Virus record (IMG/VR): IMGVR_UViG_3300023202_000142 | Coordinates: 121,325-185,324 of that record | Strand: one strand, 5' to 3' | DNA length: 64,000 bases | Source: a virus | Part shown: positions 1 through 64,000 of the stretch, piece by piece | How the letters are laid out: each line of letters begins with the position of its first letter | Numbering within the stretch: position 1 is the stretch's first letter | The notes under the pieces: model-generated | What the model saw: only the letters and a program-made list of their open reading frames with translations | What the model was told of the DNA's origin: nothing | The model's database searches: none | Translations under genes and position numbers: made by a program

Positions 1-1
1 A

Positions 2-481
2 GAGCAGTACGAGGCTGCCAAGAGGTGGGTGTCGAGGTGCTATGGGACGTTGATCAGTCTTCAGAATCAGGTGGAGGTCAAGATTCATACTCTGTCCGGG
101 AAGGCTCTGGGGCTTCGGCAGGCGGCCGAGCAGGTCGAGAAGGAATGCCGGAAACACGAGAGTCGAAAAATCGCGGTACAGAACAGTGACGAGGAGGACC
201 CCGCGCGCGCTCGCGTGCTTGGGCGTGACCGAACGCCCGGAACGAGACCGGAGAACTCACTGGCCGATCGGAAACGACAGGAGCATGAAGCTGGGCCTGA
301 TGTGGATGAGGCCGCGGAAGTTGAACCCGAAGAGCGCGTAGCGGAGGATGTGGGTGTGCCCAGCGATCTGGAGACCTTGCTGAAGCGGGAACTGATTACC
401 CTCGCCAAGAGCATGGATATCCCGTTCTACGGCACGAAGAGGGAAATCATCGAGAGGATTGAGGATGCCAACACCGGATAG
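2..481 (+). CDS. 5'-truncated protein with acidic linker and C-terminal SAP/Rho-N (HeH)-like motif
   Basis: Frame is open from the window edge; C-terminus LETLLKRELITLAKSMDIPFYGTKREIIERIE resembles helix-extended-helix nucleic-acid-binding modules. Confidence 0.55.
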   Translation, partial: EQYEAAKRWVSRCYGTLISLQNQVEVKIHTLSGKALGLRQAAEQVEKECRKHESRKIAVQNSDEEDPARARVLGRDRTPGTRPENSLADRKRQEHEAGPDVDEAAEVEPEERVAEDVGVPSDLETLLKRELITLAKSMDIPFYGTKREIIERIEDANTG

Positions 482-914
482 GACACCGGGGGTCTCTCTG
501 GAAGAGGGGCAGGTCTACGAGGACGAAGGGATCGATCCTTCCCAAGAGGGAGAGGTTCGGTACTCCGGTGGCCAGTTCAAGATGCAGGACTCGACTGGGA
601 TCTTCGATCCTCGTACCGGGGGTATCAGTGAAAGTCAGCATGAAGATCTTGACACCCTTGCTCACGACATTGTGGAGGACAGCTACGAGGAGCTGACCTA
701 CAGTGGCAGTAGGGTCACTAACTCTACTGTGTGGACTGATTCTGGGAAGACGACGAAGATTCGCGAGACTCAGATTTCTTACAGCGGCAACAAGATCACA
801 CAGACTATCGACATCCAGTATGATGCCGCCGGGGTCGAAGCCTACCGCCTGACTTCGGTGCTCACGTACTCGGGCAACAAGATTCAGGACATTACTACTA
901 CGAGGACACCCTGA
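465..914 (+). CDS. hypothetical virion-associated protein
   Basis: ATG at 465 with GAGG upstream; stop overlaps next start (TGATG); beta-rich C-terminus. Confidence 0.6.
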   Translation: MPTPDRTPGVSLEEGQVYEDEGIDPSQEGEVRYSGGQFKMQDSTGIFDPRTGGISESQHEDLDTLAHDIVEDSYEELTYSGSRVTNSTVWTDSGKTTKIRETQISYSGNKITQTIDIQYDAAGVEAYRLTSVLTYSGNKIQDITTTRTP

Positions 915-2596
915 TGCCGGTGATAGTGTCACAGGTCCTGATTGATGATTCGTCGGACAAAGTTATCTCCGGTGTCCAGATCTATGATCGTGACAATGGG
1001 GGTGTGTTATCAGTTCCTGCCGGATCTTCATTCCCCTCACCTGCGCAACCCGGTGAGCTGTTCTGGCGCACCGATCTTCAGACGCTCTATCGACGCAATG
1101 ATGGTGACACTGCTTGGGACTCGGTGTCTGTTGATGACACGACCATAGATCATGGCCAGATCTCTGGCCTCGGTGATGATGACCATCCGCAGTACCAAAC
1201 AGACGTGCGAGCAGATACGTGGCTTGGTACCAAAGATACTGACGACCTCGCGGAGGGCTCGAATCTCTACTACACCGAGGGGCGTGTTTCTGCGAATTCC
1301 GATGTCGCAGCAAATACTTCACACCGGAGTACGACAGGTAACCCGCATTCCACCACCGCTGGAGATGTCGGAGCGGTTCCGACAAGTGAAAAGGGCGCCG
1401 CGAATGGGGTCGCGACGCTGGACGCCGGCGCGAAGGTGCCTGCCGCTCAGATTCCCGCTGTTGCGCTCCCCGAAGTCTACGTCGTCGCAGACGCCGCTGC
1501 GAGAACCGCGCTGAGCGTGCAGGAGGGTGACGAGGCAATCCAGCTTGATGACGGGTCGCACTGGATCTACGACGGCAGCTCGTGGTTCTTGCGCCCCGGC
1601 GTGGCGGTTCCCAATGATACGTTTAACGCGGTCGATACTGTGGGAGGCGTTTCGCTTGACGGTGGTTGGACTGATATTCCGTTGACCGTTGTCAACCACG
1701 AGACATCGGGATCATTCACATTCAGCGCACCGTCTGCCGACATCACGGTCGAGAACCCCGGCGTCTATGTCATCGCGGCATACGGAAGCACTGAGAAGAC
1801 AAGCGGTGGCGACCGTAGTGACTCTGAACTACGGCTGCTCGTCGACACGGGTGGAGGCTACAATGTCGTCTCGGGAGCGACAGTCCCGATGTACAACCGT
1901 AATGGCTCTGAGGGTGACAATAACGCGTCGGTTGTCGTTGCTCTTGATCTGTCTGCTTCGGCTCAGGTGAAGATCCAGATGCGGACCCTTGGAGGCTCGA
2001 ATGTCCAGAGTCGGGCGGAAGGTTCGGGTATCACCATTACGTCGACACGGGGACAGAAGGGCGAGAAAGGTGATACCGGCGCAGGCTCCAGTGTCAACGT
2101 CGAGGACGAGGGCGCAGCGATTGGCGGCGGGCCTCACGACACGCTGAACTTCACGGGCGATCTGGTCAGCGTCTCGGATGCTGGAAGCGGTCAGGCGGAT
2201 GTCAGCATTGCGGCACCAGCGAAGGACGATCAACAGGTTTCGGCATCAAGCATCGTCACTGAGACTTCGACGACGGATGTCGTGGTGCCGGGCATGTCGA
2301 TCACGGTTTCGAACTCTGCTGACTATATGCTGTATTTCAGCGGGTTTGCCTCCACAGAGGCCGATGAAGTTCTGTATGTCTCGCTCTACATCAATGGTGT
2401 GCAGATCGCCGATACTGAGCGTGGAATGAGCGCCCCCGGAGGCGGCCCCGTCAATGATGATGTGCAGGGCACGGTGGCGATCACATGTCTTAGCGTTGGG
2501 GCGACTGCGGGAGACGTAGTTGATGTCCGCTGGCGTGTGAGTGCTGGGAATACCGGTCAATTCGAAGGAAGAACTCTCACTGTGCTGGAGCGATGA
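914..2596 (+). CDS. head/collar fibre-like protein with short collagen repeat and C1q/BclA-like jelly-roll domains
   Basis: Fibre motifs DDHPQY, DTDDLAEGSNLYYT, NPHSTTAGDVGA and GAANGVATLD; collagen GQKGEKGDTGAG; beta-rich C-terminal domains. Confidence 0.65.
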   Translation: MPVIVSQVLIDDSSDKVISGVQIYDRDNGGVLSVPAGSSFPSPAQPGELFWRTDLQTLYRRNDGDTAWDSVSVDDTTIDHGQISGLGDDDHPQYQTDVRADTWLGTKDTDDLAEGSNLYYTEGRVSANSDVAANTSHRSTTGNPHSTTAGDVGAVPTSEKGAANGVATLDAGAKVPAAQIPAVALPEVYVVADAAARTALSVQEGDEAIQLDDGSHWIYDGSSWFLRPGVAVPNDTFNAVDTVGGVSLDGGWTDIPLTVVNHETSGSFTFSAPSADITVENPGVYVIAAYGSTEKTSGGDRSDSELRLLVDTGGGYNVVSGATVPMYNRNGSEGDNNASVVVALDLSASAQVKIQMRTLGGSNVQSRAEGSGITITSTRGQKGEKGDTGAGSSVNVEDEGAAIGGGPHDTLNFTGDLVSVSDAGSGQADVSIAAPAKDDQQVSASSIVTETSTTDVVVPGMSITVSNSADYMLYFSGFASTEADEVLYVSLYINGVQIADTERGMSAPGGGPVNDDVQGTVAITCLSVGATAGDVVDVRWRVSAGNTGQFEGRTLTVLER

Positions 2597-3736
2597 ATGG
2601 CTGATACCCCTTACGTCTACTCGTTGGCGGGCGACTTCTCGAATGGGGTCAATGCCGGGCGTCTCGATGAGGAAGTTCGGGCCTCCGATATCGTCGTGGC
2701 CCTACGGGGTGTCTCTGTCGCTGGAGATGACGTCACGGTGACGTTCAAAGCGTCGCTTGACAGCTCTGATGAATCCATTCTTGACGGTATTGTGGCTGCC
2801 CATGATGGCAGTCCTGATGAGCCTGTCCCGGCTCCGGTCGATATTCGCTCGATCACTGCTGACCCTACAGGCGCCTCGAAACTGGGCGTCAACGTGTTCC
2901 CCGCTGAGGGGAGTCGCACGAATTTTATTTCTCACCTCTGGACAGACCCTACGACGTGGTACCAGTCTTCGGTGCGCGTGGTGGATGAGGTCCCAACACC
3001 TCTTGACCCAGACGGCAAACAGTTTCAGCTCGCCAACTCTGATGTGATCGATTCCACTCATGGCAAGCTCTTCATGGAGGACTTCCTGCTGGATGGTGGC
3101 GGGCACTCCTACGCGGTGGAGGTTAAGGTTGACGGTACCCCTGTGCCGATGCAGGACATCGATACAGGAGAAGGCGACTGGAGCATAGATTATGCCGCTG
3201 GCGTCCTGACGATGAACCCCAACGTACCGAGCGGGGCCACGCTGGAGGTCACGTACCATTACGCCACGGTCTCCAAGTTCATCATCAAGCCTGACCCCGG
3301 AAAAGTGCTGCGCATCAAGTCCGCAGAGGTCCAGTTCAGCCGTAATGTCAGTATGCGGGACACCGTTCAGTTCGAGTTTTTCGGCTATGCCGCTGCAATC
3401 GATCCTGATGGTTTCGCGAATGGAGACTACGGCCCTGATCCCCAGACTTTGATCTACGCAACGACACCGAGTCGCTACAAGTCGATCCATAATTTTCTCT
3501 CGGAGTCGAATGGTGTCTATCCGATCCTTCCGGCCACATCGAACGATAGCCCCAACGAACACCGGGACATGCGGAACGATGTTCTGACGTTCCCGTGGAA
3601 TTATCAGGCGTCGATCCCTCTCTACTCCTCTGCCGGGATGCAGATTGTGGTCAGCCTGGTGGATGACAGGCCGCTTGGGGGGGAGTTCGCGACCGCGACG
3701 TTTTACTGCTACTCGGAGGATGACCCAAATGCCTGA
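2597..3736 (+). CDS. virion structural protein
   Basis: 379 aa acidic beta-rich ORF with WSIDYAAGVLT motif typical of virion proteins; translationally coupled. Confidence 0.55.
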   Translation: MADTPYVYSLAGDFSNGVNAGRLDEEVRASDIVVALRGVSVAGDDVTVTFKASLDSSDESILDGIVAAHDGSPDEPVPAPVDIRSITADPTGASKLGVNVFPAEGSRTNFISHLWTDPTTWYQSSVRVVDEVPTPLDPDGKQFQLANSDVIDSTHGKLFMEDFLLDGGGHSYAVEVKVDGTPVPMQDIDTGEGDWSIDYAAGVLTMNPNVPSGATLEVTYHYATVSKFIIKPDPGKVLRIKSAEVQFSRNVSMRDTVQFEFFGYAAAIDPDGFANGDYGPDPQTLIYATTPSRYKSIHNFLSESNGVYPILPATSNDSPNEHRDMRNDVLTFPWNYQASIPLYSSAGMQIVVSLVDDRPLGGEFATATFYCYSEDDPNA

Positions 3737-4124
3737 TGTTAACTGGAAAAAGGTCTCGTATGTCGTGATCGCTGTCTGGATCGTGGGGATCCTGGGGTAC
3801 GATTTGATTCCAGCGCTCACCTCCGAGGATGGCGACACGATCTCGGAGGTTGCTCGGGATCTGGCGTGGGGCTGGCAGACGCTGCCGGCCTTCGTGATGT
3901 TCATGATGGCTCACCTGTTCTGGCATCGGAAGGGTGGTCGGTATTTCCAGTGGTCGTGGGTGTTCATCCCGGTTGTGCTGGCTGGGACTGTCTTGGCAGA
4001 CATTTTTCTTGTCGGAGACCTCAACCCGTTGTGGGTTTGCTTGGTGTACTTCCCGCTGGGTCATCTGGTTTGGCCCCAGGACTCCGAGGAACGGCTGCAC
4101 CCGGGTGCAGGGAACGAGTCATGA
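3729..4124 (+). CDS. small multi-pass membrane protein (about 4 TM)
   Basis: ATG at 3729; four hydrophobic segments. Confidence 0.6.
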   Translation: MPDVNWKKVSYVVIAVWIVGILGYDLIPALTSEDGDTISEVARDLAWGWQTLPAFVMFMMAHLFWHRKGGRYFQWSWVFIPVVLAGTVLADIFLVGDLNPLWVCLVYFPLGHLVWPQDSEERLHPGAGNES

Positions 4125-4483
4125 ATGCATCGGCACAGAAAGGCGCTGAACTGGTGCGTCTGGGGTACAATTTCATTTGCGCATCATGCCCCCACATGCA
4201 GCGCTCTCATGATCGAGGAGAAGAGTCGTGCGGGCGCTTCTCTTGTGGCTTTCACAAGGGTCTGCCGGAGTACGCAGGGCCGGTCTCCAGAGATCTTTGG
4301 CCACACCTGTGCTGGATTTGTGGAGAAGGTGCTGAACTCGGGTTGCATTTTGTTCGGGTCGGCATGATCCTTGGAGCCTGTGATGAGCACCGAGACGTGC
4401 ATCAGCAGTTCCTGGGTGAATCTGAGGCTGCAGGTGTGATAGAGATCACGGGTAGGACCAACGCTATCCATCAGGAGAAGTGA
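4121..4483 (+). CDS. Cys-rich putative zinc-binding protein
   Basis: ATGA overlap; CxxC, CxxxxC, CxxC and CxxH motifs. Confidence 0.6.
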   Translation: MNASAQKGAELVRLGYNFICASCPHMQRSHDRGEESCGRFSCGFHKGLPEYAGPVSRDLWPHLCWICGEGAELGLHFVRVGMILGACDEHRDVHQQFLGESEAAGVIEITGRTNAIHQEK

Positions 4484-5217
4484 TGAACCGAGAACTCCGA
4501 TCAATCGAGCGCGCTGTGCGCTACATGGAGTCCGTCGACGACCTCAACCCGGCCCTTCCTTCACTGAAAACGGGTGTGACCCGTTTGCAGGAGGCGGCTG
4601 GCATGGGGGACATGGGGGAAATGGATCGTGCGATGAAGTACATGTCGCGCGCGATGTCCTCGATGAAGACCGAGATGGACGGCATGGACAACGAGGACTA
4701 CATGGACATGGAGCGCGCGATGAAGTCGATGTCGCGCGCGATGTCCTCGATGAAGGGCAACGCGCCCTCGCACGACTACTCGACCGACGATGGCGAGTAT
4801 GAGGCCGCGATGGGTGAGGGCATCGAGATCAACCCGGACTACGTCGACTCTCTCGAAGAGCACGTCGAGTACCTGGAGGGTCAACTCGACGAGCACCGTG
4901 AGACGCTTCGTCGCGTTACGGAGTGTTACGTGACTGCCAAGGGCCTTCTGGCCCAGCTTGCGCCGCAAGCTCGTGTTGCGGCCGTCATGGAGTCTCTGAA
5001 GGCGCAGGGCATCAGCCCGGCAAACTTCGAGTCGCTGACGATGTTCGAGTCGGAGTTCGATTCTGCGGTCGCGTCTGTCCTCTCCGAGGGCGGCCAGCCG
5101 GTCATCGAGTCGAACCAGGGCGGTCAGCCCACCGGTGATGGCGAGGGCGGTCCGATCTCCGAGAACAGTGACCTGTTCAAGAACATCCAGTACCTCTCGG
5201 GATCCCTGTCGGGCTAA
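4480..5217 (+). CDS. Met/Glu-rich coiled-coil protein, possibly prohead scaffold/core-like
   Basis: Very acidic and helical, internal duplication, several (L/V/I)xE sites; lies upstream of neck/tail genes. Confidence 0.45.
   Translation: MMNRELRSIERAVRYMESVDDLNPALPSLKTGVTRLQEAAGMGDMGEMDRAMKYMSRAMSSMKTEMDGMDNEDYMDMERAMKSMSRAMSSMKGNAPSHDYSTDDGEYEAAMGEGIEINPDYVDSLEEHVEYLEGQLDEHRETLRRVTECYVTAKGLLAQLAPQARVAAVMESLKAQGISPANFESLTMFESEFDSAVASVLSEGGQPVIESNQGGQPTGDGEGGPISENSDLFKNIQYLSGSLSG
4621..4755 (+). repeat. 48-nt direct repeat, 2 copies (4621-4668, 4708-4755), encoding M(D/E)RAMK(Y/S)MSRAMSSMK
   Basis: Near-identical DNA copies read directly. Confidence 0.9.
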
Positions 5218-5934
5218 GTGGCCCGGCACCCGAAGAGCTGGAGGGAGGGTTGGGAGCGCATTGAGTGGGCTTCTGACAACTTCGACCAGGTTCAGATCTA
5301 CGTCGTTCAGCGGCTTGCCGCAGAGTTTGCCGAAGAACTCGGCGCTCAGGGCGAACTCTTGCACCTGATCAAGGTGAGCGACGGTCGCCATCAGTTTTTC
5401 GGTGTCAGTCTTGAGCCGAAGCCGTACCAGGAGGAGCTTGCCGCGATGTCGGACAAGCTCCTTCTTGCGTCTGGGTCTGACGAGGAGGCTCTGCATCGTC
5501 AGATGATGGCGGCGAACCCTTGGGTTTACGATAAGCTGCCCGCCGTGTTTGATTCGCCCGAGGAGGGGTATTTCTATGTCAGGGACACGACGTCCGATGA
5601 GATGGAGGTCGTGGCGATCAGGAATGACGAGGAGATTCGGGATCTTGGTGCGGCGCCAGTGCCGGCATCTACTCGGACGTGGTTTGTGGACGACATCCGG
5701 TTTAACATGCTCCGAGGCGAGTTCGGTCTGGGAGACAATGGCCAGCCGATGTGGCGTCCAGCTCTTCGGCGCTTGATTCGAGATCGATTGCCGGCGATTC
5801 AGGAAGAGGTAATGACTGCGATGTTCGAGGCCAAGTTGACGTTGGATGCTCCGGCGTTCGAGACGAGGTCTCCCGAGTGGCTGAAGGCCAACGAGGAGTT
5901 CGCGGTTATGATGGTCCAGACCACGGCCGTATGA
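5218..5934 (+). CDS. hypothetical protein
   Basis: 238 aa ORF abutting neighbours with matching codon style. Confidence 0.6.
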   Translation: MARHPKSWREGWERIEWASDNFDQVQIYVVQRLAAEFAEELGAQGELLHLIKVSDGRHQFFGVSLEPKPYQEELAAMSDKLLLASGSDEEALHRQMMAANPWVYDKLPAVFDSPEEGYFYVRDTTSDEMEVVAIRNDEEIRDLGAAPVPASTRTWFVDDIRFNMLRGEFGLGDNGQPMWRPALRRLIRDRLPAIQEEVMTAMFEAKLTLDAPAFETRSPEWLKANEEFAVMMVQTTAV

Positions 5935-5938
5935 GGCG

Positions 5939-6370
5939 ATGATGCGAGATCACATGCTGGAAACCGCAGGCGTAGGCGTCGAGAACCCCGTTTTCGACGT
6001 CCAGGCCGTCAACAAGTACCTGCGACGGCTCAACGCGTATCTCGATGGCTCGCTGATGGGCCGCAACGATGCGTTCGACGTTCAGCGTACGACTGATGCT
6101 CCAGGCGAGCAGGCGTTCGAGGAGTACGTCGGGAAGGCTATTGAGTCCATGCTGTCTGACTACAGCATGGACGAGGATGATGCGGTTGAAGTTTTGGCCG
6201 ACGTCGTCAGCGAGGCTGAGGCGATGGGGCTTCTGCCCCCATACCCTGACGCCGTAGATACGGTCCCTGACCAAATGTATTCCGACTGGGTCGCAGCGGC
6301 CCAGTCGATCAGCCTCGGCGCGATGATGCGCAAGTACGCAGAGGACGGTTCGATCAACGGGATCAGGTAA
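5939..6370 (+). CDS. acidic hypothetical protein
   Basis: 143 aa ORF, GAGG upstream. Confidence 0.6.
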   Translation: MMRDHMLETAGVGVENPVFDVQAVNKYLRRLNAYLDGSLMGRNDAFDVQRTTDAPGEQAFEEYVGKAIESMLSDYSMDEDDAVEVLADVVSEAEAMGLLPPYPDAVDTVPDQMYSDWVAAAQSISLGAMMRKYAEDGSINGIR

Positions 6371-6404
6371 CAGCTTGGAAGCTGCGGAAGAACAGAAGGG
6401 GTAT

Positions 6405-7181
6405 TTGGATATCGCGCATTTCGATCGCGCGATTCTGGAGTGTCTTGGCGCGGACTTCATCCCCTCCGCCGGGGGTGATGCTGTTGGGCCGAACTATAGC
6501 CCAGACCCAGACCTCGGTTTCGGGATCGAAACGCCTGATGGTGACCAGGCCCGTGATCCGAGCGATGACCCGAACTGCAAGTTCAAGGCCCCGCGACGCC
6601 AGGCAGATGTTCCGGGCGTGACCGGGTCGGGCGTTGATGGTCGTGTTCCGGTCATTATGAATACGCCGGAGGAGTCCTACAACCGCTACCTGGTGCCAGG
6701 CATCAGGGTTCATCGTTCCTCAATAGATTTCGACCCCACCCGACACCACTCGCATCTCACGGGGCACAAGTATCGGATCCCGTCAAACAATGGTGATCGC
6801 GTTGAGTTGAAGGACGGGCGGGTGGGCTGGACGGCGTACAAGCAGCGCGAGCATGCTGACCCGTACATCTTCACGTACGATATCGAGGTTCGCGCGCGCC
6901 GCGCCCTGGAGGCGCAGACACTCCGCAGGTATGTCTCGAAAAGGCTTCGTCACCAGACGTTCGTTCCGGTGTACGATTCTCTGGGGGACGTCAGCTACTT
7001 CAACATTTTCAGGGACGCGATCATGGAGACGTCCCAGTACATCGATACGCTGAATCGGTTCTACGGCTACATGATGACCTACCGCCTCCAGGCGGAGATT
7101 GACGACTACGATGAGGTCGAGGTGATCGCGCTGACCAGTGAGCCGCAACTCAACATCAGGCAGATCACGGAGGAAACATGA
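6405..7181 (+). CDS. tail terminator / head-tail connector (T4 gp15/gp3-like)
   Basis: Lies just upstream of sheath; VPVIMNTPE..PGIRVHR..IDFDPTR pattern and C-terminal Y.MTY.L.AEID; probable TTG start at 6405 after AAGGGG. Confidence 0.55.
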   Translation: MDIAHFDRAILECLGADFIPSAGGDAVGPNYSPDPDLGFGIETPDGDQARDPSDDPNCKFKAPRRQADVPGVTGSGVDGRVPVIMNTPEESYNRYLVPGIRVHRSSIDFDPTRHHSHLTGHKYRIPSNNGDRVELKDGRVGWTAYKQREHADPYIFTYDIEVRARRALEAQTLRRYVSKRLRHQTFVPVYDSLGDVSYFNIFRDAIMETSQYIDTLNRFYGYMMTYRLQAEIDDYDEVEVIALTSEPQLNIRQITEET

Positions 7182-7684
7182 AGGTCGAACGATGGGTGGT
7201 CGTGAGTGGCAAGCCCGAACTGGTCACTCTCAAGGATGGTCGGGTGGTGTCGTTGCCGAAGGGCAGTGACCCGGTCGAACTCCAGAGGGACTCCAAGTTC
7301 AAACGGCTGGTTGCCGCAAGAAAGCTGCAGTCGGTCATGGTCGATGTGCCTGAACCTGAAGAGGCTGAGGAGACCGAGCCGGAGGAGGAGGAGCCAGAGG
7401 AGCCTGACGAGGAGACCGACCCCGAGCCAGAGGAGCCGGACGAGGAGGCCGACCCCGAGCCAGAGGAGCCGGGCGAGGAGGCCGAGGCAGAAGGGGTCCC
7501 CCTGGGGGACACTGGCCTTCGGTCCTCACTCGTTGCTGCACTTGTTGACGCGGGGTTCGGGACGCTCGATCGACTCAGCGAGAAAGTGCAGTCAGATGGG
7601 CTCTCCAGCCTGCTGGAAGTCCACGGAGTCGGTGAAGGATCTCTCGACGACATCGAGACTCTTCTCGACAATGAATCGAACTAG
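7178..7684 (+). CDS. small pre-sheath protein with Pro/Glu linker and C-terminal helix-hairpin-helix (RNAP alpha-CTD-like) domain
   Basis: GGAGG RBS; C-terminus LRSSLVAALVDAGFGTL..L..LLEVHGVGEGSLDDIETLL. Confidence 0.6.
   Translation: MKVERWVVVSGKPELVTLKDGRVVSLPKGSDPVELQRDSKFKRLVAARKLQSVMVDVPEPEEAEETEPEEEEPEEPDEETDPEPEEPDEEADPEPEEPGEEAEAEGVPLGDTGLRSSLVAALVDAGFGTLDRLSEKVQSDGLSSLLEVHGVGEGSLDDIETLLDNESN
7391..7489 (+). repeat. 3 x 33-nt tandem repeat encoding EPEEP(D/G)EE(T/A)(D/E)(P/A)
   Basis: gagccagaggagcc(t/g)g(a/g)cgaggag(a/g)ccga units read directly. Confidence 0.9.
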
Positions 7685-7748
7685 ATTCTGGTTCTGATTC
7701 GTCGTATCACTAGAGGCGATCAGGCCAGAGCGCAGACAGGAGCTAGCC

Positions 7749-10388
7749 GTGCCACAGTTGAGTTATCCCGGCGTCTATCGTGAAGAGGTCGAGACCCAGA
7801 CGCAGGTCGTGCAGGGAGTCACGACCGCGAATCTCGCTCTCACCGCGTTCTTCAAGAAGGGTCCGGTCGAGGAGCCGATCCTCGTCACCTCGTTGAGTGA
7901 GGCGTTTCGTGTCTTTGGGGACTTCACCGAGAAGTCCCTGGGGCCGACAACGCTCGCCAACTACTTCGCGAACGGCGGGCAGAACGCATACATCAACCGC
8001 GTCGTCGGTGATGGGGCGGACCAGTCTCAAGCGGCCTTCCTCAAAGAGGTTCTTGCTGAAGCCACTGGCGAGTTCACTGCTGGGTCTGGCGGTACGGACA
8101 GCCTCGATTTCTCGGTCGCCGAGGAAAACCTTTCGCCGGGGTCGGTTCGGTTGTTCCTCAACCACACTGAAGCGATTACGGGCGAGGCGCAGGGGACCAC
8201 GGACACTACGACGGGACCATTCACAGGGACTCTGGACAACGTCCCGGTGGAGCCCAGTGGCGTGACCATCGACTTCTTGCTCTCCGGGGCGACCCCGGCT
8301 TCTGTCTTCGATGATGGTTCTGGGAACCTGACTGGTGATGGAACAGGGACGATCGACTACACCACCGGCGACTACTCGTTCACTGCGAGTGGTGCTACCG
8401 AGAATGCGACACCGATCACTGCGGACTACAACTCCGCAGTGGCTGGGGCTCTCCAGAGCGAGATCGCAGGTACACAGCGAGACAATCAGAGGGTGTATCA
8501 CGGGTCTCTCGACGAGAGATGGCCTGTCTACTATTCGATCGAGTTCTCCTGGACTGACCAGGGATCTACGTCTCGGACTGCCACGGTCGGCTCCCTGGGC
8601 AGCATCACTGGCGATGCGACTGGAGATGTCGATCTGGAGACTGGAGAATTCTACCTCGATGTCGGTGCCAATGCCGTAGAGGTGGATGGGCTCATCACGG
8701 TGACCTACTTTGCGTTCGACCCGCTGGAGGCGGTTGACGATGGCGCAGGGGCTCTCACGGGGGATCTCGTGACGGCTGGCACCGTGGACTACGAGACCGG
8801 CGCGATCACAGCGACCAGCATCGCTTTCGATACCGCAGGCTTGCTGTACTGGATCGACTACGACGCTGAGATTCACCCCACACAGGCGAAGAATCCCGGC
8901 GAGTCCGGTGACGATCTCCAACTGGAGATCGCGGTCAACGAGAACTTTCTCGACAAGACTACAGGTCTGTACTCGCAGTACACGGTCACGCTGTTCGAGA
9001 CCGATGCCGAGGGCAACCAGCAGACGCGTGAGACCTTCACCTTCATCGTGCTCGATGACCTCACGGACGCCAAGCATATCGCCCAGGTCGTCAACGATCC
9101 GTTCCTTGGGTCGGACCTTGTCGAAATGCTCTCGCCGCTGTCGGATGAGATCCCGACGGCCATCCAGGGTGGCACGAAAAGCAGCCTTCTCGTCGACACT
9201 GGAACGGGTTCGGCGGACGCAATCACAACGGTCCTTCCTCTCGGCGGCGGCGAACTTGCGCCAGGCACGCTCGAAATCACGTACACGAGCGGTGGTGACA
9301 CCAAGACGATCACCGACGATTCTCAGGGGTCCCTGACGGGCGATGTCAACACTGGCGTCGCGGCCGGTGTCGACTACGAGACCGGGCTTCTGCAGTTCAC
9401 GCCCTCGGACGCACCGGACAATGCGACGACGGTTGATGCTGCGTACACGTTCACACCGTCGTCGCTCACGGTGGCAGCAGACTACACAGGCGGGTCCGAC
9501 GGTGCCGCGATCACACGCTCGGAGGTCACCGACATCGCTTTGAGTGCGACGGAGCAGGGCATCTACGCCTTCAACAAGGTCGATGAAATTCTCATCATGG
9601 TGACGCCGGATTTCGCTGGCGACCCCATTGCTGAGGAAGCCCAGCTCACCTACGTCGAGTCGAGCAAGCGTCAGGATTCTATGGTCCTGCTTGCTCCGCC
9701 CGAAGGCGCGAGCGTTTCGCAGGCCATCACGTACAAGCGCGATGTCCTTGCGAGCCTGTCGAATCGCGGTGCGATGTACCACCCCTGGATCAACATCGAA
9801 GATCCGATCACAGGGAACACCGTCGCCGTGCCTCCGCACGGGCACGTCTCGGGCGTGTGGGCGCGCACGGACCGGAATCGTAGTGTCGGCAAATCGCCGG
9901 CAGGTATCCGGGACGGCTCGATCCGCAACATGCTCGGGTTCAAGGACGGCAACCTCAAGGAAGAGGATGTGGGTCGCCTCACCTCGGCTCATGTCAACGC
10001 ACTATGGCAGCCCCCGAACCAGCCACGTGCGGTCTGGGGTGTCAGGACGCTCGAAGTGGACGGGGAGTACCGCTACATCGTCAAGCGCCGCACCATCGAT
10101 TTCACGTCGGTGAGCGTCGCCAGGTCGCTGTGGTGGGCGGTCTTCGAAAACATCGGGCCGTCACTCTTCGTTCCGGTCGGCCAGCAGATCCGAAACTTCC
10201 TGCGACGCCAGTTCCGCAAGGGTATCTATGCTGGCGACACGGAGCGCGAGGCGTTCTTCGTTACCGTCGATCGGTCGAACAACCCGCCAGAGACGATCCA
10301 GGCCGGTCAGCTCATCGTCGACTACGGCGTCGCGACCAACACTCCTGGCGAGTTCATCCGTCTTCGTCATCGACAGATCACCGTCTGA
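7749..10388 (+). CDS. contractile tail sheath protein with large repeated insert domains
   Basis: N-terminal LSYPGVYREEV; C-terminal YHPWI..P, VPPHGHVSGVWARTD..R.V.KSPAG, VWGVRTL, YIVKRR, AFFVTVD..NN, PGEFI. Confidence 0.95.
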   Translation: MPQLSYPGVYREEVETQTQVVQGVTTANLALTAFFKKGPVEEPILVTSLSEAFRVFGDFTEKSLGPTTLANYFANGGQNAYINRVVGDGADQSQAAFLKEVLAEATGEFTAGSGGTDSLDFSVAEENLSPGSVRLFLNHTEAITGEAQGTTDTTTGPFTGTLDNVPVEPSGVTIDFLLSGATPASVFDDGSGNLTGDGTGTIDYTTGDYSFTASGATENATPITADYNSAVAGALQSEIAGTQRDNQRVYHGSLDERWPVYYSIEFSWTDQGSTSRTATVGSLGSITGDATGDVDLETGEFYLDVGANAVEVDGLITVTYFAFDPLEAVDDGAGALTGDLVTAGTVDYETGAITATSIAFDTAGLLYWIDYDAEIHPTQAKNPGESGDDLQLEIAVNENFLDKTTGLYSQYTVTLFETDAEGNQQTRETFTFIVLDDLTDAKHIAQVVNDPFLGSDLVEMLSPLSDEIPTAIQGGTKSSLLVDTGTGSADAITTVLPLGGGELAPGTLEITYTSGGDTKTITDDSQGSLTGDVNTGVAAGVDYETGLLQFTPSDAPDNATTVDAAYTFTPSSLTVAADYTGGSDGAAITRSEVTDIALSATEQGIYAFNKVDEILIMVTPDFAGDPIAEEAQLTYVESSKRQDSMVLLAPPEGASVSQAITYKRDVLASLSNRGAMYHPWINIEDPITGNTVAVPPHGHVSGVWARTDRNRSVGKSPAGIRDGSIRNMLGFKDGNLKEEDVGRLTSAHVNALWQPPNQPRAVWGVRTLEVDGEYRYIVKRRTIDFTSVSVARSLWWAVFENIGPSLFVPVGQQIRNFLRRQFRKGIYAGDTEREAFFVTVDRSNNPPETIQAGQLIVDYGVATNTPGEFIRLRHRQITV

Positions 10389-10396
10389 GGTAGCTG

Positions 10397-11287
10397 ATGG
10401 ATCTCACTGAAGGTATTCTGGGGCTTAGTAAGGGCGAGGTCGCTCGTCTGAAACGGGAGCGGCCCCAGACGGGCATTTCCGTCGTGGACACGAAGGAAGT
10501 GCTCTGGAATCAGGTTGCTCGTGGTGCGGACACCAAGGCGCTGATGGTTTCCATCAAGGAACTGCTTCGGAAAGGCGTTTCGTCCCACAGCATCGATATG
10601 ATTCTTCGGACAGCCAAGAAGGGGAAGCCGTTTCCGAAGCGTTTGGCCCACAAAGAGGATCTCGACGACCTCATCGGGGGCCTCGAAGAGGCGATGGCGC
10701 TTCCGCTCAAGGGCCGCACGACGGATATGCGTCAGGGCATCGCGGATGATAGCCCGGTGTCTTCGGCCGCCCCTGGCGGCTGGCTTGTCGCCTTTCCGCG
10801 AGACATGTATCCGATGTCACAGTCGTTCATGGGTCCGGTGGCGGTTGCACTGGCTGGTCACCAGCAGATGTCAGAGGATGAGTACAAGGGCTTCCTTCGG
10901 ATGCTGCATGGCCGGACCTATCCCAGACAGCATTCGGCGCCGGCTATTGCTGTTGAGCCGGGCTACATGCTCGACATGAGGCGACTGACTCGTGGTGGTG
11001 ATTACCATCCTGCGATGCGGACACTGTCGCCGGCCTCGGTGCGGACCATGGAAGATCTTGTCGTGCTCACCGACGGGATCTTGAACAGTCCGTTGGCACA
11101 CTCGGGGTTGTCTGAGTATGAGTCCTCGGGCAAGATTATGGCTGTAAGTGAGGCGATCAACGGGATGTTGTCGATCGCAAAAGGACTGGTGGAACCCCAC
11201 AGCATCAGTCGGACCTTCGGCGACATCGTGAACCGGGTCGCCTGGCCGTTCAGTGGCGGAACCGTGGGCACGCAGAGAACCCTGTAG
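10397..11287 (+). CDS. hypothetical protein between sheath and tube
   Basis: 296 aa ORF, GAGGT RBS. Confidence 0.6.
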   Translation: MDLTEGILGLSKGEVARLKRERPQTGISVVDTKEVLWNQVARGADTKALMVSIKELLRKGVSSHSIDMILRTAKKGKPFPKRLAHKEDLDDLIGGLEEAMALPLKGRTTDMRQGIADDSPVSSAAPGGWLVAFPRDMYPMSQSFMGPVAVALAGHQQMSEDEYKGFLRMLHGRTYPRQHSAPAIAVEPGYMLDMRRLTRGGDYHPAMRTLSPASVRTMEDLVVLTDGILNSPLAHSGLSEYESSGKIMAVSEAINGMLSIAKGLVEPHSISRTFGDIVNRVAWPFSGGTVGTQRTL

Positions 11288-11296
11288 GAGAACGAA

Positions 11297-11908
11297 ATGG
11301 CACGCGCTGCGAGCGAAGATTACCTGCAAAACTTCCGGTTCCACGTCACCGCCTCATTGGGTGGTGCGGTCGGCAATGCTGACGATGGCTTTGATCCCCT
11401 TCGGTTCGAGGCCGGCAGTGGTGGTGGTAGCGGTGAGGCGAGCGTTGCTGGCTTCCAGTCGGTGAGTTACCCCGAGGTCAGCGTCAACCCTGCGGAGTAC
11501 CGAGACGGGATCAACGTCTTCACCAAGAAACAGCCGGGTATCCCGACATTCACTGACATCACGATGATGCGTGGTGTTGTGCGTCGCGACACCAGGTTCT
11601 TCGACTGGATCATCCGCTACTTCGAGGGCTACCAGTACCGCGCTGACCTCACGATTGCTCAGTGGGACCAGGTCGCGCATCCCGCGAAGCCCGATGGCTC
11701 TGGCACCGATGAGCTGACCGGATTCGATTCGACGCTCGCGCGTACCGTCGAGGTGTTCGAGGCGTTCCCACTCACGGTGAAGCCGGCGGCCGACCTCGAT
11801 GCGAATGCTGACGACATCAGCCTTGCTGAGGTCACGGTTGCCTACGAGAGGTTCACCATCAACGAGGTGGGCGACCTTCCGGTCCCGCAGGTACCGGATC
11901 CTCAGTGA
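11297..11908 (+). CDS. tail tube protein (T4 gp19-like)
   Basis: YLQNFRFHV, AGFQSVSYPEV, KQPG..TFTDITMMRGV, AFPL.VKP..DLDA..DDISLAEVTVAYE. Confidence 0.9.
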   Translation: MARAASEDYLQNFRFHVTASLGGAVGNADDGFDPLRFEAGSGGGSGEASVAGFQSVSYPEVSVNPAEYRDGINVFTKKQPGIPTFTDITMMRGVVRRDTRFFDWIIRYFEGYQYRADLTIAQWDQVAHPAKPDGSGTDELTGFDSTLARTVEVFEAFPLTVKPAADLDANADDISLAEVTVAYERFTINEVGDLPVPQVPDPQ

Positions 11909-11922
11909 TCTGAGGAGGCACG

Positions 11923-12573
11923 GTGGCCCGGCCGCTGACTGATAACTATTTTCAGAATTTCAGGTTCCACGTCCTTGACGTGACGCTTTCGCGGGGGGCT
12001 CTTGATCTCCCGCTTCTTGCTCTGAGCCCCCAGCTCGGCTTTCAAACGGTCTCGGCTCCGACGATCAACGTCGAGGTGACGCAGATCCGTCCTGGCAACT
12101 CCCCGTTTCCTGTGAGTGTCGCCAAGGAGGCGTCGATCTCCAACGTGACGTTGACGCGCGGTGTTCTGACAGGTGACCAGGAGTTCTATTCGTGGATTCG
12201 CCAGGCGATCTATGGTCGTGGCGCGTTTCGTCGAACTCTTCTGTTGGTGCAGATGCATCGTATGCTGAGAGGCGATGACGGTACGCTAGCGCGCTTTGGG
12301 GACCTCGGGGCCATAGTGGCCACATCCCTGGGTCTCGGCGCCGCAGGGGCCATTGGCGACGGTGTGGCAACCGTCGCGGATGCGGCTGGTCTCGACGTCG
12401 ACCTCTATGCGAGGATTTGGACGTTGTGGGACGCCATCCCGGTCCGATACCAGCCTGCCGGAACGTTCGATGCCAACGACGAGGGCATTACGCTGCAGGA
12501 GCTGGAACTCGATGTTGAGTTCGTGTCGGAGATCAACCCGGGACCGTTCCCGATTTCGAGAGGTTGGACATGA
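11923..12573 (+). CDS. second gp19-like tail tube protein (minor tube)
   Basis: Paralog of previous gene: YFQNFRFHV, GFQTVSAPTI, SNVTLTRGV, WDAIPVRY..FDAN..ITLQELEL. Confidence 0.85.
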   Translation: MARPLTDNYFQNFRFHVLDVTLSRGALDLPLLALSPQLGFQTVSAPTINVEVTQIRPGNSPFPVSVAKEASISNVTLTRGVLTGDQEFYSWIRQAIYGRGAFRRTLLLVQMHRMLRGDDGTLARFGDLGAIVATSLGLGAAGAIGDGVATVADAAGLDVDLYARIWTLWDAIPVRYQPAGTFDANDEGITLQELELDVEFVSEINPGPFPISRGWT

Positions 12574-12923
12574 TGACGATTCAGCGGTTTTTGCGACTCG
12601 TTGAGGACGAGGGCTTCGAGATCGAAACGCGTGCTGTCGGTGATGGCTGTCGCACCAGGGTCGGTGACGCGGTTCTTTACTACGGTGACGATGGTTTTCG
12701 GTTTGCGATTCGCGAGGGGCGGCGCATCACGTCCCTGGAGCGCGTTGTGGAGGGCCTTGGGTTCTCCGAGCGCGGGTTGCTGACGGAGGCCGTAGCAACG
12801 ACTACGGCCAACGTGGCAGCCTACCAGGTTCCTCTTGGGACTCGTGTCGACGACTTCATCAACCGTTACGGCGACGAGGGAGACGATGATGGGCCTGCCC
12901 ATCTGATGAAGCGGAAGTTCTGA
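12570..12923 (+). CDS. small hypothetical protein (possible processed head protein)
   Basis: GAGG RBS; contains LLTEA|VATTTANVA. Confidence 0.5.
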   Translation: MMTIQRFLRLVEDEGFEIETRAVGDGCRTRVGDAVLYYGDDGFRFAIREGRRITSLERVVEGLGFSERGLLTEAVATTTANVAAYQVPLGTRVDDFINRYGDEGDDDGPAHLMKRKF

Positions 12924-12997
12924 GCACGAATTGCACAGTGCGTTGACAGTCGATTGCGGCGGTGAAATACTCGGCCAATCTCAACGAAGAGGGGCCC

Positions 12998-14119
12998 ATG
13001 TCCGAGTCCGCCAAAGCCAAAGCGCCACAGCCTGAAGTTCAGCAGGAGGCTGAGATCCGTCGTCGTGGTCCTGCAGAGGAGACGGCTCGACGAGAAGCGA
13101 CTGACATGCTGGACGACGACCAGGTTCAGCAGATTCTCGAAAAACACATGCTGGGGGCGATCGATCGGTCGTCGATTCAGGAGCGTGGTCGTGATGTTTT
13201 TGCGACCGTCGAGCTACCTGGCGGCGTTTTCGTCGGCGACCAGCTCGTCAAAGAGGTGGTGATTCGGGAGATGAGCGGCAAGCAGGACATGCTCCTCATG
13301 AACACCGAGGGCTCGACGGCGGAGTCCCTGCTGAAGATGGCGATCGGTTGTGTCGAGTCGATCGGGGATATCACTGAGCCCAGGGACGTTGCGAAGATTC
13401 TTCGCGGCCCGATGCTCATTGGCGATTTCAGCTACCTTCTCATGCGAATTCGGCAGCTAAGCGTAGGCGACAAGATCGCCTTCACGGAGACCTGCCCGAA
13501 GTGCGAGGTCCAGGGCAGCTACGGGCTCTTCATTTCGAATCTCGACGTCTACGAACCCGTGGAGGCGGTGACACCGCAGGACCGTCGAGAGTCACTGGAC
13601 ATCGACAAGTGGGGAACAGGGAAGCCCTGGACGTTCAAGTGGCACTGGATGACGCAGGCTGACTCGGGATACCTGAACCGGCTCGTCGACTATTACCGGG
13701 CCAAGGAAGAGGGTCGCACGCGCGGGCACAAGCAGGCGCGCAAGGTCAAGGGCGCGATGAGCATGATGGACCTCATCAAGGCCGGCCTGGATCCGATGAG
13801 CGCAGCGATCATCGCTCGCCTGGATCGGGTTCTGGAGCCACCGCGGGACATCGATGGCAAGTTGGTGCGCGACGAGGTCGCGCTGGGGCGGTCGTCCAAG
13901 CCGAGGGACGGAGAACTGTCGCTCGATCAGTCCGTGAAGTACGTTCGGGAGCTGCCCACGGCGATTCGCATCTTCCTGTGGAACCAGCTCGACACGAACG
14001 AGCCGGGAGTCGACAACGAGGTCGAGTACCAGTGCGACAGTTGTGGTCACATCAACGAGTCTGTCATTCATCCGACTGACCCAAATTTTTTCTTCCCTAC
14101 GGAGGTCGACATCGACTAG
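12998..14119 (+). CDS. tail assembly chaperone / T4 gp26-like baseplate hub assembly protein
   Basis: Between tube and tape measure; IREMSGKQD.LL, GD..YLL.RIR.LS.G, two CxxC pairs, ends NFFFP. Confidence 0.8.
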   Translation: MSESAKAKAPQPEVQQEAEIRRRGPAEETARREATDMLDDDQVQQILEKHMLGAIDRSSIQERGRDVFATVELPGGVFVGDQLVKEVVIREMSGKQDMLLMNTEGSTAESLLKMAIGCVESIGDITEPRDVAKILRGPMLIGDFSYLLMRIRQLSVGDKIAFTETCPKCEVQGSYGLFISNLDVYEPVEAVTPQDRRESLDIDKWGTGKPWTFKWHWMTQADSGYLNRLVDYYRAKEEGRTRGHKQARKVKGAMSMMDLIKAGLDPMSAAIIARLDRVLEPPRDIDGKLVRDEVALGRSSKPRDGELSLDQSVKYVRELPTAIRIFLWNQLDTNEPGVDNEVEYQCDSCGHINESVIHPTDPNFFFPTEVDID

Positions 14120-14304
14120 GCGCCATTCAGTCCGGTATCGACTTCCTCGTCGTCGAGGCCGGTATGGACTACGAGGCCGTGCTGGACCTGCCCACGTCGG
14201 TCCGCAACCGCTTGATCGAGCGCACGAAGGCGAGGATCGAGCGTGAGGTGGACCTCGAAGTACAGAAGCTGAAGGCTGTCAGGAAGTTTTTGACCGGCAA
14301 ATGA
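14080..14304 (+). CDS. -1 frame extension of the chaperone (gpGT-like), reached via A_AAT_TTT / T_TTT_TTC slippery site at 14083-14092
   Basis: -1 frame opens just after TGA 14077-79 and reads ..IQSGIDFLVVEAGMDYEAVLDLPTSVRNRLIERTKARIERE..K*; absent from the ORF track. Confidence 0.75.
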   Translation, partial: PKFFLPYGGRHRLGAIQSGIDFLVVEAGMDYEAVLDLPTSVRNRLIERTKARIEREVDLEVQKLKAVRKFLTGK

Positions 14305-14314
14305 GAGAGGCCGC

Positions 14315-14662
14315 GTGTCTTACTACGTGTGGGATGTGCTCGATGACATGGTGTCTGGGCGTCCCTACCCTGTTGTTATCGTTCAGAACATTCACGTCGC
14401 CCCGATGGGTGACGGACTGCTGCGTCTTGTCTTGGTCGATCACCCCAGACATGGTGCAGCCTGGGATGCTGTCGAGGAGCACGGGCTCGGTGGAGAGGTT
14501 GCTTTGATCCTCGATTCGGCGCGATATTGCTACTACGCTGACCTGGGCGACGAGGAGGATGATACGGTCTACCTCGTGCCCATTGAGGATGCGAACGAAT
14601 CGGGCCTGCCGGACAACCACAGACTCATGGAAACGGCGGTGCACCTCCTGATGCGATGGTAA
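14315..14662 (+). CDS. hypothetical protein inserted between chaperone and tape measure
   Basis: 115 aa ORF, GAGG before GTG. Confidence 0.6.
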   Translation: MSYYVWDVLDDMVSGRPYPVVIVQNIHVAPMGDGLLRLVLVDHPRHGAAWDAVEEHGLGGEVALILDSARYCYYADLGDEEDDTVYLVPIEDANESGLPDNHRLMETAVHLLMRW

Positions 14663-14666
14663 CGCC

Positions 14667-17600
14667 GTGGCCGATAAAAACTGGCTTAACCTGGGGGTAG
14701 CCTTTCCGGTCGTCGACAAGGGGGCCAAGAAGGCGATTGGCGCGATGAAGGGCAGCCTCGACAAGATCGGCGGCAGCCTCGACGACATCGGTTCGTCGAA
14801 TGCGTTCGAGAAGCTGATGCAGTCGGTCGATGTCCGCAAGCTCGACAAGGTCGTCGAGAAGATGGACAGCCTGGCGGACGCTGCGGCGAGCAACATCAAT
14901 CTGTCGTCGAGCCTGGACTCCCAGTACCTTTCCGCTTCGATCAGTGCCGAGAAGCTTGGGGCGACGACCAACGTTAGCGCCAAGAAGATCAAACAGGCGA
15001 CGGGGTTCTTCGCTGACCTTCAGATGGACGTCAACGAGCTGCAGAAGGGGTTCGTCACCCTGGAGAAGGCGGGTCTCGACGTCTCGAAGCTCGGGTTCTC
15101 GAATTTCAAGGAGTTCGCCAAGTTCAGTGACGTTGTCGGTGTCAGCACTGAGTCGCTGGCGAATGAGTTGCACGGGCTGCGCAACAGCTATGGGTTCACC
15201 GACGACCAGCTCGCCGGTTTCCTCGACACCATGACGGCGACCTCCAAGGAGATGGGGATCTCTCGCGAGGTGTTCGGGAACATGTCGGCGATCACGCAGC
15301 AGCTCGATGATCACTTCGCTCGCCTCAACATGAATGTGACGCCTGAGCAGTTCACGCAGGCAGCTAAAGAGGCTGTGTTGCTCTCGGGTGCGCTGCACAA
15401 GACAGGCATCGCGTCGGGTGACGTCGTGCAGACTCAGCAGGGTCTGGCGCAGCAGTTGACTGAAGCGCGCTTCCAGATGCGCCAACTGGCGACGGGTGCT
15501 GCTGGTGAGTTGCCGGACATGCTGACCAAGATGGGGGTCGCCTCACAGGACTTCGATGCCGCGATGACGGCGTTGAACAGTTCTCCGCTCGACTTCATGA
15601 CGTTCATGTCGGATCGCTTCAAGGACATGTCGGAGTCGCAGCGCGAGTTCTTCATCACCCACAGCGGTCTGTCCAAAGATCTGATGTGGTCGATGGCGAA
15701 CTACCCGAAGGTGGCCGAGGAGGTTCAGCGGGTCGCCGACAAAACCCGCAACGCCGCGGGGGCGTCGCAGGAGATGTCGAAGGCGTATCGGGTCAACCGG
15801 ACGATGCAGGAGAAGTTCAGCTTCGCAAACGAGAAGTTCGAGACCAGGCTGCTCAGGATGTCCTCGAAGATGGGCATCGCGAACCAGATCTTGGACAACC
15901 AGCGCCTTGCACACAGTAAGCTTTACGAGACCCTGGAGGCTGGTGCGAAGAAAGACGGGGCCGTGGGCCTGATCACGCAGGCGTTCCTGGCCTACAAGCA
16001 GGGCGGCCTTCAGGGCGCTGTGATTGCGATCGACAACTTCCTGTCGAACTCGAAATCACTGGACGCATTCCTGACGAAGCACTCCAAGAAGATCGAGAAA
16101 CTCAAGGACGCGTTTGGGACGTTGGCCGAGAAGTTGGGGTTCGAGGGGTCTGGTGACGGTCTGGTGTCGACCCTGAAGGATCTCCGGTTCGAGCTGATGG
16201 GGATGGCTCCGATGGTTCTCGGCGTAGCAGCCGCGGTCAAGATGTCGGGTCTTGGCGGTGCGATGACATCGCTGTTCGCAGCGTTTGGTCCCGCAGGTCC
16301 GATTGCTCTCGCGGTGGGTGGGCTTGCAGCGATCGACAAGCACTGGGAAGGCGGCATCGAGGGGTTCACCAAGGACGTTGTCGCCTTTGCGAAGGAGAAC
16401 ATCCCCAAGGCTGTTAAGAAGATCCAGGGCGAGTTGCCGACGATCATGAAAAAATCTGGCAACATCCTTGGCATCCTGGGTACCGCCCTGGTCGAGGGCC
16501 TCAACGCGACATCGGAGATGATGGATGAGGTCAACTGGGAAAAGATGGGGGCGATTGCCACTGAGAAGTTCGCGGAGTACTCGGTTAAGGCGTTTGATTT
16601 CGTAGCCGACGTTCTCCGGGTTGCGATCACTGGCGATGAGGTAAAGGGGGATTCCGAGCTTCAGAACGCACTCGGCAAGATCGGGCACAGCATCGGTGAG
16701 GCGATCATCGGAGGGATCAAGGGCGCGCTTGGTCGCATGGGTGACGAGATTGCCAGCGATACCTCGGTCACCGACAAGTTGTCGGGCGCCGGCAAGATCC
16801 TCGCCGGTTCGTTTGTTGGGGGAATTGGGCTTCGGGGGGTCGGCTCGATGATGCAAAAGGTTCCTGGTCTGAGAACCGCTGGAAAGGGGGTCGGGCTTGC
16901 CGGAAGAGGTATGACGGCGGGGGCGACGGGTACAGCCAAGGTTGCCGCAAAAGGCGCTGTGCTGGCCGGCAAGGGCCTCATGCGGGGCGGTAAGGGCGCC
17001 TGGAACGTCGGGAAGGGGGTCAAGGACGTCGCTCAGATGGGCAAAACGTTTGAGGGGCTTTCTGGGGCGGCATCAAAGAAGGTCGGGTTTGGGGCAAGAA
17101 TCGGCGCAGCGCTGAAAGGTCTTCCGGGGACGGCAGGGAAGGCGTTCAAGGGTATCGCCAAGGCCGCGGGCCCCTGGCTGAAGACGGTGGGTAAGATTCT
17201 GGGACCCCTGATCGTCTTCTACGAGTACATCAAGCAGGGTCCCGACATCGTCGAGGGCGCGTTTGGCACGATCAAGGCCGTAATCGAGGGCGATGTCAAC
17301 GACGCCACGAAGTATGGTGAGAAGGCGTTCAAGGGGTTTGCGCGAGTGTTGGATGGTGTTCTCATCGGCATCCCTGGAAAGATTACCGACGCACTGATGC
17401 CGGACGGCCTGGTGTTTGATCTCGGCGAATTCTACCGGCACACGCTCGATGTCACTGAGGAGCACATCGAGGTCATGGTCGATGAATGGTCGGCGTTCCC
17501 CGAGACGATGAAGGGGATGTTTGGCAACATTGGCATGGACATTAAGGGCATCTTCAGCGACGCCAGAGAGGCGGCCGGCGAGTTCTGGGAAGGCTTCATG

Positions 17601-18101
17601 AAGTCGGGGAGCACCGTGCTTGCGCTGATGGAGGTGAGCTTCGACGCGTTCAGTCACGTCATCATTCACGGGTTCCTTGGGAAGATGCTGCGAGCCGTGG
17701 AGGATTTCATCATCGGGCTGATCAAGCCGTGGCAGGAACTGGCGAACAAACCGATGTTCTCAAGGTTCGTGAAGGCGCTTCCGGGCGGCAAGATGCTGCA
17801 GACGATGGACCTGGAGTCGTTCCGGGTTACTGATGCTCTCGGGTTGACCGACGAGGCGGCCAGGAAGAGCCGTGAGGGCGTAGCGAAGAGCGCGAAGGTG
17901 GTAGCAGCCTCGGGCGCCCTTGCGACGCCTGGTGGCGGCGCTACGGGTGCCCTGCTTGAAGCTGTGCTCGGGGAGCCGATCGAGTCGCTGGCCAAGAAGT
18001 CGGACGAGCAGACCGAGGAGCTGAAGAAGGTGAACGAGAATCTCAAGGAGAGTCGACGGCGCTCGACGCCGCCGGCGATCAATCAACCCGCACTGGACTG
18101 A
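14667..18101 (+). CDS. tail tape measure protein
   Basis: 1144 aa Ala/Gly/Lys-rich helical protein with central hydrophobic segment, downstream of chaperone. Confidence 0.9.
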   Translation: MADKNWLNLGVAFPVVDKGAKKAIGAMKGSLDKIGGSLDDIGSSNAFEKLMQSVDVRKLDKVVEKMDSLADAAASNINLSSSLDSQYLSASISAEKLGATTNVSAKKIKQATGFFADLQMDVNELQKGFVTLEKAGLDVSKLGFSNFKEFAKFSDVVGVSTESLANELHGLRNSYGFTDDQLAGFLDTMTATSKEMGISREVFGNMSAITQQLDDHFARLNMNVTPEQFTQAAKEAVLLSGALHKTGIASGDVVQTQQGLAQQLTEARFQMRQLATGAAGELPDMLTKMGVASQDFDAAMTALNSSPLDFMTFMSDRFKDMSESQREFFITHSGLSKDLMWSMANYPKVAEEVQRVADKTRNAAGASQEMSKAYRVNRTMQEKFSFANEKFETRLLRMSSKMGIANQILDNQRLAHSKLYETLEAGAKKDGAVGLITQAFLAYKQGGLQGAVIAIDNFLSNSKSLDAFLTKHSKKIEKLKDAFGTLAEKLGFEGSGDGLVSTLKDLRFELMGMAPMVLGVAAAVKMSGLGGAMTSLFAAFGPAGPIALAVGGLAAIDKHWEGGIEGFTKDVVAFAKENIPKAVKKIQGELPTIMKKSGNILGILGTALVEGLNATSEMMDEVNWEKMGAIATEKFAEYSVKAFDFVADVLRVAITGDEVKGDSELQNALGKIGHSIGEAIIGGIKGALGRMGDEIASDTSVTDKLSGAGKILAGSFVGGIGLRGVGSMMQKVPGLRTAGKGVGLAGRGMTAGATGTAKVAAKGAVLAGKGLMRGGKGAWNVGKGVKDVAQMGKTFEGLSGAASKKVGFGARIGAALKGLPGTAGKAFKGIAKAAGPWLKTVGKILGPLIVFYEYIKQGPDIVEGAFGTIKAVIEGDVNDATKYGEKAFKGFARVLDGVLIGIPGKITDALMPDGLVFDLGEFYRHTLDVTEEHIEVMVDEWSAFPETMKGMFGNIGMDIKGIFSDAREAAGEFWEGFMKSGSTVLALMEVSFDAFSHVIIHGFLGKMLRAVEDFIIGLIKPWQELANKPMFSRFVKALPGGKMLQTMDLESFRVTDALGLTDEAARKSREGVAKSAKVVAASGALATPGGGATGALLEAVLGEPIESLAKKSDEQTEELKKVNENLKESRRRSTPPAINQPALD

Positions 18102-18109
18102 GGTAGGGC

Positions 18110-18454
18110 GTGGCAACGATTCAAGAGGAAGGCGTCTCCATTAAGCGCGGGTCGTGGTTGAAGAACCAGGCGCTGGATCGCTACGATGGCCGCACGGTTG
18201 CCTGGGGTGGTTTCGAGCGGCTGCCCGACATCGAGGAGCGCGACGGCGACATCCTGTATCGCGTCCAGGGCGATGAGCGTCCCGAGCAGATCGCCCAGCG
18301 GTTCTACGGCAAGTACGAGATGTGGTGGATCATTGCCCTGGCGAACAACATTAGGATCCCAATTTCGGACATGTGGCCTGGACGTTTCCTTCGCATCCCG
18401 GACCCAAACGCCATGCTTCAGCAGGTCAGAGAGCAGGAGTTCCTGAGTGGCTAG
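18110..18454 (+). CDS. LysM-like baseplate protein (gpX/gp53-like)
   Basis: YRVQGDERPEQIAQRFYG..WWIIALANNI..P..GRFLRIP. Confidence 0.85.
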   Translation: MATIQEEGVSIKRGSWLKNQALDRYDGRTVAWGGFERLPDIEERDGDILYRVQGDERPEQIAQRFYGKYEMWWIIALANNIRIPISDMWPGRFLRIPDPNAMLQQVREQEFLSG

Positions 18455-19910
18455 CTTCAACTTCATGTCGCCGGTGATGAAGTGTCGGCTGGAATCCAAG
18501 TCCGGGAAGGTGCTCGACTTCAAGAACTGGAGCAACAAGTACAACGTTGGCACATCGAGTGTCGATGTTCGTCGCGCCGGTGGCGGCACCCCCGTTCAGG
18601 GGTCGAACTATCCCTATGTCACCGCGTTGACCGTCACGACCACCGGGGAGGGGACAGACGCCGGTCGCGGCGCGATCATGGCCAACACGATCGGCATCCA
18701 GATCGAGGCGCCTTACGAGCAATGGCTTGCTCTTGTCGAAGATCACTTGGATGTGTTTGTGGAGTCGACGGTTGCCAGGGTTCAGCTTGGTTACTCAGGT
18801 CGTGAGACCGGGTTCCTTTCTGAGGAGTTCGCAGCGAATCTGCAGGTCATCAATGTCGACATGTCGATGGATTTCGTGTCGATGACGCTGCAGGCCATAG
18901 GTAACACCTGGTACATGAGTCGGCGTGAGGGGAAGATCAACACCAACGGCCGAACGATCTTGCAGATACTTCGGGAGATCGCGGATAGTCACGCCGCCAA
19001 GCTGTTTTACCTGGATGATCGAGGGGAGCTACAGCCGATGCCGGCGACTCAACCGACCGTGGTTCGGCAGCTCGGTCGATCGTTGACCGAGGTTTTGGAG
19101 GGGTCGGACTACGATATCGTCAAACAGCTTGTGCATGATCACGCGAATTTGCATTTCTACATGATCGGCTCCAGGATCGTGATCTACAGCGCCAAAGCGG
19201 CGGGTGCTCAGAAGTTTGTCTCAGCGTTTGAGTTCCGCGGTCAGGTCAACTTGTCGGAGGGCGTTTACCCCTGCTTGAACTTCCAAAACACGAACTCGCA
19301 GTCAACGATTCGGCGAGCTGCGGCCAAGATTGAGTCACAGAACCTGAACCTGGACACGAAGCAACGGCAGACATTTGAGGCCCTCAAGAAGGATTTGAAC
19401 GTCGCGTTTCATCGCCCCTTTGGCGTTGCCGATGACATCCCCCCGGGGGCCGCATCTTCGGCTGACGCAATTGCTGGCGGCTCCTCGCAGGAGATCCCTG
19501 CTTCGTCAAAGCCATATCGCAAGGACCAGCGAGGCATCTATATGCCTCTGGCATCTAACGACCCGTCTGCGAAGGAGAAGGTTGTTAGTGTGAAGCAACA
19601 GGCTGAGGGGCTCAGCGGCGTGATTTCGACGTGGGAGACGTTAGGCAACCCGTTGATCCGGCCGGGCCAGGAGGCAGATGTTCGAGGCGTCAGCAGTCTC
19701 TTCAGTGGCAGGTATCATCTGTCGAAGGTTACCCACGTCGGGAACCTGTCGGGCTACACGACGCAGATCGAGGGCAAGACGTACGGTCGTTCCAAGGAGT
19801 TGGCTCCGGGAACCGTGGATACCCGGGGCCAGGCGCCACAGGCTGAAACTGCGACAGCTCGTGCTGTTGATGCTGCCATTGACACTCAGGTGAAGAAGGT
19901 TTCTTCGTGA
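18447..19910 (+). CDS. baseplate hub protein (gp27/gpD-like)
   Basis: Position; C-terminal GNPLIRPG..V.G.SSLFSGRYHLSKVTH. Confidence 0.85.
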   Translation: MASFNFMSPVMKCRLESKSGKVLDFKNWSNKYNVGTSSVDVRRAGGGTPVQGSNYPYVTALTVTTTGEGTDAGRGAIMANTIGIQIEAPYEQWLALVEDHLDVFVESTVARVQLGYSGRETGFLSEEFAANLQVINVDMSMDFVSMTLQAIGNTWYMSRREGKINTNGRTILQILREIADSHAAKLFYLDDRGELQPMPATQPTVVRQLGRSLTEVLEGSDYDIVKQLVHDHANLHFYMIGSRIVIYSAKAAGAQKFVSAFEFRGQVNLSEGVYPCLNFQNTNSQSTIRRAAAKIESQNLNLDTKQRQTFEALKKDLNVAFHRPFGVADDIPPGAASSADAIAGGSSQEIPASSKPYRKDQRGIYMPLASNDPSAKEKVVSVKQQAEGLSGVISTWETLGNPLIRPGQEADVRGVSSLFSGRYHLSKVTHVGNLSGYTTQIEGKTYGRSKELAPGTVDTRGQAPQAETATARAVDAAIDTQVKKVSS

Positions 19911-20755
19911 TTCATCAACTCGTTAACGCAATTCGTCAGCGGGGCCTGGAGTACTTTGGCCGATGGTATGGTTGGTACCCCGGCGAGGTCGTCGACAACG
20001 AGGATCCACAGCGTCAGGACCGCGTGCGCGTGCGGGTGGACGCGCTGGGGCTTCCAGACGGGCAGGATGTGCTGCCGAACTGGGCGTATCCACAGACTGG
20101 ACCGTGGACCCCCGGGCCCGATAAAGGCTCGTCGAATGTCCCCAGGGTCGGTGACAATGTCTGGGTCTGTTTCGAGAACGGCAACACATCGACACCGCGG
20201 TATGCGCCTTCTGGCTGGTATGCCAGCGGAGAAAAGCCGGCCGAGTTCGAGACGGTCGAGGATCGTGGCTGGAAGACCCATGCGGGTCATGTCGTGCGGT
20301 TTCGGGACCTCGACGGGGATGAGTCGATTCTGTTTCGGCACGCCAATGGCGGTCAGGTCGAACTGGAGTCCGATAACTCCATCGTGATTAAGACGGTGGC
20401 CGGGGACATCATCGATATCGACCCACAAGGGAGTGTGTTGGTGCAGCATCGTGCGGGCACCAAGGTAGAGATGCAGACCACGAGTATCGATATTCAGGCC
20501 AGCGTGAGGGCCACGATCAAGGCGGCCAGGGTCGTCGCTGAGGCTTCGCAGACCGAACTGTCAGCTCCTGGCGCGACTCATCCTGTGGTGAAGGGGGATC
20601 TGCTTTTTGGCTGGCTTCAGCAGCTTCATTCCTGGGCCGTCGGACATGTTCATCTTTCGGCTGCACCGACGATGCCGACAAGCAACTCTCAGCCTCCAGG
20701 GTTGCCTCTGCCGCCGCCTCCGGCGATGCTGTCCACGAAGACGAGGACGGGATAA
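19907..20755 (+). CDS. central spike (gp5/gpV-like OB fold, beta-helix, HxH apex)
   Basis: GEVVDNEDP..DRVRVRV, P.VGDNVWVCFENG..P, C-terminal GHVH. Confidence 0.9.
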   Translation: MIHQLVNAIRQRGLEYFGRWYGWYPGEVVDNEDPQRQDRVRVRVDALGLPDGQDVLPNWAYPQTGPWTPGPDKGSSNVPRVGDNVWVCFENGNTSTPRYAPSGWYASGEKPAEFETVEDRGWKTHAGHVVRFRDLDGDESILFRHANGGQVELESDNSIVIKTVAGDIIDIDPQGSVLVQHRAGTKVEMQTTSIDIQASVRATIKAARVVAEASQTELSAPGATHPVVKGDLLFGWLQQLHSWAVGHVHLSAAPTMPTSNSQPPGLPLPPPPAMLSTKTRTG

Positions 20756-20758
20756 AGC

Positions 20759-21145
20759 ATGCCGAATCGAGGGATCCGATACCCCTTCAACCTGTTTGGG
20801 GGAGCGCCAGACGAGGCGAAGGATGGCGAGCTTGTTGCAAGTGCGCTCACCCAGTTGTTCAGTCAGGAGAAGCGTGAGCGGGTCTACAACGACCTGAACG
20901 GGATCAACCTTACCGAGTATGTGTTTGATAACCAGAATGACGTCCTGAAGGCCAACGTGCGTCGCGACATTGTGCTCGCGGTTTCGCGGTTCGAGCGTCG
21001 CGTGTCGATCGAGCGGGTCAATGTGCGGTTTGTCAACGTTGCTGGAACCAAGCCGACCTTGGATCTGGAGTTGGTGTGGCGGTATCAGGGCAGGGCCTAC
21101 TCGGTAGCCCGTGCCGTTGGAGTGACTCAGCCTGAGAGTGCGTGA
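20759..21145 (+). CDS. baseplate gp25/gpW-like protein
   Basis: GIRYPF, KRERVYN..G, AVSRFERRV.I..V. Confidence 0.85.
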   Translation: MPNRGIRYPFNLFGGAPDEAKDGELVASALTQLFSQEKRERVYNDLNGINLTEYVFDNQNDVLKANVRRDIVLAVSRFERRVSIERVNVRFVNVAGTKPTLDLELVWRYQGRAYSVARAVGVTQPESA

Positions 21146-23241
21146 TGACGAGAAGACTTTTTGCCGGCAAGGATTTCACGACCGCAGTTGCTGAGGTTAA
21201 GTCTCGGTTAACGCGTAAGTTCCCCGAGATTCAGCTCGATTTCACGAACGACCTCACAGCACTGATCGTTGAGGTCATCGCGTACTTCTCTGAGAACGTT
21301 AACTTTTTCCAGGACCTCCAGGGCGCTGAGACCTATTCGGAGACCGCTCAGCAGGCCAGGTCGGTTCAGCGCATCTCCGGGTTTTCCGCGTACAACCCAC
21401 CGGGGGCTGTTCCGGCGTCTGGTGAGGTCTCAGTTTCGTTGCAGGACGTCCTGGTCAATACGGTCCAGATCCAGGAAGGCCAGGGCTTCACGGCGTCCAA
21501 CGGGCTGTCCTACGAGGCTGCCGAGGAGGTGCTGTTCAGTCCTGGGGAGACGGGTCCGAAGACGGTGCCCCTTTCGCAGGTCGAAACTCGGTCGGTGACC
21601 TTCCGAAGTGACGGCACGCGGTTTCAGCGGTTCCAGCTCGATGTTCGCGAAGGCGAGTACCTGGCGTTCAGGTCTCTTGAGGTTCTCGTAGACAACGAGG
21701 AGTGGGCGGAGAGCGATGCGTTTCTGGACACCGACACAGATGTTTTTCGGGTCAGTTATATCGGGGATCCGATCGAATTGGAGTTCGGCGACGGTGCCGT
21801 TGGAGCTGTTCCTCCAGATGGCGCGGAGATCGCAGTGACCTACCGGGTGACTGCCGGCATTGATGGGGCGATTCCTGAGCCGGGCAGGATCACTGCGGCA
21901 TCCCCGGGGCTGGTGGCTGGTGGAGAGTCGGTGTCGATCACGATCGACGAGACGACCGGTGTGATGAGTGGCGGCCGTGAGCCCGAGAGCCCGGTGGTTG
22001 TGAAAACCAAAATTCCGCTTGCTGAGCACTCTGATGGGGCGGTGGTAACGCCGCCGGATTTCACGGGTCTCGTTACGCGCTTCCGGGATCCGACCTTCGG
22101 TGCGATCGCTGCTGCCACTGCGGTCGTCGCTACGGCTATCGAGAATGACCTGTTTTCGGTGCAGTCGCTGGGCAGGATGCGCGGGCTGTTTTTCGACGCC
22201 GAGGATGTCGTCGATGAGCAGGCTGCGCTGATCCGTCAGGTTCGGACCGATGTCGATGACGCGCTCGACATCATCAGCGATCTCGCTGCAACGATCCTGG
22301 GGCTGTCTGAGGCTGGCGGTGACATCCGGGCGGAGATGGACGATATCCGAGGTCAGCGCGACGGCGCTCAGACATCGGTGAATAGCGCGAGCAGCGAGAT
22401 TGACTCGATCCAATCTCTGATTGACGGCATCGGGACCGGGCCTGACGCCCTTACAGACCCAACCAGGGGCACGCTGACGACGTCGCTGGCCCTGATCGAA
22501 TCTCAGCTCGCGGCCATCAAGAGTCAGCTAGCAGCCATCGAGACGTCGACTGAGAACGTCGACGAGTCATCGGAGGACGTTGAGACCAATGCGACATCTG
22601 TTCAGACGCAGGTCACGATGGCGAAAGGGGAGACGGCAAACATCGAGACGGCGGTTGTGGCGCTGGAGACTGACCTGGTCGACCCGTGGACCGATGCGAT
22701 CGACGAGGTCGCCGCGATGGAGGCGCACCTTGATGAGATTTTCGCAGACGACTGTGGTCCCAACCTGGTGTCCGTGCCCATCCTGGTGCGTGACTCCGAT
22801 GGATTTTTTGCGGCGCCTTCAGTCGGTTTGATTCGTGCGCTGGAGAGCTATCTTCAGTCCAGGACTGAGCCCTCCGCTGTGTTTCGCGTGCTTGATGGAT
22901 CTCTGTTTCTGGTGGCGCCGACGATTCAGATTGTGTTCGAGCCGCTGGCGGGTGAGGTGCCCAGCAAGATCAAGGCGGCCTACGAGGCAGTGGAGTTGGC
23001 GTTCATTAAGACGTTGGATTTCGGTGCGGCGTTGAACCTGGACGACCTGTATGATCAGGCTCGCTCGGTTGGCAGGGTTGTCTCGGTGAACATCGAGATC
23101 ACGGATTTCACGGCGAGCAACAATTCGCCGGCCTTCATCGATGCGGAGGGCAACCTGGTCGTTGGTGAGCGAGAAATCGTCAATGAGCCGGTGATCGTCT
23201 ACTTCCGCAAGTTCTCTAACGGCAGCAAGGAGCTGATCTGA
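21145..23241 (+). CDS. baseplate wedge protein (gp6/gpJ-like) with long alpha-helical insertion
   Basis: KDF..DF, LEFGDGAVG.VP, YRVTAG..G, AVVTPPDF; about 200 aa heptad-rich insert. Confidence 0.85.
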   Translation: MTRRLFAGKDFTTAVAEVKSRLTRKFPEIQLDFTNDLTALIVEVIAYFSENVNFFQDLQGAETYSETAQQARSVQRISGFSAYNPPGAVPASGEVSVSLQDVLVNTVQIQEGQGFTASNGLSYEAAEEVLFSPGETGPKTVPLSQVETRSVTFRSDGTRFQRFQLDVREGEYLAFRSLEVLVDNEEWAESDAFLDTDTDVFRVSYIGDPIELEFGDGAVGAVPPDGAEIAVTYRVTAGIDGAIPEPGRITAASPGLVAGGESVSITIDETTGVMSGGREPESPVVVKTKIPLAEHSDGAVVTPPDFTGLVTRFRDPTFGAIAAATAVVATAIENDLFSVQSLGRMRGLFFDAEDVVDEQAALIRQVRTDVDDALDIISDLAATILGLSEAGGDIRAEMDDIRGQRDGAQTSVNSASSEIDSIQSLIDGIGTGPDALTDPTRGTLTTSLALIESQLAAIKSQLAAIETSTENVDESSEDVETNATSVQTQVTMAKGETANIETAVVALETDLVDPWTDAIDEVAAMEAHLDEIFADDCGPNLVSVPILVRDSDGFFAAPSVGLIRALESYLQSRTEPSAVFRVLDGSLFLVAPTIQIVFEPLAGEVPSKIKAAYEAVELAFIKTLDFGAALNLDDLYDQARSVGRVVSVNIEITDFTASNNSPAFIDAEGNLVVGEREIVNEPVIVYFRKFSNGSKELI

Positions 23242-24104
23242 TGGCGGCCACGGAAAAACTCCAGCACCCGATTCCAGAGCAGAACCGACTGGAGTGGTAC
23301 GATCAGTTCCTTGCGCTGACTGCCAGTCTCGACGAGGCCGATTTCAGTTCCAGGGATGACCGCAACGTGGTCATCTTCGGCGGGGGCACCTTCACGTTCT
23401 CGGAGAGCGGCCGGGTGAACTGGACGCAGGCCGTAACGTTCAGGCACGGTTCTTCCGGGTACAACGGAATCCTTCCGCTGGACGACGATACCGGAATCAC
23501 CATGGAGGACGGCGACTGGGTCTACGTTGACCTGGTCAGGGGCCCTGCTGGCGAATACCCGTTGACGCCATACAAGACGTCTGGCGCACTGCCGGCAACC
23601 AACAAGGCGTACGCGTTCATGGCTCGCCTTGGCGATGTCCTGTGGATTCGTCATCTCGGGTTTGTACTTCTTGGTGGTGCGATCTCGACGACGTCGACGG
23701 TAATCAATTCGGGGGAGAAGCTGATTAGCGTGGTCCCTTTCGTTCAGAAGGGCGTGCAAGGGAGTGACCTGCAACTCCTCGGCAGGTTTCGGCTCAGTAC
23801 CGATGACTATGAGATCGCGAACGCAACGATGAGCTTGAACCTCCGGGTTGAGGTCCAGGTATCGGAGGACGAACTGACAGGAGACGTAGAGTTCTACGAT
23901 GCGACGTCTGGGGATGTTCTGAAGGCGTCGACGACGGTGACGTCGGAGCAACCTGTCCAGTTCGAGGCTACGTTCGTTGCGGAGGGTGGCGGTGACAGGG
24001 TGTACGAACTTCGAGCGGGACTGGACCCCGAGGAGGGCCCGTATGACCCGGATCAGGAGATCATCGTCTGGCACGCGGCCGTAGAGGTCATCAACACGTT
24101 CTAG
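23241..24104 (+). CDS. baseplate/tail-associated structural protein
   Basis: TGATG coupling; acidic and beta-rich; inside baseplate operon. Confidence 0.55.
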   Translation: MAATEKLQHPIPEQNRLEWYDQFLALTASLDEADFSSRDDRNVVIFGGGTFTFSESGRVNWTQAVTFRHGSSGYNGILPLDDDTGITMEDGDWVYVDLVRGPAGEYPLTPYKTSGALPATNKAYAFMARLGDVLWIRHLGFVLLGGAISTTSTVINSGEKLISVVPFVQKGVQGSDLQLLGRFRLSTDDYEIANATMSLNLRVEVQVSEDELTGDVEFYDATSGDVLKASTTVTSEQPVQFEATFVAEGGGDRVYELRAGLDPEEGPYDPDQEIIVWHAAVEVINTF

Positions 24105-24112
24105 GAGCTATC

Positions 24113-24814
24113 GTGGCTAGCACATCGATTGTCCCGTTCTTGATTCAGCAAGAGGTCGAGGGCGGCAACCAGTTCACCGGGGCGACGCCTGCCACCGGCC
24201 CCGAGATCGAAGGCGTGGTTTTCCGGTACAAGAACCGGAATGAGGGTGGCGCCTTTTGTTTCACGAATCGTCGATTCATGTCGGTGCGCCGCATCATGGT
24301 CGACTTCAAGGATGCGCAGACCTGGAAGATCGAGGTCGAGCACACCGACACAGTTCAGACGCGGACTTTGCTTTTCGAGGGGCAGTCTCAGGTGGTGACG
24401 TTCGAGGTCACCGGCGGTACCGATGGTCTCTACACTATCACGATCGATGGCGTGAACTATCAGCACAGCGCGTCGGGTCAAACCGCCACCCAGATTTCGG
24501 ATGCCCTCCTGGCGCTGATTGACGTGGACCTTTCGGCTGACGAAGGCCGATTCGTATCGGTCTCTGGAGCAATCATTACGCTCGTTTCGGTTGAGGGCTC
24601 GTCGTTCGGTGTGGCTTCGACTGGAGACCCGATTACAGCGACAGAGACGCAGACGAGTGATGGGGAGGACTCGAAGCAGCGGTTCGACGCTGTGAATCTC
24701 GACCTTGCCCCGGGCGAGAACATCCTGGTTACGACGACAGGTGCAACTGAACTGTTGCTCGCCGAGGTGCTCGCGTTTCCGACCCGGCAGCTTCTAGCAA
24801 ACACAGGAGGATGA
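24113..24814 (+). CDS. virion protein, paralog of next gene, with inserted domain
   Basis: Shares GN.FT, GG.F, DA.TW, RTL and TT.A.EL.LA with 24816 protein. Confidence 0.6.
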   Translation: MASTSIVPFLIQQEVEGGNQFTGATPATGPEIEGVVFRYKNRNEGGAFCFTNRRFMSVRRIMVDFKDAQTWKIEVEHTDTVQTRTLLFEGQSQVVTFEVTGGTDGLYTITIDGVNYQHSASGQTATQISDALLALIDVDLSADEGRFVSVSGAIITLVSVEGSSFGVASTGDPITATETQTSDGEDSKQRFDAVNLDLAPGENILVTTTGATELLLAEVLAFPTRQLLANTGG

Positions 24815-24815
24815 G

Positions 24816-25232
24816 ATGTCCCAGTGGGGCCGAATCAAATTGAACATGGCGGCCGGCAACGATTTCACCAACGCGGAGTCGGATGTGGAGCCCGAGGAGG
24901 ATCAGGGCGAGCTACGTACCTATTTGGGTATGACGCAGGGCGGGATTTTCGACCTCAGCTTCATTCAGGCGTCCGTGCTGGAGATCAAGCGCTTGGTCAT
25001 CGAGGCTGGAGACGCTGCTACCTGGGAACTTCAGCTCGAAGTGACGCGCGAGGGTGGTACAGAGATTCGCACTCTGGTGCAGAATACGGATTTCAGTGGG
25101 TCGCCCAACCAGCAGGTCTGGTACCCCACTGAGGCGATTGTTGTTGATCAGGCGCATGGCGACAAGCTGGTCCTCATTACAACAGCAGCGTCTGAGCTGA
25201 TGTTGGCTGACCTTCTTGTGTCGAGCTGGTAG
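24816..25232 (+). CDS. virion protein, insert-less paralog of previous gene
   Basis: Shared motifs as above; GGAG RBS. Confidence 0.6.
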   Translation: MSQWGRIKLNMAAGNDFTNAESDVEPEEDQGELRTYLGMTQGGIFDLSFIQASVLEIKRLVIEAGDAATWELQLEVTREGGTEIRTLVQNTDFSGSPNQQVWYPTEAIVVDQAHGDKLVLITTAASELMLADLLVSSW

Positions 25233-25245
25233 TTCAGGAGTCTAG

Positions 25246-28047
25246 GTGGCTGAGTACGGTTTCGGCTACGGGCCCTTCGGGGCGGGGCCTTTCGGGCGCG
25301 CGCATACGTCAAAGGATGCGTTGTGGCGTCGCTCGATCCCTCTGCGTGAGAAGCAGGATGACGCCGAGAATGACAACCATCTGGAGCGGTATCTCGAAGT
25401 AGCGGCTGAGGCACTGGATCGTATCCTGGAGACCGCCTGGGGGTTTCCCGAGCAGATCGACCCTGTAACTGCCCGATCTGGTCAGGAGTACTCAGAAAGC
25501 TTGACGCTCATCGACATTGAAGATCTCGGAGCCGGTGTGGTGCGTGTGACGGTCGACCCGTCACAGACCGAGATCGTCGAGATCATGTTCGGGGCTTCGA
25601 CGGATCCTGATACCGATAACCTCAGACAGGACGGCTGGGTCGCCTCGGTTGATGGTTTTGACATCTTCCAGATCTCCAGGGTCAGGGCCTACGATGAGGA
25701 GTCCGACCCCGTAGGTGCGGCAACATTGGATGTCGTGACGAATCGCGAGATCACGTCGCCGCTGGAGGTCAGGCCGCCGGACATCCTGTTTCGGCTGGCG
25801 TCGAACTTCGCTCCGACTGTCGATCGCGCTGACCCGCCGGATTACTCTCGGCGCGCCCTGTATCGGCACCGGCTGATCCGCGACCTCAAGGTCTCGACGC
25901 GTCTTTTCGAGTTGCTTGGTGCGATCTATGGCTTCGACGTCGAGGTCAGCGGCCTCTATTGCATCTCGGAAGCCTGGTACAACGCGCTGCTCGAAACGGA
26001 TCCGTTGAATGCGTTTGAGCTGCCAGAGGGGTCTGGCAAGTACTTCACTGACATTCCGCTCTTCGGCCACCTCTACGACCAGGTGCCTGCCGATGTCATT
26101 CCGGCTGATCTGCAGACGGACGCAGATTTTGCCATTGAGATTGGCCCTGCGGTAGAGGTCTCCGAGAACCGCTGGTGCTTCCAGGTAACCCCCGATGAAC
26201 TAGATCGGGTGTTGGCACTGGGCTTCTGGCAGATCGTCGATGCTGATGGCGTCGCGCATTATATCGAGGAGGTCAACCTATCGGAGCCGGTGACGGCCGA
26301 AGATACCGGGGTCGTGTCGACTGGGAGCAGGGGCCCGTACTCGCTTGTGGCTGACCGACCGCCGATGAGCGCGGGATCGCTGGTCGTGACGTGGACCGAC
26401 AAGGATCTAGTCACGAGGACAGCGACAGACGACGGAGTTGGCGCGCTGACGGGGGATGGGACGGGCACCGTCGACTACACGACCGGCGATATCGAGATCA
26501 CCACAGACGAGTTCACGGACGGTGGTACGCCGTCTGACTGGATTCCATCTGACAGCCCGATTGCGGGGCTTCCCTGGAATGACGCCTATGTGGTGGAGCC
26601 GGCCTCGACCGCCAACCCCAAGGGCGGCTCTGGCGCCTTTGACCCCGATGAGCCGTTTGTCGGGTGGATGGCTGGTGATGATGGGTATTTGGCTTTCACG
26701 GTGGATGGCGGCCAGACATGGGAAACCGACCCGGACTTTCCCTTCACCGAGGACGAACTGAACGGCGTCGACGGCGATTTCGACACCACGGCGGGGTCAG
26801 ACGTCACAGTCTGGGTTGTTGGCGAAGACAGGCTCAGCCAGGCCCTCCCTGGGGGCGTCTGGTATTGGTCTTATGACAATGAGGTGTGGACGGAGGTTAC
26901 GCATTCGGTTCCTTCTGGTTGGCGTGATGTCGCGGCCTTCGACGGGAGTAGCGGGGTTCTGTCGATTCTCGCCGTTGGGTACGGCGGTGAGATGGCGTAT
27001 TACGACGGCACCACGATGTTGGCTACGGGGGCAGGAACCACAGCTAATGACCTCAATGCCGCGTCCATGGAGGACTCCGCGGCGCACCAGACGTTTGTTG
27101 TTGGTGACTCTGGCACCCTTCTGGAGGTCACCGCATGGGGTACTGTGGGGGACTTCGCAACGGCGACATGGACGGACCAGTCGTCGGCGCTAGGCGGTGG
27201 TATCGCTGATGACCTTCGTGACATCTCGTTTCTGACGACTGATGCGGCAAAGGGCATCCTTGTCGGCGACAATAGTCAGGTCTGGATTACAACGGACAAC
27301 GGCGCGACCTGGTCTTCGGTTGCAACGGGGTTTTCGAAGGATTGGGTCGCGTGCTTCTGGCAGGGCGCGACGGCCGGTGATTTCATTGTTCTTGCTGCAG
27401 ATGACGGTACAGTCATTGTGTCCGTCGACCAGGGTTCGAGTTGGTCGACCTCAGACATTCCCGTGTTTGGGGACACCCTGATCGGGGGCGCCGTTAAGGA
27501 CATTGTCAATGGCACCGCGCACCCCTACGGCGTTCTGGTCGGGTCCAATGGGACGACCTGGTATTACGCCGAGGATGGCAGGATCCCGGTGGCTGATTCT
27601 GGGAGTCCCTTTCTGCTCGACTACACGATCGACGAGGTCTGTGTCATCTCCGATGGGGCTCCTGTTGCGGGGTCGGGTTTCCTGCGGGCTCAGGCCCAGT
27701 TCTTATGCAACAGGGATTATCGGCCCGCGGCGGTGTATCGCATTGTCGCTGAGCCCGATGAGGTGCTCACCGAACCTGGCGCCGTTGTTACGAACCTCGT
27801 TGACCGCATCGAGGAGAAGCTGCGACTCTATGTGCCGATTCACATCCGGCTTACCGAGTTCGTCGTGTTCCAGGTCGCGACAGTGGATCTGTTCGGAGAC
27901 AGTTTCTCGCTCAGCGGTGAGGATTTCATCCTGGATGAGGCCGAGGCGGATGCGATTGGTGGAACTAGATTTGATACGACGCCGGCAGATGTTGAGCCGC
28001 TGGACGAAGGCGCATTCTTCCTCGAAGGTACGTTGACGATTACGTAG
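25246..28047 (+). CDS. baseplate wedge (gp7/gpI-like) protein with BNR/Ycf48-type beta-propeller insertion
   Basis: N-terminal YGFGYGPFG.GPFG; BNR repeats TVDGGQTW, TTDNGATW, SVDQGSSW; C-terminal YVPIHIRL. Confidence 0.7.
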   Translation: MAEYGFGYGPFGAGPFGRAHTSKDALWRRSIPLREKQDDAENDNHLERYLEVAAEALDRILETAWGFPEQIDPVTARSGQEYSESLTLIDIEDLGAGVVRVTVDPSQTEIVEIMFGASTDPDTDNLRQDGWVASVDGFDIFQISRVRAYDEESDPVGAATLDVVTNREITSPLEVRPPDILFRLASNFAPTVDRADPPDYSRRALYRHRLIRDLKVSTRLFELLGAIYGFDVEVSGLYCISEAWYNALLETDPLNAFELPEGSGKYFTDIPLFGHLYDQVPADVIPADLQTDADFAIEIGPAVEVSENRWCFQVTPDELDRVLALGFWQIVDADGVAHYIEEVNLSEPVTAEDTGVVSTGSRGPYSLVADRPPMSAGSLVVTWTDKDLVTRTATDDGVGALTGDGTGTVDYTTGDIEITTDEFTDGGTPSDWIPSDSPIAGLPWNDAYVVEPASTANPKGGSGAFDPDEPFVGWMAGDDGYLAFTVDGGQTWETDPDFPFTEDELNGVDGDFDTTAGSDVTVWVVGEDRLSQALPGGVWYWSYDNEVWTEVTHSVPSGWRDVAAFDGSSGVLSILAVGYGGEMAYYDGTTMLATGAGTTANDLNAASMEDSAAHQTFVVGDSGTLLEVTAWGTVGDFATATWTDQSSALGGGIADDLRDISFLTTDAAKGILVGDNSQVWITTDNGATWSSVATGFSKDWVACFWQGATAGDFIVLAADDGTVIVSVDQGSSWSTSDIPVFGDTLIGGAVKDIVNGTAHPYGVLVGSNGTTWYYAEDGRIPVADSGSPFLLDYTIDEVCVISDGAPVAGSGFLRAQAQFLCNRDYRPAAVYRIVAEPDEVLTEPGAVVTNLVDRIEEKLRLYVPIHIRLTEFVVFQVATVDLFGDSFSLSGEDFILDEAEADAIGGTRFDTTPADVEPLDEGAFFLEGTLTIT

Positions 28048-28099
28048 GCCGGTGATTCTGCACAGGCGCTGTGCTACAAAATGACGCGAAGGAGCATGG

Positions 28100-28615
28100 A
28101 TGGCACTGCGAGCTGCACTGACAGATCTGGGTAGAGAGTACCTGGCGCGTTTCATGGCGACGTATGACGACATCGCCGTCAATGATGGGTATCGCATCTT
28201 CCACTCCGTGAAGTGGGGTGAGGGTGGATTTCAGACAGTCTCAGGCATCGATGTTCCGAAGGATCCGAACCTGTTCGTGGCCAACACGGATCTGGAGATC
28301 ATTGAGAACCCCGGGCTGTACACGCCGTATGACTATGCTTCCGGCCTCATTCCGATCGATCTGACGACGGAGGTGATCTACACGGGCGGCGCGAACCAGA
28401 AGTTCAGGATCATTGCTCATCTCGATTCGTCAGAAGAAAATGACGATGGCTTCGGATCGAACCCGAGGTTCTTTGAGATCGGAATCTTCGATAACGCGCT
28501 CGCAACTGGTGTGGATGTCGCGGATCACATGATCGTGTACTGCACCTTCGATGGCTTTCTGAAAACGAACACTCGCACGATCGATGTCGCCATCGACGTG
28601 CCTATGGCTCCATGA
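28100..28615 (+). CDS. tail collar/fibre attachment protein (gpH N-terminal-like)
   Basis: ALTDLGREYLA, VKWGEGG, FFEIGIFD, MIVYCTF..FLKT. Confidence 0.7.
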   Translation: MALRAALTDLGREYLARFMATYDDIAVNDGYRIFHSVKWGEGGFQTVSGIDVPKDPNLFVANTDLEIIENPGLYTPYDYASGLIPIDLTTEVIYTGGANQKFRIIAHLDSSEENDDGFGSNPRFFEIGIFDNALATGVDVADHMIVYCTFDGFLKTNTRTIDVAIDVPMAP

Positions 28616-28622
28616 GGGACTC

Positions 28623-31526
28623 ATGACGATTCACGTAACGTCGGCGATCGACATCACCAAGGTGAAGACCAGGTGGGAGGAGCCTTATGTCTCTGAGGCG
28701 ATCGACAAGATGATGTCGGTGCTCGGAAAAGGGGTTCACCATGGTTTCAGAATGACGTCGGACGGCGGCCAGATCGTCCGTCTGAGCCATGACACCGAGT
28801 ACGGAGACTCCCTTGCCCTGATCCTCGACGAGAACCTCGGGCAGGCGTTTGAGTACCGCGAAGACACCGAGGCGACCCTGGACCTCACACCTGTTAGCGC
28901 GGGTACTCGCGCCTGGGTGTTCTTGTTCGTTGACTACAGCGTTGGTGTCGCGACAACCGCGGAGGTCAGGGTCGCTGATGCTGCGGAGCTGGCAAACCCC
29001 TGGGTCAACCAGGCCCTGCCCCTCGGGACCGTTCGAAAGCCGTCGGCGGGCGCAATTGGTGACGGCGATATCGATCATGGTTCCGGTGAATGGCTCGGTC
29101 TCGCCGGTGGGGATTCTTCACGCTGGGTTTCGGTTCATCAAAATGTCTATTTCGAGAAGGGCTTGGCCGGCTTTGAGTTGGGCGGAGCTGGTGTGTCCAG
29201 CTATCCGTTCGCTCAGGCGGACTATGTCACGATGGTGGGCGTCGGTGACTCTTATAAGGGTGATCGTGCCGCCAGGCTTGGGGATACTTCTGGTGCCCAG
29301 CCTTCGCCGGACACCGGCGAGCTAAGGATTGAGCTTCCACAGCTCCTGGAAAATGACATCGTATTCTGGCGGTTCAGAGCCAAGGCCGCTTCGGTCACCA
29401 ATGGGGGCATCCTCCGAGTAGCGCTGGGCGCTTACTTCGACGAGACGATTCTTGACGCTGATCTCGGCTCCTATGAGCAGTTCGGGTATGCCGTCGAGAT
29501 TACGTCGGATGCGGATGATCAGTCGCTGGACATCATCGCGGACCTCACCGCGGGCGTGACGGCGACCGGGCATTTCGACATCGATGAGGTCGAGGTCTAC
29601 ATTTTCCGGCCCACGGGGACTGTGGCTGCTGGCAACATGGACGTCGCAGGGCGATTCCTGATGGCTGATGCCGGCGGGTTCACCGCTCGTCTTGGGGCAG
29701 ACTTCGGTTCCTGGAACCTCTCAGACGCCAACGCGTCCTTCGATATCACGGATGCCGCTGATGGCGGCCGGTTCGCCGATATTCCGGTCGGAACCACGTT
29801 GTCGCTTGTCGCTGGACTGAATCACGCGCTGCGCGGAGGTGGGGCCGCTATGGACCTCATGCATCCTAAAGCGGTGTTTGAGGGTGGCGAGGTCACCGAT
29901 GGGACCAGTGGCGGTGCGAACGTCGATGTCTCGGCTCTCAAGGTTCGGACCGCTGCGTTGAGCCCCACCGTGGCTGGCGCTGTTGATCGCTACTACGAGC
30001 AGGATGCTGTAGTAGATCTTGCTCTCCCGGTCACATCTGGTGTCGAGGAGTTCTTCGTCACCTGGGACCCGAACGCAGAAGACTTCGTGGCCTACTTGAC
30101 GTCTGATGTGACGTTCAGCTCCAACGAGGATGTTGTGATCCTCGCATATGTCGAGCACGACGGTGGTACGGGGCTAAATACTCGAATCATCGAGATGCAG
30201 GACTTCATCACCGATCTGGAGCGCAAGACGCCCATCACCGTGGGCGCAAGTGCCAACGCTCGCTTCTCTTCGTTGGAGGGCGCGCTTCGGATGGCCGATC
30301 AGTCGGGCTTCACCGGTACGAAAGAGATCGTAGTCACCGGGACGACAACCCTCGGGACGTCTTCAGGGATTGAGAACGCACAGGCAACGATTCCAGTGCC
30401 GGACGGCATCGTGGTTCGGGGCGCCGGGGATGCGCGCGTCTCGGTATCCAGGACCTGGTATGACCCGACAGTCTCCCCGAAGGTCATTTTCGACCTTCCC
30501 GATGGTGGCGATGTCGTGTTCCGAGACCTTCTTTTCACGGTCGGGAATGGCACCGAGGGCGACATCGTCCTGTTCTCCAGCGCTGGTAACCCCAGGAAGG
30601 TGACGATCGCGAATGTTGAGGTCGAGATGACGGGCTCACAAGCTCTGTGGCGTGTCATCGACTGTGTGCCCACGCGGGCCCTCACGGTCCGGGACTGTTA
30701 TTTCCAGTGCCGGTCTAGCACTGTAGGCACTCAGGCTTCCGATGCCGATGCTGCGTGCATCTGGATCGAAAACACTGCTCCGAACGCAGAGCTTGCGATC
30801 CTCATCGACGGCTGCTCGTTCGGTGGTGACGATCTCGGTGACGGCTTCACGTCGAGCGCCCAGGCGCTTCACATCGTCAGTGACACCTTGGGCGCCGATA
30901 ACGTGACCACGATTCACATCACGAACACTCGTTTTCTGGAGGCCGATCTTCCGGTGGATCTCGACGGCCGGGTGATCATGGACAACGTGTTCTCGTTGGT
31001 TCCGATTCATATCGATGCGGACAGCCAGGACATCTCTGTGGGGAACGTCGTGATGGATCTCTCGGAGTACGAGGGCCGCGCTGCTGCCCCGTCGTCAGAA
31101 GCTTTCAAGATCAGCTTCGCGAATCGAGGCACTGTGGCGAACGTGTCAATCAACGCGCCCAACTCTCCGGTGTCCTGGCAGGGGCTGGACCTCCCTTCAT
31201 CCAGTGGATTAACGATCTCGAACATCAGCATCAAGCACGCGGACGGTGATGCGGTAGAGGTGTTCGGCTCGGAGAACGTTGTGAGGGGCCTGAACTGTGA
31301 GAGCACCGGTGCAGATGCAGGTCGCAGCGGGCTTTCCGGCACTGCATCGCGGCTCGTAGCGGTCGGTGGGTATTTCGATGGGTATGCCGCTGATGCGGCG
31401 ATCGACGCTTCGAACTTCACTGATTCCGTGATCTCCGAGATGGTGTTTCAGCAGGGTGGCGGAACGCCGCCCTACATCTCATCTATCGGGGCCAACCAGA
31501 CCGGCAACACCTACGAAGTGGCATAA
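28623..31526 (+). CDS. tail fibre/tailspike with carbohydrate-binding module and C-terminal parallel beta-helix
   Basis: GVHHGF N-terminal anchor; jelly-roll segment; FSSLEGAL followed by pectin-lyase-like repeats. Confidence 0.7.
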   Translation: MTIHVTSAIDITKVKTRWEEPYVSEAIDKMMSVLGKGVHHGFRMTSDGGQIVRLSHDTEYGDSLALILDENLGQAFEYREDTEATLDLTPVSAGTRAWVFLFVDYSVGVATTAEVRVADAAELANPWVNQALPLGTVRKPSAGAIGDGDIDHGSGEWLGLAGGDSSRWVSVHQNVYFEKGLAGFELGGAGVSSYPFAQADYVTMVGVGDSYKGDRAARLGDTSGAQPSPDTGELRIELPQLLENDIVFWRFRAKAASVTNGGILRVALGAYFDETILDADLGSYEQFGYAVEITSDADDQSLDIIADLTAGVTATGHFDIDEVEVYIFRPTGTVAAGNMDVAGRFLMADAGGFTARLGADFGSWNLSDANASFDITDAADGGRFADIPVGTTLSLVAGLNHALRGGGAAMDLMHPKAVFEGGEVTDGTSGGANVDVSALKVRTAALSPTVAGAVDRYYEQDAVVDLALPVTSGVEEFFVTWDPNAEDFVAYLTSDVTFSSNEDVVILAYVEHDGGTGLNTRIIEMQDFITDLERKTPITVGASANARFSSLEGALRMADQSGFTGTKEIVVTGTTTLGTSSGIENAQATIPVPDGIVVRGAGDARVSVSRTWYDPTVSPKVIFDLPDGGDVVFRDLLFTVGNGTEGDIVLFSSAGNPRKVTIANVEVEMTGSQALWRVIDCVPTRALTVRDCYFQCRSSTVGTQASDADAACIWIENTAPNAELAILIDGCSFGGDDLGDGFTSSAQALHIVSDTLGADNVTTIHITNTRFLEADLPVDLDGRVIMDNVFSLVPIHIDADSQDISVGNVVMDLSEYEGRAAAPSSEAFKISFANRGTVANVSINAPNSPVSWQGLDLPSSSGLTISNISIKHADGDAVEVFGSENVVRGLNCESTGADAGRSGLSGTASRLVAVGGYFDGYAADAAIDASNFTDSVISEMVFQQGGGTPPYISSIGANQTGNTYEVA

Positions 31527-31529
31527 CGG

Positions 31530-32369
31530 ATGGCAGATTTCCTCCAGTTCGCGACCGCGCCACCAGGCACGGACAACGATCTGGCGAGGATGTTTCTCAT
31601 CCCGCTGGACCCGAACTCCGGCGAGCGCCTTGTTGGTCCGCTCGGCGGTGTCCCCGGGATTCAGCCCGAGGATCTTCCGACGATCCAGTTGCAGTACTGG
31701 CCAGAGACCGTCACGTACACCCGTGGCGAGATCGGCTGGCAGCAGCGCAATGTGCCAGGGCTGTCCCATTCGCTGTACCAGTGGACCGGGAACGGCTCAC
31801 CGTCGTTGCAGTTCGAGTCCGTGTTCACGTCTGACCACGACCCAGCTTACACGCCGCTGGAGTCCGTGCTGCCGGACACCGATCAGGGAACGATTCGAGA
31901 CCTTGATCTCAATGAGGTGTCTGCCTGGTTCACTGCTGCCACAAACCCGCTGTATGCCGATGGCCCGACTGCAGACATCCCAGTGAACCCCCCGCCCGTG
32001 ATCCAACTGGTGCCGGAATCGAGGGCGCCCAACGTTTCTGAGTTGGCAGGGGTTCAGTCACTGAATCTGGGTCCCGCGGTGACATCGTCGGCAACCCGAA
32101 ACGCGAGGTCAGACTTTCCGATCGATGCGGGCCTCGGGTCAGCAAGTGAGATTGGCACTACCTTCTCGCAGATTGATCGAGATTTCTTCGGCATTATCAA
32201 GGACTACTCGGTTGTCTATGAGAAGTGGTGGCCGAGCGGCGCGCCGCGGATCATTCGTTGCAACATCACCCTCCACGAAGTGATTCAGCTTGGTGGCGAG
32301 ATCTTGCCTCATGGGCGTGATCGCAACATCAAGGTTTTCAAGACCTATCGCCTGATCGGTAACTCTTAG
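31530..32369 (+). CDS. tube initiator / CIS-tube-like baseplate protein (gp48/gp54-like)
   Basis: QLQYWPETVTY, VPGLS.SLYQW.GNG..SLQF, YEKWWPSGAPR..C.ITL.EV. Confidence 0.75.
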   Translation: MADFLQFATAPPGTDNDLARMFLIPLDPNSGERLVGPLGGVPGIQPEDLPTIQLQYWPETVTYTRGEIGWQQRNVPGLSHSLYQWTGNGSPSLQFESVFTSDHDPAYTPLESVLPDTDQGTIRDLDLNEVSAWFTAATNPLYADGPTADIPVNPPPVIQLVPESRAPNVSELAGVQSLNLGPAVTSSATRNARSDFPIDAGLGSASEIGTTFSQIDRDFFGIIKDYSVVYEKWWPSGAPRIIRCNITLHEVIQLGGEILPHGRDRNIKVFKTYRLIGNS

Positions 32370-32431
32370 GCACCATTCGTGGGGGTTACCGCGTTGTCTG
32401 GCTCTGCGATTGGCCTGACAATGGGGGGACA

Positions 32432-32881
32432 ATGTACCTCGCTGTAGTAGACATATCGACATTGACGCAATTGTTCGCGGAGCAGGGGCCCCTTGCGATT
32501 GTCGCGGTCATCCTGACGTTTCTCGTGACGAAGTTCGTTGACTTCGTTATCGACAGGCGCTCGAAGGCTGTAGATCAGAACCTTATCGAGGGCACAACGA
32601 TTCGTGCCGAGTTGCGCGAGGAGGTGGTGCAGCTCAAGCAGGACATCAAAGAACTGTCTGAGGAGGTCGACATTTGGCGGGAGAAGTATCTTGAGGTCCG
32701 GGATGACCTGGGGGTCACGAAGGTCACGCTGCACGCTGCGAGCGAAGAGTCGAGGATGTTGCGTCAAAAGTTGGTCGAGGTCGTCGAGGTCACGGAGGGC
32801 CAGGGCATTCACCTCGGCGTTTCTATTCGGCCGCTCATTGATTCAATCGAAGGCTCTATTGTGGATGGATCTGACAGTTGA
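32432..32881 (+). CDS. holin-like protein (N-terminal TM plus coiled coil)
   Basis: QGPLAIVAVILTFLV TM then coiled coil; close to endolysin. Confidence 0.5.
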   Translation: MYLAVVDISTLTQLFAEQGPLAIVAVILTFLVTKFVDFVIDRRSKAVDQNLIEGTTIRAELREEVVQLKQDIKELSEEVDIWREKYLEVRDDLGVTKVTLHAASEESRMLRQKLVEVVEVTEGQGIHLGVSIRPLIDSIEGSIVDGSDS

Positions 32882-32906
32882 CAGTGCTGATCGATGTGCA
32901 CATAAT
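32878..32906 (+). promoter_or_regulatory. sigma70-like promoter P1 (TTGACA-17-CATAAT) with GTGCTG..GTGCAC spacer
   Basis: Read directly; upstream of HTH gene. Confidence 0.85.
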
Positions 32907-32959
32907 GCACCAATCCGCAAGCCCCGGCGGAATTCTATACGACGCAGGAGAGTGTTCGA

Positions 32960-33235
32960 ATGAACTTTCACGGTATTGAGGAAGACCCGCTGCCGCCGAA
33001 GACTGTGTGGGCGGTCCGTAAGGCGATGGGTCTTTCGCAGGAAGCCTTCGGTGAAGAGGTCGGAGTGACGCGACGCACCGTCATTTCGTGGGAAAAGGAT
33101 CCACCGGACAACAAGTACGCCCGTGCGTGCACGGGGCCGGCAAGGATTCTGATCCAGAACCACGCCGCCAAGATCAAGGACATCGATCCCGAAATGCAAT
33201 CGCTCCTGCAGGAGCATGGGCTCCTTGCCGCCTGA
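32960..33235 (+). CDS. XRE/Cro-family helix-turn-helix transcriptional regulator
   Basis: VRKAMGLSQEAFGEEVGVTRRTVISWEK; AGGAG RBS. Confidence 0.9.
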   Translation: MNFHGIEEDPLPPKTVWAVRKAMGLSQEAFGEEVGVTRRTVISWEKDPPDNKYARACTGPARILIQNHAAKIKDIDPEMQSLLQEHGLLAA

Positions 33236-34370
33236 TCAGCCAGACATGGGACCACTCACCCCGCGGGAGGTCTTGAAGGGCTTTCTGAGGGCGCTGAAGC
33301 AGTCCTGGGGGCTATTACTTACACCGGACAAGCGTCCAGGGAAGGTTGACGTGTCTCAAGACGAGGTTCTTGAAGCTGTCGGTTGGAATCGCGCCAGACA
33401 CAGCCGGCGCGACACCATGCAGATCCAGAAGGCTCTTGATGTTGGCGTTGACGGGTTCTGGGGGGAGGAGACCGTTACTGCGGTGATGCAGTGGCAGTTC
33501 GATCACGACCTCAAGGTCGACGGGAAGGTCGGCTCCGAGACACTTCGGGCGCTGCAGGATGAACTGAACCCTGAGAAGGAATGGCGGGAACTCGATGACA
33601 TCGAGATCGATCTAATCATTGGTCGAACCGTTGAGGTCGAGGCGGGCTATCAGGGCGACCCCTACGCGGCCATGAACCTCGATGCCGAATATGAGGGTTG
33701 GTTTGACCGGCCGAAACGGGATGCCGAAGGCCGTCGTCTCCGGCCCGCTGAACGGGCTGAGCAGCCAGACCATCGCCCGCACAAGGCTTCGAGGTATGGT
33801 CCGCATGGTGGAATCCACATTGGGTTGAGTTGGGGCATCGTCCAGTTCACGCAGGACGGTGGCTCCCTGGGCCTCGTACTGAAGCGCGCGAACGAGATTT
33901 CCTCGAAGGATGTCACGTCGGTGTTTTGGCCCGATGAGACTGAACTGATTGACGTCTTGAATCGCTCCGGGGCCTCTGGCCTGAAGACGCTTGAGCGCCG
34001 GGGACCCAGAGTCCAGAAGGTCGGCGGCGAAGACCTCTGGAAGGATCCATGGCCCGCGAGATGGGAGGCGGCCTCAAGGCTGGAGACGTTTCGTCGTGCT
34101 CAGCGAGACGTCGCGAGGGCGTCCTACTTTGAGCCGGCCCTGGACATCGTGCGTGATTACGGCTTCACCGGCCAGGGGGCGCTTGCGGTTGCGTTCGACA
34201 TGTCAGTGCAATATGGCCCCGCTGGTGCCAGGAAGTACTTTCGTCGAGCTGGTGAGGGTGCGAGCATCGAGAACGTGATCGCGCAGATCGGAAACGAAAG
34301 ACTCCGTGCGCGTCGTCTGGAGGTGCTGGCGCACTCCGATGTCTGGGTACATTACGAGGATCTTGCATGA
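33216..34370 (+). CDS. endolysin: peptidoglycan-binding domain plus lysozyme-fold catalytic domain
   Basis: IQKALDVGVDGFWG.ET..AV..WQ..H.L.VDG.VG.ET; LSWGIVQFTQ..GSL; FDMSVQYG. Confidence 0.8.
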   Translation: MGSLPPDQPDMGPLTPREVLKGFLRALKQSWGLLLTPDKRPGKVDVSQDEVLEAVGWNRARHSRRDTMQIQKALDVGVDGFWGEETVTAVMQWQFDHDLKVDGKVGSETLRALQDELNPEKEWRELDDIEIDLIIGRTVEVEAGYQGDPYAAMNLDAEYEGWFDRPKRDAEGRRLRPAERAEQPDHRPHKASRYGPHGGIHIGLSWGIVQFTQDGGSLGLVLKRANEISSKDVTSVFWPDETELIDVLNRSGASGLKTLERRGPRVQKVGGEDLWKDPWPARWEAASRLETFRRAQRDVARASYFEPALDIVRDYGFTGQGALAVAFDMSVQYGPAGARKYFRRAGEGASIENVIAQIGNERLRARRLEVLAHSDVWVHYEDLA

Positions 34371-34579
34371 AGAGCGATGCGGCTGATTGGTTGATGCAGC
34401 GGACCCGTGAACTGGTTTGCGACCACGCTCGTGAGCAACTGGAGTCGGATCAGGTCCACCTTGCGGGTCTCGGGATGGAGAACCCCCTTCTGGACAGAAT
34501 GCTGGAACTTGACGATGTCGAGATGCTGCGTGAACTGGCAGCGGTTTCTGCATCGCCGCCGATCGAGGAGGAAGAGTGA
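34367..34579 (+). CDS. hypothetical protein
   Basis: ATGA-coupled 70 aa ORF. Confidence 0.5.
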   Translation: MKSDAADWLMQRTRELVCDHAREQLESDQVHLAGLGMENPLLDRMLELDDVEMLRELAAVSASPPIEEEE

Positions 34580-34824
34580 GCCTAATCGATCGAATCGATG
34601 CGATGCTGGAAGCGAATCCCTATCATGATCGTGGCGGTGAGTTCGTTAGTAAGGCCAAGGTCCGCGCTGGTACATATTCACTCGGACGTAAGCGACACAT
34701 CGTAAGACGCGACGGCGACAAGCTGAAGAAAGCTGTGGCTGATACTGGGTGTGGGCGCGATGCTCGACGCGATGACGGCGATGTCAGGTGTTGGGACAAC
34801 GAGGTCAAGGACGATACCGAATGA
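34576..34824 (+). CDS. small protein with putative head-targeting leader and NPYHD..G.F motif
   Basis: MSLIDRIDAMLE|ANPYHDRGGEF; GGAGG RBS. Confidence 0.6.
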   Translation: MSLIDRIDAMLEANPYHDRGGEFVSKAKVRAGTYSLGRKRHIVRRDGDKLKKAVADTGCGRDARRDDGDVRCWDNEVKDDTE

Positions 34825-35042
34825 TCTACGCTGTGGGAGCTATCTGTTTCATCGTGGGGGTGCTTGCATCATGGTTGGCGCTCAGGGCTCGTTACGACGC
34901 CGACAGGGCAACTGTGTGGGTCGAACCCGCAGAAGAGGGGGTCGTGTTTCGATCTTTCGATGCTGACGCCGTAGAGCGCATCAAGCAGGCTCTTGACGGC
35001 GAGCGGTCCTACACCGTCATGCGTGTCACCCGGCCTGAGTGA
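34821..35042 (+). CDS. small single-TM membrane protein
   Basis: ATGA coupling; N-terminal hydrophobic helix. Confidence 0.55.
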   Translation: MIYAVGAICFIVGVLASWLALRARYDADRATVWVEPAEEGVVFRSFDADAVERIKQALDGERSYTVMRVTRPE

Positions 35043-35089
35043 TTGCATCGTTGGCTGAGTTGGACGAGACTACGCCGTAGGAGGAATTT

Positions 35090-35314
35090 GTGGCGATCTT
35101 TGTTCATCGAGCCTACGACCCGGCCGGGGAAGAGTACGTGTATTGGCGTGCCGAAGAGCTAGACCTGGACGGCACCTTCTATGCGGGTGCGCCAAGCTTC
35201 AACACCCTTGAGAATCCCGTCCTTATCCGTCGAATCCTCTCTGGGGTTGAGAATTCCTATGTGTACGAGCCTGTAACGCCAGGCACCTTGGTCGACCTCG
35301 AAGAGGTCTCCTGA
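35090..35314 (+). CDS. small virion protein homologous to N-terminus of next gene
   Basis: AGGAGG RBS; F+.R.+.P..W..E..G.FY.G.P.F..L shared with 35314 protein. Confidence 0.65.
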   Translation: MAIFVHRAYDPAGEEYVYWRAEELDLDGTFYAGAPSFNTLENPVLIRRILSGVENSYVYEPVTPGTLVDLEEVS

Positions 35315-37347
35315 TGGCGGAACTGTTCATCATGCGTGGCTGGCACCCGCAGAGCGGCAGTTTCGCGCACTGGGTGACGGAGGGGATCTATGACACCGCC
35401 GGCCTGTTTTATACAGGACCTCCGAGGTTCTCGGAGCTGGTCGACATCACGTTGGCCGACGTTATACCGATCGAAGAGGAATCGATCCTGTTCGCCTTCC
35501 GGGACACCCAGGACCGAGACGAGGACACGACTAACCACGAGGCGTTCACCCAGGCATCGGAACTAGACCGTCCTGATGCTGTTGAGGCCAATGGTCCTGT
35601 AGCTGTCCAGGACACGCTGGAGCCCACACAGGACACTACAGCCGATGCTGGGTATGTCGTGGACTCAAGGGACCGCGTTGACCCCGTGGTCACCATCATC
35701 TCCTCGACGGGGTGGCCTCTCTGGGACCTTCACGAACTGATGTATGATTCCGCACCGTATGCGGGTCGGATCGACCAGCGTCTTCTGGCCCCTTCAGTTG
35801 GCGGAACACCAGGGGTTAGCGACACCGACGACGTCCGCGAAGTCCTCAACGACACGAATGCGGGCAACTCGCTTCAACAGTCGTTAGCCGACCCGCCGAC
35901 CTTTGATCTTGCGAATCGCGGACTGATTTTCGACTCCGGCGCCACGAATCGGTGGCTGGAAATCCCGACACCGGACGTTTTCCTGGCCCCCACCGAGACG
36001 GCCCGGTTCTCGATCGCGTTCGGGTTCAATGGCGTCGGGCTATCGCAGGCGGTGTTCATTGACACCGGCGAGAACGATGGTCGCAGCTTTGTGTTGCGGT
36101 ACAACGGCTTTGCCAGCGACGTGATCTTCACAGCATATGACAGTTCGATGAGCCCGCTCTACAGCCTCTCCGCGTTCGTGGCGTCGGTGACCGGTGAACA
36201 TGTGATCGTCGTGACGTCCGACGGTGAAGTGGCCGAACTGTACTACGACAACATGGAGACCCCGATCGCCACCACCGGCACTGCCGGAGTTCCGCTTTCG
36301 ACCGAAGCTGGAGGTCATCATGGGCTTGTCACTGTCGGTCGATATGAGGACGGCAGTGGTGGTCGGTGGGATGGGTTTTTCCAGGGCATGATCCTGGACG
36401 AGTTCATCTGGCCACGAAACATGCGCGAGCGAGCCAAAGGCTATCTGCAGGAGTACGTGAAGGACCCCGAAGACCTGGGGCACCCGGACCTCGTGGACCT
36501 CCTGTACGTCAACGGAAATATTGGGTCTGGGTTTGTTACCCCCGCGAAAGCATCGACCACAGCGGAAGCCACTTCAGAGGCTCAGACGCGCTATGAGCCT
36601 GACACATTCGTCGCCGAATACGATGCCACTGATCTGTCCAGTCTCGCTCTGAACGACAACGGGACTGGCGGAGTTCCTTCTCTTGGTGGAACCGTAGGCC
36701 GTTGGCTCGACCAGGGTGGCGACTCTACGGCGGATGGCCGACAGGCGACAGCGGCAGATCGGCCGATTCGGTCGCTCATCCATGGCCGTCCTTCGGTCGA
36801 GTTCGTTTCGGATGACTGGCTTGACTGCCAGAACCTCGGATGGCTTTCCGGGGTCGATGCATCGGTTGTGATGTCGGTGGTTACGCTCACGACAGAAGAT
36901 GGCGACACCCAGACCGTCTACCAGGCCGAGACGGATGCAGGTAGCTCTTGGATACTTCTCGACAAGTATCTTCCCGGCGGTGTCCCTAACTGGAGGGCAG
37001 GTGGTCGCAGAGTCTCTGGTGATTCATTCGGCTCGGTGGCGAAGGCTCTTGTCGGAGAATCCGGTGAGGGTTATGCAGTCTCATTGATCGGGATCAATGA
37101 TTACGCTTCGCCCGCGCAGTCCTTTAGGGTCAATGGGGTTGAGTCAACGGCGTCCCCGACGTGGAGTGCCGGCACCGCAGAAGCTGTTAGTTCTGACGGG
37201 ATCACCATTGGAGCTGCTGGTGGTGTCGATGGATGGACTGGCCACATCGAGCGCCTCGTTGTGTTGGACTCGGTTCCAGATGATCAGGAGATCCGTCTGT
37301 TCGAGACGTCGAAAGAGGTCTTTCATTCCGATGAGCACGGGGTCTAG
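35314..37347 (+). CDS. virion adhesion protein with two LamG/concanavalin-A-like domains
   Basis: VTVGRY..WDGFFQGMIL; VGRWLDQGG..RQAT..RP..PSVEFVSDD; ITIGA..WTGHIERLVV. Confidence 0.75.
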   Translation: MAELFIMRGWHPQSGSFAHWVTEGIYDTAGLFYTGPPRFSELVDITLADVIPIEEESILFAFRDTQDRDEDTTNHEAFTQASELDRPDAVEANGPVAVQDTLEPTQDTTADAGYVVDSRDRVDPVVTIISSTGWPLWDLHELMYDSAPYAGRIDQRLLAPSVGGTPGVSDTDDVREVLNDTNAGNSLQQSLADPPTFDLANRGLIFDSGATNRWLEIPTPDVFLAPTETARFSIAFGFNGVGLSQAVFIDTGENDGRSFVLRYNGFASDVIFTAYDSSMSPLYSLSAFVASVTGEHVIVVTSDGEVAELYYDNMETPIATTGTAGVPLSTEAGGHHGLVTVGRYEDGSGGRWDGFFQGMILDEFIWPRNMRERAKGYLQEYVKDPEDLGHPDLVDLLYVNGNIGSGFVTPAKASTTAEATSEAQTRYEPDTFVAEYDATDLSSLALNDNGTGGVPSLGGTVGRWLDQGGDSTADGRQATAADRPIRSLIHGRPSVEFVSDDWLDCQNLGWLSGVDASVVMSVVTLTTEDGDTQTVYQAETDAGSSWILLDKYLPGGVPNWRAGGRRVSGDSFGSVAKALVGESGEGYAVSLIGINDYASPAQSFRVNGVESTASPTWSAGTAEAVSSDGITIGAAGGVDGWTGHIERLVVLDSVPDDQEIRLFETSKEVFHSDEHGV

Positions 37348-37350
37348 GCA

Positions 37351-38172
37351 ATGGGCGGCATCTCTCAGTACCTCGCGCAGGAGGCCCTTGACCACATCGT
37401 GGGCGGCGCGGTTTACACGGCTCCAGGCACTTTGTACCTGGCCCTCTTCAATGTTGGCCACGGAACTACCCCGCTAACTGAGGCGGACCTGACTGGGAAC
37501 GAGGTGACGGTAGCCGGCTACTCTCGTCAGACGATCACGTTCGCGACCGCAACCCTGCTGGAACCAGAAGGCGCGATCAGCAGGTCTGATTCTGCACCAA
37601 CGTTCACCGCTGACCCCGCGCTCTCCGAGTCTACGGACGCCTGGGGGCTATTCGATGCATCGAGTGGAGGCAATCTCCTGTTCTGGGGCGAGATCGGACA
37701 GGTCAATGCCATTGTGGATGACACCGGGTTCACGATTCCTTCAGGGGACCTGGGCTGCAGAATCTCGGGCACCGTCTCGAATTACGCTGCCGCTGCTTTC
37801 ATGGACCTGGTGCTCACCGGAACGGCATTTGCCTCACCGTCGACGTTTGTCGCGTTGTCGGATGTCGCAGCGTTCACTCTTCTCGAATCTGATGCTGTCG
37901 CGAACGAACTGTCGTCGCCGGGGTACGCTCGGGTCAGTGTCAGTTTCGCGGCAGCAGTTACCGATGGCGTGGGCGCCCGAAGCGATCAGAACGCTGATGC
38001 CGATTTCCCGATCGCGGAGGACCTGTGGCCCTCGGCCAACGCGTTTCTGGTTTTCGATGCTGTCAGTTCTGGTAACTTGTTGTGGTTCGGTCGAATGAGT
38101 CCGACATCACCGTTGGCCGGGCAGCAGCTCCGGCTGCCGTCTGGGTATTTGCGATTGAAGTTGGGTGCCTGA
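37351..38172 (+). CDS. conserved phage virion protein with tandem duplicated domain
   Basis: Two copies of S.Y..ALD..YT.P..YLAL..E+..GY.R..+.F.A..W..FDA.SGGNLL. Confidence 0.75.
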   Translation: MGGISQYLAQEALDHIVGGAVYTAPGTLYLALFNVGHGTTPLTEADLTGNEVTVAGYSRQTITFATATLLEPEGAISRSDSAPTFTADPALSESTDAWGLFDASSGGNLLFWGEIGQVNAIVDDTGFTIPSGDLGCRISGTVSNYAAAAFMDLVLTGTAFASPSTFVALSDVAAFTLLESDAVANELSSPGYARVSVSFAAAVTDGVGARSDQNADADFPIAEDLWPSANAFLVFDAVSSGNLLWFGRMSPTSPLAGQQLRLPSGYLRLKLGA

Positions 38173-39329
38173 TGCCAAACCTTAGCATTGACGGCGGGTT
38201 CTACTCCTATCTCGTGACACATTTATCGCGTGATAACGGAGAGCCGGGCTACGAGCCCGATCTTCCGGCGATGGATGCTTACATGATCGACCAGCGTGAC
38301 CGCTGGAAGTATGTCCTGGAGAATCAAAACGCCGGTCAGGATTGGTCGGTCGGCCGAGTCTTCAGGTGGGAGGGGGCCACGGATTACTACGCTTACGGCT
38401 TCGTTGTCAGTCTTCTGGATGGTGCCGGGGCTGCCACGGACCACGAGTTTCTGGTGGTGTACGGCGGCCCGGACATCGGTACTGGCGCCCGTCGCGCCGC
38501 CCCGGAGGACGTCTTCAGTGATGACGTCAGTGACTATTTCAGGGTCTCTGGAGGTATTAATTCTGAGGGGTTCATTGGGTATCACTACAACTACGCGGCG
38601 CTTTCTGACACCTACGACGTAGGCGCAGGCGCTGATGTCGATCCTCCCAGCACGAACCCTCACACGGACCCGGCAGGGTTTTTCCCAGACCCCGTAGCCC
38701 AGGAGGTTCCGTTCCTCCAGGGGACCATTCGGTCAGACTACAACAGGGTCACGTCCGGCAGCCCTTTGGATTGGCGTCACTGCTGGGTGGTCAACGGTGA
38801 CGAGCCCTTCATCGCATTCTACTCGAACTATCGTCTCTCGGCGCAGGTCAGGATTGGCGCCGTGCTGGGCGATATCCTGGTGGCCGAAGACCCCGGTGAT
38901 CTTCGAACCCAGGCGGGGATGCACTACACGACTCGAATGGGGCGGGAGTGGGATGGCGGTGATCAGTCACTTGGAGCATGGGCCATCAGCCAGAGGTTCG
39001 GTGACTCCAGGGCCTTCAATACGTTCATCCGGCACAACGATTTCAATGTCATCAATCAGCCCCGGGTCGATGGAACCTATGACCGGGATCGGGTTAAGAT
39101 TGCGAACACGAATGAGCACAAGGGCTACTTCAAGGAAGACATCATCGCGATTACGGGAACAGCGGCAGACTGGCCAGAGCCGGGCGGTGATCACAATGCG
39201 ACCTTCGAATGTGCTCACGGCTTACTTGTAAAGGTGATGCCAGAGATCGCTACCCCTTGGGTGGAGGGCCAGTCTCCCCCATTCAATGGCTGGCCGAAAT
39301 ATCCGCAGGACTTCAACAGGACGCAGTGA
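38172..39329 (+). CDS. paralogous virion protein family member 1 (no insert)
   Basis: LE.QNAGQDW.V.R.F.W, NQPR.DGTYD, KGY, PWVEG..PF.GWP. Confidence 0.7.
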   Translation: MPNLSIDGGFYSYLVTHLSRDNGEPGYEPDLPAMDAYMIDQRDRWKYVLENQNAGQDWSVGRVFRWEGATDYYAYGFVVSLLDGAGAATDHEFLVVYGGPDIGTGARRAAPEDVFSDDVSDYFRVSGGINSEGFIGYHYNYAALSDTYDVGAGADVDPPSTNPHTDPAGFFPDPVAQEVPFLQGTIRSDYNRVTSGSPLDWRHCWVVNGDEPFIAFYSNYRLSAQVRIGAVLGDILVAEDPGDLRTQAGMHYTTRMGREWDGGDQSLGAWAISQRFGDSRAFNTFIRHNDFNVINQPRVDGTYDRDRVKIANTNEHKGYFKEDIIAITGTAADWPEPGGDHNATFECAHGLLVKVMPEIATPWVEGQSPPFNGWPKYPQDFNRTQ

Positions 39330-40840
39330 TGCCCACCGAGTACGTTGATTTGGGGTATTACACCTCGCGCTACATGCAGACGTGGGGCAAAGGATTCCTG
39401 TACCGCCGGACGGAGGACGACTACTTCATCGACCTCTACGATCGCATCAGGGTTCCACTTGAAGCCGAGAACAGCGGTCAAAACTGGGAGGTCAGTCGCT
39501 TGTTCAGGTGGATCGATGGCGGCGACAGGGCGTTTGGATTCGTTATCAAGCATCTCGACGCAGGTTCGCCGACAGGTCGTGAATGGTTTCTCTGGTGGGT
39601 CGGGCTCGACGGGACTGATAGCTGGGCAGACGGCTACCTTCTCTGGTTTGACCAGAGCACGCTGGGCACCTACTTTCGGGAACACAATCGTGTGGATGAT
39701 GCCACCCCGTTGGCTCGTGGGGGCCTTGGCATCCATTATCATGTAGGTGGTGTAGATGTTGCCGCCATCAACTCAATTGTGTTTTTCGGCAATGCGGTAG
39801 ACGGTGAGACCCTGACGATCGATGGGAAGACCTACACGCTCCAGGACAGCCTCACGGATGTCGATGGTAACGTGCAGATCGGAGCCCTCCCGGCGGACAC
39901 CGTTGACAATATCAGGGCAGCCATCAACCTCGACCCGGGCGCCGGCACGGCCTATGCGGCTTCGATGACGGTGCATCCAACCGTTAGCGCTACCGATGTA
40001 GATCTTCCGCCCACACTGGAGGTGGAAGCTAAGACTACCGGAATCGGAGGCAGCTCCATTGCGGTGTCTGAAACTTTGACGGCGGCCCGCTGGACGAAAG
40101 AGGATAGTCTGTATGGCGGCCGCTCCGCGACGACCTACGATGTCGGGGCGGGAAGCAATCTCGATCCACCGAATTCAGAGCCTCACATTAGCGCGACGGA
40201 TGCCGCGAATTTTATGCCGGACCCGGCCCTGACCCCACAGGCTCGCGGCGCTGTTCTCGCGATGGATGGTTTCCCCTCACAGGAAACGAACCGGATGGTG
40301 ATGGTCTACAACCATGAGGTGCCCTTCGTCGGGGCGTATCTTGCGGACCAGGACTCAACAGTTCCGAACAGTGTTGTCATTTCGGGCGACATCGCGATGC
40401 CTCGGGTCTCGTGGGACGTTTACCGAGAGGTCACAATCAGCCTCCGGGTTACTGCCCCTGATGATCTCGACACCACCTTCGACGGAAGGCCGGACGACTA
40501 CTACGGCATTCACACGTTAGATCCAGATGGCAACCAGGCTCTTCTGCAACTGGTCCCCGAATCCAATTCGACACAGGAAGACCAGCCCAGGACGGATGGG
40601 GATTTTGACCGTCGATCTCTCGTTCTGGTTGGGTCTGCGCTCGATAAGGGGTATGCAGACCCAGAGGTTGTAGCAATGCAGGGGGTCAGGGACTGGCAGC
40701 GTCAGGTAACCTTCCCTTCTGCGCATGGGCGTGCGCTGAAGTTTCATCGCAGCCTTGTTATCCCTTGGGTGGATGGGGCGCCAGCCCCGTTCTACGGTTG
40801 GCCTCTGAATCGGCAGGAAATTCCGAACAGGACTGGGTAA
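39329..40840 (+). CDS. paralogous virion protein family member 2 (with insert)
   Basis: VDLGY, LEAENSGQNW, PTGREW, QPRTDG.FD, PWVDG.P.PFYGWP. Confidence 0.7.
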   Translation: MPTEYVDLGYYTSRYMQTWGKGFLYRRTEDDYFIDLYDRIRVPLEAENSGQNWEVSRLFRWIDGGDRAFGFVIKHLDAGSPTGREWFLWWVGLDGTDSWADGYLLWFDQSTLGTYFREHNRVDDATPLARGGLGIHYHVGGVDVAAINSIVFFGNAVDGETLTIDGKTYTLQDSLTDVDGNVQIGALPADTVDNIRAAINLDPGAGTAYAASMTVHPTVSATDVDLPPTLEVEAKTTGIGGSSIAVSETLTAARWTKEDSLYGGRSATTYDVGAGSNLDPPNSEPHISATDAANFMPDPALTPQARGAVLAMDGFPSQETNRMVMVYNHEVPFVGAYLADQDSTVPNSVVISGDIAMPRVSWDVYREVTISLRVTAPDDLDTTFDGRPDDYYGIHTLDPDGNQALLQLVPESNSTQEDQPRTDGDFDRRSLVLVGSALDKGYADPEVVAMQGVRDWQRQVTFPSAHGRALKFHRSLVIPWVDGAPAPFYGWPLNRQEIPNRTG

Positions 40841-42048
40841 TGGCAAACGTAGTGATCGACATGGGGTTCATGTCCAACGACCAACGCTTCATCATTCAGG
40901 CGTCGGATGGCGACTATTTCGCGACGCAGGCCGGTGGCTCAAACGATCCATGGCCAACTGACTATGATGGGATTGCTCAGATCCACCCTTTCATTACGTG
41001 GATCAGGGACCGCATCAAGACGGTAATGGAAGCAGAGAACGGCGGGAACAACTGGCGTGTTAGCCGAATCGCGGAATGGGAAGGGAGAGTGCAATCGGGT
41101 CGTGGGCACTACGGGTACGCCTTCAAGATTGAACAACTGGATGAGGGGAGTCCGACCGGTCGAGAGTGGTGTATGTTTTTCAGCGGCCTGCAGGAGGATT
41201 CCACGTCAGCAGCTCCGGTGAACATCGAAGAGGCGGTTGGGGATATCGCTGGATATGACTCCTACTTCGTGCCCTGGTTCCACAGCAGCAATGGCTTTGT
41301 TGCCATGCAGTACAACACGGGCGGACTGTCGACGAGCTGGGATTTCGATGCGTCATTGGTGGACACCTTCAACGTTGCCAATGACTTCAACGCCCCCAAC
41401 ACCAACCCATACTCTCAGGACACTTCTTTCTTCCCCGACGACGGGATTCACCCCCAGGTCAGAGGGCATGTTTCCGGTGAGTGGAATCAGAATAGGAGCC
41501 AGGACCGCTGGGTGTTCATCTTCAACCACGACATCCCCTTTTGCGGATTCTATCGGGCGAAGCATCGTTCGAACTTCGTTCGTGAGGTCGTGATTATGGG
41601 GGATATCGTTGTCCCTCGTGTCAGCACTGACGATCGCCCGGACGGCTGGTTCTTCTACAGTATTGAGATGAGGGAGGGGGATATCACCGAGGACGGTGAG
41701 CGGCTCTATGCGATCAACCCGGACACGGACACGGAAAACTCCTTCCAGCCTGGCATCCTTCACACCGCTTACACGACAGCCAATCAGCCTCGCGGGGACG
41801 GCACGTACGATAAAGACGTCGTGAAGGTGGTGAACTCGAACATCGACAAGGGGTATCTCAACCCCGACCTGGTCGCGATCCAGGGGCCAACGACCTGGAT
41901 GAGGGACATGCTTTTCGACTCGCCAGAAGGCGCCTGCGTGAAGGTGACCGACGAGCTTGTCTTTCCCTGGACTACGACTGACCCTGTTTTCCCGGCGGGG
42001 TACCCGTCGGCTTGGTTTGCTCCTCGGATTCAGGATTCGGTGCCATGA
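40840..42048 (+). CDS. paralogous virion protein family member 3 (no insert)
   Basis: IDMGF, MEAENGGNNW, PTGREW, NQPRGDGTYD, KGY. Confidence 0.7.
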   Translation: MANVVIDMGFMSNDQRFIIQASDGDYFATQAGGSNDPWPTDYDGIAQIHPFITWIRDRIKTVMEAENGGNNWRVSRIAEWEGRVQSGRGHYGYAFKIEQLDEGSPTGREWCMFFSGLQEDSTSAAPVNIEEAVGDIAGYDSYFVPWFHSSNGFVAMQYNTGGLSTSWDFDASLVDTFNVANDFNAPNTNPYSQDTSFFPDDGIHPQVRGHVSGEWNQNRSQDRWVFIFNHDIPFCGFYRAKHRSNFVREVVIMGDIVVPRVSTDDRPDGWFFYSIEMREGDITEDGERLYAINPDTDTENSFQPGILHTAYTTANQPRGDGTYDKDVVKVVNSNIDKGYLNPDLVAIQGPTTWMRDMLFDSPEGACVKVTDELVFPWTTTDPVFPAGYPSAWFAPRIQDSVP

Positions 42049-42449
42049 CGTATTTCACCCACTGCGTCCATTGCGGCGCGTCACGCCAGCGTGCCCGCCT
42101 TAGCGTTCACGATGTCGATCTCAGGGGTATCGAAGGGGTAACCCTTGGAGAAGAGGGCTTCGATCTCTCGGTGCAGCACATCAAGGGCTACACGGTCGAA
42201 TCGGTTCAGGTCTGGTGTGAGAGCTGTGAAGCTTCACACCCCATTGAAGACTATGAGGTCGGGTTCCCCTGGACACTGGCGGTGGATGACCAGGTCGAGT
42301 GGACTGATCCCGGCACCGGGACACCAGATGTCGTAACGATCGTGGTTATCGGGTATACCAATGCCGGTGGGCCGGCCGGGGTTGTCCATATCCAGACGGA
42401 GGATGGCCGCCTAATCGATGCTGCCCCTGAAGAGTTGAGCGAGGTCTGA
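42045..42449 (+). CDS. small Zn-finger (2 x CxxC) protein interrupting the paralog array
   Basis: HCVHCG and WCESCE; ATGA coupling. Confidence 0.6.
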   Translation: MTYFTHCVHCGASRQRARLSVHDVDLRGIEGVTLGEEGFDLSVQHIKGYTVESVQVWCESCEASHPIEDYEVGFPWTLAVDDQVEWTDPGTGTPDVVTIVVIGYTNAGGPAGVVHIQTEDGRLIDAAPEELSEV

Positions 42450-42450
42450 G

Positions 42451-44094
42451 ATGCCAAACGATTTTGTGGATTTGGGGTACCTGTCCCGAGATCTCTGGAG
42501 TCCAGACGCTGGGTCTGCGTCATACGTAGGCATCTCAGTCACGAATGGGCAGGCCCACATCGAGGACCAGTACAACCGTATCAAATCAGCACTTGAGGCG
42601 GAGAACAGCGGGCAGAACTGGGAGGTTGGCCGCCTCTTCTATATGTTCGAGGATGGTGAGAGATTTCTTGGGTGGGTCATCAAACATCTCAACGCAGGCT
42701 CGCCGACGGGTCGTGAATGGCTGATGCTGTTCCCCGGCAACGACACCAGCTTGAATCTGAGCAACATCACTTCCTTTATGAGCTGGACCGCCGGTGCCTC
42801 GGACACGGTACACCCGGCCAACTGGTATGTGCCCAACATTGTCGAATTCGCAGTAGACCAACAGGTGGATGACGGCGGGTACACTAATGGTACGGTTGTG
42901 ATGCACTATCACAGCGGTGGGCTGGAAGCTGCCTCGGCACGCGCTGTGTATGAGCTTGTCGGGCAGCCTGCGGATGGCGAGACGGTCGAGATCGACGGGA
43001 AGACCTACACCTTCGAAGCGGCACTCACGGATGTCGATGGCAACGTGCAGATCGGAGGAGACGCTGAAGAGAGCCGGGACAACCTCCTGGCGGCGATCAA
43101 CCTGGATGCTGAGACCCGGGTTGGTGCTGATGGCCCTGGCTCGGCCTATGCGGCTTCGATGACCCTGCACCCGACCGTGGAGGCCGAAGCCTATTACTAC
43201 AGGACCAGCGGATCTACTTTTCAGCTCCGGCAGTACGGAGAGGACGACTACCTTTTCGTGCGAGCGAAGACCGGAGGGGTGGCTGGGAATTCGATCAGCA
43301 TCTCAACGACGGTTGATAATGGGTCATGGGGAGGCAAGACCACTCTCGAAGCTGGTGCTGCCACAAACTCCTATGGGGTTGGCTCCGGGGCAGATTTCGA
43401 TCCGCCAGAGTTTATTCCTCGTGAGTACGACGTCACGCTGTTTTTCCCCGATTTTGGTGCCAAGCCTTATCCGCGCGGGGGAGGGTGGCAGCTCCCGTCA
43501 TCGGGTCGAGGTGCGAACAAGATGCTCTGCATTTGGAACCACGAGGTTCCCTTCGTGGGTCTCTACGCGGGCATCAGGATGGCATCAGGTATCAGTCGGA
43601 TCGTTCTGGCGGGGGATATCATCGAGCCCCGTGTTTCTGCTGATCCCTACCCAGAGGGCTTCTTTTCGTGGTGGGCAGACACTGTCGGTTGGAACTCCGG
43701 TCAGACGCTTGTGGATCCCGGGATCGACCAGGAGGCCAAGTTCGTCCATCACCTCACCGAAAACGGTTTCCAGGATCACACCGAGAACGCGAGCACCGGG
43801 GGGTTCAACATGGCTCTTCATAACGAGTTTGATTCACGGAATCAGCCGAGAGCGGACGGCACGTGGGACCTGGACCCCATTAAGCTCTATGGGGCCTACG
43901 AGGTGAAGGGGTATTTGAGGAAGGATGTTGTGGGGCAGCAAGGGCTTTATCAGGGGCCACAGCACATGCTTTTCGATGCCAGGTACGGCAAGGCGATTCA
44001 GATTGACTATCGCACCGTTGTCCCCTGGGTGGATGATGCTCCGGTTCCGTTCTACGGGTGGCCTCTCGACCCTCAACCGTTCTACAGCGACTAG
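42451..44094 (+). CDS. paralogous virion protein family member 4 (with insert)
   Basis: VDLGY, LEAENSGQNW, PTGREW, NQPRADGTWD, PWVDD.P.PFYGWP. Confidence 0.7.
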   Translation: MPNDFVDLGYLSRDLWSPDAGSASYVGISVTNGQAHIEDQYNRIKSALEAENSGQNWEVGRLFYMFEDGERFLGWVIKHLNAGSPTGREWLMLFPGNDTSLNLSNITSFMSWTAGASDTVHPANWYVPNIVEFAVDQQVDDGGYTNGTVVMHYHSGGLEAASARAVYELVGQPADGETVEIDGKTYTFEAALTDVDGNVQIGGDAEESRDNLLAAINLDAETRVGADGPGSAYAASMTLHPTVEAEAYYYRTSGSTFQLRQYGEDDYLFVRAKTGGVAGNSISISTTVDNGSWGGKTTLEAGAATNSYGVGSGADFDPPEFIPREYDVTLFFPDFGAKPYPRGGGWQLPSSGRGANKMLCIWNHEVPFVGLYAGIRMASGISRIVLAGDIIEPRVSADPYPEGFFSWWADTVGWNSGQTLVDPGIDQEAKFVHHLTENGFQDHTENASTGGFNMALHNEFDSRNQPRADGTWDLDPIKLYGAYEVKGYLRKDVVGQQGLYQGPQHMLFDARYGKAIQIDYRTVVPWVDDAPVPFYGWPLDPQPFYSD

Positions 44095-44106
44095 GGCAGG
44101 TGACCG

Positions 44107-45111
44107 ATGGCTCTCATAGGATTCTCGCACACCGGAACGCCTGGAGACGCTTCCGACGGGGAGGGTGTTCACATCCGGCAGACGCTGGACAACAACCTTT
44201 CTGCCGATTGGACGGTACACCCGTTGATCACCTTCGGTTCGGGTGGGGAGACGGGTGACCAGCGTGATTACTTCGTCCTGGAGCATGCCAACGGTCCACA
44301 GATTCTGGTCTATGTGGCTGTGGGTGATGGTGAGGGGGGCAGTCAGGGTCTCGATAGTTCATGGGTCAACAGCTCGTTCAGCACCGGCACTGACCAGACC
44401 GTCTGGGTCGCCCTAGACAAGAACGGCGGTGGCGTGGGGACTGACAGCTTCTATGACAACCTGAACAACAACGGCCTTGATCCCGCCGATTCGAACTTCT
44501 GGAATCAGGTCGAGAAAACGCAGGCTGTTAGATGCGTTGAGTGGTTTGAGGGCTCCGGTCTTTCAACTCTCTACTTCATTGAGGATGATGCGGCTTGCAC
44601 GCTCATCATCTACAGCAACAGTTCGGACGCATCCCGCTCGAACTCAATCAGTGTCGTGCTGATTTCGGAAGAATATGTCGATGACTCCGACAGACCGGAG
44701 GCGGACAAATTACCCACGACCCACGGAGTGCTGGCGGTCCAGGCTGACGATGATGGTGGTGGGAACGATGTCGAGGAGTGGGAGTCCTACATTTTCACAG
44801 GTGTTGGCGACTACAGCTTGAACGGTGGCCTGAACAACATCGACACCTCGTTTTGGCTCCTGGGGTCGAACTCAGCATCAACGGAGCCAGATCTCGACGG
44901 CCGCTACGCGACGCAGACAATTCCGGTGTATGGGTTTGACGACGGGAACAGCAATCCACAGCTCATTCGCGGCGTCATCAACCCAGTGTTGGCACGATTC
45001 ACCCCTCCCGCTGGAGTTCCGCTCGGCATCCGGCGCGATGGCGGAGAGCTGATGCCAGGCCCAGCGCAGATGGCGTTCGGCTGGAGCAATGGTCTCGGCG
45101 ACATTCTCTAG
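44107..45111 (+). CDS. acidic virion-type protein, possibly a distant member of the array
   Basis: 334 aa, Asp/Gly/Ser-rich; W.VHPLITF, PDLDGRY. Confidence 0.5.
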   Translation: MALIGFSHTGTPGDASDGEGVHIRQTLDNNLSADWTVHPLITFGSGGETGDQRDYFVLEHANGPQILVYVAVGDGEGGSQGLDSSWVNSSFSTGTDQTVWVALDKNGGGVGTDSFYDNLNNNGLDPADSNFWNQVEKTQAVRCVEWFEGSGLSTLYFIEDDAACTLIIYSNSSDASRSNSISVVLISEEYVDDSDRPEADKLPTTHGVLAVQADDDGGGNDVEEWESYIFTGVGDYSLNGGLNNIDTSFWLLGSNSASTEPDLDGRYATQTIPVYGFDDGNSNPQLIRGVINPVLARFTPPAGVPLGIRRDGGELMPGPAQMAFGWSNGLGDIL

Positions 45112-45119
45112 GAGAGCGC

Positions 45120-45371
45120 ATGGCTCACTTCAGGTTCGCTGTAATCGAGTTTCTCAACCAACGGGACGTCCGCTTCGTATCTCGTCACGGCAGTGCTGAG
45201 CGCGCCAGATCCTCAGCCAGCAAGCACGATCTCAACCAGGAACTGAATGTGATCGAACTTCACACTGGCGAAATGCCGGGTGTTGGTGACAAGATGTCCA
45301 GAACTGAGGTCCGGGAAAGGTTCCGGTCCGTACCACTGGACACGCCACCGAAGGCGACGGAGAGCACATGA
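45120..45371 (+). CDS. hypothetical protein
   Basis: GGAG RBS, 83 aa. Confidence 0.5.
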   Translation: MAHFRFAVIEFLNQRDVRFVSRHGSAERARSSASKHDLNQELNVIELHTGEMPGVGDKMSRTEVRERFRSVPLDTPPKATEST

Positions 45372-45562
45372 ATGTGACGCAGCATGAGGTTGAAGAAATC
45401 GAGGCCGAGAACATCATCATGCACAAGAAAGTCAAGGACCTGGAGGGTGCTGTACGTCGTGCGCGCGACTACATAAACGACTCCGTTTCCGAGGACGGGT
45501 CGTTGTGCGAGGGCGATCGTCTCGAAGTGGTAGCCATCCTGAACGTCGCGCTGGGGGAGTAG
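45368..45562 (+). CDS. small coiled-coil hypothetical protein
   Basis: ATGA coupling, GGAG RBS. Confidence 0.5.
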   Translation: MNVTQHEVEEIEAENIIMHKKVKDLEGAVRRARDYINDSVSEDGSLCEGDRLEVVAILNVALGE

Positions 45563-45789
45563 TGGCAAACAAAGCCAGGTCTGAGATCGCAGCTCGGGTG
45601 GGGTCGTTTGCTGAGGGCGGTGCCCGCATCTTGTTCCTCCGGGGCGATGTTTGGGCGAAACTTGACGAGCTTGCCGGGGCGAGAGGAATGACCGCAGAGC
45701 AGCTCTTTGGGCTCTGCGTGCTGTTTGCTATTGAGTACCCTGATGAGGTGACAGGCATCGATCCCGGTGACGTCATGGACTCCATCTGA
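45562..45789 (+). CDS. small protein, possible ribbon-helix-helix DNA binder
   Basis: GTG overlapping TAG; ILFLRGDVWAKLDELAGARGMTAEQL. Confidence 0.45.
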   Translation: MANKARSEIAARVGSFAEGGARILFLRGDVWAKLDELAGARGMTAEQLFGLCVLFAIEYPDEVTGIDPGDVMDSI

Positions 45790-45826
45790 CGTTGTCTCGC
45801 CCCGGTTTCCGGCGTACGCTTCCCGC

Positions 45827-46849
45827 ATGCTTTTCGAACGGAACATCCAGAAAACGGAAACGGGTCATACCGTTTTGTTTGAGTTCCCGGTCACCGTGGC
45901 GCCATCGAAGGGCCTCCTGAAGCGCCTCAAGGGGCCTCTGGGCAAATGGGTGACGATTCGAGACGTTGTGTACCGACCCAGGAGAGAACGTCTGGAGCTG
46001 TACGTCAGCGGCCCCGTGGCGCCCGAGGATATTGCCACAATTGTCGAGTCTGAGTTGTCTCGCAAGCTGCGGCGAGACCGTGAGTGGGCCAGGGTGTTCG
46101 GGAACATCAACTGGCGCCGCGACGTCGGCGTTGACATCCTGGAAGGTATTGTTTTTCAGGTCGACGTTCTCTTGGAGCGACAGGCGCTAACCAAGACGAA
46201 CATTTGTTCGACGTCGACCAGGAAAGCGCGCTCGGTCGCTGAAAAGTTCTTTGCCGCCCGCGGTGACACCGTCGACGAGGTGTTTGGCGACTTCGACAAG
46301 TCTTTTGCGGCCCTGAAGCGGACCTGCCAAAAAGCGCTTGATCTCCCTCGGTTCAAGATGCCGGTCATCGAACCCGAGGACATGAAGGATTTTCATCGAC
46401 GCCTCAAGACGGGGAGGCTCGACATCTTTCAGCCCTGGGCGCGTGGTCATCTGTTTACGCCCGAGAAGATTTCGCCGTCGCGAGGTGGTGATGAGTGGGT
46501 CACTCTGGGATTCCAGGACGGCGAGATCCGGGACGATGTCGTCAAGGCCCGTTGGACGCGCATCGCGGCCAAGAAGTTGTTGCCGACACAGTCGCAGATC
46601 TGGTTGGAGAAGGTGCTCAACGATATTGTCGACTGGGGCCGACCACACCCCTGGTCGGGCGCCACAGAGCGAACCATTATCACTTCGAAGGAAGGCTATA
46701 TCCTTGATGGCCACCATCGATGGACTCGGGTTTACCTGACGAACTGGGATGCCAAGATGAAGGTGCTCCAGGTCCCGATCGACATTGATACCCTTGTCGA
46801 CGTCGGCCGCACCTATGGCCTCGCCATCGGAAACACGCCGAATCGATAG
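45827..46849 (+). CDS. two-domain protein with C-terminal ParB/sulfiredoxin-like domain
   Basis: KLLPTQSQI..IITSKEGYILDGHHRW; internal VDVLLE|R site; start uncertain (45767 or 45827). Confidence 0.7.
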   Translation: MLFERNIQKTETGHTVLFEFPVTVAPSKGLLKRLKGPLGKWVTIRDVVYRPRRERLELYVSGPVAPEDIATIVESELSRKLRRDREWARVFGNINWRRDVGVDILEGIVFQVDVLLERQALTKTNICSTSTRKARSVAEKFFAARGDTVDEVFGDFDKSFAALKRTCQKALDLPRFKMPVIEPEDMKDFHRRLKTGRLDIFQPWARGHLFTPEKISPSRGGDEWVTLGFQDGEIRDDVVKARWTRIAAKKLLPTQSQIWLEKVLNDIVDWGRPHPWSGATERTIITSKEGYILDGHHRWTRVYLTNWDAKMKVLQVPIDIDTLVDVGRTYGLAIGNTPNR

Positions 46850-46857
46850 ACCACCTC

Positions 46858-46919
46858 TTGACTGTGTGCACAGCGTGCACATATTGTCAGTGCTCCGGGA
46901 GAGACCACCCCGCTCTCCC
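46858..46919 (+). promoter_or_regulatory. promoter P2 (TTGACT-GTGTGCACAGCGTGCA-CATATT) plus 5' hairpin GGGAGAG/CTCTCCC
   Basis: Read directly. Confidence 0.85.
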
Positions 46920-46938
46920 CTGCCAAGAGGAGGTAGCG

Positions 46939-47148
46939 ATGACCACTCGAACGAAGAACTCTCCCCCCGCATGGATGATGGCTGAGCACAACGCCCGTGA
47001 GCGCGATCGCGCCTGGGATGCTGCTCGACCTCGCGTCCGCGCGACGATGTATGCTCCGGGCCGCGACGAAACTGTGGTCGAGGACCCGCGGAGCCACACC
47101 CCGGTCGAAGAGCCTTCGGTCCGCGGTGTCACCACGATGAAAATGTGA
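46939..47148 (+). CDS. small early hypothetical protein
   Basis: GAGGAGGTAGCG ATG. Confidence 0.6.
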   Translation: MTTRTKNSPPAWMMAEHNARERDRAWDAARPRVRATMYAPGRDETVVEDPRSHTPVEEPSVRGVTTMKM

Positions 47149-47170
47149 ACCCCACACGAGGAGGTAGTAA

Positions 47171-47464
47171 ATGGACGCACGAAACCGAAATCTCGCTGAT
47201 TACAGTGAGCACACGAATCGCAGTCATTACGACGCGCTGACCAGTGGCGCGACGAATGACGGGTACGACGACCCCGTGGAATGGATTCGGGAGGAGGGCG
47301 CCGTGTATGCCTGCGAGGAGTATGGCGTCGACCTGGATTGGCTGGTGGGTGAGTATCCCGAACTGGCTGATGACATCGAGGCCGACATCCGCGCCGAAGA
47401 GAAGGCGCGAGCCCTGGTGGGATGGACTGAGCGATCCTGCGGAATGTTCATGGCCGATCTGTGA
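47171..47464 (+). CDS. acidic early hypothetical protein
   Basis: GAGGAGGTAGTAA ATG. Confidence 0.7.
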   Translation: MDARNRNLADYSEHTNRSHYDALTSGATNDGYDDPVEWIREEGAVYACEEYGVDLDWLVGEYPELADDIEADIRAEEKARALVGWTERSCGMFMADL

Positions 47465-47553
47465 GCCTGACTGCACCCGGGTGCGAATCTCGGGCTTGAT
47501 TTGGAGCCACCCCGGGTTGACAATGCGCGACATGTCCCTCAGAGGAGAAAGAC

Positions 47554-47943
47554 ATGGACGCAGAAATCAGCCCGTGGGTGGTTCTTCTTACTGACGCCAT
47601 CATTCCGTTGGCCGTCGTGTTTCTGACCCCGCTTCTGATCGCCCTGGCAAACAGGGCGATCGCGGCCTTTCAGGAGAAGACAAAGGTCGAACTGTCGAAG
47701 GAGCAGCGTGCTGCAATGGAGCAGGCGGTTCATGAGGCGATTCACTACGCCGAGGAACAGGCCAGGAAAGCGCTGAAGGGCGACAAGGAACTCGATGGTG
47801 AATCGAAGATGCAGGCTGCTCTCGACTACCTGAAGGCCAAGGCCGACGTCCTGGAGCTGGATGACCTTACCGAGGCTCAGGCGGACAAGCTGGCAGCCCT
47901 CGTCGAAGCTAAACTGTATCGAGAGCGCAAGGAATTGGAATGA
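47554..47943 (+). CDS. LL-H-family-like phage holin
   Basis: One N-terminal TM, then AV.EAI.YAEEQ, G.SK..AA..Y, IEA.+-type C-terminus. Confidence 0.65.
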   Translation: MDAEISPWVVLLTDAIIPLAVVFLTPLLIALANRAIAAFQEKTKVELSKEQRAAMEQAVHEAIHYAEEQARKALKGDKELDGESKMQAALDYLKAKADVLELDDLTEAQADKLAALVEAKLYRERKELE

Positions 47944-48368
47944 GCATCGAGACACTGATTGAAGGCTATGTTCTCGGGGAGGCTTCGCTTCGCCAGACCT
48001 ATGACAAGGCCGGCAAAGAGGCCAAAAAGAACTTCGAGGACCCCCGGGCCGCCAAGAAGGTGATCATCGATCTCGCCAAGAGATCCCACTGGGTCTACGA
48101 CTTCATGAAAAAGCTCTCCACCAACCTGGAGCGCTCGAAGCGAGGCTCGGCGGCAGCAGGCGCTTTCCCTCATGAGCCGAACCGCAAGGTCACGAAGATG
48201 TATGATGACCTGCTCAACTTGTTCGTCGACGTGAGGACGGCTCTCAAGAGGAAGGGGTTCGCCAGTGACGAGCGAAATGATCGCATGCAGGAGATGCTGC
48301 AGCGAGTTCAGAAGGGCGACCTTCTACAACGCGAGACCGCCAAGAAGCTGCTTCGCAAGATGTACTGA
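47940..48368 (+). CDS. basic protein with putative head-targeting leader
   Basis: MSIETLIEGYVLGE|A then K/R-rich helical domain. Confidence 0.6.
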   Translation: MSIETLIEGYVLGEASLRQTYDKAGKEAKKNFEDPRAAKKVIIDLAKRSHWVYDFMKKLSTNLERSKRGSAAAGAFPHEPNRKVTKMYDDLLNLFVDVRTALKRKGFASDERNDRMQEMLQRVQKGDLLQRETAKKLLRKMY

Positions 48369-48388
48369 CGGCGGACGACGAGGAAGCG

Positions 48389-48874
48389 ATGACCCAGACC
48401 GGATTCACTGGTCACCCACGCTTTGGTCTCAGCGATGACCCCGGGGACTACGAGGACGACGACATGGAAGAAAGCCTGGTACAACGCATTGAAAGCCTGC
48501 TGACCCCGTCTCCTGCCAACGGAGACCTCGTCGTAGGCATCAGGAACCACCAGGTCCGTGTGTGGCGCGTCGAGGGCACTGAGCGCAATCTGGTGGCCTA
48601 CAGCGACACTCATGGCGGCACCAGGTATTTCAACCATGTCAGCCCTGCGGCGTCGACGGTGGCGCCTGATTTCACCGAGGCTAGAGCGGTGCGCAATGGT
48701 GGCGCCTCGGAGCTTCTCCAGCACTACGCGCCCGATCTCTTCGAGCGGGCCAATGAGGTCTGGGTTGAAGGTGAGGACGAAAAGGACGACGAAGGCAAGG
48801 CGCTGCAGCCCAAGAAGAAACTGAAGCGGCGCAGAAAGAAGACCAAGAGCAAGGTCGATGAAGGTTGGGGTTGA
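48389..48874 (+). CDS. hypothetical protein with ESLVQRIESLL motif and basic C-tail
   Basis: GAGGA RBS; KKKLKRRRKKTKSK. Confidence 0.6.
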   Translation: MTQTGFTGHPRFGLSDDPGDYEDDDMEESLVQRIESLLTPSPANGDLVVGIRNHQVRVWRVEGTERNLVAYSDTHGGTRYFNHVSPAASTVAPDFTEARAVRNGGASELLQHYAPDLFERANEVWVEGEDEKDDEGKALQPKKKLKRRRKKTKSKVDEGWG

Positions 48875-48899
48875 CAGCGTGCACGGAGTTCACTAGATC
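48871..48899 (+). promoter_or_regulatory. promoter-like P3 (TTGACA-GCGTGCACGGAGTTCAC-TAGAT)
   Basis: Family spacer present; weaker -10. Confidence 0.6.
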
Positions 48900-48908
48900 T
48901 GGTCCTGT

Positions 48909-49010
48909 CACGAGTGAGATCGGATGGTGATCCGGCTGCCAGTTCCCGGCAACACACTGGGATGCGTACCTAGCGGGTACGAAGGGGCTCGAAACCCCAG
49001 CTCGTGCTGA
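48909..49010 (+). ncRNA. putative tRNA-like cloverleaf / structured RNA
   Basis: CACGAG(T)/(G)CTCGTG closing stem; CGGAT-GGTG-ATCCG, CCAGT/ACTGG, CGTACC/GGTACG and GGGG-CTCGAAA-CCCC arms; no canonical anticodon loop or CCA. Confidence 0.45.
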
Positions 49011-49155
49011 GCCCGGGGCTCGGGGCCCTGCAATCCCCCCACCCCGTCGTCGAGTGCAGCGGGCATCGGCGCGCACGAGCCCTGGGCTTTCTTCACACCT
49101 TGTCTCGAAACAGTGATGCGGCGATGATGCCTCGTGTTGTCGACACGGGAGCGTC

Positions 49156-49434
49156 ATGCTGGTTTCTTACGTCCAAGCCCTTCTCGAAAAGAAGATGTCG
49201 CCGTTCAAGCGCAAGGATACGCTGAACGACGGCCCTAGGGGCGGCGAGAACGCCAAGGCGAGCAAGTGGGACTGCAAGTGCAAAAACTACAAGTGCACGT
49301 GCACAGATGATGAGGGCAACAAGAAGTCCTTCAAGATCAAGAAGGGCTACAAAAAGAAGTACAACAGAGAGTACAAGGGGCACATGCCGTACAAGCGTTG
49401 GCGCTCCAAGGTGCGAAAGGACAGGGATGGGTGA
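49156..49434 (+). CDS. very basic Cys-cluster protein with putative head-targeting leader
   Basis: MLVSYVQALLE|KK; CKCKNYKCTC; Lys/Tyr-rich. Confidence 0.65.
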   Translation: MLVSYVQALLEKKMSPFKRKDTLNDGPRGGENAKASKWDCKCKNYKCTCTDDEGNKKSFKIKKGYKKKYNREYKGHMPYKRWRSKVRKDRDG

Positions 49435-49762
49435 GATAACCGAGACGGTCGATCGCGTATTGACCGAGCGTGCCCTGAAGGGTTCTGTGGATGTCGCGAA
49501 GGCGAAGCTGTTGGAGCCCAGGGATGTCTTCGGTCGCCAGACGCGTAAGAAGGTGAAATCCGCTCAGATCTGGTCCAGGTACAACTTTGAACTGGACGGC
49601 GGTGCGACTGTCGAGCTTAGGCCGTCGACCAAGGCTGGTAGGTTCAACGCTAAGGTCCAGACTCCTGGTTCTGCCAAGGATCTGACGTTCCTGGGCAAGA
49701 CCCCCAAGGAGCTGCGGAAGATATTTGGGGACCCGGCGGTCCGCGTCAGAATGAAGGTGTGA
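49427..49762 (+). CDS. basic protein with putative head-targeting leader
   Basis: MGEITETVDRVLTE|RA. Confidence 0.6.
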   Translation: MGEITETVDRVLTERALKGSVDVAKAKLLEPRDVFGRQTRKKVKSAQIWSRYNFELDGGATVELRPSTKAGRFNAKVQTPGSAKDLTFLGKTPKELRKIFGDPAVRVRMKV

Positions 49763-49763
49763 G

Positions 49764-50948
49764 ATGGTAGTCGAAGACGTGCAGGTGCTCTTGGAGCGAA
49801 TGTCTCCCCAGGAGGCTCGACGCATTCTCGGGCTCAGTGGTGGGTATCCGTCCAAGGACGAGGTTCAGAAGGCGTGGAAGAAACTGGCCTTCAAGAATCA
49901 CCCGGATCGAGGCGGCGACCCCGACAAAATGTCGAAGATCAACCAGGCACGCGATGTCCTGCTTGGCAAGACGAGTCGTCGCCCTGGAGGGTCGACGCGG
50001 TCATCGACGTCGTCGAACTGGAAGCCTTCGGGCTCAAGTTCCAGCAGGCAGAAGCGCAAAAAACCTGAACCGCCACCTCAAGCGCCCGGAGAGGACCTGA
50101 AGACGGCGATGCGGGCGATGCCTCATGGTGTTGAGTGGATGTTCAGGACTGAGCGCCTGGTGTCCACTGAGCGCAGGTATGCGACGGCGCCAGACGGCTC
50201 GACATACTCACGCGAGATTGAGGGCGTGATCCTCTACGGCCAGACTGGATCTCATCACGTTTTCCTGTCCCTGAAGCGGACGATTCACAAGACTCGTGGC
50301 GGCAGCTCGAATCGGGGCCACGAGGTGTTCGTGACGACATCGCCGCTTCGAACAGATCTTCAGAGGTTCGGGCTCAAGACGATCAAGAGCCTCAAAGATC
50401 ACATGGGGCTCAAGAACTCTGGTCGTCTCCAGTTCTATCGAATCTCGACCGAGGGCGTGAAGAAAGCGGTGACCAGGGGCCAGGCTGGAGACATCCTCTA
50501 CGGGCCGACAGGGGCCTCGAAGACGAAGTTCAGCTTCAAGGGTGTCGTCGAGGCCGCAACGGGCGATGGTGGCCCCAGCGGTGGTGACAGGAAGCACCAG
50601 GTCGAAATGGTTGGCAAAGGGCTGGTCGGCGATGAGTTCGATAAGCGCAAAGAACGGTTCGGCCGCACCAACCGGGTGACGGGTTCAAGGTGGACGATCT
50701 TCGTTGACGGCAAGGAGGTCCGAGAACTCACGGTTGACGAAATCGAGGCCCTGGTTGGTAAGCACTGGTTCGATGCTGTCTACAGCTCCAACAAGTACTT
50801 CGGTGAGCGCGTCAACATCACACGTAAGCGAGGTGGTGGTCGCATGCGTGCCCCCAGCGGAAAGAGGATGCTGAAGATGTTGGCCGACAATCTCGAAGCC
50901 GGGCAGCTCAAACGGTACGTTGAGGCGACGGTCCGTGCGTTCGGCTGA
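49764..50948 (+). CDS. J-domain (DnaJ-like, HPD) protein with long basic C-terminal region
   Basis: ARRILGL..EVQKAWKKLAFKNHPDRGGDPDKMSKINQARDVL. Confidence 0.85.
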   Translation: MVVEDVQVLLERMSPQEARRILGLSGGYPSKDEVQKAWKKLAFKNHPDRGGDPDKMSKINQARDVLLGKTSRRPGGSTRSSTSSNWKPSGSSSSRQKRKKPEPPPQAPGEDLKTAMRAMPHGVEWMFRTERLVSTERRYATAPDGSTYSREIEGVILYGQTGSHHVFLSLKRTIHKTRGGSSNRGHEVFVTTSPLRTDLQRFGLKTIKSLKDHMGLKNSGRLQFYRISTEGVKKAVTRGQAGDILYGPTGASKTKFSFKGVVEAATGDGGPSGGDRKHQVEMVGKGLVGDEFDKRKERFGRTNRVTGSRWTIFVDGKEVRELTVDEIEALVGKHWFDAVYSSNKYFGERVNITRKRGGGRMRAPSGKRMLKMLADNLEAGQLKRYVEATVRAFG

Positions 50949-50949
50949 C

Positions 50950-51014
50950 TTGACTATGTGAATTGCGTGCACATATTCTCCTTGCGGAGGTTTCGACCCA
51001 GACCCCGCGAGGAG
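50950..51014 (+). promoter_or_regulatory. promoter P4 (TTGACT-ATGTGAATTGCGTGCA-CATATT) plus 10-bp hairpin overlapping RBS
   Basis: CTCCTTGCGG (50978-87) pairs with CCGCGAGGAG (51005-14). Confidence 0.8.
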
Positions 51015-51019
51015 GTAGC

Positions 51020-51361
51020 ATGATTCACGCAGACGAGACCGTCAGAAAGGCGATCTACCGTCGAACCCGGTATTGCAACGACGGCGTCTATTACACGCTG
51101 GCGGCCACCAAGAGACACAACACGATCGACAAGGCGCGGTCCTATCGCGCCAGACGTCTCGCTAAGCGCAGCGTCAAGCTCACGGGGCGCGATGCCTGGG
51201 TGCTCGGTCGACTCGAAGCTGGCTGGGTGCCGATGTGGCGCTACACGAGACGCTACGACTCCGACGGTGGCAGGGTTGAGGATCGCGTCCTCACCGCGGT
51301 TCCGCCGGACACCCACCTTCGAGCGGTCAGTTCGAAGCCCGGGTATCGGAAACGGGCTTGA
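51020..51361 (+). CDS. Arg-rich early hypothetical protein
   Basis: GAGGAGGTAGC ATG. Confidence 0.65.
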   Translation: MIHADETVRKAIYRRTRYCNDGVYYTLAATKRHNTIDKARSYRARRLAKRSVKLTGRDAWVLGRLEAGWVPMWRYTRRYDSDGGRVEDRVLTAVPPDTHLRAVSSKPGYRKRA

Positions 51362-51416
51362 CACCGTGCACAGCGTGCACATACTGAAGGTGCCGGGGCG
51401 GTTACCCCACCGTCCC
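51358..51416 (+). promoter_or_regulatory. promoter P5 (TTGACA-CCGTGCACAGCGTGCA-CATACT) plus hairpin with TACCCC loop
   Basis: Read directly. Confidence 0.85.
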
Positions 51417-51432
51417 CACTGAGGAGGTAGCG

Positions 51433-51693
51433 ATGGAGGAACTTTTCGAGAAATTGATTGCCGCGGGTTTCATCAGGACCTCGACTCTCGCGGTCAGCAC
51501 AGCCCGTTCCGATGAGCCCGGGTCCGTGATGGTCGACGGCATCACCTACGACGGTCACTTCGATCTCAATGTTTACGTCGCCAAGGACTCGCGAGATGAG
51601 TACGGAATCCGCGACCACCACCACCACCGGGTCGAAGGCGGCGCCGTCGACGAACTGGTGGCTGAGATCCTTGAGATCTGGGAGGCCGTCTGA
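51433..51693 (+). CDS. early hypothetical protein
   Basis: GAGGAGGTAGCG ATG. Confidence 0.7.
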   Translation: MEELFEKLIAAGFIRTSTLAVSTARSDEPGSVMVDGITYDGHFDLNVYVAKDSRDEYGIRDHHHHRVEGGAVDELVAEILEIWEAV

Positions 51694-51971
51694 TGGGTGT
51701 TCGACGAGACGCACGATTCTGGGCACGCCACTTCATCGAGGAAGATGGCAACCACTTCTCAATGCCGGTCGATCGGTACGTCGAGATGCTCGACGACCAC
51801 CGTGAGTTCGTGATCGATGGTGACGACATCAGTCGCGGAGACTACGTGTTCCGGCATCTCGCCTACTCTACCCTGGTCGGTGCCGTTCGGGCAGCCGCCC
51901 GGGAGATGAGCAGGTATGACGCAGACTCAGACGAGGTAACCCCACCACCACGAGGAGGTAGCAATGGCTGA
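51693..51971 (+). CDS. early hypothetical protein
   Basis: TGATG coupling. Confidence 0.6.
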   Translation: MGVRRDARFWARHFIEEDGNHFSMPVDRYVEMLDDHREFVIDGDDISRGDYVFRHLAYSTLVGAVRAAAREMSRYDADSDEVTPPPRGGSNG

Positions 51972-52356
51972 ACTCATTCATAAATACACTCGCGCCCAGG
52001 CCATCGAGGATGGCGTCCTCGTTGATGTCAACGAGATGGCCACCGAGGCCGGGATCACCTTTCACGCCGCGATGACGTCGTCACTCTACGATGTCATGGT
52101 CCCCACCGACGCAATGGACGGCTACGGCCAGTCCGTCGAGGGTCGTCTCTGGGATTGTTTGTGGATGCTCCACATGGCGATTCGCGGATCGATCCCCTCG
52201 ACCGTCGAGAGCTACGGTCCTGGCCAGGAGCTGCGTTACAAGTTCCTGGCTCTGAACGACGACCTCGAAACAGTCGAGGTTGAGGTCAAGGCCATTACGG
52301 GACCCGGTGACAACATGGAGCCGGTCATCACGCTGATGCACCCGCACGAAGACTAA
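51964..52356 (+). CDS. DUF6573-like mobile-element protein
   Basis: YTRAQAIEDGVLVDV..A.EAG..GQS.EGRLWD.L.M recognised from memory. Confidence 0.6.
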   Translation: MAELIHKYTRAQAIEDGVLVDVNEMATEAGITFHAAMTSSLYDVMVPTDAMDGYGQSVEGRLWDCLWMLHMAIRGSIPSTVESYGPGQELRYKFLALNDDLETVEVEVKAITGPGDNMEPVITLMHPHED

Positions 52357-52367
52357 CGGAGGACTCA

Positions 52368-52949
52368 ATGACTATGAAAACGATTCTGCTGGACGTAGAC
52401 GGCGTCTTGGCCAACTGGATGAAGTCAGCATGTCGTGCCATCGGCGAGGACTACAGCGCCATCATGGGTCGCTTTGACGAGGTCGACTTCGACAGTCGCG
52501 GCGAGCACTGGGGAATCGAGGCGCTGGGCGACATCGACCCCGGTGAACTCTGGGATGCCATTCACGCCGAGGGACGTTCGTTCTGGGCGGAGCTGGAGCC
52601 CTACCCCTGGGCGATCGAGCTTTACGAGGCATGTCGCGCCGAGGCCCCGACGTACATCCTGACCAGTCCGTCTCGACATCACTCGTCGCCGGCAGGAAAG
52701 GTCGAGTGGATGGATCGTCACCTCGGTGGTGGCGAACCCTTCCGGGATTTCCTGATTGGGTCCCCAAAGGAACTCTGCGCCCGCCCGGGCTCACTCCTCA
52801 TCGATGACCGCCCAAGGAATTGCGACCGATTCCGACGCGCCGGCGGTTCGGCGATCTTGTTTCCGACTCCCTGGAATCATCACTGTGAACATGCCAGTGA
52901 CCCATTGGCATTCGTTATGCCCCGCATCAAGCATTGGCTCGCGGGTTGA
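52368..52949 (+). CDS. HAD-superfamily 5'(3')-deoxyribonucleotidase (NT5C-like)
   Basis: LLDVDGVLANW, ILTSP, GKVEWM..H, K..LLIDD. Confidence 0.85.
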   Translation: MTMKTILLDVDGVLANWMKSACRAIGEDYSAIMGRFDEVDFDSRGEHWGIEALGDIDPGELWDAIHAEGRSFWAELEPYPWAIELYEACRAEAPTYILTSPSRHHSSPAGKVEWMDRHLGGGEPFRDFLIGSPKELCARPGSLLIDDRPRNCDRFRRAGGSAILFPTPWNHHCEHASDPLAFVMPRIKHWLAG

Positions 52950-52988
52950 CAGCGTGCACTACGTGCACATACTTTGGGTGCCCACCCA
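52946..52988 (+). promoter_or_regulatory. promoter P6 (TTGACA-GCGTGCACTACGTGCA-CATACT) plus TGGGT/ACCCA hairpin
   Basis: Read directly. Confidence 0.85.
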
Positions 52989-53012
52989 GCACACCACATA
53001 GGAGGTAGCGAC

Positions 53013-53648
53013 ATGAGCAAACGATACGAGAAATCCTACGGCGGGAAATACGATGCCGACCTCGACATTGTCGAGATCGCCAAGCGCGTGAAGAGTGAGA
53101 TCCGCGAGGCGAGCAAGAACGGTGATCTTCCTGAGATGAAGGTCTCGGTGACCACCGACCGCTACAGCGGCGGCCAGAGCCTCAGTGTCCGCATCAAGAC
53201 ACTCCCGGAGGGCTTCGAGGTTTGCAATCCAGAATACGTCGAGAAGATGGTCGAGAACCCCCATGGGTATGACCCGGTCCCCCGCTACAGCGAGAAGATG
53301 CGTGACGTCATCTCGAAGGTCGAGGGCATCGTTGGCGCCTACAACTACGACGGCTCCGATTCGATGATCGACTACTTCGACGTCAACTTCTACACCCACG
53401 TCAATCTCGATGATGATTCGAGCTACTTCCGGTCCGCCAAAGAAGCCTACATCGCGGCGAAGAACTCAGAACCCGAGTTCGACGACACCGTACTGGCGCG
53501 CCGGATTTCGTCCCTGATCGTCGAGGTCGACGATGTTCTCGCTGACATGGATGGCCATCCCCTGGCGGAAGAGGTCAGCCGGGCAGGTACCGCGCTTGAG
53601 CGGATCTACATCAAGATGACTGCTCACATGGAGGATGAAGCGGCATGA
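53013..53648 (+). CDS. LPD29-like (large polyvalent protein-associated) domain protein
   Basis: IAKRVK..K.SV..YSGG.S and YNYD.SD.M.DYFDVNFY; GGAGGTAGCG RBS. Confidence 0.6.
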   Translation: MSKRYEKSYGGKYDADLDIVEIAKRVKSEIREASKNGDLPEMKVSVTTDRYSGGQSLSVRIKTLPEGFEVCNPEYVEKMVENPHGYDPVPRYSEKMRDVISKVEGIVGAYNYDGSDSMIDYFDVNFYTHVNLDDDSSYFRSAKEAYIAAKNSEPEFDDTVLARRISSLIVEVDDVLADMDGHPLAEEVSRAGTALERIYIKMTAHMEDEAA

Positions 53649-55600
53649 ACCAGATTCAGCGCAACCGTGGACGGGTCGAACGCATCGACCCGTCCGATTC
53701 TATAGAGGTCGGCCAGTGGTATTGGGTCGACGAGGACGATGACAAGCTGTGCTGCGTTGTCGAACTGGGGTCGAACTACGCGCTGCTGCGGGGTCCGTCC
53801 CCTCGGGGGTCGTGGTCGTTCCGCGTCCACTTTGATGAGTTCTGGGACCGCTGTGTCCTGGAGCCTAATGCTGAGGATATCCTCGCGGCGAAGATCGCGG
53901 AGATCCAGGATACCGTGAACGGGCTCCTGGGTCGTGCTCGGGAACTGACGAAGAACCTGTCGGTGCCTGACCGAGAGGGGCTGCCGGAACCCGAGACGCG
54001 GGCCCTTGCTCGCCTCAACAGCAACCTGGACCCGAACGCCTACAAGCGCGCGCTCGTGAAGGCCAAGGACGAGACGCTGCCCGACATCTTCAAGCAGATC
54101 AAAGCCGAGCACACCCGATTGGAGCGCTACATGAAGGCGGGGCTGGAGCCGATGAAGGGCGATCTGGCTTCGATGCAGGCAGCGCTGAGCCGTATCAACG
54201 ATCGGATCTTCAGCATCGATCTCTACGCCGGCTTGTCTGAGGAGGTTGTGCAGATCGCGGAGGGGGAGCCGGCGCCGTATGAGGCCAAGGTGCACATCAT
54301 GCAGCGACGCCTCTACATGGATGAGGAGTGCTTGCTCCGCTACAAGGCCGGCGGCATGGAGTTCAGTGATATCGGCCAGTTCGATGCCTGGTTGGCCGAG
54401 CCCGAGAACCTGGAGCGCATCATGCCGTTCGATCGGTGCCTCGTCGCGTTCCGCGTGCGCCGCAAGATGAAGGACCGCTACGGCAAAGAGTTCAACAGTC
54501 CGCTGGGTGTGTTCATTAAGATGCGCCTGGAAGATGCCGACAAGCGCACGTTCATGTATTTTCGTAACGGTGACAGGCTCTACCGGATGTCGACACAGAT
54601 GCAGTTCCCTGAGAAGCTATTCGGCGACGATAGCTTCGAGCTGGCCGAGGTCATGTGGGCGCGCTGCTCGTCGAGCGGCCGCGTCGAAGATGTGATCCCT
54701 GGGCGTCTCTACGAACAGCGTCTCCAGGATCACATGGTGGCCAAGGTCGAGATGGACGCGTTCAAGGAAGCGCACCCCGATTTCAGCCGTTGGAATCGCC
54801 CCGGAGGGGAAAGTGACGAGTTCGAAGCCTGGGACGAATTGCGCAAGGAACGTTACGCGATCGATCGTCGCCTTGACGGCCAGATCGAGAACTACGTCGA
54901 GTTCACGCCGGACACCGTCTATTTCGACGACATCAAGCGGTACGTGAACAAGAAGGTCGTCGAGCGCAATCGCATCGCGTTGATCATGCAGGGGCTTTTC
55001 GACAGATCTCCGGTCTACCATCCCCACCCTCCGGTCGAACTGTGGTCCCAGAAGGGCTTCAACGCGGCCGTGAAGCTCGTCTATGACGACGACAGGGCTT
55101 TGTATGGCCAGGAGGAGCCACCGGACTTCGAAGCGTTCAGGCGCCGCTGTAACGAGTCCCTGGAGACCGGGTCGGTGACATATGGCCAACAGTCTGCCTG
55201 GCGTCGCCACATGGTAGAGCGCTACGACAACGATGATCGGCGGTGGCGCACCGCGGATTATGATTTCGAGAAGATTCCGTATGGCGACCCTGGCCCCGGC
55301 AGCGTCGCGCGCGTCGAGCATTATCACCCCAGGGCTGAGAAGTGTCGTTTCAGGTGGAAGCGCCGTAAGCGTAGCGATTATGCGTGGAATGAGTTCACCC
55401 CGGCAGTCTTCACGTGTCCGCAGGAGAAGTTGCTCAACCTCGACGGCTACAGCCCTGGTGACTACCTGCAGTTCTTCGAGGACCCCCGTACGCGCGCCGA
55501 CTATCTGAAGTGGGCCCCATATCTCCTGACGGCCGAGGACTACCACGCCGGGAAGTTGAGGGTTCGAGAGCCAAACATTCATCCCGATGAGGATTCATGA
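53645..55600 (+). CDS. large hypothetical protein (SH3-like N-terminus, coiled coil, aromatic-rich core)
   Basis: 651 aa ORF, ATGA coupling. Confidence 0.75.
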   Translation: MNQIQRNRGRVERIDPSDSIEVGQWYWVDEDDDKLCCVVELGSNYALLRGPSPRGSWSFRVHFDEFWDRCVLEPNAEDILAAKIAEIQDTVNGLLGRARELTKNLSVPDREGLPEPETRALARLNSNLDPNAYKRALVKAKDETLPDIFKQIKAEHTRLERYMKAGLEPMKGDLASMQAALSRINDRIFSIDLYAGLSEEVVQIAEGEPAPYEAKVHIMQRRLYMDEECLLRYKAGGMEFSDIGQFDAWLAEPENLERIMPFDRCLVAFRVRRKMKDRYGKEFNSPLGVFIKMRLEDADKRTFMYFRNGDRLYRMSTQMQFPEKLFGDDSFELAEVMWARCSSSGRVEDVIPGRLYEQRLQDHMVAKVEMDAFKEAHPDFSRWNRPGGESDEFEAWDELRKERYAIDRRLDGQIENYVEFTPDTVYFDDIKRYVNKKVVERNRIALIMQGLFDRSPVYHPHPPVELWSQKGFNAAVKLVYDDDRALYGQEEPPDFEAFRRRCNESLETGSVTYGQQSAWRRHMVERYDNDDRRWRTADYDFEKIPYGDPGPGSVARVEHYHPRAEKCRFRWKRRKRSDYAWNEFTPAVFTCPQEKLLNLDGYSPGDYLQFFEDPRTRADYLKWAPYLLTAEDYHAGKLRVREPNIHPDEDS

Positions 55601-56178
55601 GCTATCGAATCAAGGATGTCGAAGCCTTCCAGGTCCTCGAACACAGTTTGCGCAGAGTCTGGCCGCAAGCGAAGTGGGTTAAGCTAAACGCGACGAGAAA
55701 CCCCGAGGACACCAGGGTGGGTGTCACTTGGGGAACGATGGTTCTGGGCATCCCTGTCTTGCTGTGGGCTCGCAGAACTCCGTCTGATGGCGCCACGACG
55801 CATGCGGACGTGATAGCTGCTGTTCATGGCCGACCCCCGAGGGGCGTGGAGACCTGGCAAATCCGCATTATTGCGCCGAAACTCGCCCCGTGCGCGCCGG
55901 ATCCTTCTCGACTCAGCTCCTGGACAGATGATGTCATTCTGCAGGGATGGTGGGTCGTCTCGAAGCAGATCGAGCAGGAACGCGCTTACGTTGAGTCGAA
56001 GTCCTGGCTGGCCAGTTCCCTGTCGTCTCTCATCTCTGAGACCAGGGATCTGTGGGACCAGGTGGTGCGTGACACCAGGGCACCAGAGGCTGGCATGGGC
56101 GCTGAGGATAAGATCGCCTGGCAGCGCGCGATGTCGTGCTGGAGTCATGTCATTGAGTCACTCGGTGATTCATCTTGA
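55597..56178 (+). CDS. hypothetical protein
   Basis: ATGA coupling, GAGGA RBS. Confidence 0.55.
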   Translation: MSYRIKDVEAFQVLEHSLRRVWPQAKWVKLNATRNPEDTRVGVTWGTMVLGIPVLLWARRTPSDGATTHADVIAAVHGRPPRGVETWQIRIIAPKLAPCAPDPSRLSSWTDDVILQGWWVVSKQIEQERAYVESKSWLASSLSSLISETRDLWDQVVRDTRAPEAGMGAEDKIAWQRAMSCWSHVIESLGDSS

Positions 56179-56204
56179 CGTGTGAAGACTGTGCACACTA
56201 GGTT
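56175..56204 (+). promoter_or_regulatory. promoter P7 (TTGACG-TGTGAAGACTGTGCACAC-TAGGTT) upstream of ssb
   Basis: Read directly. Confidence 0.75.
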
Positions 56205-56232
56205 GGCCTGAACTGGAACCAGTGGAGGAACC

Positions 56233-56637
56233 GTGAGCACAGTCAATCAGTTCAACGTTGTGGGTCGACTGGGTGTCGACCCGGAGCTATCGTACACGCC
56301 AAGCGGCACACCGAAGTGCGTGATCAGCGTAGCAACCGATGTCGGGTATGGTGAGAACAAGGATACGACATGGGTGCGCGCGACGGCTTGGGGCCGCAGT
56401 GCCGAGACGATCGAGAAGTATTTCGCGAAGGGCAAGCTCATCTTCCTCACCGGCGAAATCAGGACCTACAAATACGAGAAGAAAGGTCAGACGCACTATG
56501 GCTGGGGCCTCGATGTGAAGTCCTGGAGCTTCATTGGGGGCCGTGACGAGTCATTCGGCGAGCCCGAGCAGGCCGAAATTCCGGCTGCGCCGGAGTCCTG
56601 GGACCAGGATTTCAGTGATGATGACATTCCTTTCTGA
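56233..56637 (+). CDS. ssb: single-stranded DNA-binding protein
   Basis: VGRLGVDPEL.YT.SG, KGKLIFLTGEIRT, C-terminal DDDIPF. Confidence 0.95.
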   Translation: MSTVNQFNVVGRLGVDPELSYTPSGTPKCVISVATDVGYGENKDTTWVRATAWGRSAETIEKYFAKGKLIFLTGEIRTYKYEKKGQTHYGWGLDVKSWSFIGGRDESFGEPEQAEIPAAPESWDQDFSDDDIPF

Positions 56638-56645
56638 TGGTTTGA

Positions 56646-57155
56646 GTGATGTCTGCTTTCCAGAACTACGTGCAACTCATTTTGCAGCTCAGAGGGGTGT
56701 CGAACGACTCTCCCGAGGCTGATGTCATCCGTGAGAAAATGGGTGAGCACTGGCACAACCTGACGCAGTCTGAGATCAGCCTGGTGAGGGAGGTAGGTGA
56801 AGCTCTGTCGTCGCCGAAAGCCTGGGAGAGCCAGCCCACTGGGCATGGTGCTTTCGATTTCGCTGACAAAAATCCGCCGCCTCATCTTGTCCTGCGCTGC
56901 GGCAAGACGTCTGTTGCTTTCGCGATTCCCGTCAAGTGGCAACCCGGTGATGGTAGGGGCGAGACTTTTTCATCGACATCAGGTCGGTTGGACTGGGAGA
57001 CGCAGATCCTCGCCTCGATGGCCGACGAGGTCGCCGCTTGGGTGGATCAGAGGCAAATTTTTCGGAAGATGTTCGCTGTCATGTCCGGTCTGCCTCCTGG
57101 CGCCTCGGTGTCCGGGGACCTTATCGACTGGGGTGATGGCGAAAAACACGAATAG
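56646..57155 (+). CDS. hypothetical protein
   Basis: 169 aa ORF in operon. Confidence 0.55.
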   Translation: MMSAFQNYVQLILQLRGVSNDSPEADVIREKMGEHWHNLTQSEISLVREVGEALSSPKAWESQPTGHGAFDFADKNPPPHLVLRCGKTSVAFAIPVKWQPGDGRGETFSSTSGRLDWETQILASMADEVAAWVDQRQIFRKMFAVMSGLPPGASVSGDLIDWGDGEKHE

Positions 57156-57182
57156 ATCACACAACACAACCAAGGACAGCCC

Positions 57183-57575
57183 ATGTGGCTCAAGACGCTC
57201 AGCGGTAACCTGCTTCACATCAACAATGCCTCCAGCCTGTCGAAGGCGAACATCGTCCAGGTCCTCAAAATGGTGAGCCCGGAGACGTCGACGATCGACA
57301 ACTGGAATCTCGACCAACTCCGAGCGATCGGGGAGAAGAATGGCATCCAGCTCCTGCACTCGACGGAGGGCGAGGCGCGCAAAGAGTTCGCTGCGAAGGC
57401 GTTGAAACGTGCCCTGAACATCACCGAGCCGCTGGGTGAGTGGATCATTCTTTGCGGCATCCTCGGCGGCTCCGAGAAGATCGTGGCGTCATTCGACACC
57501 GAGGACAACGCGCAGCGTGCCATCGATGCCCTGGGCGATCACCTCAAGGCGACGTCGATCGAGGACCTGCTGTGA
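57183..57575 (+). CDS. hypothetical protein
   Basis: AAGGA RBS; 130 aa. Confidence 0.6.
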   Translation: MWLKTLSGNLLHINNASSLSKANIVQVLKMVSPETSTIDNWNLDQLRAIGEKNGIQLLHSTEGEARKEFAAKALKRALNITEPLGEWIILCGILGGSEKIVASFDTEDNAQRAIDALGDHLKATSIEDLL

Positions 57576-57955
57576 GCCATCCTCTCCAGGTGTCGATTCC
57601 TATCGCAGCGTCGGCCCTTCGTCGCGACATCGACAGCGGCCTGGTCGATTGGGATGGGGTCGACCTGAAGGGCAAGGCGAAGATCGCGTTTGAGTACGCG
57701 CGCAACGACTCGCTGAACTGGATGCTTTGCGGTGGTGAGGATTCGCTATTCCGACTCGGCTGTGGCATCCTTCTGACCATGCTGGGCCCAGATAGCGCCG
57801 ATTTCCGTCGCATCAAGGCGGAGCTGAACATGCTGCGCGACCTCAACGCGATGATGCAGGGTGTTCCCGTCTCCCTGGAGCAGATGATGGAGGATCACGA
57901 GGATGGTGACCATCTCGGCCTCATGGGCATCTGGCATCGAACCAAGGACACCTGA
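57572..57955 (+). CDS. hypothetical protein
   Basis: GTGA overlap; GAGGA upstream. Confidence 0.55.
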   Translation: MSHPLQVSIPIAASALRRDIDSGLVDWDGVDLKGKAKIAFEYARNDSLNWMLCGGEDSLFRLGCGILLTMLGPDSADFRRIKAELNMLRDLNAMMQGVPVSLEQMMEDHEDGDHLGLMGIWHRTKDT

Positions 57956-59187
57956 TGGACAAGTATAGCTACGAAGCCTCCGATCGACTCAAGGACATTC
58001 TGGCGGGGCCAGACCTTGGGTCGCCCCAGGACATCGTGTTTCATCCTGAGATGCTGCAGCACGTCCAGAAGGCCGCAGGAGAGGATATCCTGAAGATGGA
58101 TCGACGAATGAGTCGCCACAAGCGCGCCTTCGATCCCGACGAGGCCCGCCAGGAGCTACTGGAGGGCTGGACGCCCTTCATCAGCGATTACCTGCACCGG
58201 GAGCCGGACGCAGATCTCGCTTCGCTGCTTCACAACACGCTGCACTGGTGCGAGAGTCACCTGGGCCACGAGCAACCCGAGAAGCCGGCAAAGTGGGTCA
58301 ACGAGTGGCTTGATCTCGCCGCCCAGGTCTACGAGAAGCTGCTCGCCAAGGGGTGCAGCGTCCGGGTGATCCTGCATCCCGTCGGTGTCGACGCTGAGGG
58401 CGAAGAGGTCGTTGTTGTTACTCAGAAAGGTGCACCGCTTGATATCGAGGCCACCAGCTTCGAGATTTCGGCCTTGGCTGACGGGATCGTTGATCGCTTC
58501 GAGGACGGTGCCTCCTATGTCCTCTACCAGGTGATGCCGTCACCGTGCTTCCTGGATCCTGATACCAGGAGGTATCGGCGCTGCGCCGTCGCGCGTGCTG
58601 CCGGCCCCGGCTTTGCGAAGCCGGATCGATCAGCGTATGTCTCCCATGAGCCGAGGCCGAACCCCGACACTCCGACGTGGGCGTCCCAGGAGGTGCGCGC
58701 ACCGATGTGGAGCGTCACTGAGACCTTCGTATTGGCTCAGAACTCCGTACAGGAGGCGCTTAGCGACTCGGAGAGGGGCTTGGGCGCTGTCACTGACATC
58801 CAGGCCAGGTTGTGGTTTCTCGGTACGCAGAAGAACGCTGAAGCACTCAGGGACATGCTCGACGGGATCAGTGATCCCAGGTTTTCCGGCGTGATGATGA
58901 AGGGACAGGACAGCCTCGGCGACTCCGAACTCACGGTTGTTGAGGATGTTCTCGACTACGTTTTCGAGGGCACCCTCGACGAGCTGTTCGAGTCGATCGC
59001 GACCGGCGGTGATGTTGTGCCGTGCCTGAACCGGGCAATCATGGATAGCGTGACCTGGCAACGCGAACTCCGTGACATCCCGCGCGCGATCGGCGTCTAT
59101 TTCCAGATGCTGTGGTGCCCGGTCCTGTTTGAACCGGGCTACATCGGTTTCGAGACGGTCTACGGCTTCGGCAAGCGCCAGACATAA
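57955..59187 (+). CDS. hypothetical protein
   Basis: 410 aa, TGATG coupling. Confidence 0.7.
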   Translation: MDKYSYEASDRLKDILAGPDLGSPQDIVFHPEMLQHVQKAAGEDILKMDRRMSRHKRAFDPDEARQELLEGWTPFISDYLHREPDADLASLLHNTLHWCESHLGHEQPEKPAKWVNEWLDLAAQVYEKLLAKGCSVRVILHPVGVDAEGEEVVVVTQKGAPLDIEATSFEISALADGIVDRFEDGASYVLYQVMPSPCFLDPDTRRYRRCAVARAAGPGFAKPDRSAYVSHEPRPNPDTPTWASQEVRAPMWSVTETFVLAQNSVQEALSDSERGLGAVTDIQARLWFLGTQKNAEALRDMLDGISDPRFSGVMMKGQDSLGDSELTVVEDVLDYVFEGTLDELFESIATGGDVVPCLNRAIMDSVTWQRELRDIPRAIGVYFQMLWCPVLFEPGYIGFETVYGFGKRQT

Positions 59188-59190
59188 GCA

Positions 59191-59217
59191 ATCCGCTGAG
59201 CTATTCGCCCAGCGGAT
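59191..59217. terminator. 8-bp hairpin between convergent CDS and tRNA
   Basis: ATCCGCTG/CAGCGGAT; no clear U-tract. Confidence 0.5.
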
Positions 59218-59221
59218 CGAT

Positions 59222-59295
59222 TGGTTCCGAGAGCAGGGGTCGAACCTGCATTTCCGGGTTCAGGGCCCGGCGTCCTGCCATTAGACGATCCCGGA
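59222..59295 (-). tRNA. trnQ: tRNA-Gln(CUG), encoded CCA, non-canonical C33
   Basis: TCCGGGA/TCTCGGA acceptor with U1-A72; D arm GTCTAATGGCAGGAC; anticodon stem CCGGG/CCCGG with loop CCCTGAA; T arm GCAGG-TTCGACC-CCTGC; ACCA end. Confidence 0.92.
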
Positions 59296-59353
59296 GAAGG
59301 CGTCTCCCCGGGGCGGGCCCGGGGGGCCGAGAGGGAGCACCGCCCGACCAATG

Positions 59354-59383
59354 ACAATGTGTGCACGCACTTCACATCGTCAA
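59354..59383 (-). promoter_or_regulatory. promoter P8 (TTGACG-ATGTGAAGTGCGTGCACA-CATTGT) driving the tRNA
   Basis: Read on reverse strand; close to P7 in sequence. Confidence 0.75.
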
Positions 59384-59387
59384 GGGG

Positions 59388-59927
59388 TTACTCCTCTTCG
59401 TCGTCGATCCTTTTGCGCCACACCGGTCCGATCTCGGGGCAGTCGGTGGCGTTGTGGTGTCGGTCGAAGTCTCGTTGTTCGGCATCCCCGGAACCATCCG
59501 GCGCTTCCCAGTCGTCGTCGTCTGAGACGTCGCGGTAGTCATACCCGAATGGAAACGTAAAGCCGGGTTCCAGGACGTAGAGGTGGTACTGGTTTGCGGC
59601 GTCGACCAGGCGCTTTTCGCTGGGGTACAGCTCGATGGCTTCGGTGGTGGTTCCGCATAGCTCATTCTTGATGCGCTGCATGTCGCGCCAGTCGCGGATC
59701 GGGTCGCGGTCCTGTCGGCGAATCGACAGATGGACCATGCGCGGCCAGCCGCCTTCTGGGATCGCCTCGCCGTATTCGCGTACCAGATCGTAGACGATGA
59801 CCTGGTATCTGGAGTTGGTCCATGTCTCGATGAGGTCGTCACCGACCGGCATGGGGACCCCTGGCGTGAATGATGTCCACGCCGGGTCTGGTTTGACCCG
59901 ACGCCTCTTACGCTTGATGGTTTTCAT
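59388..59927 (-). CDS. conserved phage protein (DUF7694-like)
   Basis: HLSIRR.DR.P..DW.DMQ.IKNE.CG..EAIELYP..VDAAN.YHL. Confidence 0.7.
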   Translation of the reverse strand: MKTIKRKRRRVKPDPAWTSFTPGVPMPVGDDLIETWTNSRYQVIVYDLVREYGEAIPEGGWPRMVHLSIRRQDRDPIRDWRDMQRIKNELCGTTTEAIELYPSEKRLVDAANQYHLYVLEPGFTFPFGYDYRDVSDDDDWEAPDGSGDAEQRDFDRHHNATDCPEIGPVWRKRIDDEEE

Positions 59928-60196
59928 GCTGCCTCGTGTAGCTTCGAGTAGGTTTCGTCGCGACGCCGAATCCACTTGGAACGCTTCTCACGGTCGGTGT
60001 GCATGCAGACGTGCGCATACTCATCGAGTCGATCCAGGACAGCCAGCGCAACGGCGTGCGCCGCGTCAGCCCGGCGTGGTCGTCGTGACCATTCTTCGGC
60101 GACGAGCACCGCGAGCCCCACGGCATCCACGACGTCGATCTCGACGGCGTAGTTCATGAGGTCGTGGTGAACGGGTTTGAGGTCGTGTCGGTCCAT
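59924..60196 (-). CDS. early hypothetical protein
   Basis: AGGAGGAACG RBS. Confidence 0.65.
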   Translation of the reverse strand: MDRHDLKPVHHDLMNYAVEIDVVDAVGLAVLVAEEWSRRPRRADAAHAVALAVLDRLDEYAHVCMHTDREKRSKWIRRRDETYSKLHEAA

Positions 60197-60210
60197 TCGT
60201 TCCTCCTGTG

Positions 60211-60567
60211 TCAGGATACGTTGAAGAGAGTTTCGCCGCCGCTGATGACGTCGCCGTCAACAAAGACGTCGGCGTACCCGGTGGAGAGCATGATGGTCTC
60301 AGGATCCGTGTTCTCGGGATCCTCGCTGACGCGCAACCAGGCATCCTCGGCATGCTCCCAGTCGGATTCCAGTGTCTTGACGGCATCGCGGATCTTGCCG
60401 AGTTCGCTGTCGCTCAGCTTGCATGGCCGGGCGCCGATATGTGTCAGCGCCCGAGTGTCGGCTTTGCCGTCCAGTGCGGTGCTGTAGTGGTGGGCTTCCA
60501 GCATCCCTTCGAGGGCTTCGAGGTCGTGGTTCTTGATGGCGTTGTCGATGAATTCCTTGCGTGTCAT
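60211..60567 (-). CDS. early hypothetical protein
   Basis: AGGAGGCAAAA ATG. Confidence 0.7.
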   Translation of the reverse strand: MTRKEFIDNAIKNHDLEALEGMLEAHHYSTALDGKADTRALTHIGARPCKLSDSELGKIRDAVKTLESDWEHAEDAWLRVSEDPENTDPETIMLSTGYADVFVDGDVISGGETLFNVS

Positions 60568-60589
60568 TTTTGCCTCCTGTGTGGTTGGG

Positions 60590-60931
60590 TTATCGGCCGT
60601 AGCGCATCGCTTTGTAGGCCGGGTGAAGGGGCTTGAGCGCGTCGGCAATCCGGCTGACGTCCGCTGACTCTGGAACGCTTTTGAGCGCTTCGCATGTCGC
60701 GCCCGCCAGTTCCATGAGGTCTTTTCGTCGCTTCGCGTAGGTCACGGCGAGAGCGCCGATTCCGTCACGGATGTCGGAGTTGGTGAGGACTGCGAGTGTC
60801 CAGTTCTTGCCGTTGTCGACCTCGCGATAGACGACCACGCGCTCGTCGTCGCGGCAGGTGTATCCTTCGACGTGTTCGATGCGGTCCCGGCAGTGAACAG
60901 GAATGTCTTTGTTTCGCTTCAGTTTCGTCAT
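60590..60931 (-). CDS. early hypothetical protein
   Basis: AGGAGGTAGCG ATG. Confidence 0.7.
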   Translation of the reverse strand: MTKLKRNKDIPVHCRDRIEHVEGYTCRDDERVVVYREVDNGKNWTLAVLTNSDIRDGIGALAVTYAKRRKDLMELAGATCEALKSVPESADVSRIADALKPLHPAYKAMRYGR

Positions 60932-60955
60932 CGCTACCTCCTGGGTCGTGAACAT

Positions 60956-61014
60956 GGGAGGTGGGGTCGCCTCCCGCAGCACCAACAATATGTGCACGCT
61001 GTGCACGGAGTCAA
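60956..61014 (-). promoter_or_regulatory. promoter P9 (TTGACT-CCGTGCACAGCGTGCA-CATATT) plus GGGAGG/CCTCCC hairpin
   Basis: Read on reverse strand. Confidence 0.85.
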
Positions 61015-61039
61015 GGGGAGTTGTGCGATTCGAATCGTG

Positions 61040-61068
61040 TTGACAGGTGTGACATCAGTGCACATAGT
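61040..61068 (+). promoter_or_regulatory. promoter P10 (TTGACA-GGTGTGACATCAGTGCA-CATAGT), divergent from P9
   Basis: Read directly. Confidence 0.85.
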
Positions 61069-61099
61069 GTCGGGAGAGCTTTGGACCCCCGGAGGGCAG

Positions 61100-62035
61100 A
61101 TGAGCACATTCAAGACTGTCGTCGATGTCTATAACGAACTGGCCTTTCGCTGCACCACAGTCGAAGCAACTGTCGGCCGCTACAAGCACGGCGACGTTGT
61201 CTGGGCATCTGATGTCGGCTCAATGAGGACAATCATGCATATGCTGGAGGTCGCAAAAGTTAGCGATTGGCCGGTTTTCGTTCCGATTGTCCAGGTCGAG
61301 ACCAACACAGGAAACGCTTTCAGGAAGCTGGAGCGTACTGAGATCCAGCGGGCGGAAACAATGCTGACTCACTTTGCGCGGTCGGGCTGTATCGCCAATT
61401 CACTGAAGCAGACGTCACCTGGATTCGACGAGTGGGCGTCCAGTGAGCCTGTAGGGTCATTCTGGGATGACCTCAATGAGGCAAACCTGTCTGGCGTTGA
61501 CCTTGCTGGCGGTCCAGATAAGACGGTCGCTATGACCTTCAGGGTCGATCCAGCTCCTCAACTCATCGCGATCAGCGCAGTCAGTGATCCCGACCCCGCA
61601 CATTCGTCGCCAATCCATGCGATCGGTCACGAGGCCATCGAGCCTGATTTTCTCGATGAGGAGGATCAGGCTGTCGCGACGCCACTTCCGCGCGGTTGGT
61701 CTGATGTCATGGGCTATTTGCATGGGTTCTGGGGGGCTGAGCCGCGCTGGAACAAGGACAACGGGCGTTTTATCGTCAATACCGTTGCTGTGGGCTCTCT
61801 TGTCTTTCATCGCGAGGGCGCTGGTTGGACATGGGCGCATCCGCGATCGAACTGCGAGGGGTTTGGCGGAGATCTCGCCGAAGCGTCTCAGGGGGCCCTG
61901 GGCTATCTCCAGGAGCACATCCGGGAAGGTCTTCCATCTCTCGACGAGGTCAAAGAGGAGAAGCGCCAGGACATCGTCACACGCTTTATCGGTACCGGTG
62001 ACATGGGTGGTCTGGGTACCGGCAGGCATCGCTAG
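61100..62035 (+). CDS. early hypothetical protein
   Basis: GGAGGG RBS before ATG at 61100. Confidence 0.7.
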   Translation: MSTFKTVVDVYNELAFRCTTVEATVGRYKHGDVVWASDVGSMRTIMHMLEVAKVSDWPVFVPIVQVETNTGNAFRKLERTEIQRAETMLTHFARSGCIANSLKQTSPGFDEWASSEPVGSFWDDLNEANLSGVDLAGGPDKTVAMTFRVDPAPQLIAISAVSDPDPAHSSPIHAIGHEAIEPDFLDEEDQAVATPLPRGWSDVMGYLHGFWGAEPRWNKDNGRFIVNTVAVGSLVFHREGAGWTWAHPRSNCEGFGGDLAEASQGALGYLQEHIREGLPSLDEVKEEKRQDIVTRFIGTGDMGGLGTGRHR

Positions 62036-62046
62036 GGAGATATGTC

Positions 62047-62232
62047 ATGAGGCGTGGAAACGAGTACGACTACTACGAGGTCCAGGAGTTTGTTACTGAG
62101 ACGAATGATGCCTGGAAAGTCATCATCGAGAACGAGGCGTTTTGGCTTCCGAAATCGGTGTGCCGTTACGAGCCCGGCGACGACGAAATCGAGATCCCTG
62201 ACTGGCTCGCCGAGGAGCGAGGATTGATATGA
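62047..62232 (+). CDS. small conserved phage protein
   Basis: FWLPKS..EIEIPDWLAEERGL motif. Confidence 0.7.
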   Translation: MRRGNEYDYYEVQEFVTETNDAWKVIIENEAFWLPKSVCRYEPGDDEIEIPDWLAEERGLI

Positions 62233-62708
62233 GTGACCACTACGATGAGCAGATCGATACTCTTCTGGTGACGTCGATTGACGCGGTCTCCAGGCGCATC
62301 CACGAGATTGCCGAGGCGAAGGGCTTCTGGAACTGCCAGACATGCAAGGGGCGTAAGTATCTTGTGGCTGATGGGCAGCTTCTGGTGCCCCTGGGTCCCG
62401 AGGGGAAGAATAGCGGCCAGGCGTTTGAATGTCCGGTTTGCGATGGCACCGGCATCAACAGGAACGATGGCGAGGCCATCAGCCTGATGCACTCCGAGCT
62501 GTCCGAACTGCTCGAAGGGCTGCGAGATGGCAACCCGGCCTCCGAGAAGCTCGGGGATGGCTTCACGCAGGCCGACGAGGAGGGCGCAGATCTCGTGATT
62601 CGGTTGCTGGATCTGGCGCACAAGCGGGGCTGGAAGATCGCCGAGGCCATGGTCGCGAAGATTGCGGTCAACGCAGACAGGCCGTACCTTCATGGTCGTG
62701 AATTCTGA
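62229..62708 (+). CDS. MazG-like nucleotide pyrophosphohydrolase with inserted CxxCxGx(G/K) zinc finger
   Basis: ISLMHSELSELLEGLR, EEGADLVIRLLD, K+.VN.DRPY.HG. Confidence 0.85.
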   Translation: MSDHYDEQIDTLLVTSIDAVSRRIHEIAEAKGFWNCQTCKGRKYLVADGQLLVPLGPEGKNSGQAFECPVCDGTGINRNDGEAISLMHSELSELLEGLRDGNPASEKLGDGFTQADEEGADLVIRLLDLAHKRGWKIAEAMVAKIAVNADRPYLHGREF

Positions 62709-62721
62709 CCAGGAGGACTCG

Positions 62722-62946
62722 ATGTTCTGCGAACGATATGACAACGAAGAAAGTGACCTTGTGACGGTGCTGTGTGAACGTCACCACTCGCCGCCGCGTG
62801 AGAAGATCGAGGACCTGGGTGATCTGGTCCAGGTCTACGACACCGAGACCAATGTTGCGCCGCTTCCGGGCGCGACGAACAAGGTCGCCAAGAAGGTCAC
62901 AGCATACGTCTACAGGCGCCGCCAGTTGCTCGTGGAGTCCGAGTAG
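62722..62946 (+). CDS. hypothetical protein
   Basis: AGGAGG RBS. Confidence 0.6.
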   Translation: MFCERYDNEESDLVTVLCERHHSPPREKIEDLGDLVQVYDTETNVAPLPGATNKVAKKVTAYVYRRRQLLVESE

Positions 62947-62968
62947 GACCTGTCCTATACTTGGCGCC

Positions 62969-63853
62969 ATGAAGCGGTCAGAAATCCTCCAGGAGGCGGC
63001 CAAGGGGCTCCAGGACGTTAAGCGTCAGGGATTCTATCTCGTCTACGATCATTCTGGGCGCGATGTTGAGGTCGCACTTCTGTATCCCCACGACTGGGGC
63101 TCCTCGAAGGGGTTTGTCGCCATGGGCTACCTCAAGGCGCTTCCGTCGAAGAACGTTGGTGGCGCGTCAGGACAGAAAGACACCTGGGTGGTTTACGAGG
63201 TCGGCGCCAAGAAGGGCTGGGGGCCCTTGCTCTACGATGTGTTGATGGAGTCCGTGTATCCCGACTGGATCGAGCCGCACCCTGGGCACACCAAGGCGGC
63301 AGAGAAGGTCTGGAAGTTCTATCGGAATCGGCGCAGAGATGTTGAGGTCGTTGACGGCCGACTGCGAAAGAAGCCGACCAGGCTGAAACGGTTCGCGATG
63401 ACACTGAACAAGTTTGGCTCTTCGAAGGCTGTTCGGAACTGGGTCGGCGAACCGAAGAACTACCGTAGCATCGGCATGGATTTCGGGGTCGATTATCCTG
63501 CCATCCCGGGCGCCTGGGAGTCCGTGGTCCAAGCCGTCGATCGGTTACTCGCCGAAGGGGTCTCTACGATGTGGAATGGGACTCAGATGACCCCTGGCCT
63601 CTACTTCCATCGCAGCAACGATACGCACTGGCGCTCGTCTCTGCAGGTCGAGTTTCAGCACTTGAGGCCCAAGGACAACGTCAGGGTGGCTGGAGAACGC
63701 ATCTTCATTCAGGAGGTGCATCGATTCCATGCCCTGGGCTATGATCCCGACACCCGGGAGCAAAGAGAGCTGCGCTATTTCCCCAAGGAAGACATCGTGG
63801 CCCTCAGCGACTCGACCGGCGTGATTGCAACTTCAGAAGTGATGGCACCATGA
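62969..63853 (+). CDS. two-domain protein: GNAT-like domain plus C-terminal domain after an internal leader-like motif
   Basis: VGAKKGWGPLLYD..AAEKVW; internal SVVQAVDRLLAE|G. Confidence 0.6.
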   Translation: MKRSEILQEAAKGLQDVKRQGFYLVYDHSGRDVEVALLYPHDWGSSKGFVAMGYLKALPSKNVGGASGQKDTWVVYEVGAKKGWGPLLYDVLMESVYPDWIEPHPGHTKAAEKVWKFYRNRRRDVEVVDGRLRKKPTRLKRFAMTLNKFGSSKAVRNWVGEPKNYRSIGMDFGVDYPAIPGAWESVVQAVDRLLAEGVSTMWNGTQMTPGLYFHRSNDTHWRSSLQVEFQHLRPKDNVRVAGERIFIQEVHRFHALGYDPDTREQRELRYFPKEDIVALSDSTGVIATSEVMAP

Positions 63854-64000
63854 ACATCAACAGCCTGGTCGAGCATGTCGAAGCCCTCTTGGCTGAGGGC
63901 ACCTTTGCCACTGGCGGACTGCGTATGAGCTTGAGGAAGTGGGCTGACAAGGTCGCGCGTAAGAACAAGACGAGCTGGGACCTTCAGTCCAGTAATCGTG
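63850..64000 (+). CDS. 3'-truncated protein with putative head-targeting leader
   Basis: MNINSLVEHVEALLAE|G then basic sequence. Confidence 0.65.
   Translation, partial: MNINSLVEHVEALLAEGTFATGGLRMSLRKWADKVARKNKTSWDLQSSNR

Follow-up and report, generated by a model that had tools for sequence, protein, structure and literature searches.

About 45 host-type promoters in the genome of an uncultured T4-like phage (record length 185,324 bp) carry the same dyad, TGTGCAC-N3-GTGCACA in its full form and GTG-N6-GTGCAC in its minimal form (the box), and we regard this box as probably the operator of one sequence-specific DNA-binding protein, built into promoters of the host sigma70 type. The invariance of the box bases amid a variable spacer, the intergenic position of the sites, the use of several registers, the retention of the box in a related phage, and its use as an antitoxin operator in cellular loci together argue for a site read by one factor. 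The initial annotation, made on a window comprising the final 64 kb of the record, had proposed that a single factor controls early transcription. That proposal is supported on sequence grounds, the spacer repeat acting as a putative binding site through which one factor would contact essentially every host-type (early) promoter; the identification of that factor with the XRE protein encoded at 32960 is not established. The regulon of ten sites described in the same annotation is an artefact of the window, within which every copy had been listed.

Distribution and architecture of the class I promoters

The GTG-N6-GTGCAC core gave 55 strand hits in the whole genome, compared with about 2 expected from base composition; 52 of the hits fell in intergenic DNA, which makes up 9% of the genome, and coding DNA held only 3. 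The genome-wide matrix scan that had been suggested as a check was run with a 41-column position weight matrix and returned 31 hits above 14 bits, whereas shuffled sequences gave 0-1 hits above 10 bits. Approximately 31 promoters, termed class I, share the layout cTTGAC-N3-GTGcA-N4-GTGCAC-ATAtT, and nearly all of them are intergenic and aimed at a gene 16-50 nt downstream; a further 8-12 promoters carry the box in a different register. In the window, the double box with up to 2 mismatches was matched 14 times versus 3.6 +/- 1.7 times in shuffles, whereas bare GTGCAC showed no over-representation (20 found, 20.9 expected).

The class I sites have the hexamers and spacing of sigma70-type promoters, with TTGAC at -35 in 27-29 of 31 sites, a 16-nt spacer, and a -10 element CATAtT (A in 27/31, T in 27/31), and a consensus promoter scan selects the same sites. 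The box occupies the spacer from -26 to -12, its two GTGCAC half-sites being themselves palindromic with centers 9 bp apart. The outer GTG/CAC of the dyad is present in 29-31 of the 31 sites, the inner left half being weaker, and the bases of GTG plus GTGCAC are kept in 30-31 sites (1.8-2.0 bits), compared with 1.1-1.6 bits for the -35 element and 0.1-0.9 bits for the intervening spacer bases. Across the 31 sites the box bases are thus more invariant than those of the -35 or -10 elements. The promoter-proximal GTGCAC is invariant, and the distal half-site keeps mainly GTG (C in 20/31, A in 25/31, C in 19/31). The box imposes C at -12 throughout class I, a position at which relatives carry the usual T (TAAGAT); this indicates that the box is maintained at a cost to the -10 element. 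The conserved TG 7 nt past the -10 element is the probable transcript start. A hairpin with an ACCCC loop follows 19 of 28 class I promoters, and a GGAGG ribosome site lies no more than 70 nt away in 23 of 28.

All ten previously noted window sites with TTGAC(A/T/G) were recovered, eight on the plus strand and two (59383 and 61014) on the minus strand, and GTGCAC lies against the -10 element in nine of them, the exception being GTTCAC at 48871. The class I promoter at 46858..46885 (+) has TTGACT, a 16-nt spacer, a perfect box (46866-46880, GTGCAC-AGC-GTGCAC), and CATATT at 46880-46885, and is followed by a leader hairpin. Identical copies of GTGCACAGCGTGCAC are found on the plus strand at 46866 and 51366 and on the minus strand at 60992-61006, the last one base from where it had been placed. 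The second copy belongs to the class I promoter 51358..51385 (+; TTGACA, perfect box 51366-51380, CATACT) and the third to that at 60985..61014 (-; TTGACT 61014-61009, perfect box 60992-61006). The latter forms a divergent pair with a spacing variant at 61040..61068 (+; TTGACA, 17-nt spacer, CATAGT), the box of which (61049-61063, GTGACA-TCA-GTGCAC) lies one base farther from the -35 element than in class I. Two more class I promoters are found at 50950..50977 (+; TTGACT, box 50958-50972 GTGAAT-TGC-GTGCAC, CATATT) and at 52946..52973 (+; TTGACA, box 52954-52968 GTGCAC-TAC-GTGCAC, CATACT), the second heading a 211-aa gene and a conserved 651-aa gene. Upstream of ssb (56233-56637; Pfam SSB match 1.1e-20) is a spacing variant at 56175..56202 (+) with TTGACG, a weak -10 element, and a box (56182-56196, GTGAAG-ACT-GTGCAC) one base nearer the -35 element than in class I, and the minus-strand class I promoter 59354..59383 (TTGACG 59383-59378, box 59361-59375) precedes tRNA-Gln(CUG) at 59222-59295 (-). 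The earlier assignment of these promoters to ssb, the tRNA, and an HTH_3 gene therefore holds; the structured RNA proposed to follow the class I variant at 48871..48898 (+; TTGACA, box 48879-48893 GTGCAC-GGA-GTTCAC, -10 CTAGAT) gave no Rfam match, the approximately 250 nt downstream being devoid of a called gene.

Shifted registers, related phages, and cellular loci

The class II promoters have their -10 hexamer within the box, which spans about -15 to +2 and so extends over the stretch from -10 to +1; GTGCAC runs directly up to the ATG, which points to leaderless genes. Their transcription would start at +1, as suggested by the ATGs placed exactly there. Relative to class I, the register is shifted by +9 at the promoter of the XRE gene, by +11 in GTG-TAATCT-GTGCAC-ATG ahead of genome positions 40017 and 45211, and by +13 at the promoters of csrA and of the operon encoding HTH98, a 98-aa Cro/HipB-like HTH_3 protein. 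As had been noted, the XRE gene's own promoter (32878..32910, +; TTGACA 32878-32883, 17-nt spacer, CATAAT 32901-32906) bears a variant site, GTGCAC-ATA-ATGCAC at 32896-32910, shifted downstream over the -10 element. Apart from the box, class II and class I promoters have no sequence in common, and in both the dyad overlaps core elements (-35, -10, or +1). The occurrence of one box in several registers fits steric repression rather than a contact with RNA polymerase, which would need one fixed register. About 45 natural promoters with a single box in four registers, including a group of leaderless phage genes, should be useful for relating operator position to repression.

The complete relatives G003-G005 (48% gp23 identity) keep TTGACA-N16-TAnnAT and lack the box, which therefore appears to be an add-on to a working promoter. 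A fragment of a related phage, L292, retains it in TTGATC-CT-GTGCAA-TCC-GTGCAC-ATGTTG together with the hairpin and the ribosome-site tag GGAGGTAG. Outside phages, the promoter of a cellular RHH-DUF433 antitoxin carries the same 6-N3-6 box 3-4 nt past TTGAC in 37 of 41 loci, and GTwTAC-N3-GTArAC takes its place at all 21 loci of a sister subfamily. The two subfamilies share 34% identity over the N-terminal domain and 61% over the remainder; the covariation of the box with this DNA-binding domain indicates that in these loci the box is a protein operator. The CI/Cro-like switch region of L186 uses the box three times.

Proposed mechanism, candidate binders, and rival readings

Host RNA polymerase would fire the box promoters immediately upon infection, as suggested by TTGAC, the 16-nt spacer, and CATAtT with A-11 and T-7. 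A protein made early would then occupy the box and, bound at the class I (-26 to -12) or class II position, would block polymerase, shutting off its own gene along with the whole pre-replicative gene set and the promoters for tRNA and small RNA. One protein, most likely a small phage repressor, could in this way switch the entire early gene set off together. No match to Pfam AsiA or MotA_activ was found in six frames of the phage, so control through the box would be its means of ending early transcription. The predicted sign of regulation follows from the position of the box; the DUF433 antitoxin VapB10 has been reported to activate its own promoter via an inverted repeat at -28 (PMC3834315), so repression is not the necessary outcome of a site in the spacer.

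Among possible binders, a dimer of a phage HTH_3 protein, or another phage protein not yet recognised, is the most likely. Three HTH_3 proteins are encoded in the phage genome. HTH98 (genome 72244-72540, -) is a possible, still tentative, choice: its operon begins at a box-covered promoter, L292 encodes a homologue that is 64% identical with a nearly intact recognition helix, SHSTI(A/S)HIE, and HTH98 and the box co-occur in 2 of 2 box-bearing phages versus 0 of 3 box-free relatives. The 91-aa XRE/HTH_3 protein (32960..33235, +), which has an 80% identical homologue on a second metagenome contig (L313), is a more doubtful candidate; it had been singled out as the best one, a position for which HTH98 is at least equally good. 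The link of any candidate protein to the box is one of co-occurrence in two phages.

That the box is instead a recognition element for host or phage-modified polymerase, giving strong rather than repressible promoters, is unlikely. The proximal GTGCAC (-17 to -12), the most invariant part, overlaps the extended -10 zone and position -12, and its invariance beside a distal half that is mainly GTG suggests that it may serve polymerase too. T4 early promoters have conserved bases beyond the sigma70 hexamers, which counts for this reading, as does the retention of lineage-specific spacer bases in distant relatives (TTGACAGACGC, ATG at -18 to -16). It fits poorly with boxes at the +9, +11, and +13 registers, even over the start point, with a TG at -16/-15 rather than the -15/-14 of an extended -10 element, with relatives whose 16-nt-geometry promoters work without the box, and with the identical box being a regulator's operator in cellular toxin-antitoxin loci. 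We also consider it improbable that nothing binds the box and that the repeats are mobile PeSL-type promoter cassettes homogenised by recombination and gene conversion. Such cassettes are documented in T4-type phages (PMC2839356, PMC4122927), and the hairpin and ribosome site shared by many class I promoters are in keeping with them. Several phage cassettes are near-identical over 60 nt (e.g., genome positions 3149 and 168190, 14851 and 75921), and some over more, so that part of the likeness is copy-and-paste. One copy, antisense after gp23, is missing from the relative L056, as expected for a mobile cassette, this being the one insertion difference seen. Homogenisation should, however, also preserve the bases between the half-sites, which vary freely, and the box is present in class II promoters that are otherwise unlike class I. 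The proposal, raised in the initial annotation, that GTGCAC is a methylation target and that promoter activity follows methylation state is highly improbable. The word is a 6-bp (ApaLI-type) palindrome typical of restriction-modification systems and is moderately rare outside promoters (about 82 in total, over half inside boxes), but it is not depleted across the window, many boxes have a second half reduced to GTG, which is no methylase site, and no phage methylase of the C5, N6/N4, or D12 class (PF00145, PF01555, PF02086) was found.

Binding by a host protein, such as the RHH-DUF433 antitoxin of a DUF5615/PIN module or another host regulator, is distinctly unlikely, although in the cellular operator the sequence of the half-sites, the 3-bp gap between them, and the distance to TTGAC all agree with the phage box, as do the degenerate forms of the left half (GTGAAC, GTTCAC). 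The module is common, by record titles, in metagenome-assembled genomes of Acidobacteriota and Verrucomicrobiota, and contigs bearing it surfaced in the metagenome scan. No homologue is encoded by the phage itself: the best matches to the antitoxin had E values of only 0.03-0.4 with tblastn and 1.5-2.6 with hmmsearch --max, hhalign gave a best probability of only 16%, and there was no match to the Pfam domain RHH_1. Against a host binder, the family was found by searching for the box, so that some match was likely; unrelated HTH systems (L186) use the same box; and selection should remove a box that let the host silence 45 promoters, yet the box is invariant. A host binder would wire early transcription to a host factor, either to defend the host or to let the phage sense the state of its host. 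For the specific case of the antitoxin of a resident PIN-like module reading the 45 early promoters, which is quite improbable, early transcription would be coupled to the state of the host toxin-antitoxin system: the host might silence incoming phage DNA, the phage might fire only once the labile antitoxin is lost, or it might soak up antitoxin-toxin complexes.

Relation to known regulatory systems

To our knowledge, AsiA and MotA are missing from T4-like phages that fall outside the enterobacterial group, for which few accounts exist of how early transcription ends; we know of no description of single-box control of a whole early gene set among T4-like phages. From the sequence, the answer may be simple: one operator in every host-type promoter, with three small candidate proteins named. 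The T4 AsiA/MotA switch performs the same task of ending -35-dependent early transcription; there AsiA remodels sigma70 and MotA reads a -30 box (PMC2988021), whereas the present phage has neither protein and an intact -35 element. As described in the available text, the PeSL cassettes of RB49/phi1, T4/PST, and nt-1/KVP40 (PMC2839356, PMC4122927) resemble the phage promoters in being many near-identical sigma70-type early promoters with a G/C-rich stem-loop and a ribosome site, spread over variable regions of a T4-type genome, and in showing possible signs of mobility. The phage likewise has a repeated early promoter with a stem-loop and Shine-Dalgarno sequence in variable regions. The PeSL stem-loop is given there as a terminator for upstream transcription, whereas the phage hairpin lies after the start point; that text mentions no spacer element, the words 'spacer' and 'repressor' being absent from it, whereas the defining feature of the phage set is an invariant dyad box, present in non-cassette promoters as well.

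In the lambdoid Cro/CI operators (434, P22), a short dyad site also overlaps promoter elements, a small HTH_3 dimer reads it (in the phage, a candidate only), and the regulator's own promoter bears the site. Those systems have two control regions, whereas the phage is T4-like with about 45 promoters and no sign of lysogeny, and its GTGCAC half-sites are themselves palindromic with the 9-bp center spacing described above. In the temperate actinophages phiC31 and L5, one repressor, which maintains lysogeny, acts through tens of genome-wide sites (conserved inverted repeats and stoperators, respectively) beside or inside early promoters; the L5 sites lack symmetry and affect elongation. The number of sites per repressor is similar to that proposed here, and the sequences are unrelated. 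The operator of the RHH-DUF433/DUF5615 (COG2442-PIN) toxin-antitoxin systems is identical to the box, GTGCAC-N3-GTGCAC, 3-4 nt past TTGAC and between -35 and -10, but serves one cellular operon, which is autoregulated and has a leaderless message, and the phage has no homologue of its protein. In VapBC10 of Synechocystis, VapB10 is the reported activator and the repeat sequence differs from the phage box (PMC3834315). The covariation of the box with the RHH domain in this widespread toxin-antitoxin family provides a ready specificity-variant pair, GTGCAC versus GTTTAC/GTAAAC.

The double box across the phage genome

The record containing the window (its bases 121325-185324) is a single virus record of 185,324 bp with a G+C content of 59%. 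Pfam matches to the T4-type portal gp20 (1.7e-52), the prohead protease gp21, and the major capsid protein gp23 (3.6e-63) identify a T4-like phage, and no close relative was found among GenBank phages (megablast of window 46000-54000, zero matches). Profile searches of the phage for AsiA and MotA, the T4 early-to-middle switch proteins, were negative, the T4 late promoter TATAAATA has zero occurrences in the whole genome, and no common motif was evident in the regions upstream of the late genes.

The ten window promoters that the initial annotation had assigned to a GTGCAC-N3-GTGCAC regulon were all as described, and the window held no further copy. Identical copies of the repeat were also present, although the one on the minus strand lies at 60992-61006, one base from its annotated position. 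The size given for the regulon did not hold, with ~45 promoters across the genome instead of ten. As a single word, GTGCAC occurred in the window at the chance level (20 versus 20.9 expected); the double box gave 14 matches at ≤2 mismatches, versus 3.6 in shuffled sequences, and four perfect copies. A position weight matrix was built on the annotated sites and iterated, the whole genome was scanned, and shuffled genomes served as the control. The scan returned 31 matches above 14 bits, and the shuffled genomes gave 0-1 above 10 bits. The core GTG-N6-GTGCAC had 55 strand matches versus ~2 expected from composition, and only 3 of these were in coding DNA, which makes up 91% of the genome.

Almost all of the matrix matches were intergenic and aimed at a gene starting 16-50 nt past the predicted transcript start. 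The consensus of the class I promoters, in which the box lies between -35 and -10, is cTTGAC-N3-GTGcA-N4-GTGCAC-ATAtTG-N4-TG. Conservation across the 31 sites was 29-31/31 for GTG and 30-31/31 for GTGCAC, compared with 26-29/31 for the -35 element, and was far lower for the bases in between. The -10 element is CATAtT, with a spacer of 16 nt; its second base (A) and its sixth (T) are each present in 27/31, and the conserved TG seven bases past the hexamer probably marks the transcript start. With this geometry the box occupies -26 to -12, which forces a C at -12. Immediately ahead of a gene-free stretch (genome 89133-89726) are a lone box, GTGAAG-GCT-GTGCAC, and a class I-like promoter, TTGACG-gtt-GTGAAG-ctc-GTGCAT (89137-89190, plus strand, locus L030).

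Shifted registers and alternative readings

In the class II promoters the box encloses the -10 hexamer, and plausible -35 hexamers are found 16-17 nt upstream. The sequences GTG-TAATCT-GTGCAC-ATG and GTG-TAGTCT-GTGCAC-ATG precede genome positions 40017 and 45211, and similar sites stand before 51141 and 55385. Because transcription at sites of this type is expected to begin precisely at the A of the ATG, the genes look leaderless; past the -10 element come GTGCAC and, immediately, the ATG, a Shine-Dalgarno site is lacking, and gene calling done independently arrived at identical start codons. Apparently leaderless phage genes were located outside the window, at genome 40002-40019, 45196-45213, 51123-51143, and 55369-55387 on the plus strand and 73013-73060 on the minus strand (loci L028 and L029), and such genes are unusual in a T4-like phage.

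The last of these sites (73060-73013, reading along the minus strand) is the promoter of the operon encoding HTH98, a 98-aa Cro/HipB-like protein. In this promoter and in that of csrA, the box GTACAC-N3-GTGCAC begins one base ahead of TACACT/TACACA. In the promoter of the XRE gene (a 91-aa HTH_3 protein at window 32960), GTGCAC-ATA-ATGCAC overlies CATAAT, in agreement with the variant site originally ascribed to it. With class I as the reference register, the displacement of the box is +11 (40017/45211 type), +13 (HTH98 operon and csrA), and +9 (XRE). The CsrA homologue itself (genome 77823-78056, minus strand, locus L029; Pfam 7.8e-20), whose promoter is box-covered, may act on early leaders, many of which have GGA-rich ribosome sites.

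These several registers argue against a contact made by RNA polymerase, which would need a single register, whereas a steric repressor tolerates shifts. A methylation switch on GTGCAC, offered earlier as an alternative, found no support, as no C5, N6/N4, or D12 methylase was present in the phage. Reading GTGCAC-N3-GTGCAC as a hairpin, as a terminator scan had flagged at one site, was rejected because the degenerate boxes cannot pair. Copying and pasting of promoter cassettes is real: near-identical pairs occur, 19 of the 28 class I promoters share a leader hairpin with a (C)ACCCC loop that begins a few bases past the predicted start (for example, window 46897-46930 and 51395-51425) and is also found on L292, a fragment of a relative, and GGAGG lies ≤70 nt from the predicted start in 23/28. 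This behavior resembles the promoter-early stem-loop cassettes of T4-type phages. Copying, however, explains neither half-sites that are invariant amid free spacer bases nor a box that recurs in class II promoters of unrelated sequence. The sequence evidence supports the proposal that the spacer repeat would be recognized by one factor. A full-text literature search returned no description of the box or of an operator in T4-type early promoters.

The same box in cellular loci

When metagenomes were scanned for the promoter pattern, the matches listed included >100 contigs and were dominated by a cellular toxin-antitoxin promoter. Most of these contigs carried TTGAC-ttt-GTGCAC-agt-GTGCAC-A directly 5' of a conserved leaderless gene of ~125 aa with a weak DUF433 match, with a DUF5615/PIN-like gene after it, and the two are a type II toxin-antitoxin pair. 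The family (L207-L286 in bacterial genomes, L087-L206 on metagenome contigs) is widespread, with 80-88% identity across phyla and leaderless antitoxin genes. For comparison we used 80 genome loci, mostly from Acidobacteriota and Verrucomicrobiota. The GTGCAC box was present in 37/41 loci of antitoxin subfamily A, and GT(T/A/C)TAC-N3-GTA(A/G)AC in 21/21 of subfamily B. The first 45 residues of the two subfamilies are 34% identical and the remainder 61%; the operator (GTGCAC versus GTTTAC/GTAAAC) and the N-terminal 45 residues change together. The AlphaFold model of the antitoxin (pLDDT 88.9) has an extended N-terminus and two helices; its matches to ribbon-helix-helix (RHH) antitoxins and Arc are weak (Foldseek E ~0.8-3, rmsd 2.1-2.8 Å over ~45 residues), as is the best match of its C-terminal part, DUF433 structure 2ga1 (E 0.066).

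The subfamily comparison shows that a 6-N3-6 box at such a promoter position is a protein operator and does not point to the binder in the phage. No phage homologue of the antitoxin was found by tblastn, hmmsearch, or hhalign, a weak tblastn match at genome 16785-16901 disappeared in profile searches, and RHH_1 had no profile match in the phage. Since the DUF433 antitoxin VapB10 reportedly acts as an activator, by way of a repeat located at -28 (PMC3834315), we inferred the sign of regulation from the class II positions. On the 4.4-kb metagenome contig L186, TTGAC...GTGCAT-N3-GTGCAC occurs three times around a divergent CI/Cro-like gene pair whose proteins are unrelated to those of the phage; with this independent user, the box type must have arisen more than once.

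Relatives and candidate binding proteins

The box is absent (zero copies) from three complete T4-like IMG/VR genomes (G003-G005, 186-198 kb; ~48% gp23 identity), whose early promoters, TTGACA(G/A)ACGC...ATGnnGTAAGAT with a 16-nt spacer, have the same geometry. The box has therefore been added to a type of promoter that works without it. The early promoters of these genomes are uniform, with the lineage-specific spacer words TTGACAGACGC, ATG at -18 to -16, and TAAGAT. A closer relative is known from fragments only. One of them, L056, carries late genes at 70-83% nucleotide identity; L292, from the same sample, has TTGATC-CT-GTGCAA-TCC-GTGCAC-ATGTTG followed by a GGCGG/CCGCC hairpin, whose loop is ACCCCA, and by GGAGGTAG, which indicates that the box was kept in the lineage. 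Searching IMG/VR for the exact promoter pattern yielded 22 single matches and no second box-rich genome. Homologues of a 651-aa early protein, tried as an anchor, were ≤46% identical with unrelated neighborhoods and of no use for promoter comparison, and a PAPS-reductase-like protein and the endolysin led only to distant or box-free records. Just before the window (genome 115532-115572, minus strand, locus L031), a full class I promoter lies directly past the gp23 stop and antisense to gp23, where L056 has a terminator hairpin and lacks this promoter; it could be a cassette that was inserted recently, or the source of an antisense RNA made early and directed against a late gene.

A six-frame search found three HTH_3 proteins in the phage: HTH98 (genome 72244-72540, minus strand; 9e-13), XRE (window 32960-33235), and a protein of 141 aa (genome 78108-78533, minus strand) that aligns with XRE across the HTH region. 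HTH98, whose nearest solved relatives are the HipB and Xre antitoxins, is encoded by the second gene of its box-covered operon, and its only detectable homologue is on L292 (64% identity, helix-turn-helix almost unchanged). The metagenome contig L313 encodes a homologue with 80% identity to XRE; because it starts just past the expected box position, this contig is uninformative on the box. None of the three proteins was found in the box-free relatives. Such co-occurrence with the box, seen in very few genomes, is not proof. XRE, originally named as the best candidate, is a possible binder and is not favored over HTH98. The early regions also encode a TnpB/Cas12f-like protein (genome 8801-10516, minus strand), a HicA toxin homologue (44920-45162, plus strand), and a small serine recombinase of the resolvase family (74857-75531, minus strand).

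What the first reader, a model, noticed from the sequence alone, without database searches (positions are those of the whole stretch)
34576..64000. Dispersed protein family sharing an LL(x)E leader: candidate capsid-loaded, protease-matured cargo system
Seen: unrelated ORFs carry the same amphipathic helix ending in Glu. These are MSLIDRIDAMLE|A (34576), MSIETLIEGYVLGE|A (47940), MLVSYVQALLE|K (49156), MGEITETVDRVLTE|R (49427), MVVEDVQVLLE|R (49764), MKRSEILQE|A (62969) and MNINSLVEHVEALLAE|G (63850), plus a Glu-less variant ESLVQRIESLL (48464). Internal copies sit at apparent domain boundaries: FQVDVLLE|R (46154-46180) and SVVQAVDRLLAE|G (63521-63559). What follows the Glu is usually very basic or a recognisable effector fold (J-domain, GNAT-like, ParB-like, Cys cluster, NPYHD..G.F). 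Known: T4 gp21 and phiKZ-type prohead proteases cut after Glu, and T4 internal proteins use a short N-terminal capsid-targeting sequence. Inference: this phage packages and matures a modular kit of injected effectors or DNA-condensing proteins, including polyproteins. Five consecutive genes (47940-50948) form a cargo cluster.
Basis: partly seen in the sequence, partly recalled or inferred. Interest (0 to 1): 0.85.

Follow-up and report, generated by a model that had tools for sequence, protein, structure and literature searches.

The report
Shared head-loading tag on phage proteins
An uncultured 185-kb T4-like phage starts about 22 otherwise unrelated, mostly basic proteins with the same 12-residue helix ending in the cutting motif of its own head protease, so these are probably proteins loaded into the capsid as T4 loads its internal proteins, though neither loading nor cutting has been measured.

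Summary
The window is the last 64 kb of a 185,324-bp uncultured T4-superfamily myovirus. A leader M-x-[LIV]-[LIV]-E-x-[IV]-D-x-L-L-E heads 16 genes strongly and about 6 weakly genome-wide. Four or five more copies are internal.

- **In the window:** 34576, 49427 and 63850 are strong. 49764, 49156 and the internal copies at 46154 and 63521 are credible. 47940, 48464 and 62969 cannot be told from chance.
- **Protein-level conservation:** codons vary freely, upstream DNA is unrelated, and the cargo proteins share nothing beyond residue 16.
- **Protease:** the phage encodes a gp21-type prohead protease (Peptidase_S77), whose T4 homologue cuts after L/I-x-E. The leader's last residue is Glu in 19 of 19.
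- **Capsid protein:** its propeptide keeps L-x-E sites in four related genomes.
- **Cargo:** basic (median pI 9.7 against 5.2). Recognisable domains include HicA, DarA_C, a J-domain and a ParB/Srx-like domain.
- **Relatives:** they put a different, lineage-specific leader on about 22 genes. The same cargo families carry different leaders in different lineages.

Best reading (about 0.65): a T4-style capsid targeting sequence removed by the head protease. It is a much enlarged variant of a known kind. Nothing shows packaging, cleavage or injection directly. This scan has noted similar systems in other T4-like phages.

The parts
34576..34824 (+). 82-aa basic ORFan, GTG start; leader occupies codons 1-12 (34576-34611) and ends L-E|A
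   Evidence: 11.8 bits with a profile trained only outside the window; no homologue in 5.8 billion proteins; no Pfam or PHROG match
45827..46849 (+). 340-aa two-part protein: unplaced N-terminal 108 aa, internal leader, then a ParB/Srx-like domain with invariant DGHHR
   Evidence: 169 homologues of residues 119-340; AF2 pLDDT above 90 over most of 125-340; best fold matches are sulfiredoxin, ParB-N and Noc but weak, E about 0.4
46154..46180 (+). Internal leader copy ending L-L-E|R; no start codon before it; predicted helix 102-120 of low confidence between the two parts
   Evidence: Domain homologues G001_187, a G002 gene at 151948 and P0002 carry an N-terminal leader at this position; codons read; model
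47940..48368 (+). 142-aa basic protein (pI 10) with a weak leader-like N-terminus
   Evidence: Not among the top profile hits; regex-level match only
48389..48874 (+). 161-aa protein with a Glu-less leader-like stretch from 48464; both 48389 and 48464 have a GAGGA ribosome site, so the start is ambiguous
   Evidence: not recovered by either profile
49156..49434 (+). 92-aa Lys/Cys-rich basic protein with leader ending L-L-E|K
   Evidence: 53% identical homologue with a clearer leader lies right after the capsid gene in relative L032; pI 10
49427..49762 (+). 111-aa basic protein (pI 10.9) with leader ending L-T-E|R
   Evidence: 9.7 bits with the outside-only profile
49764..50948 (+). 394-aa protein: leader ending L-L-E|R, J-domain (residues 21-73), long basic C-terminal part
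   Evidence: Pfam DnaJ 6.3e-07, above cut-off; homologues elsewhere carry other leader types before the same J-domain
62969..63853 (+). 294-aa protein: GNAT-like lead for residues 1-148, internal leader, about 97-aa C-terminal part; its own N-terminus is not a convincing leader
   Evidence: Atlas structure matches to 160-200-aa viral proteins over residues 1-148; no Pfam or PHROG match
63521..63559 (+). Internal leader copy ending L-L-A-E|G, at the boundary after the GNAT-like part
   Evidence: 4.0 bits, fourth best hit in the window; its only similarity to the outside-window protein g123 is this motif, 9 of 15 identical
63850..64000 (+). 5' end of a gene cut by the contig end; leader ending L-L-A-E|G
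   Evidence: 11.8 bits with the outside-only profile; translation

Best explanation
The shared N-terminal helix is a T4-style capsid targeting sequence joined to a cleavage site.

Inferred mechanism:
1. While the prohead assembles, the amphipathic 12-residue leader docks the protein onto the scaffolding core. The core is probably the long coiled-coil C-terminal half of the 568-aa protease-scaffold protein.
2. When the gp21-type serine protease is activated, it cuts after the terminal Glu of L-L-E.
3. The leader is lost. The mature, mostly basic proteins stay in the head with the DNA and enter the next cell with it.
4. Internal copies act as joints that release two modules from one precursor.
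5. Each lineage of this phage clade has its own leader. Cargo genes are exchanged between lineages and acquire the local leader.

Shown: the motif, its restriction to N-termini, its conservation at protein level, the protease family, the invariant Glu, the basic bias, and the combinations of leaders and cargo.

Inferred: docking, cleavage, retention and injection.
For: - T4-type head module: Portal_T4, Peptidase_S77 (4.5e-14; aligns to T4 gp21 chain 5JBL, E = 1.5e-06) and Gp23.
- gp21 cuts after L/I-x-E, and T4 internal proteins carry 10-19-residue targeting propeptides (PMC9026906). The T4 sequence is MKTYQEFIAE, on highly basic internal proteins (PMC8442874).
- The leader ends in Glu in 19 of 19 and never Asp, while the inner acidic position is Asp in 13 of 19.
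- Two L-x-E sites in the capsid protein propeptide are conserved across four genomes at 48% identity.
- A 99-aa very basic leader protein lies directly before the protease. This is the slot of T4 genes 67 and 68 (T4 gene order is from my own knowledge). It has homologues in the relatives.
- Leader genes sit right after the capsid gene in L032 and G002.
- Cargo is basic in G000 (pI 9.7 against 5.2, p = 5e-8) and also in G002, which has a different leader (9.8 against 6.6, p = 1.6e-4).
- The leader is an add-on. The HicA, DarA_C and DnaJ domains begin at residues 14-21, with profile starts projecting to about 12-17.
- Leaders are lineage-specific. Each profile finds 22-30 sites in its own genome and 2-4 elsewhere, none of those at a start codon.
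- The same cargo carries different leaders.
- 70% of 113 ParB-like homologues have [LIVMF]-x-E at the junction, against 11% in background windows.
Against: - No virion proteome, no cleavage data and no expression timing exist for this phage.
- Most leader genes lie among small genes and nucleotide-metabolism genes, not in the head module.
- I could not define a late promoter. There is no TATAAATA and no enriched motif.
- Twenty-two cargo species is far above the few known in T4.
- Some cargo is acidic or large (pI 4.7 for a 370-aa protein).
- One leader type seen in other lineages ends in Ala rather than Glu, so cleavage may not be universal.
- The junction statistic counts related sequences, not independent events.
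- The leader has no sequence similarity to the T4 sequence beyond the pattern.
Confidence: 0.65

Rival explanations
1. The helix is a docking tag for some other common partner, such as a chaperone, a host factor or an oligomerisation hub. It is not removed by the head protease and has nothing to do with the capsid.
For: Leader genes are dispersed among non-structural genes. No late promoter was found. One leader type in other lineages lacks the terminal Glu. One cargo is itself a J-domain co-chaperone.
Against: It does not explain the invariant terminal Glu within L-x-E. It also leaves unexplained the match to the specificity known for the phage's own protease family, the basic bias in two lineages, and the leader genes in the core-protein slot and next to the capsid gene.
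Confidence: 0.15
2. The leader is a protease-removable pro-sequence. It keeps toxic or DNA-binding proteins such as HicA inert until the head protease is active, without serving as a capsid address.
For: Cargo includes a HicA toxin domain with no recognised HicB beside it, and many strongly basic proteins. The cleavage motif is present.
Against: A 12-residue helix placed before unrelated folds is unlikely to inhibit all of them. The T4 protease acts inside proheads (PMC9026906), so a substrate must be there anyway.
Confidence: 0.1
3. The leader is the recognition sequence of a modifying enzyme. This would resemble a RiPP system, or the radical-SAM tag the scan proposed for phage RB43.
Against: The genome, estimated 90% complete, has no Radical_SAM match, while all 14 control genomes do. 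No candidate enzyme lies beside the leader genes.
Confidence: 0.03
4. The shared N-terminus is a by-product of a repeated DNA or RNA element at gene starts, such as a promoter-hairpin-RBS cassette, a recombination site or an sRNA target.
For: The genome does carry about 27 genes with a private ribosome-site tag and repeated promoter cassettes (earlier notes).
Against: Upstream DNA of the leader genes is unrelated. 64% of identical-residue column pairs use different codons, against 59% expected from codon usage. None of the 27 tagged genes is a leader gene.
Confidence: 0.02

Closest known systems
Phage T4 internal proteins IPI, IPII, IPIII (and Alt) with the capsid targeting sequence, processed by prohead protease gp21
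   Same: - Same protease family (S77).
- A short N-terminal propeptide shared by otherwise unrelated, highly basic proteins.
- The propeptide ends in hydrophobic-x-Glu.
- The cargo set varies between relatives while the tag is kept (PMC9026906, PMC3012670, PMC8442874).
   Different: - The leader sequence is different and 12 rather than 10 residues long.
- About 22 tagged genes, against a handful in T4.
- Cargo includes HicA, DarA_C, J-domain and ParB/Srx-like domains.
- Internal copies sit at domain joints.
- The protease is fused to a long coiled-coil region.
- Nothing has been shown experimentally here.
Inner-body and ejection proteins of giant phages phiKZ, 201phi2-1 and SPN3US, cut by gp175/gp245
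   Same: Many head proteins (19 in 201phi2-1) are processed after Glu by a diverged gp21 homologue. Many of them are packaged with the DNA and ejected (PMC9026906; PMC7411985 abstract).
   Different: The motif there is S/A-x-E, with no shared targeting leader described. Those phages have a different capsid lineage and virion RNA polymerases. Here the motif is L-x-E behind a common helix.
Phage P1 Dar (defence against restriction) head proteins, DarA and Hdf
   Same: One leader protein carries a DarA_C domain (Pfam 3.8e-07). The Dar proteins are tied to head morphogenesis and anti-restriction (PMC12810830 abstract).
   Different: Only the small C-terminal domain is shared. P1 is not T4-like and has no such common leader as far as I know.
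Polyvalent proteins of phages and conjugative elements (Iyer, Burroughs, Anand, de Souza, Aravind 2017; from my own knowledge, not read here)
   Same: The domain repertoire overlaps: DarA-related, ParB-like, and SprT/zincin-like in relative G002. They share the idea of proteins delivered with the DNA.
   Different: Those are giant multi-domain chains. Here most cargo is a single small gene with its own leader, and only four or five proteins have two parts.

Membership tests
T4-type capsid targeting sequence / internal protein system | Phage encodes a gp21-type prohead protease (Peptidase_S77) | tested here: met
   PF03420 4.5e-14, 52.8 bits against cut-off 27. phrog_207 5e-44. Aligns to T4 gp21 chain 5JBL at E = 1.5e-06, with His in G-E-L-D-H-P and Ser in G-V-S-S-R-G where the deposited chain has Ala.
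T4-type capsid targeting sequence / internal protein system | Short (10-19 aa) N-terminal propeptide shared by otherwise unrelated proteins | tested here: met
   16 strong and about 6 weak N-terminal copies. No similarity among 21 cargo proteins beyond residue 16.
T4-type capsid targeting sequence / internal protein system | Propeptide ends in the protease motif L/I-x-E | tested here: met
   Glu in 19 of 19, preceded by a hydrophobic pair. The same motif is conserved in the capsid protein propeptide.
T4-type capsid targeting sequence / internal protein system | Sequence similarity of the leader to the T4 sequence MKTYQEFIAE | tested here: not met
   By inspection, the consensus M-x-[LIV]-[LIV]-E-x-[IV]-D-x-L-L-E shares only the hydrophobic-x-Glu end. 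More T4-like leaders ending Y-L-I-E occur on homologous cargo in other lineages.
T4-type capsid targeting sequence / internal protein system | Cargo proteins are basic | tested here: met
   Median pI 9.7 against 5.2. Repeated in relative G002: 9.8 against 6.6.
T4-type capsid targeting sequence / internal protein system | Proteins are found in the virion with the leader removed, and the leader suffices to load a foreign protein | not testable with these tools
   The phage is uncultured and no proteome is available.
phiKZ-type inner-body / ejection proteins | Cleavage motif S/A-x-E | tested here: not met
   Position -3 from the cut is Leu, Ile, Val, Phe or Met, not Ser or Ala.
Tag recognised by a radical-SAM maturase | A radical-SAM enzyme encoded with the tagged genes | tested here: not met
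   No PF04055 match in the genome; 14 of 14 control genomes match.
PeSL-like promoter / leader DNA cassettes | Nucleotide-level repeat covering the gene start | tested here: not met
   Upstream DNA is unrelated. Synonymous codons are as varied as genome usage predicts. No overlap with the 27 RBS-tagged genes.
Polyvalent proteins | Very long chain of many effector domains | tested here: not met
   Leader proteins are 51-437 aa with at most two recognisable parts. The overlap in domain repertoire (DarA_C, ParB-like) is only a resemblance.

The most novel reading that the evidence does not exclude
A whole clade of environmental T4-like phages uses lineage-private address labels. Each lineage has its own 9-20-residue leader, matched to its own scaffold and protease. 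About 8% of its genes carry that leader and are loaded into the capsid and injected. The cargo includes a HicA RNase toxin, a J-domain co-chaperone, anti-restriction-type domains and DNA-condensing basic proteins. Cargo genes move between lineages and are re-labelled. Two-module precursors are cut apart at internal labels.
Probability: 0.4. Interest if true: 0.75.

Novelty: new variant of a known kind. Interest (0 to 1): 0.62.

Why it matters
If the reading is right, one can read the probable injected proteome of an uncultured phage from its sequence alone: every gene that starts with the lineage's leader. That gives a ready list of candidate early-acting proteins, most of them of unknown fold. 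It includes anti-defence and host-takeover proteins.

It would also extend the T4 targeting principle from a few internal proteins in T-even phages to a large, exchangeable cargo set in distant relatives.

The lineage-specific leaders offer natural material for studying how a targeting peptide and its scaffold receptor change together. They could also serve for protein loading into engineered T4-type capsids in laboratory strains.

Tried and rejected
- **Near-identical phage record:** none in the phage collection.
- **T4 late promoter:** TATAAATA is absent. A k-mer search of structural-gene upstream regions found only the ribosome site. Expression timing stays open.
- **Motif finders:** my first EM finder timed out. 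The vectorised one drifted to diffuse motifs in G000, G001 and G003 but found the G002 leader cleanly. Single-linkage clustering at BLOSUM score 20 was too permissive. Profile searches replaced both.
- **DNA-level cassette:** rejected.
- **Radical-SAM tag:** rejected.
- **Paralogous family:** rejected.
- **The palindrome GCACCCGGGTGC:** seen upstream of two leader clusters but found at 11 sites of all kinds, so it is not specific to them.
- **Cargo annotation:** Pfam and PHROGs leave most cargo unnamed, in G000 and in G002.
- **Fold of the ParB-like domain:** Foldseek gave only weak matches.
Full report
**What the DNA is.** The window is the last 64 kb (121325-185324) of a single 185,324-bp virus record at 59% G+C. 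The record is classed as linear and about 90% complete. It has no near-identical record among deposited phages. My own gene calls give 294 genes.

The head module lies 7-15 kb before the window. It holds:
- a large terminase;
- a T4-type portal (PF07230, 1.7e-52);
- a 453-aa acidic-then-basic protein;
- a 99-aa very basic protein;
- a 568-aa protein with an N-terminal Peptidase_S77 domain (PF03420, 4.5e-14) and a long coiled-coil rest;
- a Gp23-type major capsid protein (PF07068, 3.6e-63).

The protease aligns with the solved T4 gp21 chain 5JBL (E = 1.5e-06). The capsid protein's best matches among deposited phages are below 35% identical. This is therefore a distant member of the T4 superfamily.

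- A profile of the motif searched against all six frames gives 18 top hits. Sixteen follow an initiator codon directly and two are internal.
- To avoid circularity I built a profile from six window leaders only and searched the other 121 kb. It found 9 hits of 5 bits or more, against 0.7 in shuffles. Six of them were at residue 2-3 of a called gene.
- The reverse test used a profile from leaders outside the window. It recovers 63850, 34576 and 49427 strongly (9.7-11.8 bits). It ranks 63521, 46154 and 49764 as the next three hits of the window, each weak alone.
- 49156 is a diverged copy. A 53% identical homologue in relative L032 has a clearer leader.
- 47940, 48464 and 62969 cannot be separated from chance. 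For 48464, both candidate starts have a ribosome site.

The genome-wide tally is 16 strong and about 6 weaker N-terminal copies, roughly 7% of genes. There are also four or five internal copies.

**What level is conserved?** The protein.
- The 70 bases upstream of the leader genes have nothing in common.
- In the nine best leaders, 64% of column pairs with the same residue use different codons. Genome codon usage predicts 59%.
I found 27 such genes and none is a leader gene.
- Beyond residue 16 the 21 leader proteins show no similarity to each other (best E = 0.029 in 210 pairs).
- Where Pfam recognises the cargo, the match begins soon after the leader. HicA_toxin matches from residue 16, DarA_C from 14 and DnaJ from 21, which projects to domain starts at about 12-17. 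The leader is thus an added module.

**Why the head protease is the likely partner.** Published work on T4 establishes two points. First, gp21 cuts after L/I-x-E. Second, the internal proteins carry 10-19-residue N-terminal targeting propeptides in which some residues serve targeting and others processing, and Asp in place of the final Glu blocks processing (PMC9026906). The T4 sequence is MKTYQEFIAE and its carriers are highly basic (PMC8442874).

In this phage:
- The leader's last residue is Glu in 19 of 19 cases and never Asp. The inner acidic position is Asp in 13 of 19, so the two acids are not interchangeable at the end.
- The capsid protein's N-terminal region has two hydrophobic-x-Glu sites. 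Both are conserved in four genomes whose capsid proteins are only 48% identical. They bracket the position of the T4 maturation cut, judged by distance to the conserved P-N-L-I-A block.
- The protease itself begins with I-L-E.
- The 99-aa very basic protein just before the protease carries a leader. It shares a basic R-K-R-R-T-A-Y block with small proteins at the same place in relatives G001 and G003. In T4 that slot holds the core proteins gp67 and gp68. The T4 gene order is from my own knowledge.
- Leader proteins are strikingly basic: median pI 9.7 against 5.2 for the rest of the proteome, p = 5e-8.

**Relatives.** The capsid protein finds 24 related viral contigs. Three are complete genomes with terminal repeats: G001 (186 kb), G002 (192 kb) and G003 (198 kb). 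I fetched all three and called their genes.
- In G002, unsupervised motif search of N-termini returns a different leader, M-x-[LI]-[SA]-x-Q-L-x-E-A, on 22 genes.
- The two profiles are lineage-specific. The G000 profile gives 22 hits at 5 bits or more in G000 and 2-4 in the others, and the G002 profile gives 30 in G002 and 4 in G000. The G000 profile's hits in G001 and G003, and the G002 profile's hits in G000, are none of them at a start codon; one of the G000 profile's two hits in G002 is.
- G001 and G003 have related forms of the G002 leader.
- The G002 leader proteins are again basic (9.8 against 6.6, p = 1.6e-4).
- Two G002 leader genes lie inside the head and neck module, one directly after the capsid gene. 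The 49156 homologue in L032 sits in the same position.

**Same cargo, different leader.**
- *HicA.* The HicA protein has homologues in G001 and G003 with their own N-terminal helices.
- *ParB/Srx-like domain of the 45827 gene.* It has homologues in G001 with an N-terminal leader, and in G002 with a leader once the start is corrected. In the large protein collection there are 169 homologues. Most are 230-260 aa, that is, the domain plus 8-30 residues.
- *Junction motif.* Of 113 homologues with at least 8 residues before the domain, 70% have [LIVMF]-x-E in the ten residues at the junction, against 11% of windows inside the domain. These sequences are related, so this is not a probability.
- *Leader types.* The leaders fall into distinct types. 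One is the G000 type at the very N-terminus (P0002). Another ends Y-L-I-E and looks much like the T4 sequence. There is also a 20-residue type ending I-L-T-E, the G001-3 type, and a type ending in Ala.
- *J-domain.* Homologues of the J-domain protein show the same picture, and at least two of these leader types recur there. Leader and cargo therefore combine freely, as expected of a portable address that must fit the local assembly machinery.

**Internal copies.**
- *46154-46180.* No start codon precedes this copy. It lies exactly where homologues have their N-terminal leader. In an AlphaFold model built with 59 sequences it is a low-confidence helix (102-120). It lies between an unplaced N-terminal part and a confident domain (pLDDT above 90 over most of 125-340).
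- *Fold of that domain.* The best fold matches are sulfiredoxin, ParB N-domains and Noc, but they are weak (E about 0.4). The invariant D-G-H-H-R motif supports the assignment.
- *63521-63559.* This copy follows a part whose Atlas model matches stand-alone 160-200-aa viral proteins over residues 1-148, with GNAT only as a lead.
- *Outside the window.* A protein there has the same arrangement, and its only similarity to the 62969 protein is the motif itself.
- *Longer homologues.* Several longer homologues of the ParB-like domain also have an internal leader.

These are best read as joints of two-module precursors.

**Rivals.**
- A DNA or RNA element is excluded.
- A radical-SAM recognition tag, proposed by this scan for a shared tag in phage RB43, finds no enzyme here.
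- A common-partner docking helix unrelated to the capsid cannot be excluded. It leaves unexplained the invariant Glu, the match to the protease family's specificity, the basic bias and the head-module members.
- A pure pro-sequence role is possible for toxic cargo but does not fit a 12-residue helix on unrelated folds.

**What is missing.** There is no evidence on expression time. The T4 late promoter consensus is absent and I found no substitute. There is no proteome. Most cargo has no recognisable family, and the 34576 protein has no homologue at all.

**Novelty.** The principle is known from T4: internal proteins are a diverse set with only a conserved targeting sequence (PMC3012670). I found no paper describing a set of this size, lineage-specific leaders exchanged on the same cargo, or internal copies, in distant T4-like phages. 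The library I could search is limited. This scan has reported similar systems in other uncultured T4-like phages, and two first-stage notes flagged the same leader elsewhere in this genome.

I class it as a new variant of a known kind, give the mechanism a confidence of about 0.65, and rate interest at 0.62.

Noticed in passing
window 4097-4108 and 47473-47484; nine more sites in the genome outside the window: The palindrome GCACCCGGGTGC, usually extended to a 14-mer, occurs 11 times in 185 kb, both inside genes and between them. About 0.24 copies are expected per 64 kb. I have no explanation for it.
   Followed up: partly
window 46939-47464 and 51020-53648 against 47554-50948: Genes with the private ribosome-site tag G-G-A-G-G-T-A-G-C (27 in the genome) flank the leader-gene block at 47554-50948 on both sides. 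None lies inside the block and no leader gene has the tag. The two gene sets look separately controlled.
   Followed up: partly
window 39329-40840, 40840-42048, 42451-44094: Three large adjacent genes (402-547 aa) begin with a second shared N-terminal motif of the form x-V-D-L-G-Y. They are possibly paralogous fibre or baseplate-attached proteins.
   Followed up: no
genome 112236-113942 (7.4-9.1 kb before the window): The prohead protease domain is fused to about 400 residues of coiled coil holding some 25 hydrophobic-x-Glu sites. This looks like T4 gp21 and the scaffold gp22 in one chain, and the fusion is conserved in relatives G001-G003.
   Followed up: partly
genome 44920-45162 (outside the window): A HicA toxin domain (Pfam 2.1e-16) carries the leader, and no recognisable HicB is next to it. 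Homologues in G001 and G003 carry their own leaders and a longer C-terminal part.
   Followed up: partly
L032:588-905: In a relative whose capsid protein is 93% identical, a homologue of the window gene at 49156 sits between the capsid gene and the next head gene. In this genome that gap is empty and the gene lies 55 kb away, so cargo genes move.
   Followed up: yes
window 48875-49155: A 281-bp G+C-rich gap with no called gene, between two genes of the leader block.
   Followed up: no
window 47554-47943: The first gene of the leader block encodes a 129-aa protein with a hydrophobic N-terminal segment and a weak holin-family hit (PF09682, 0.0035, below cut-off).
   Followed up: no
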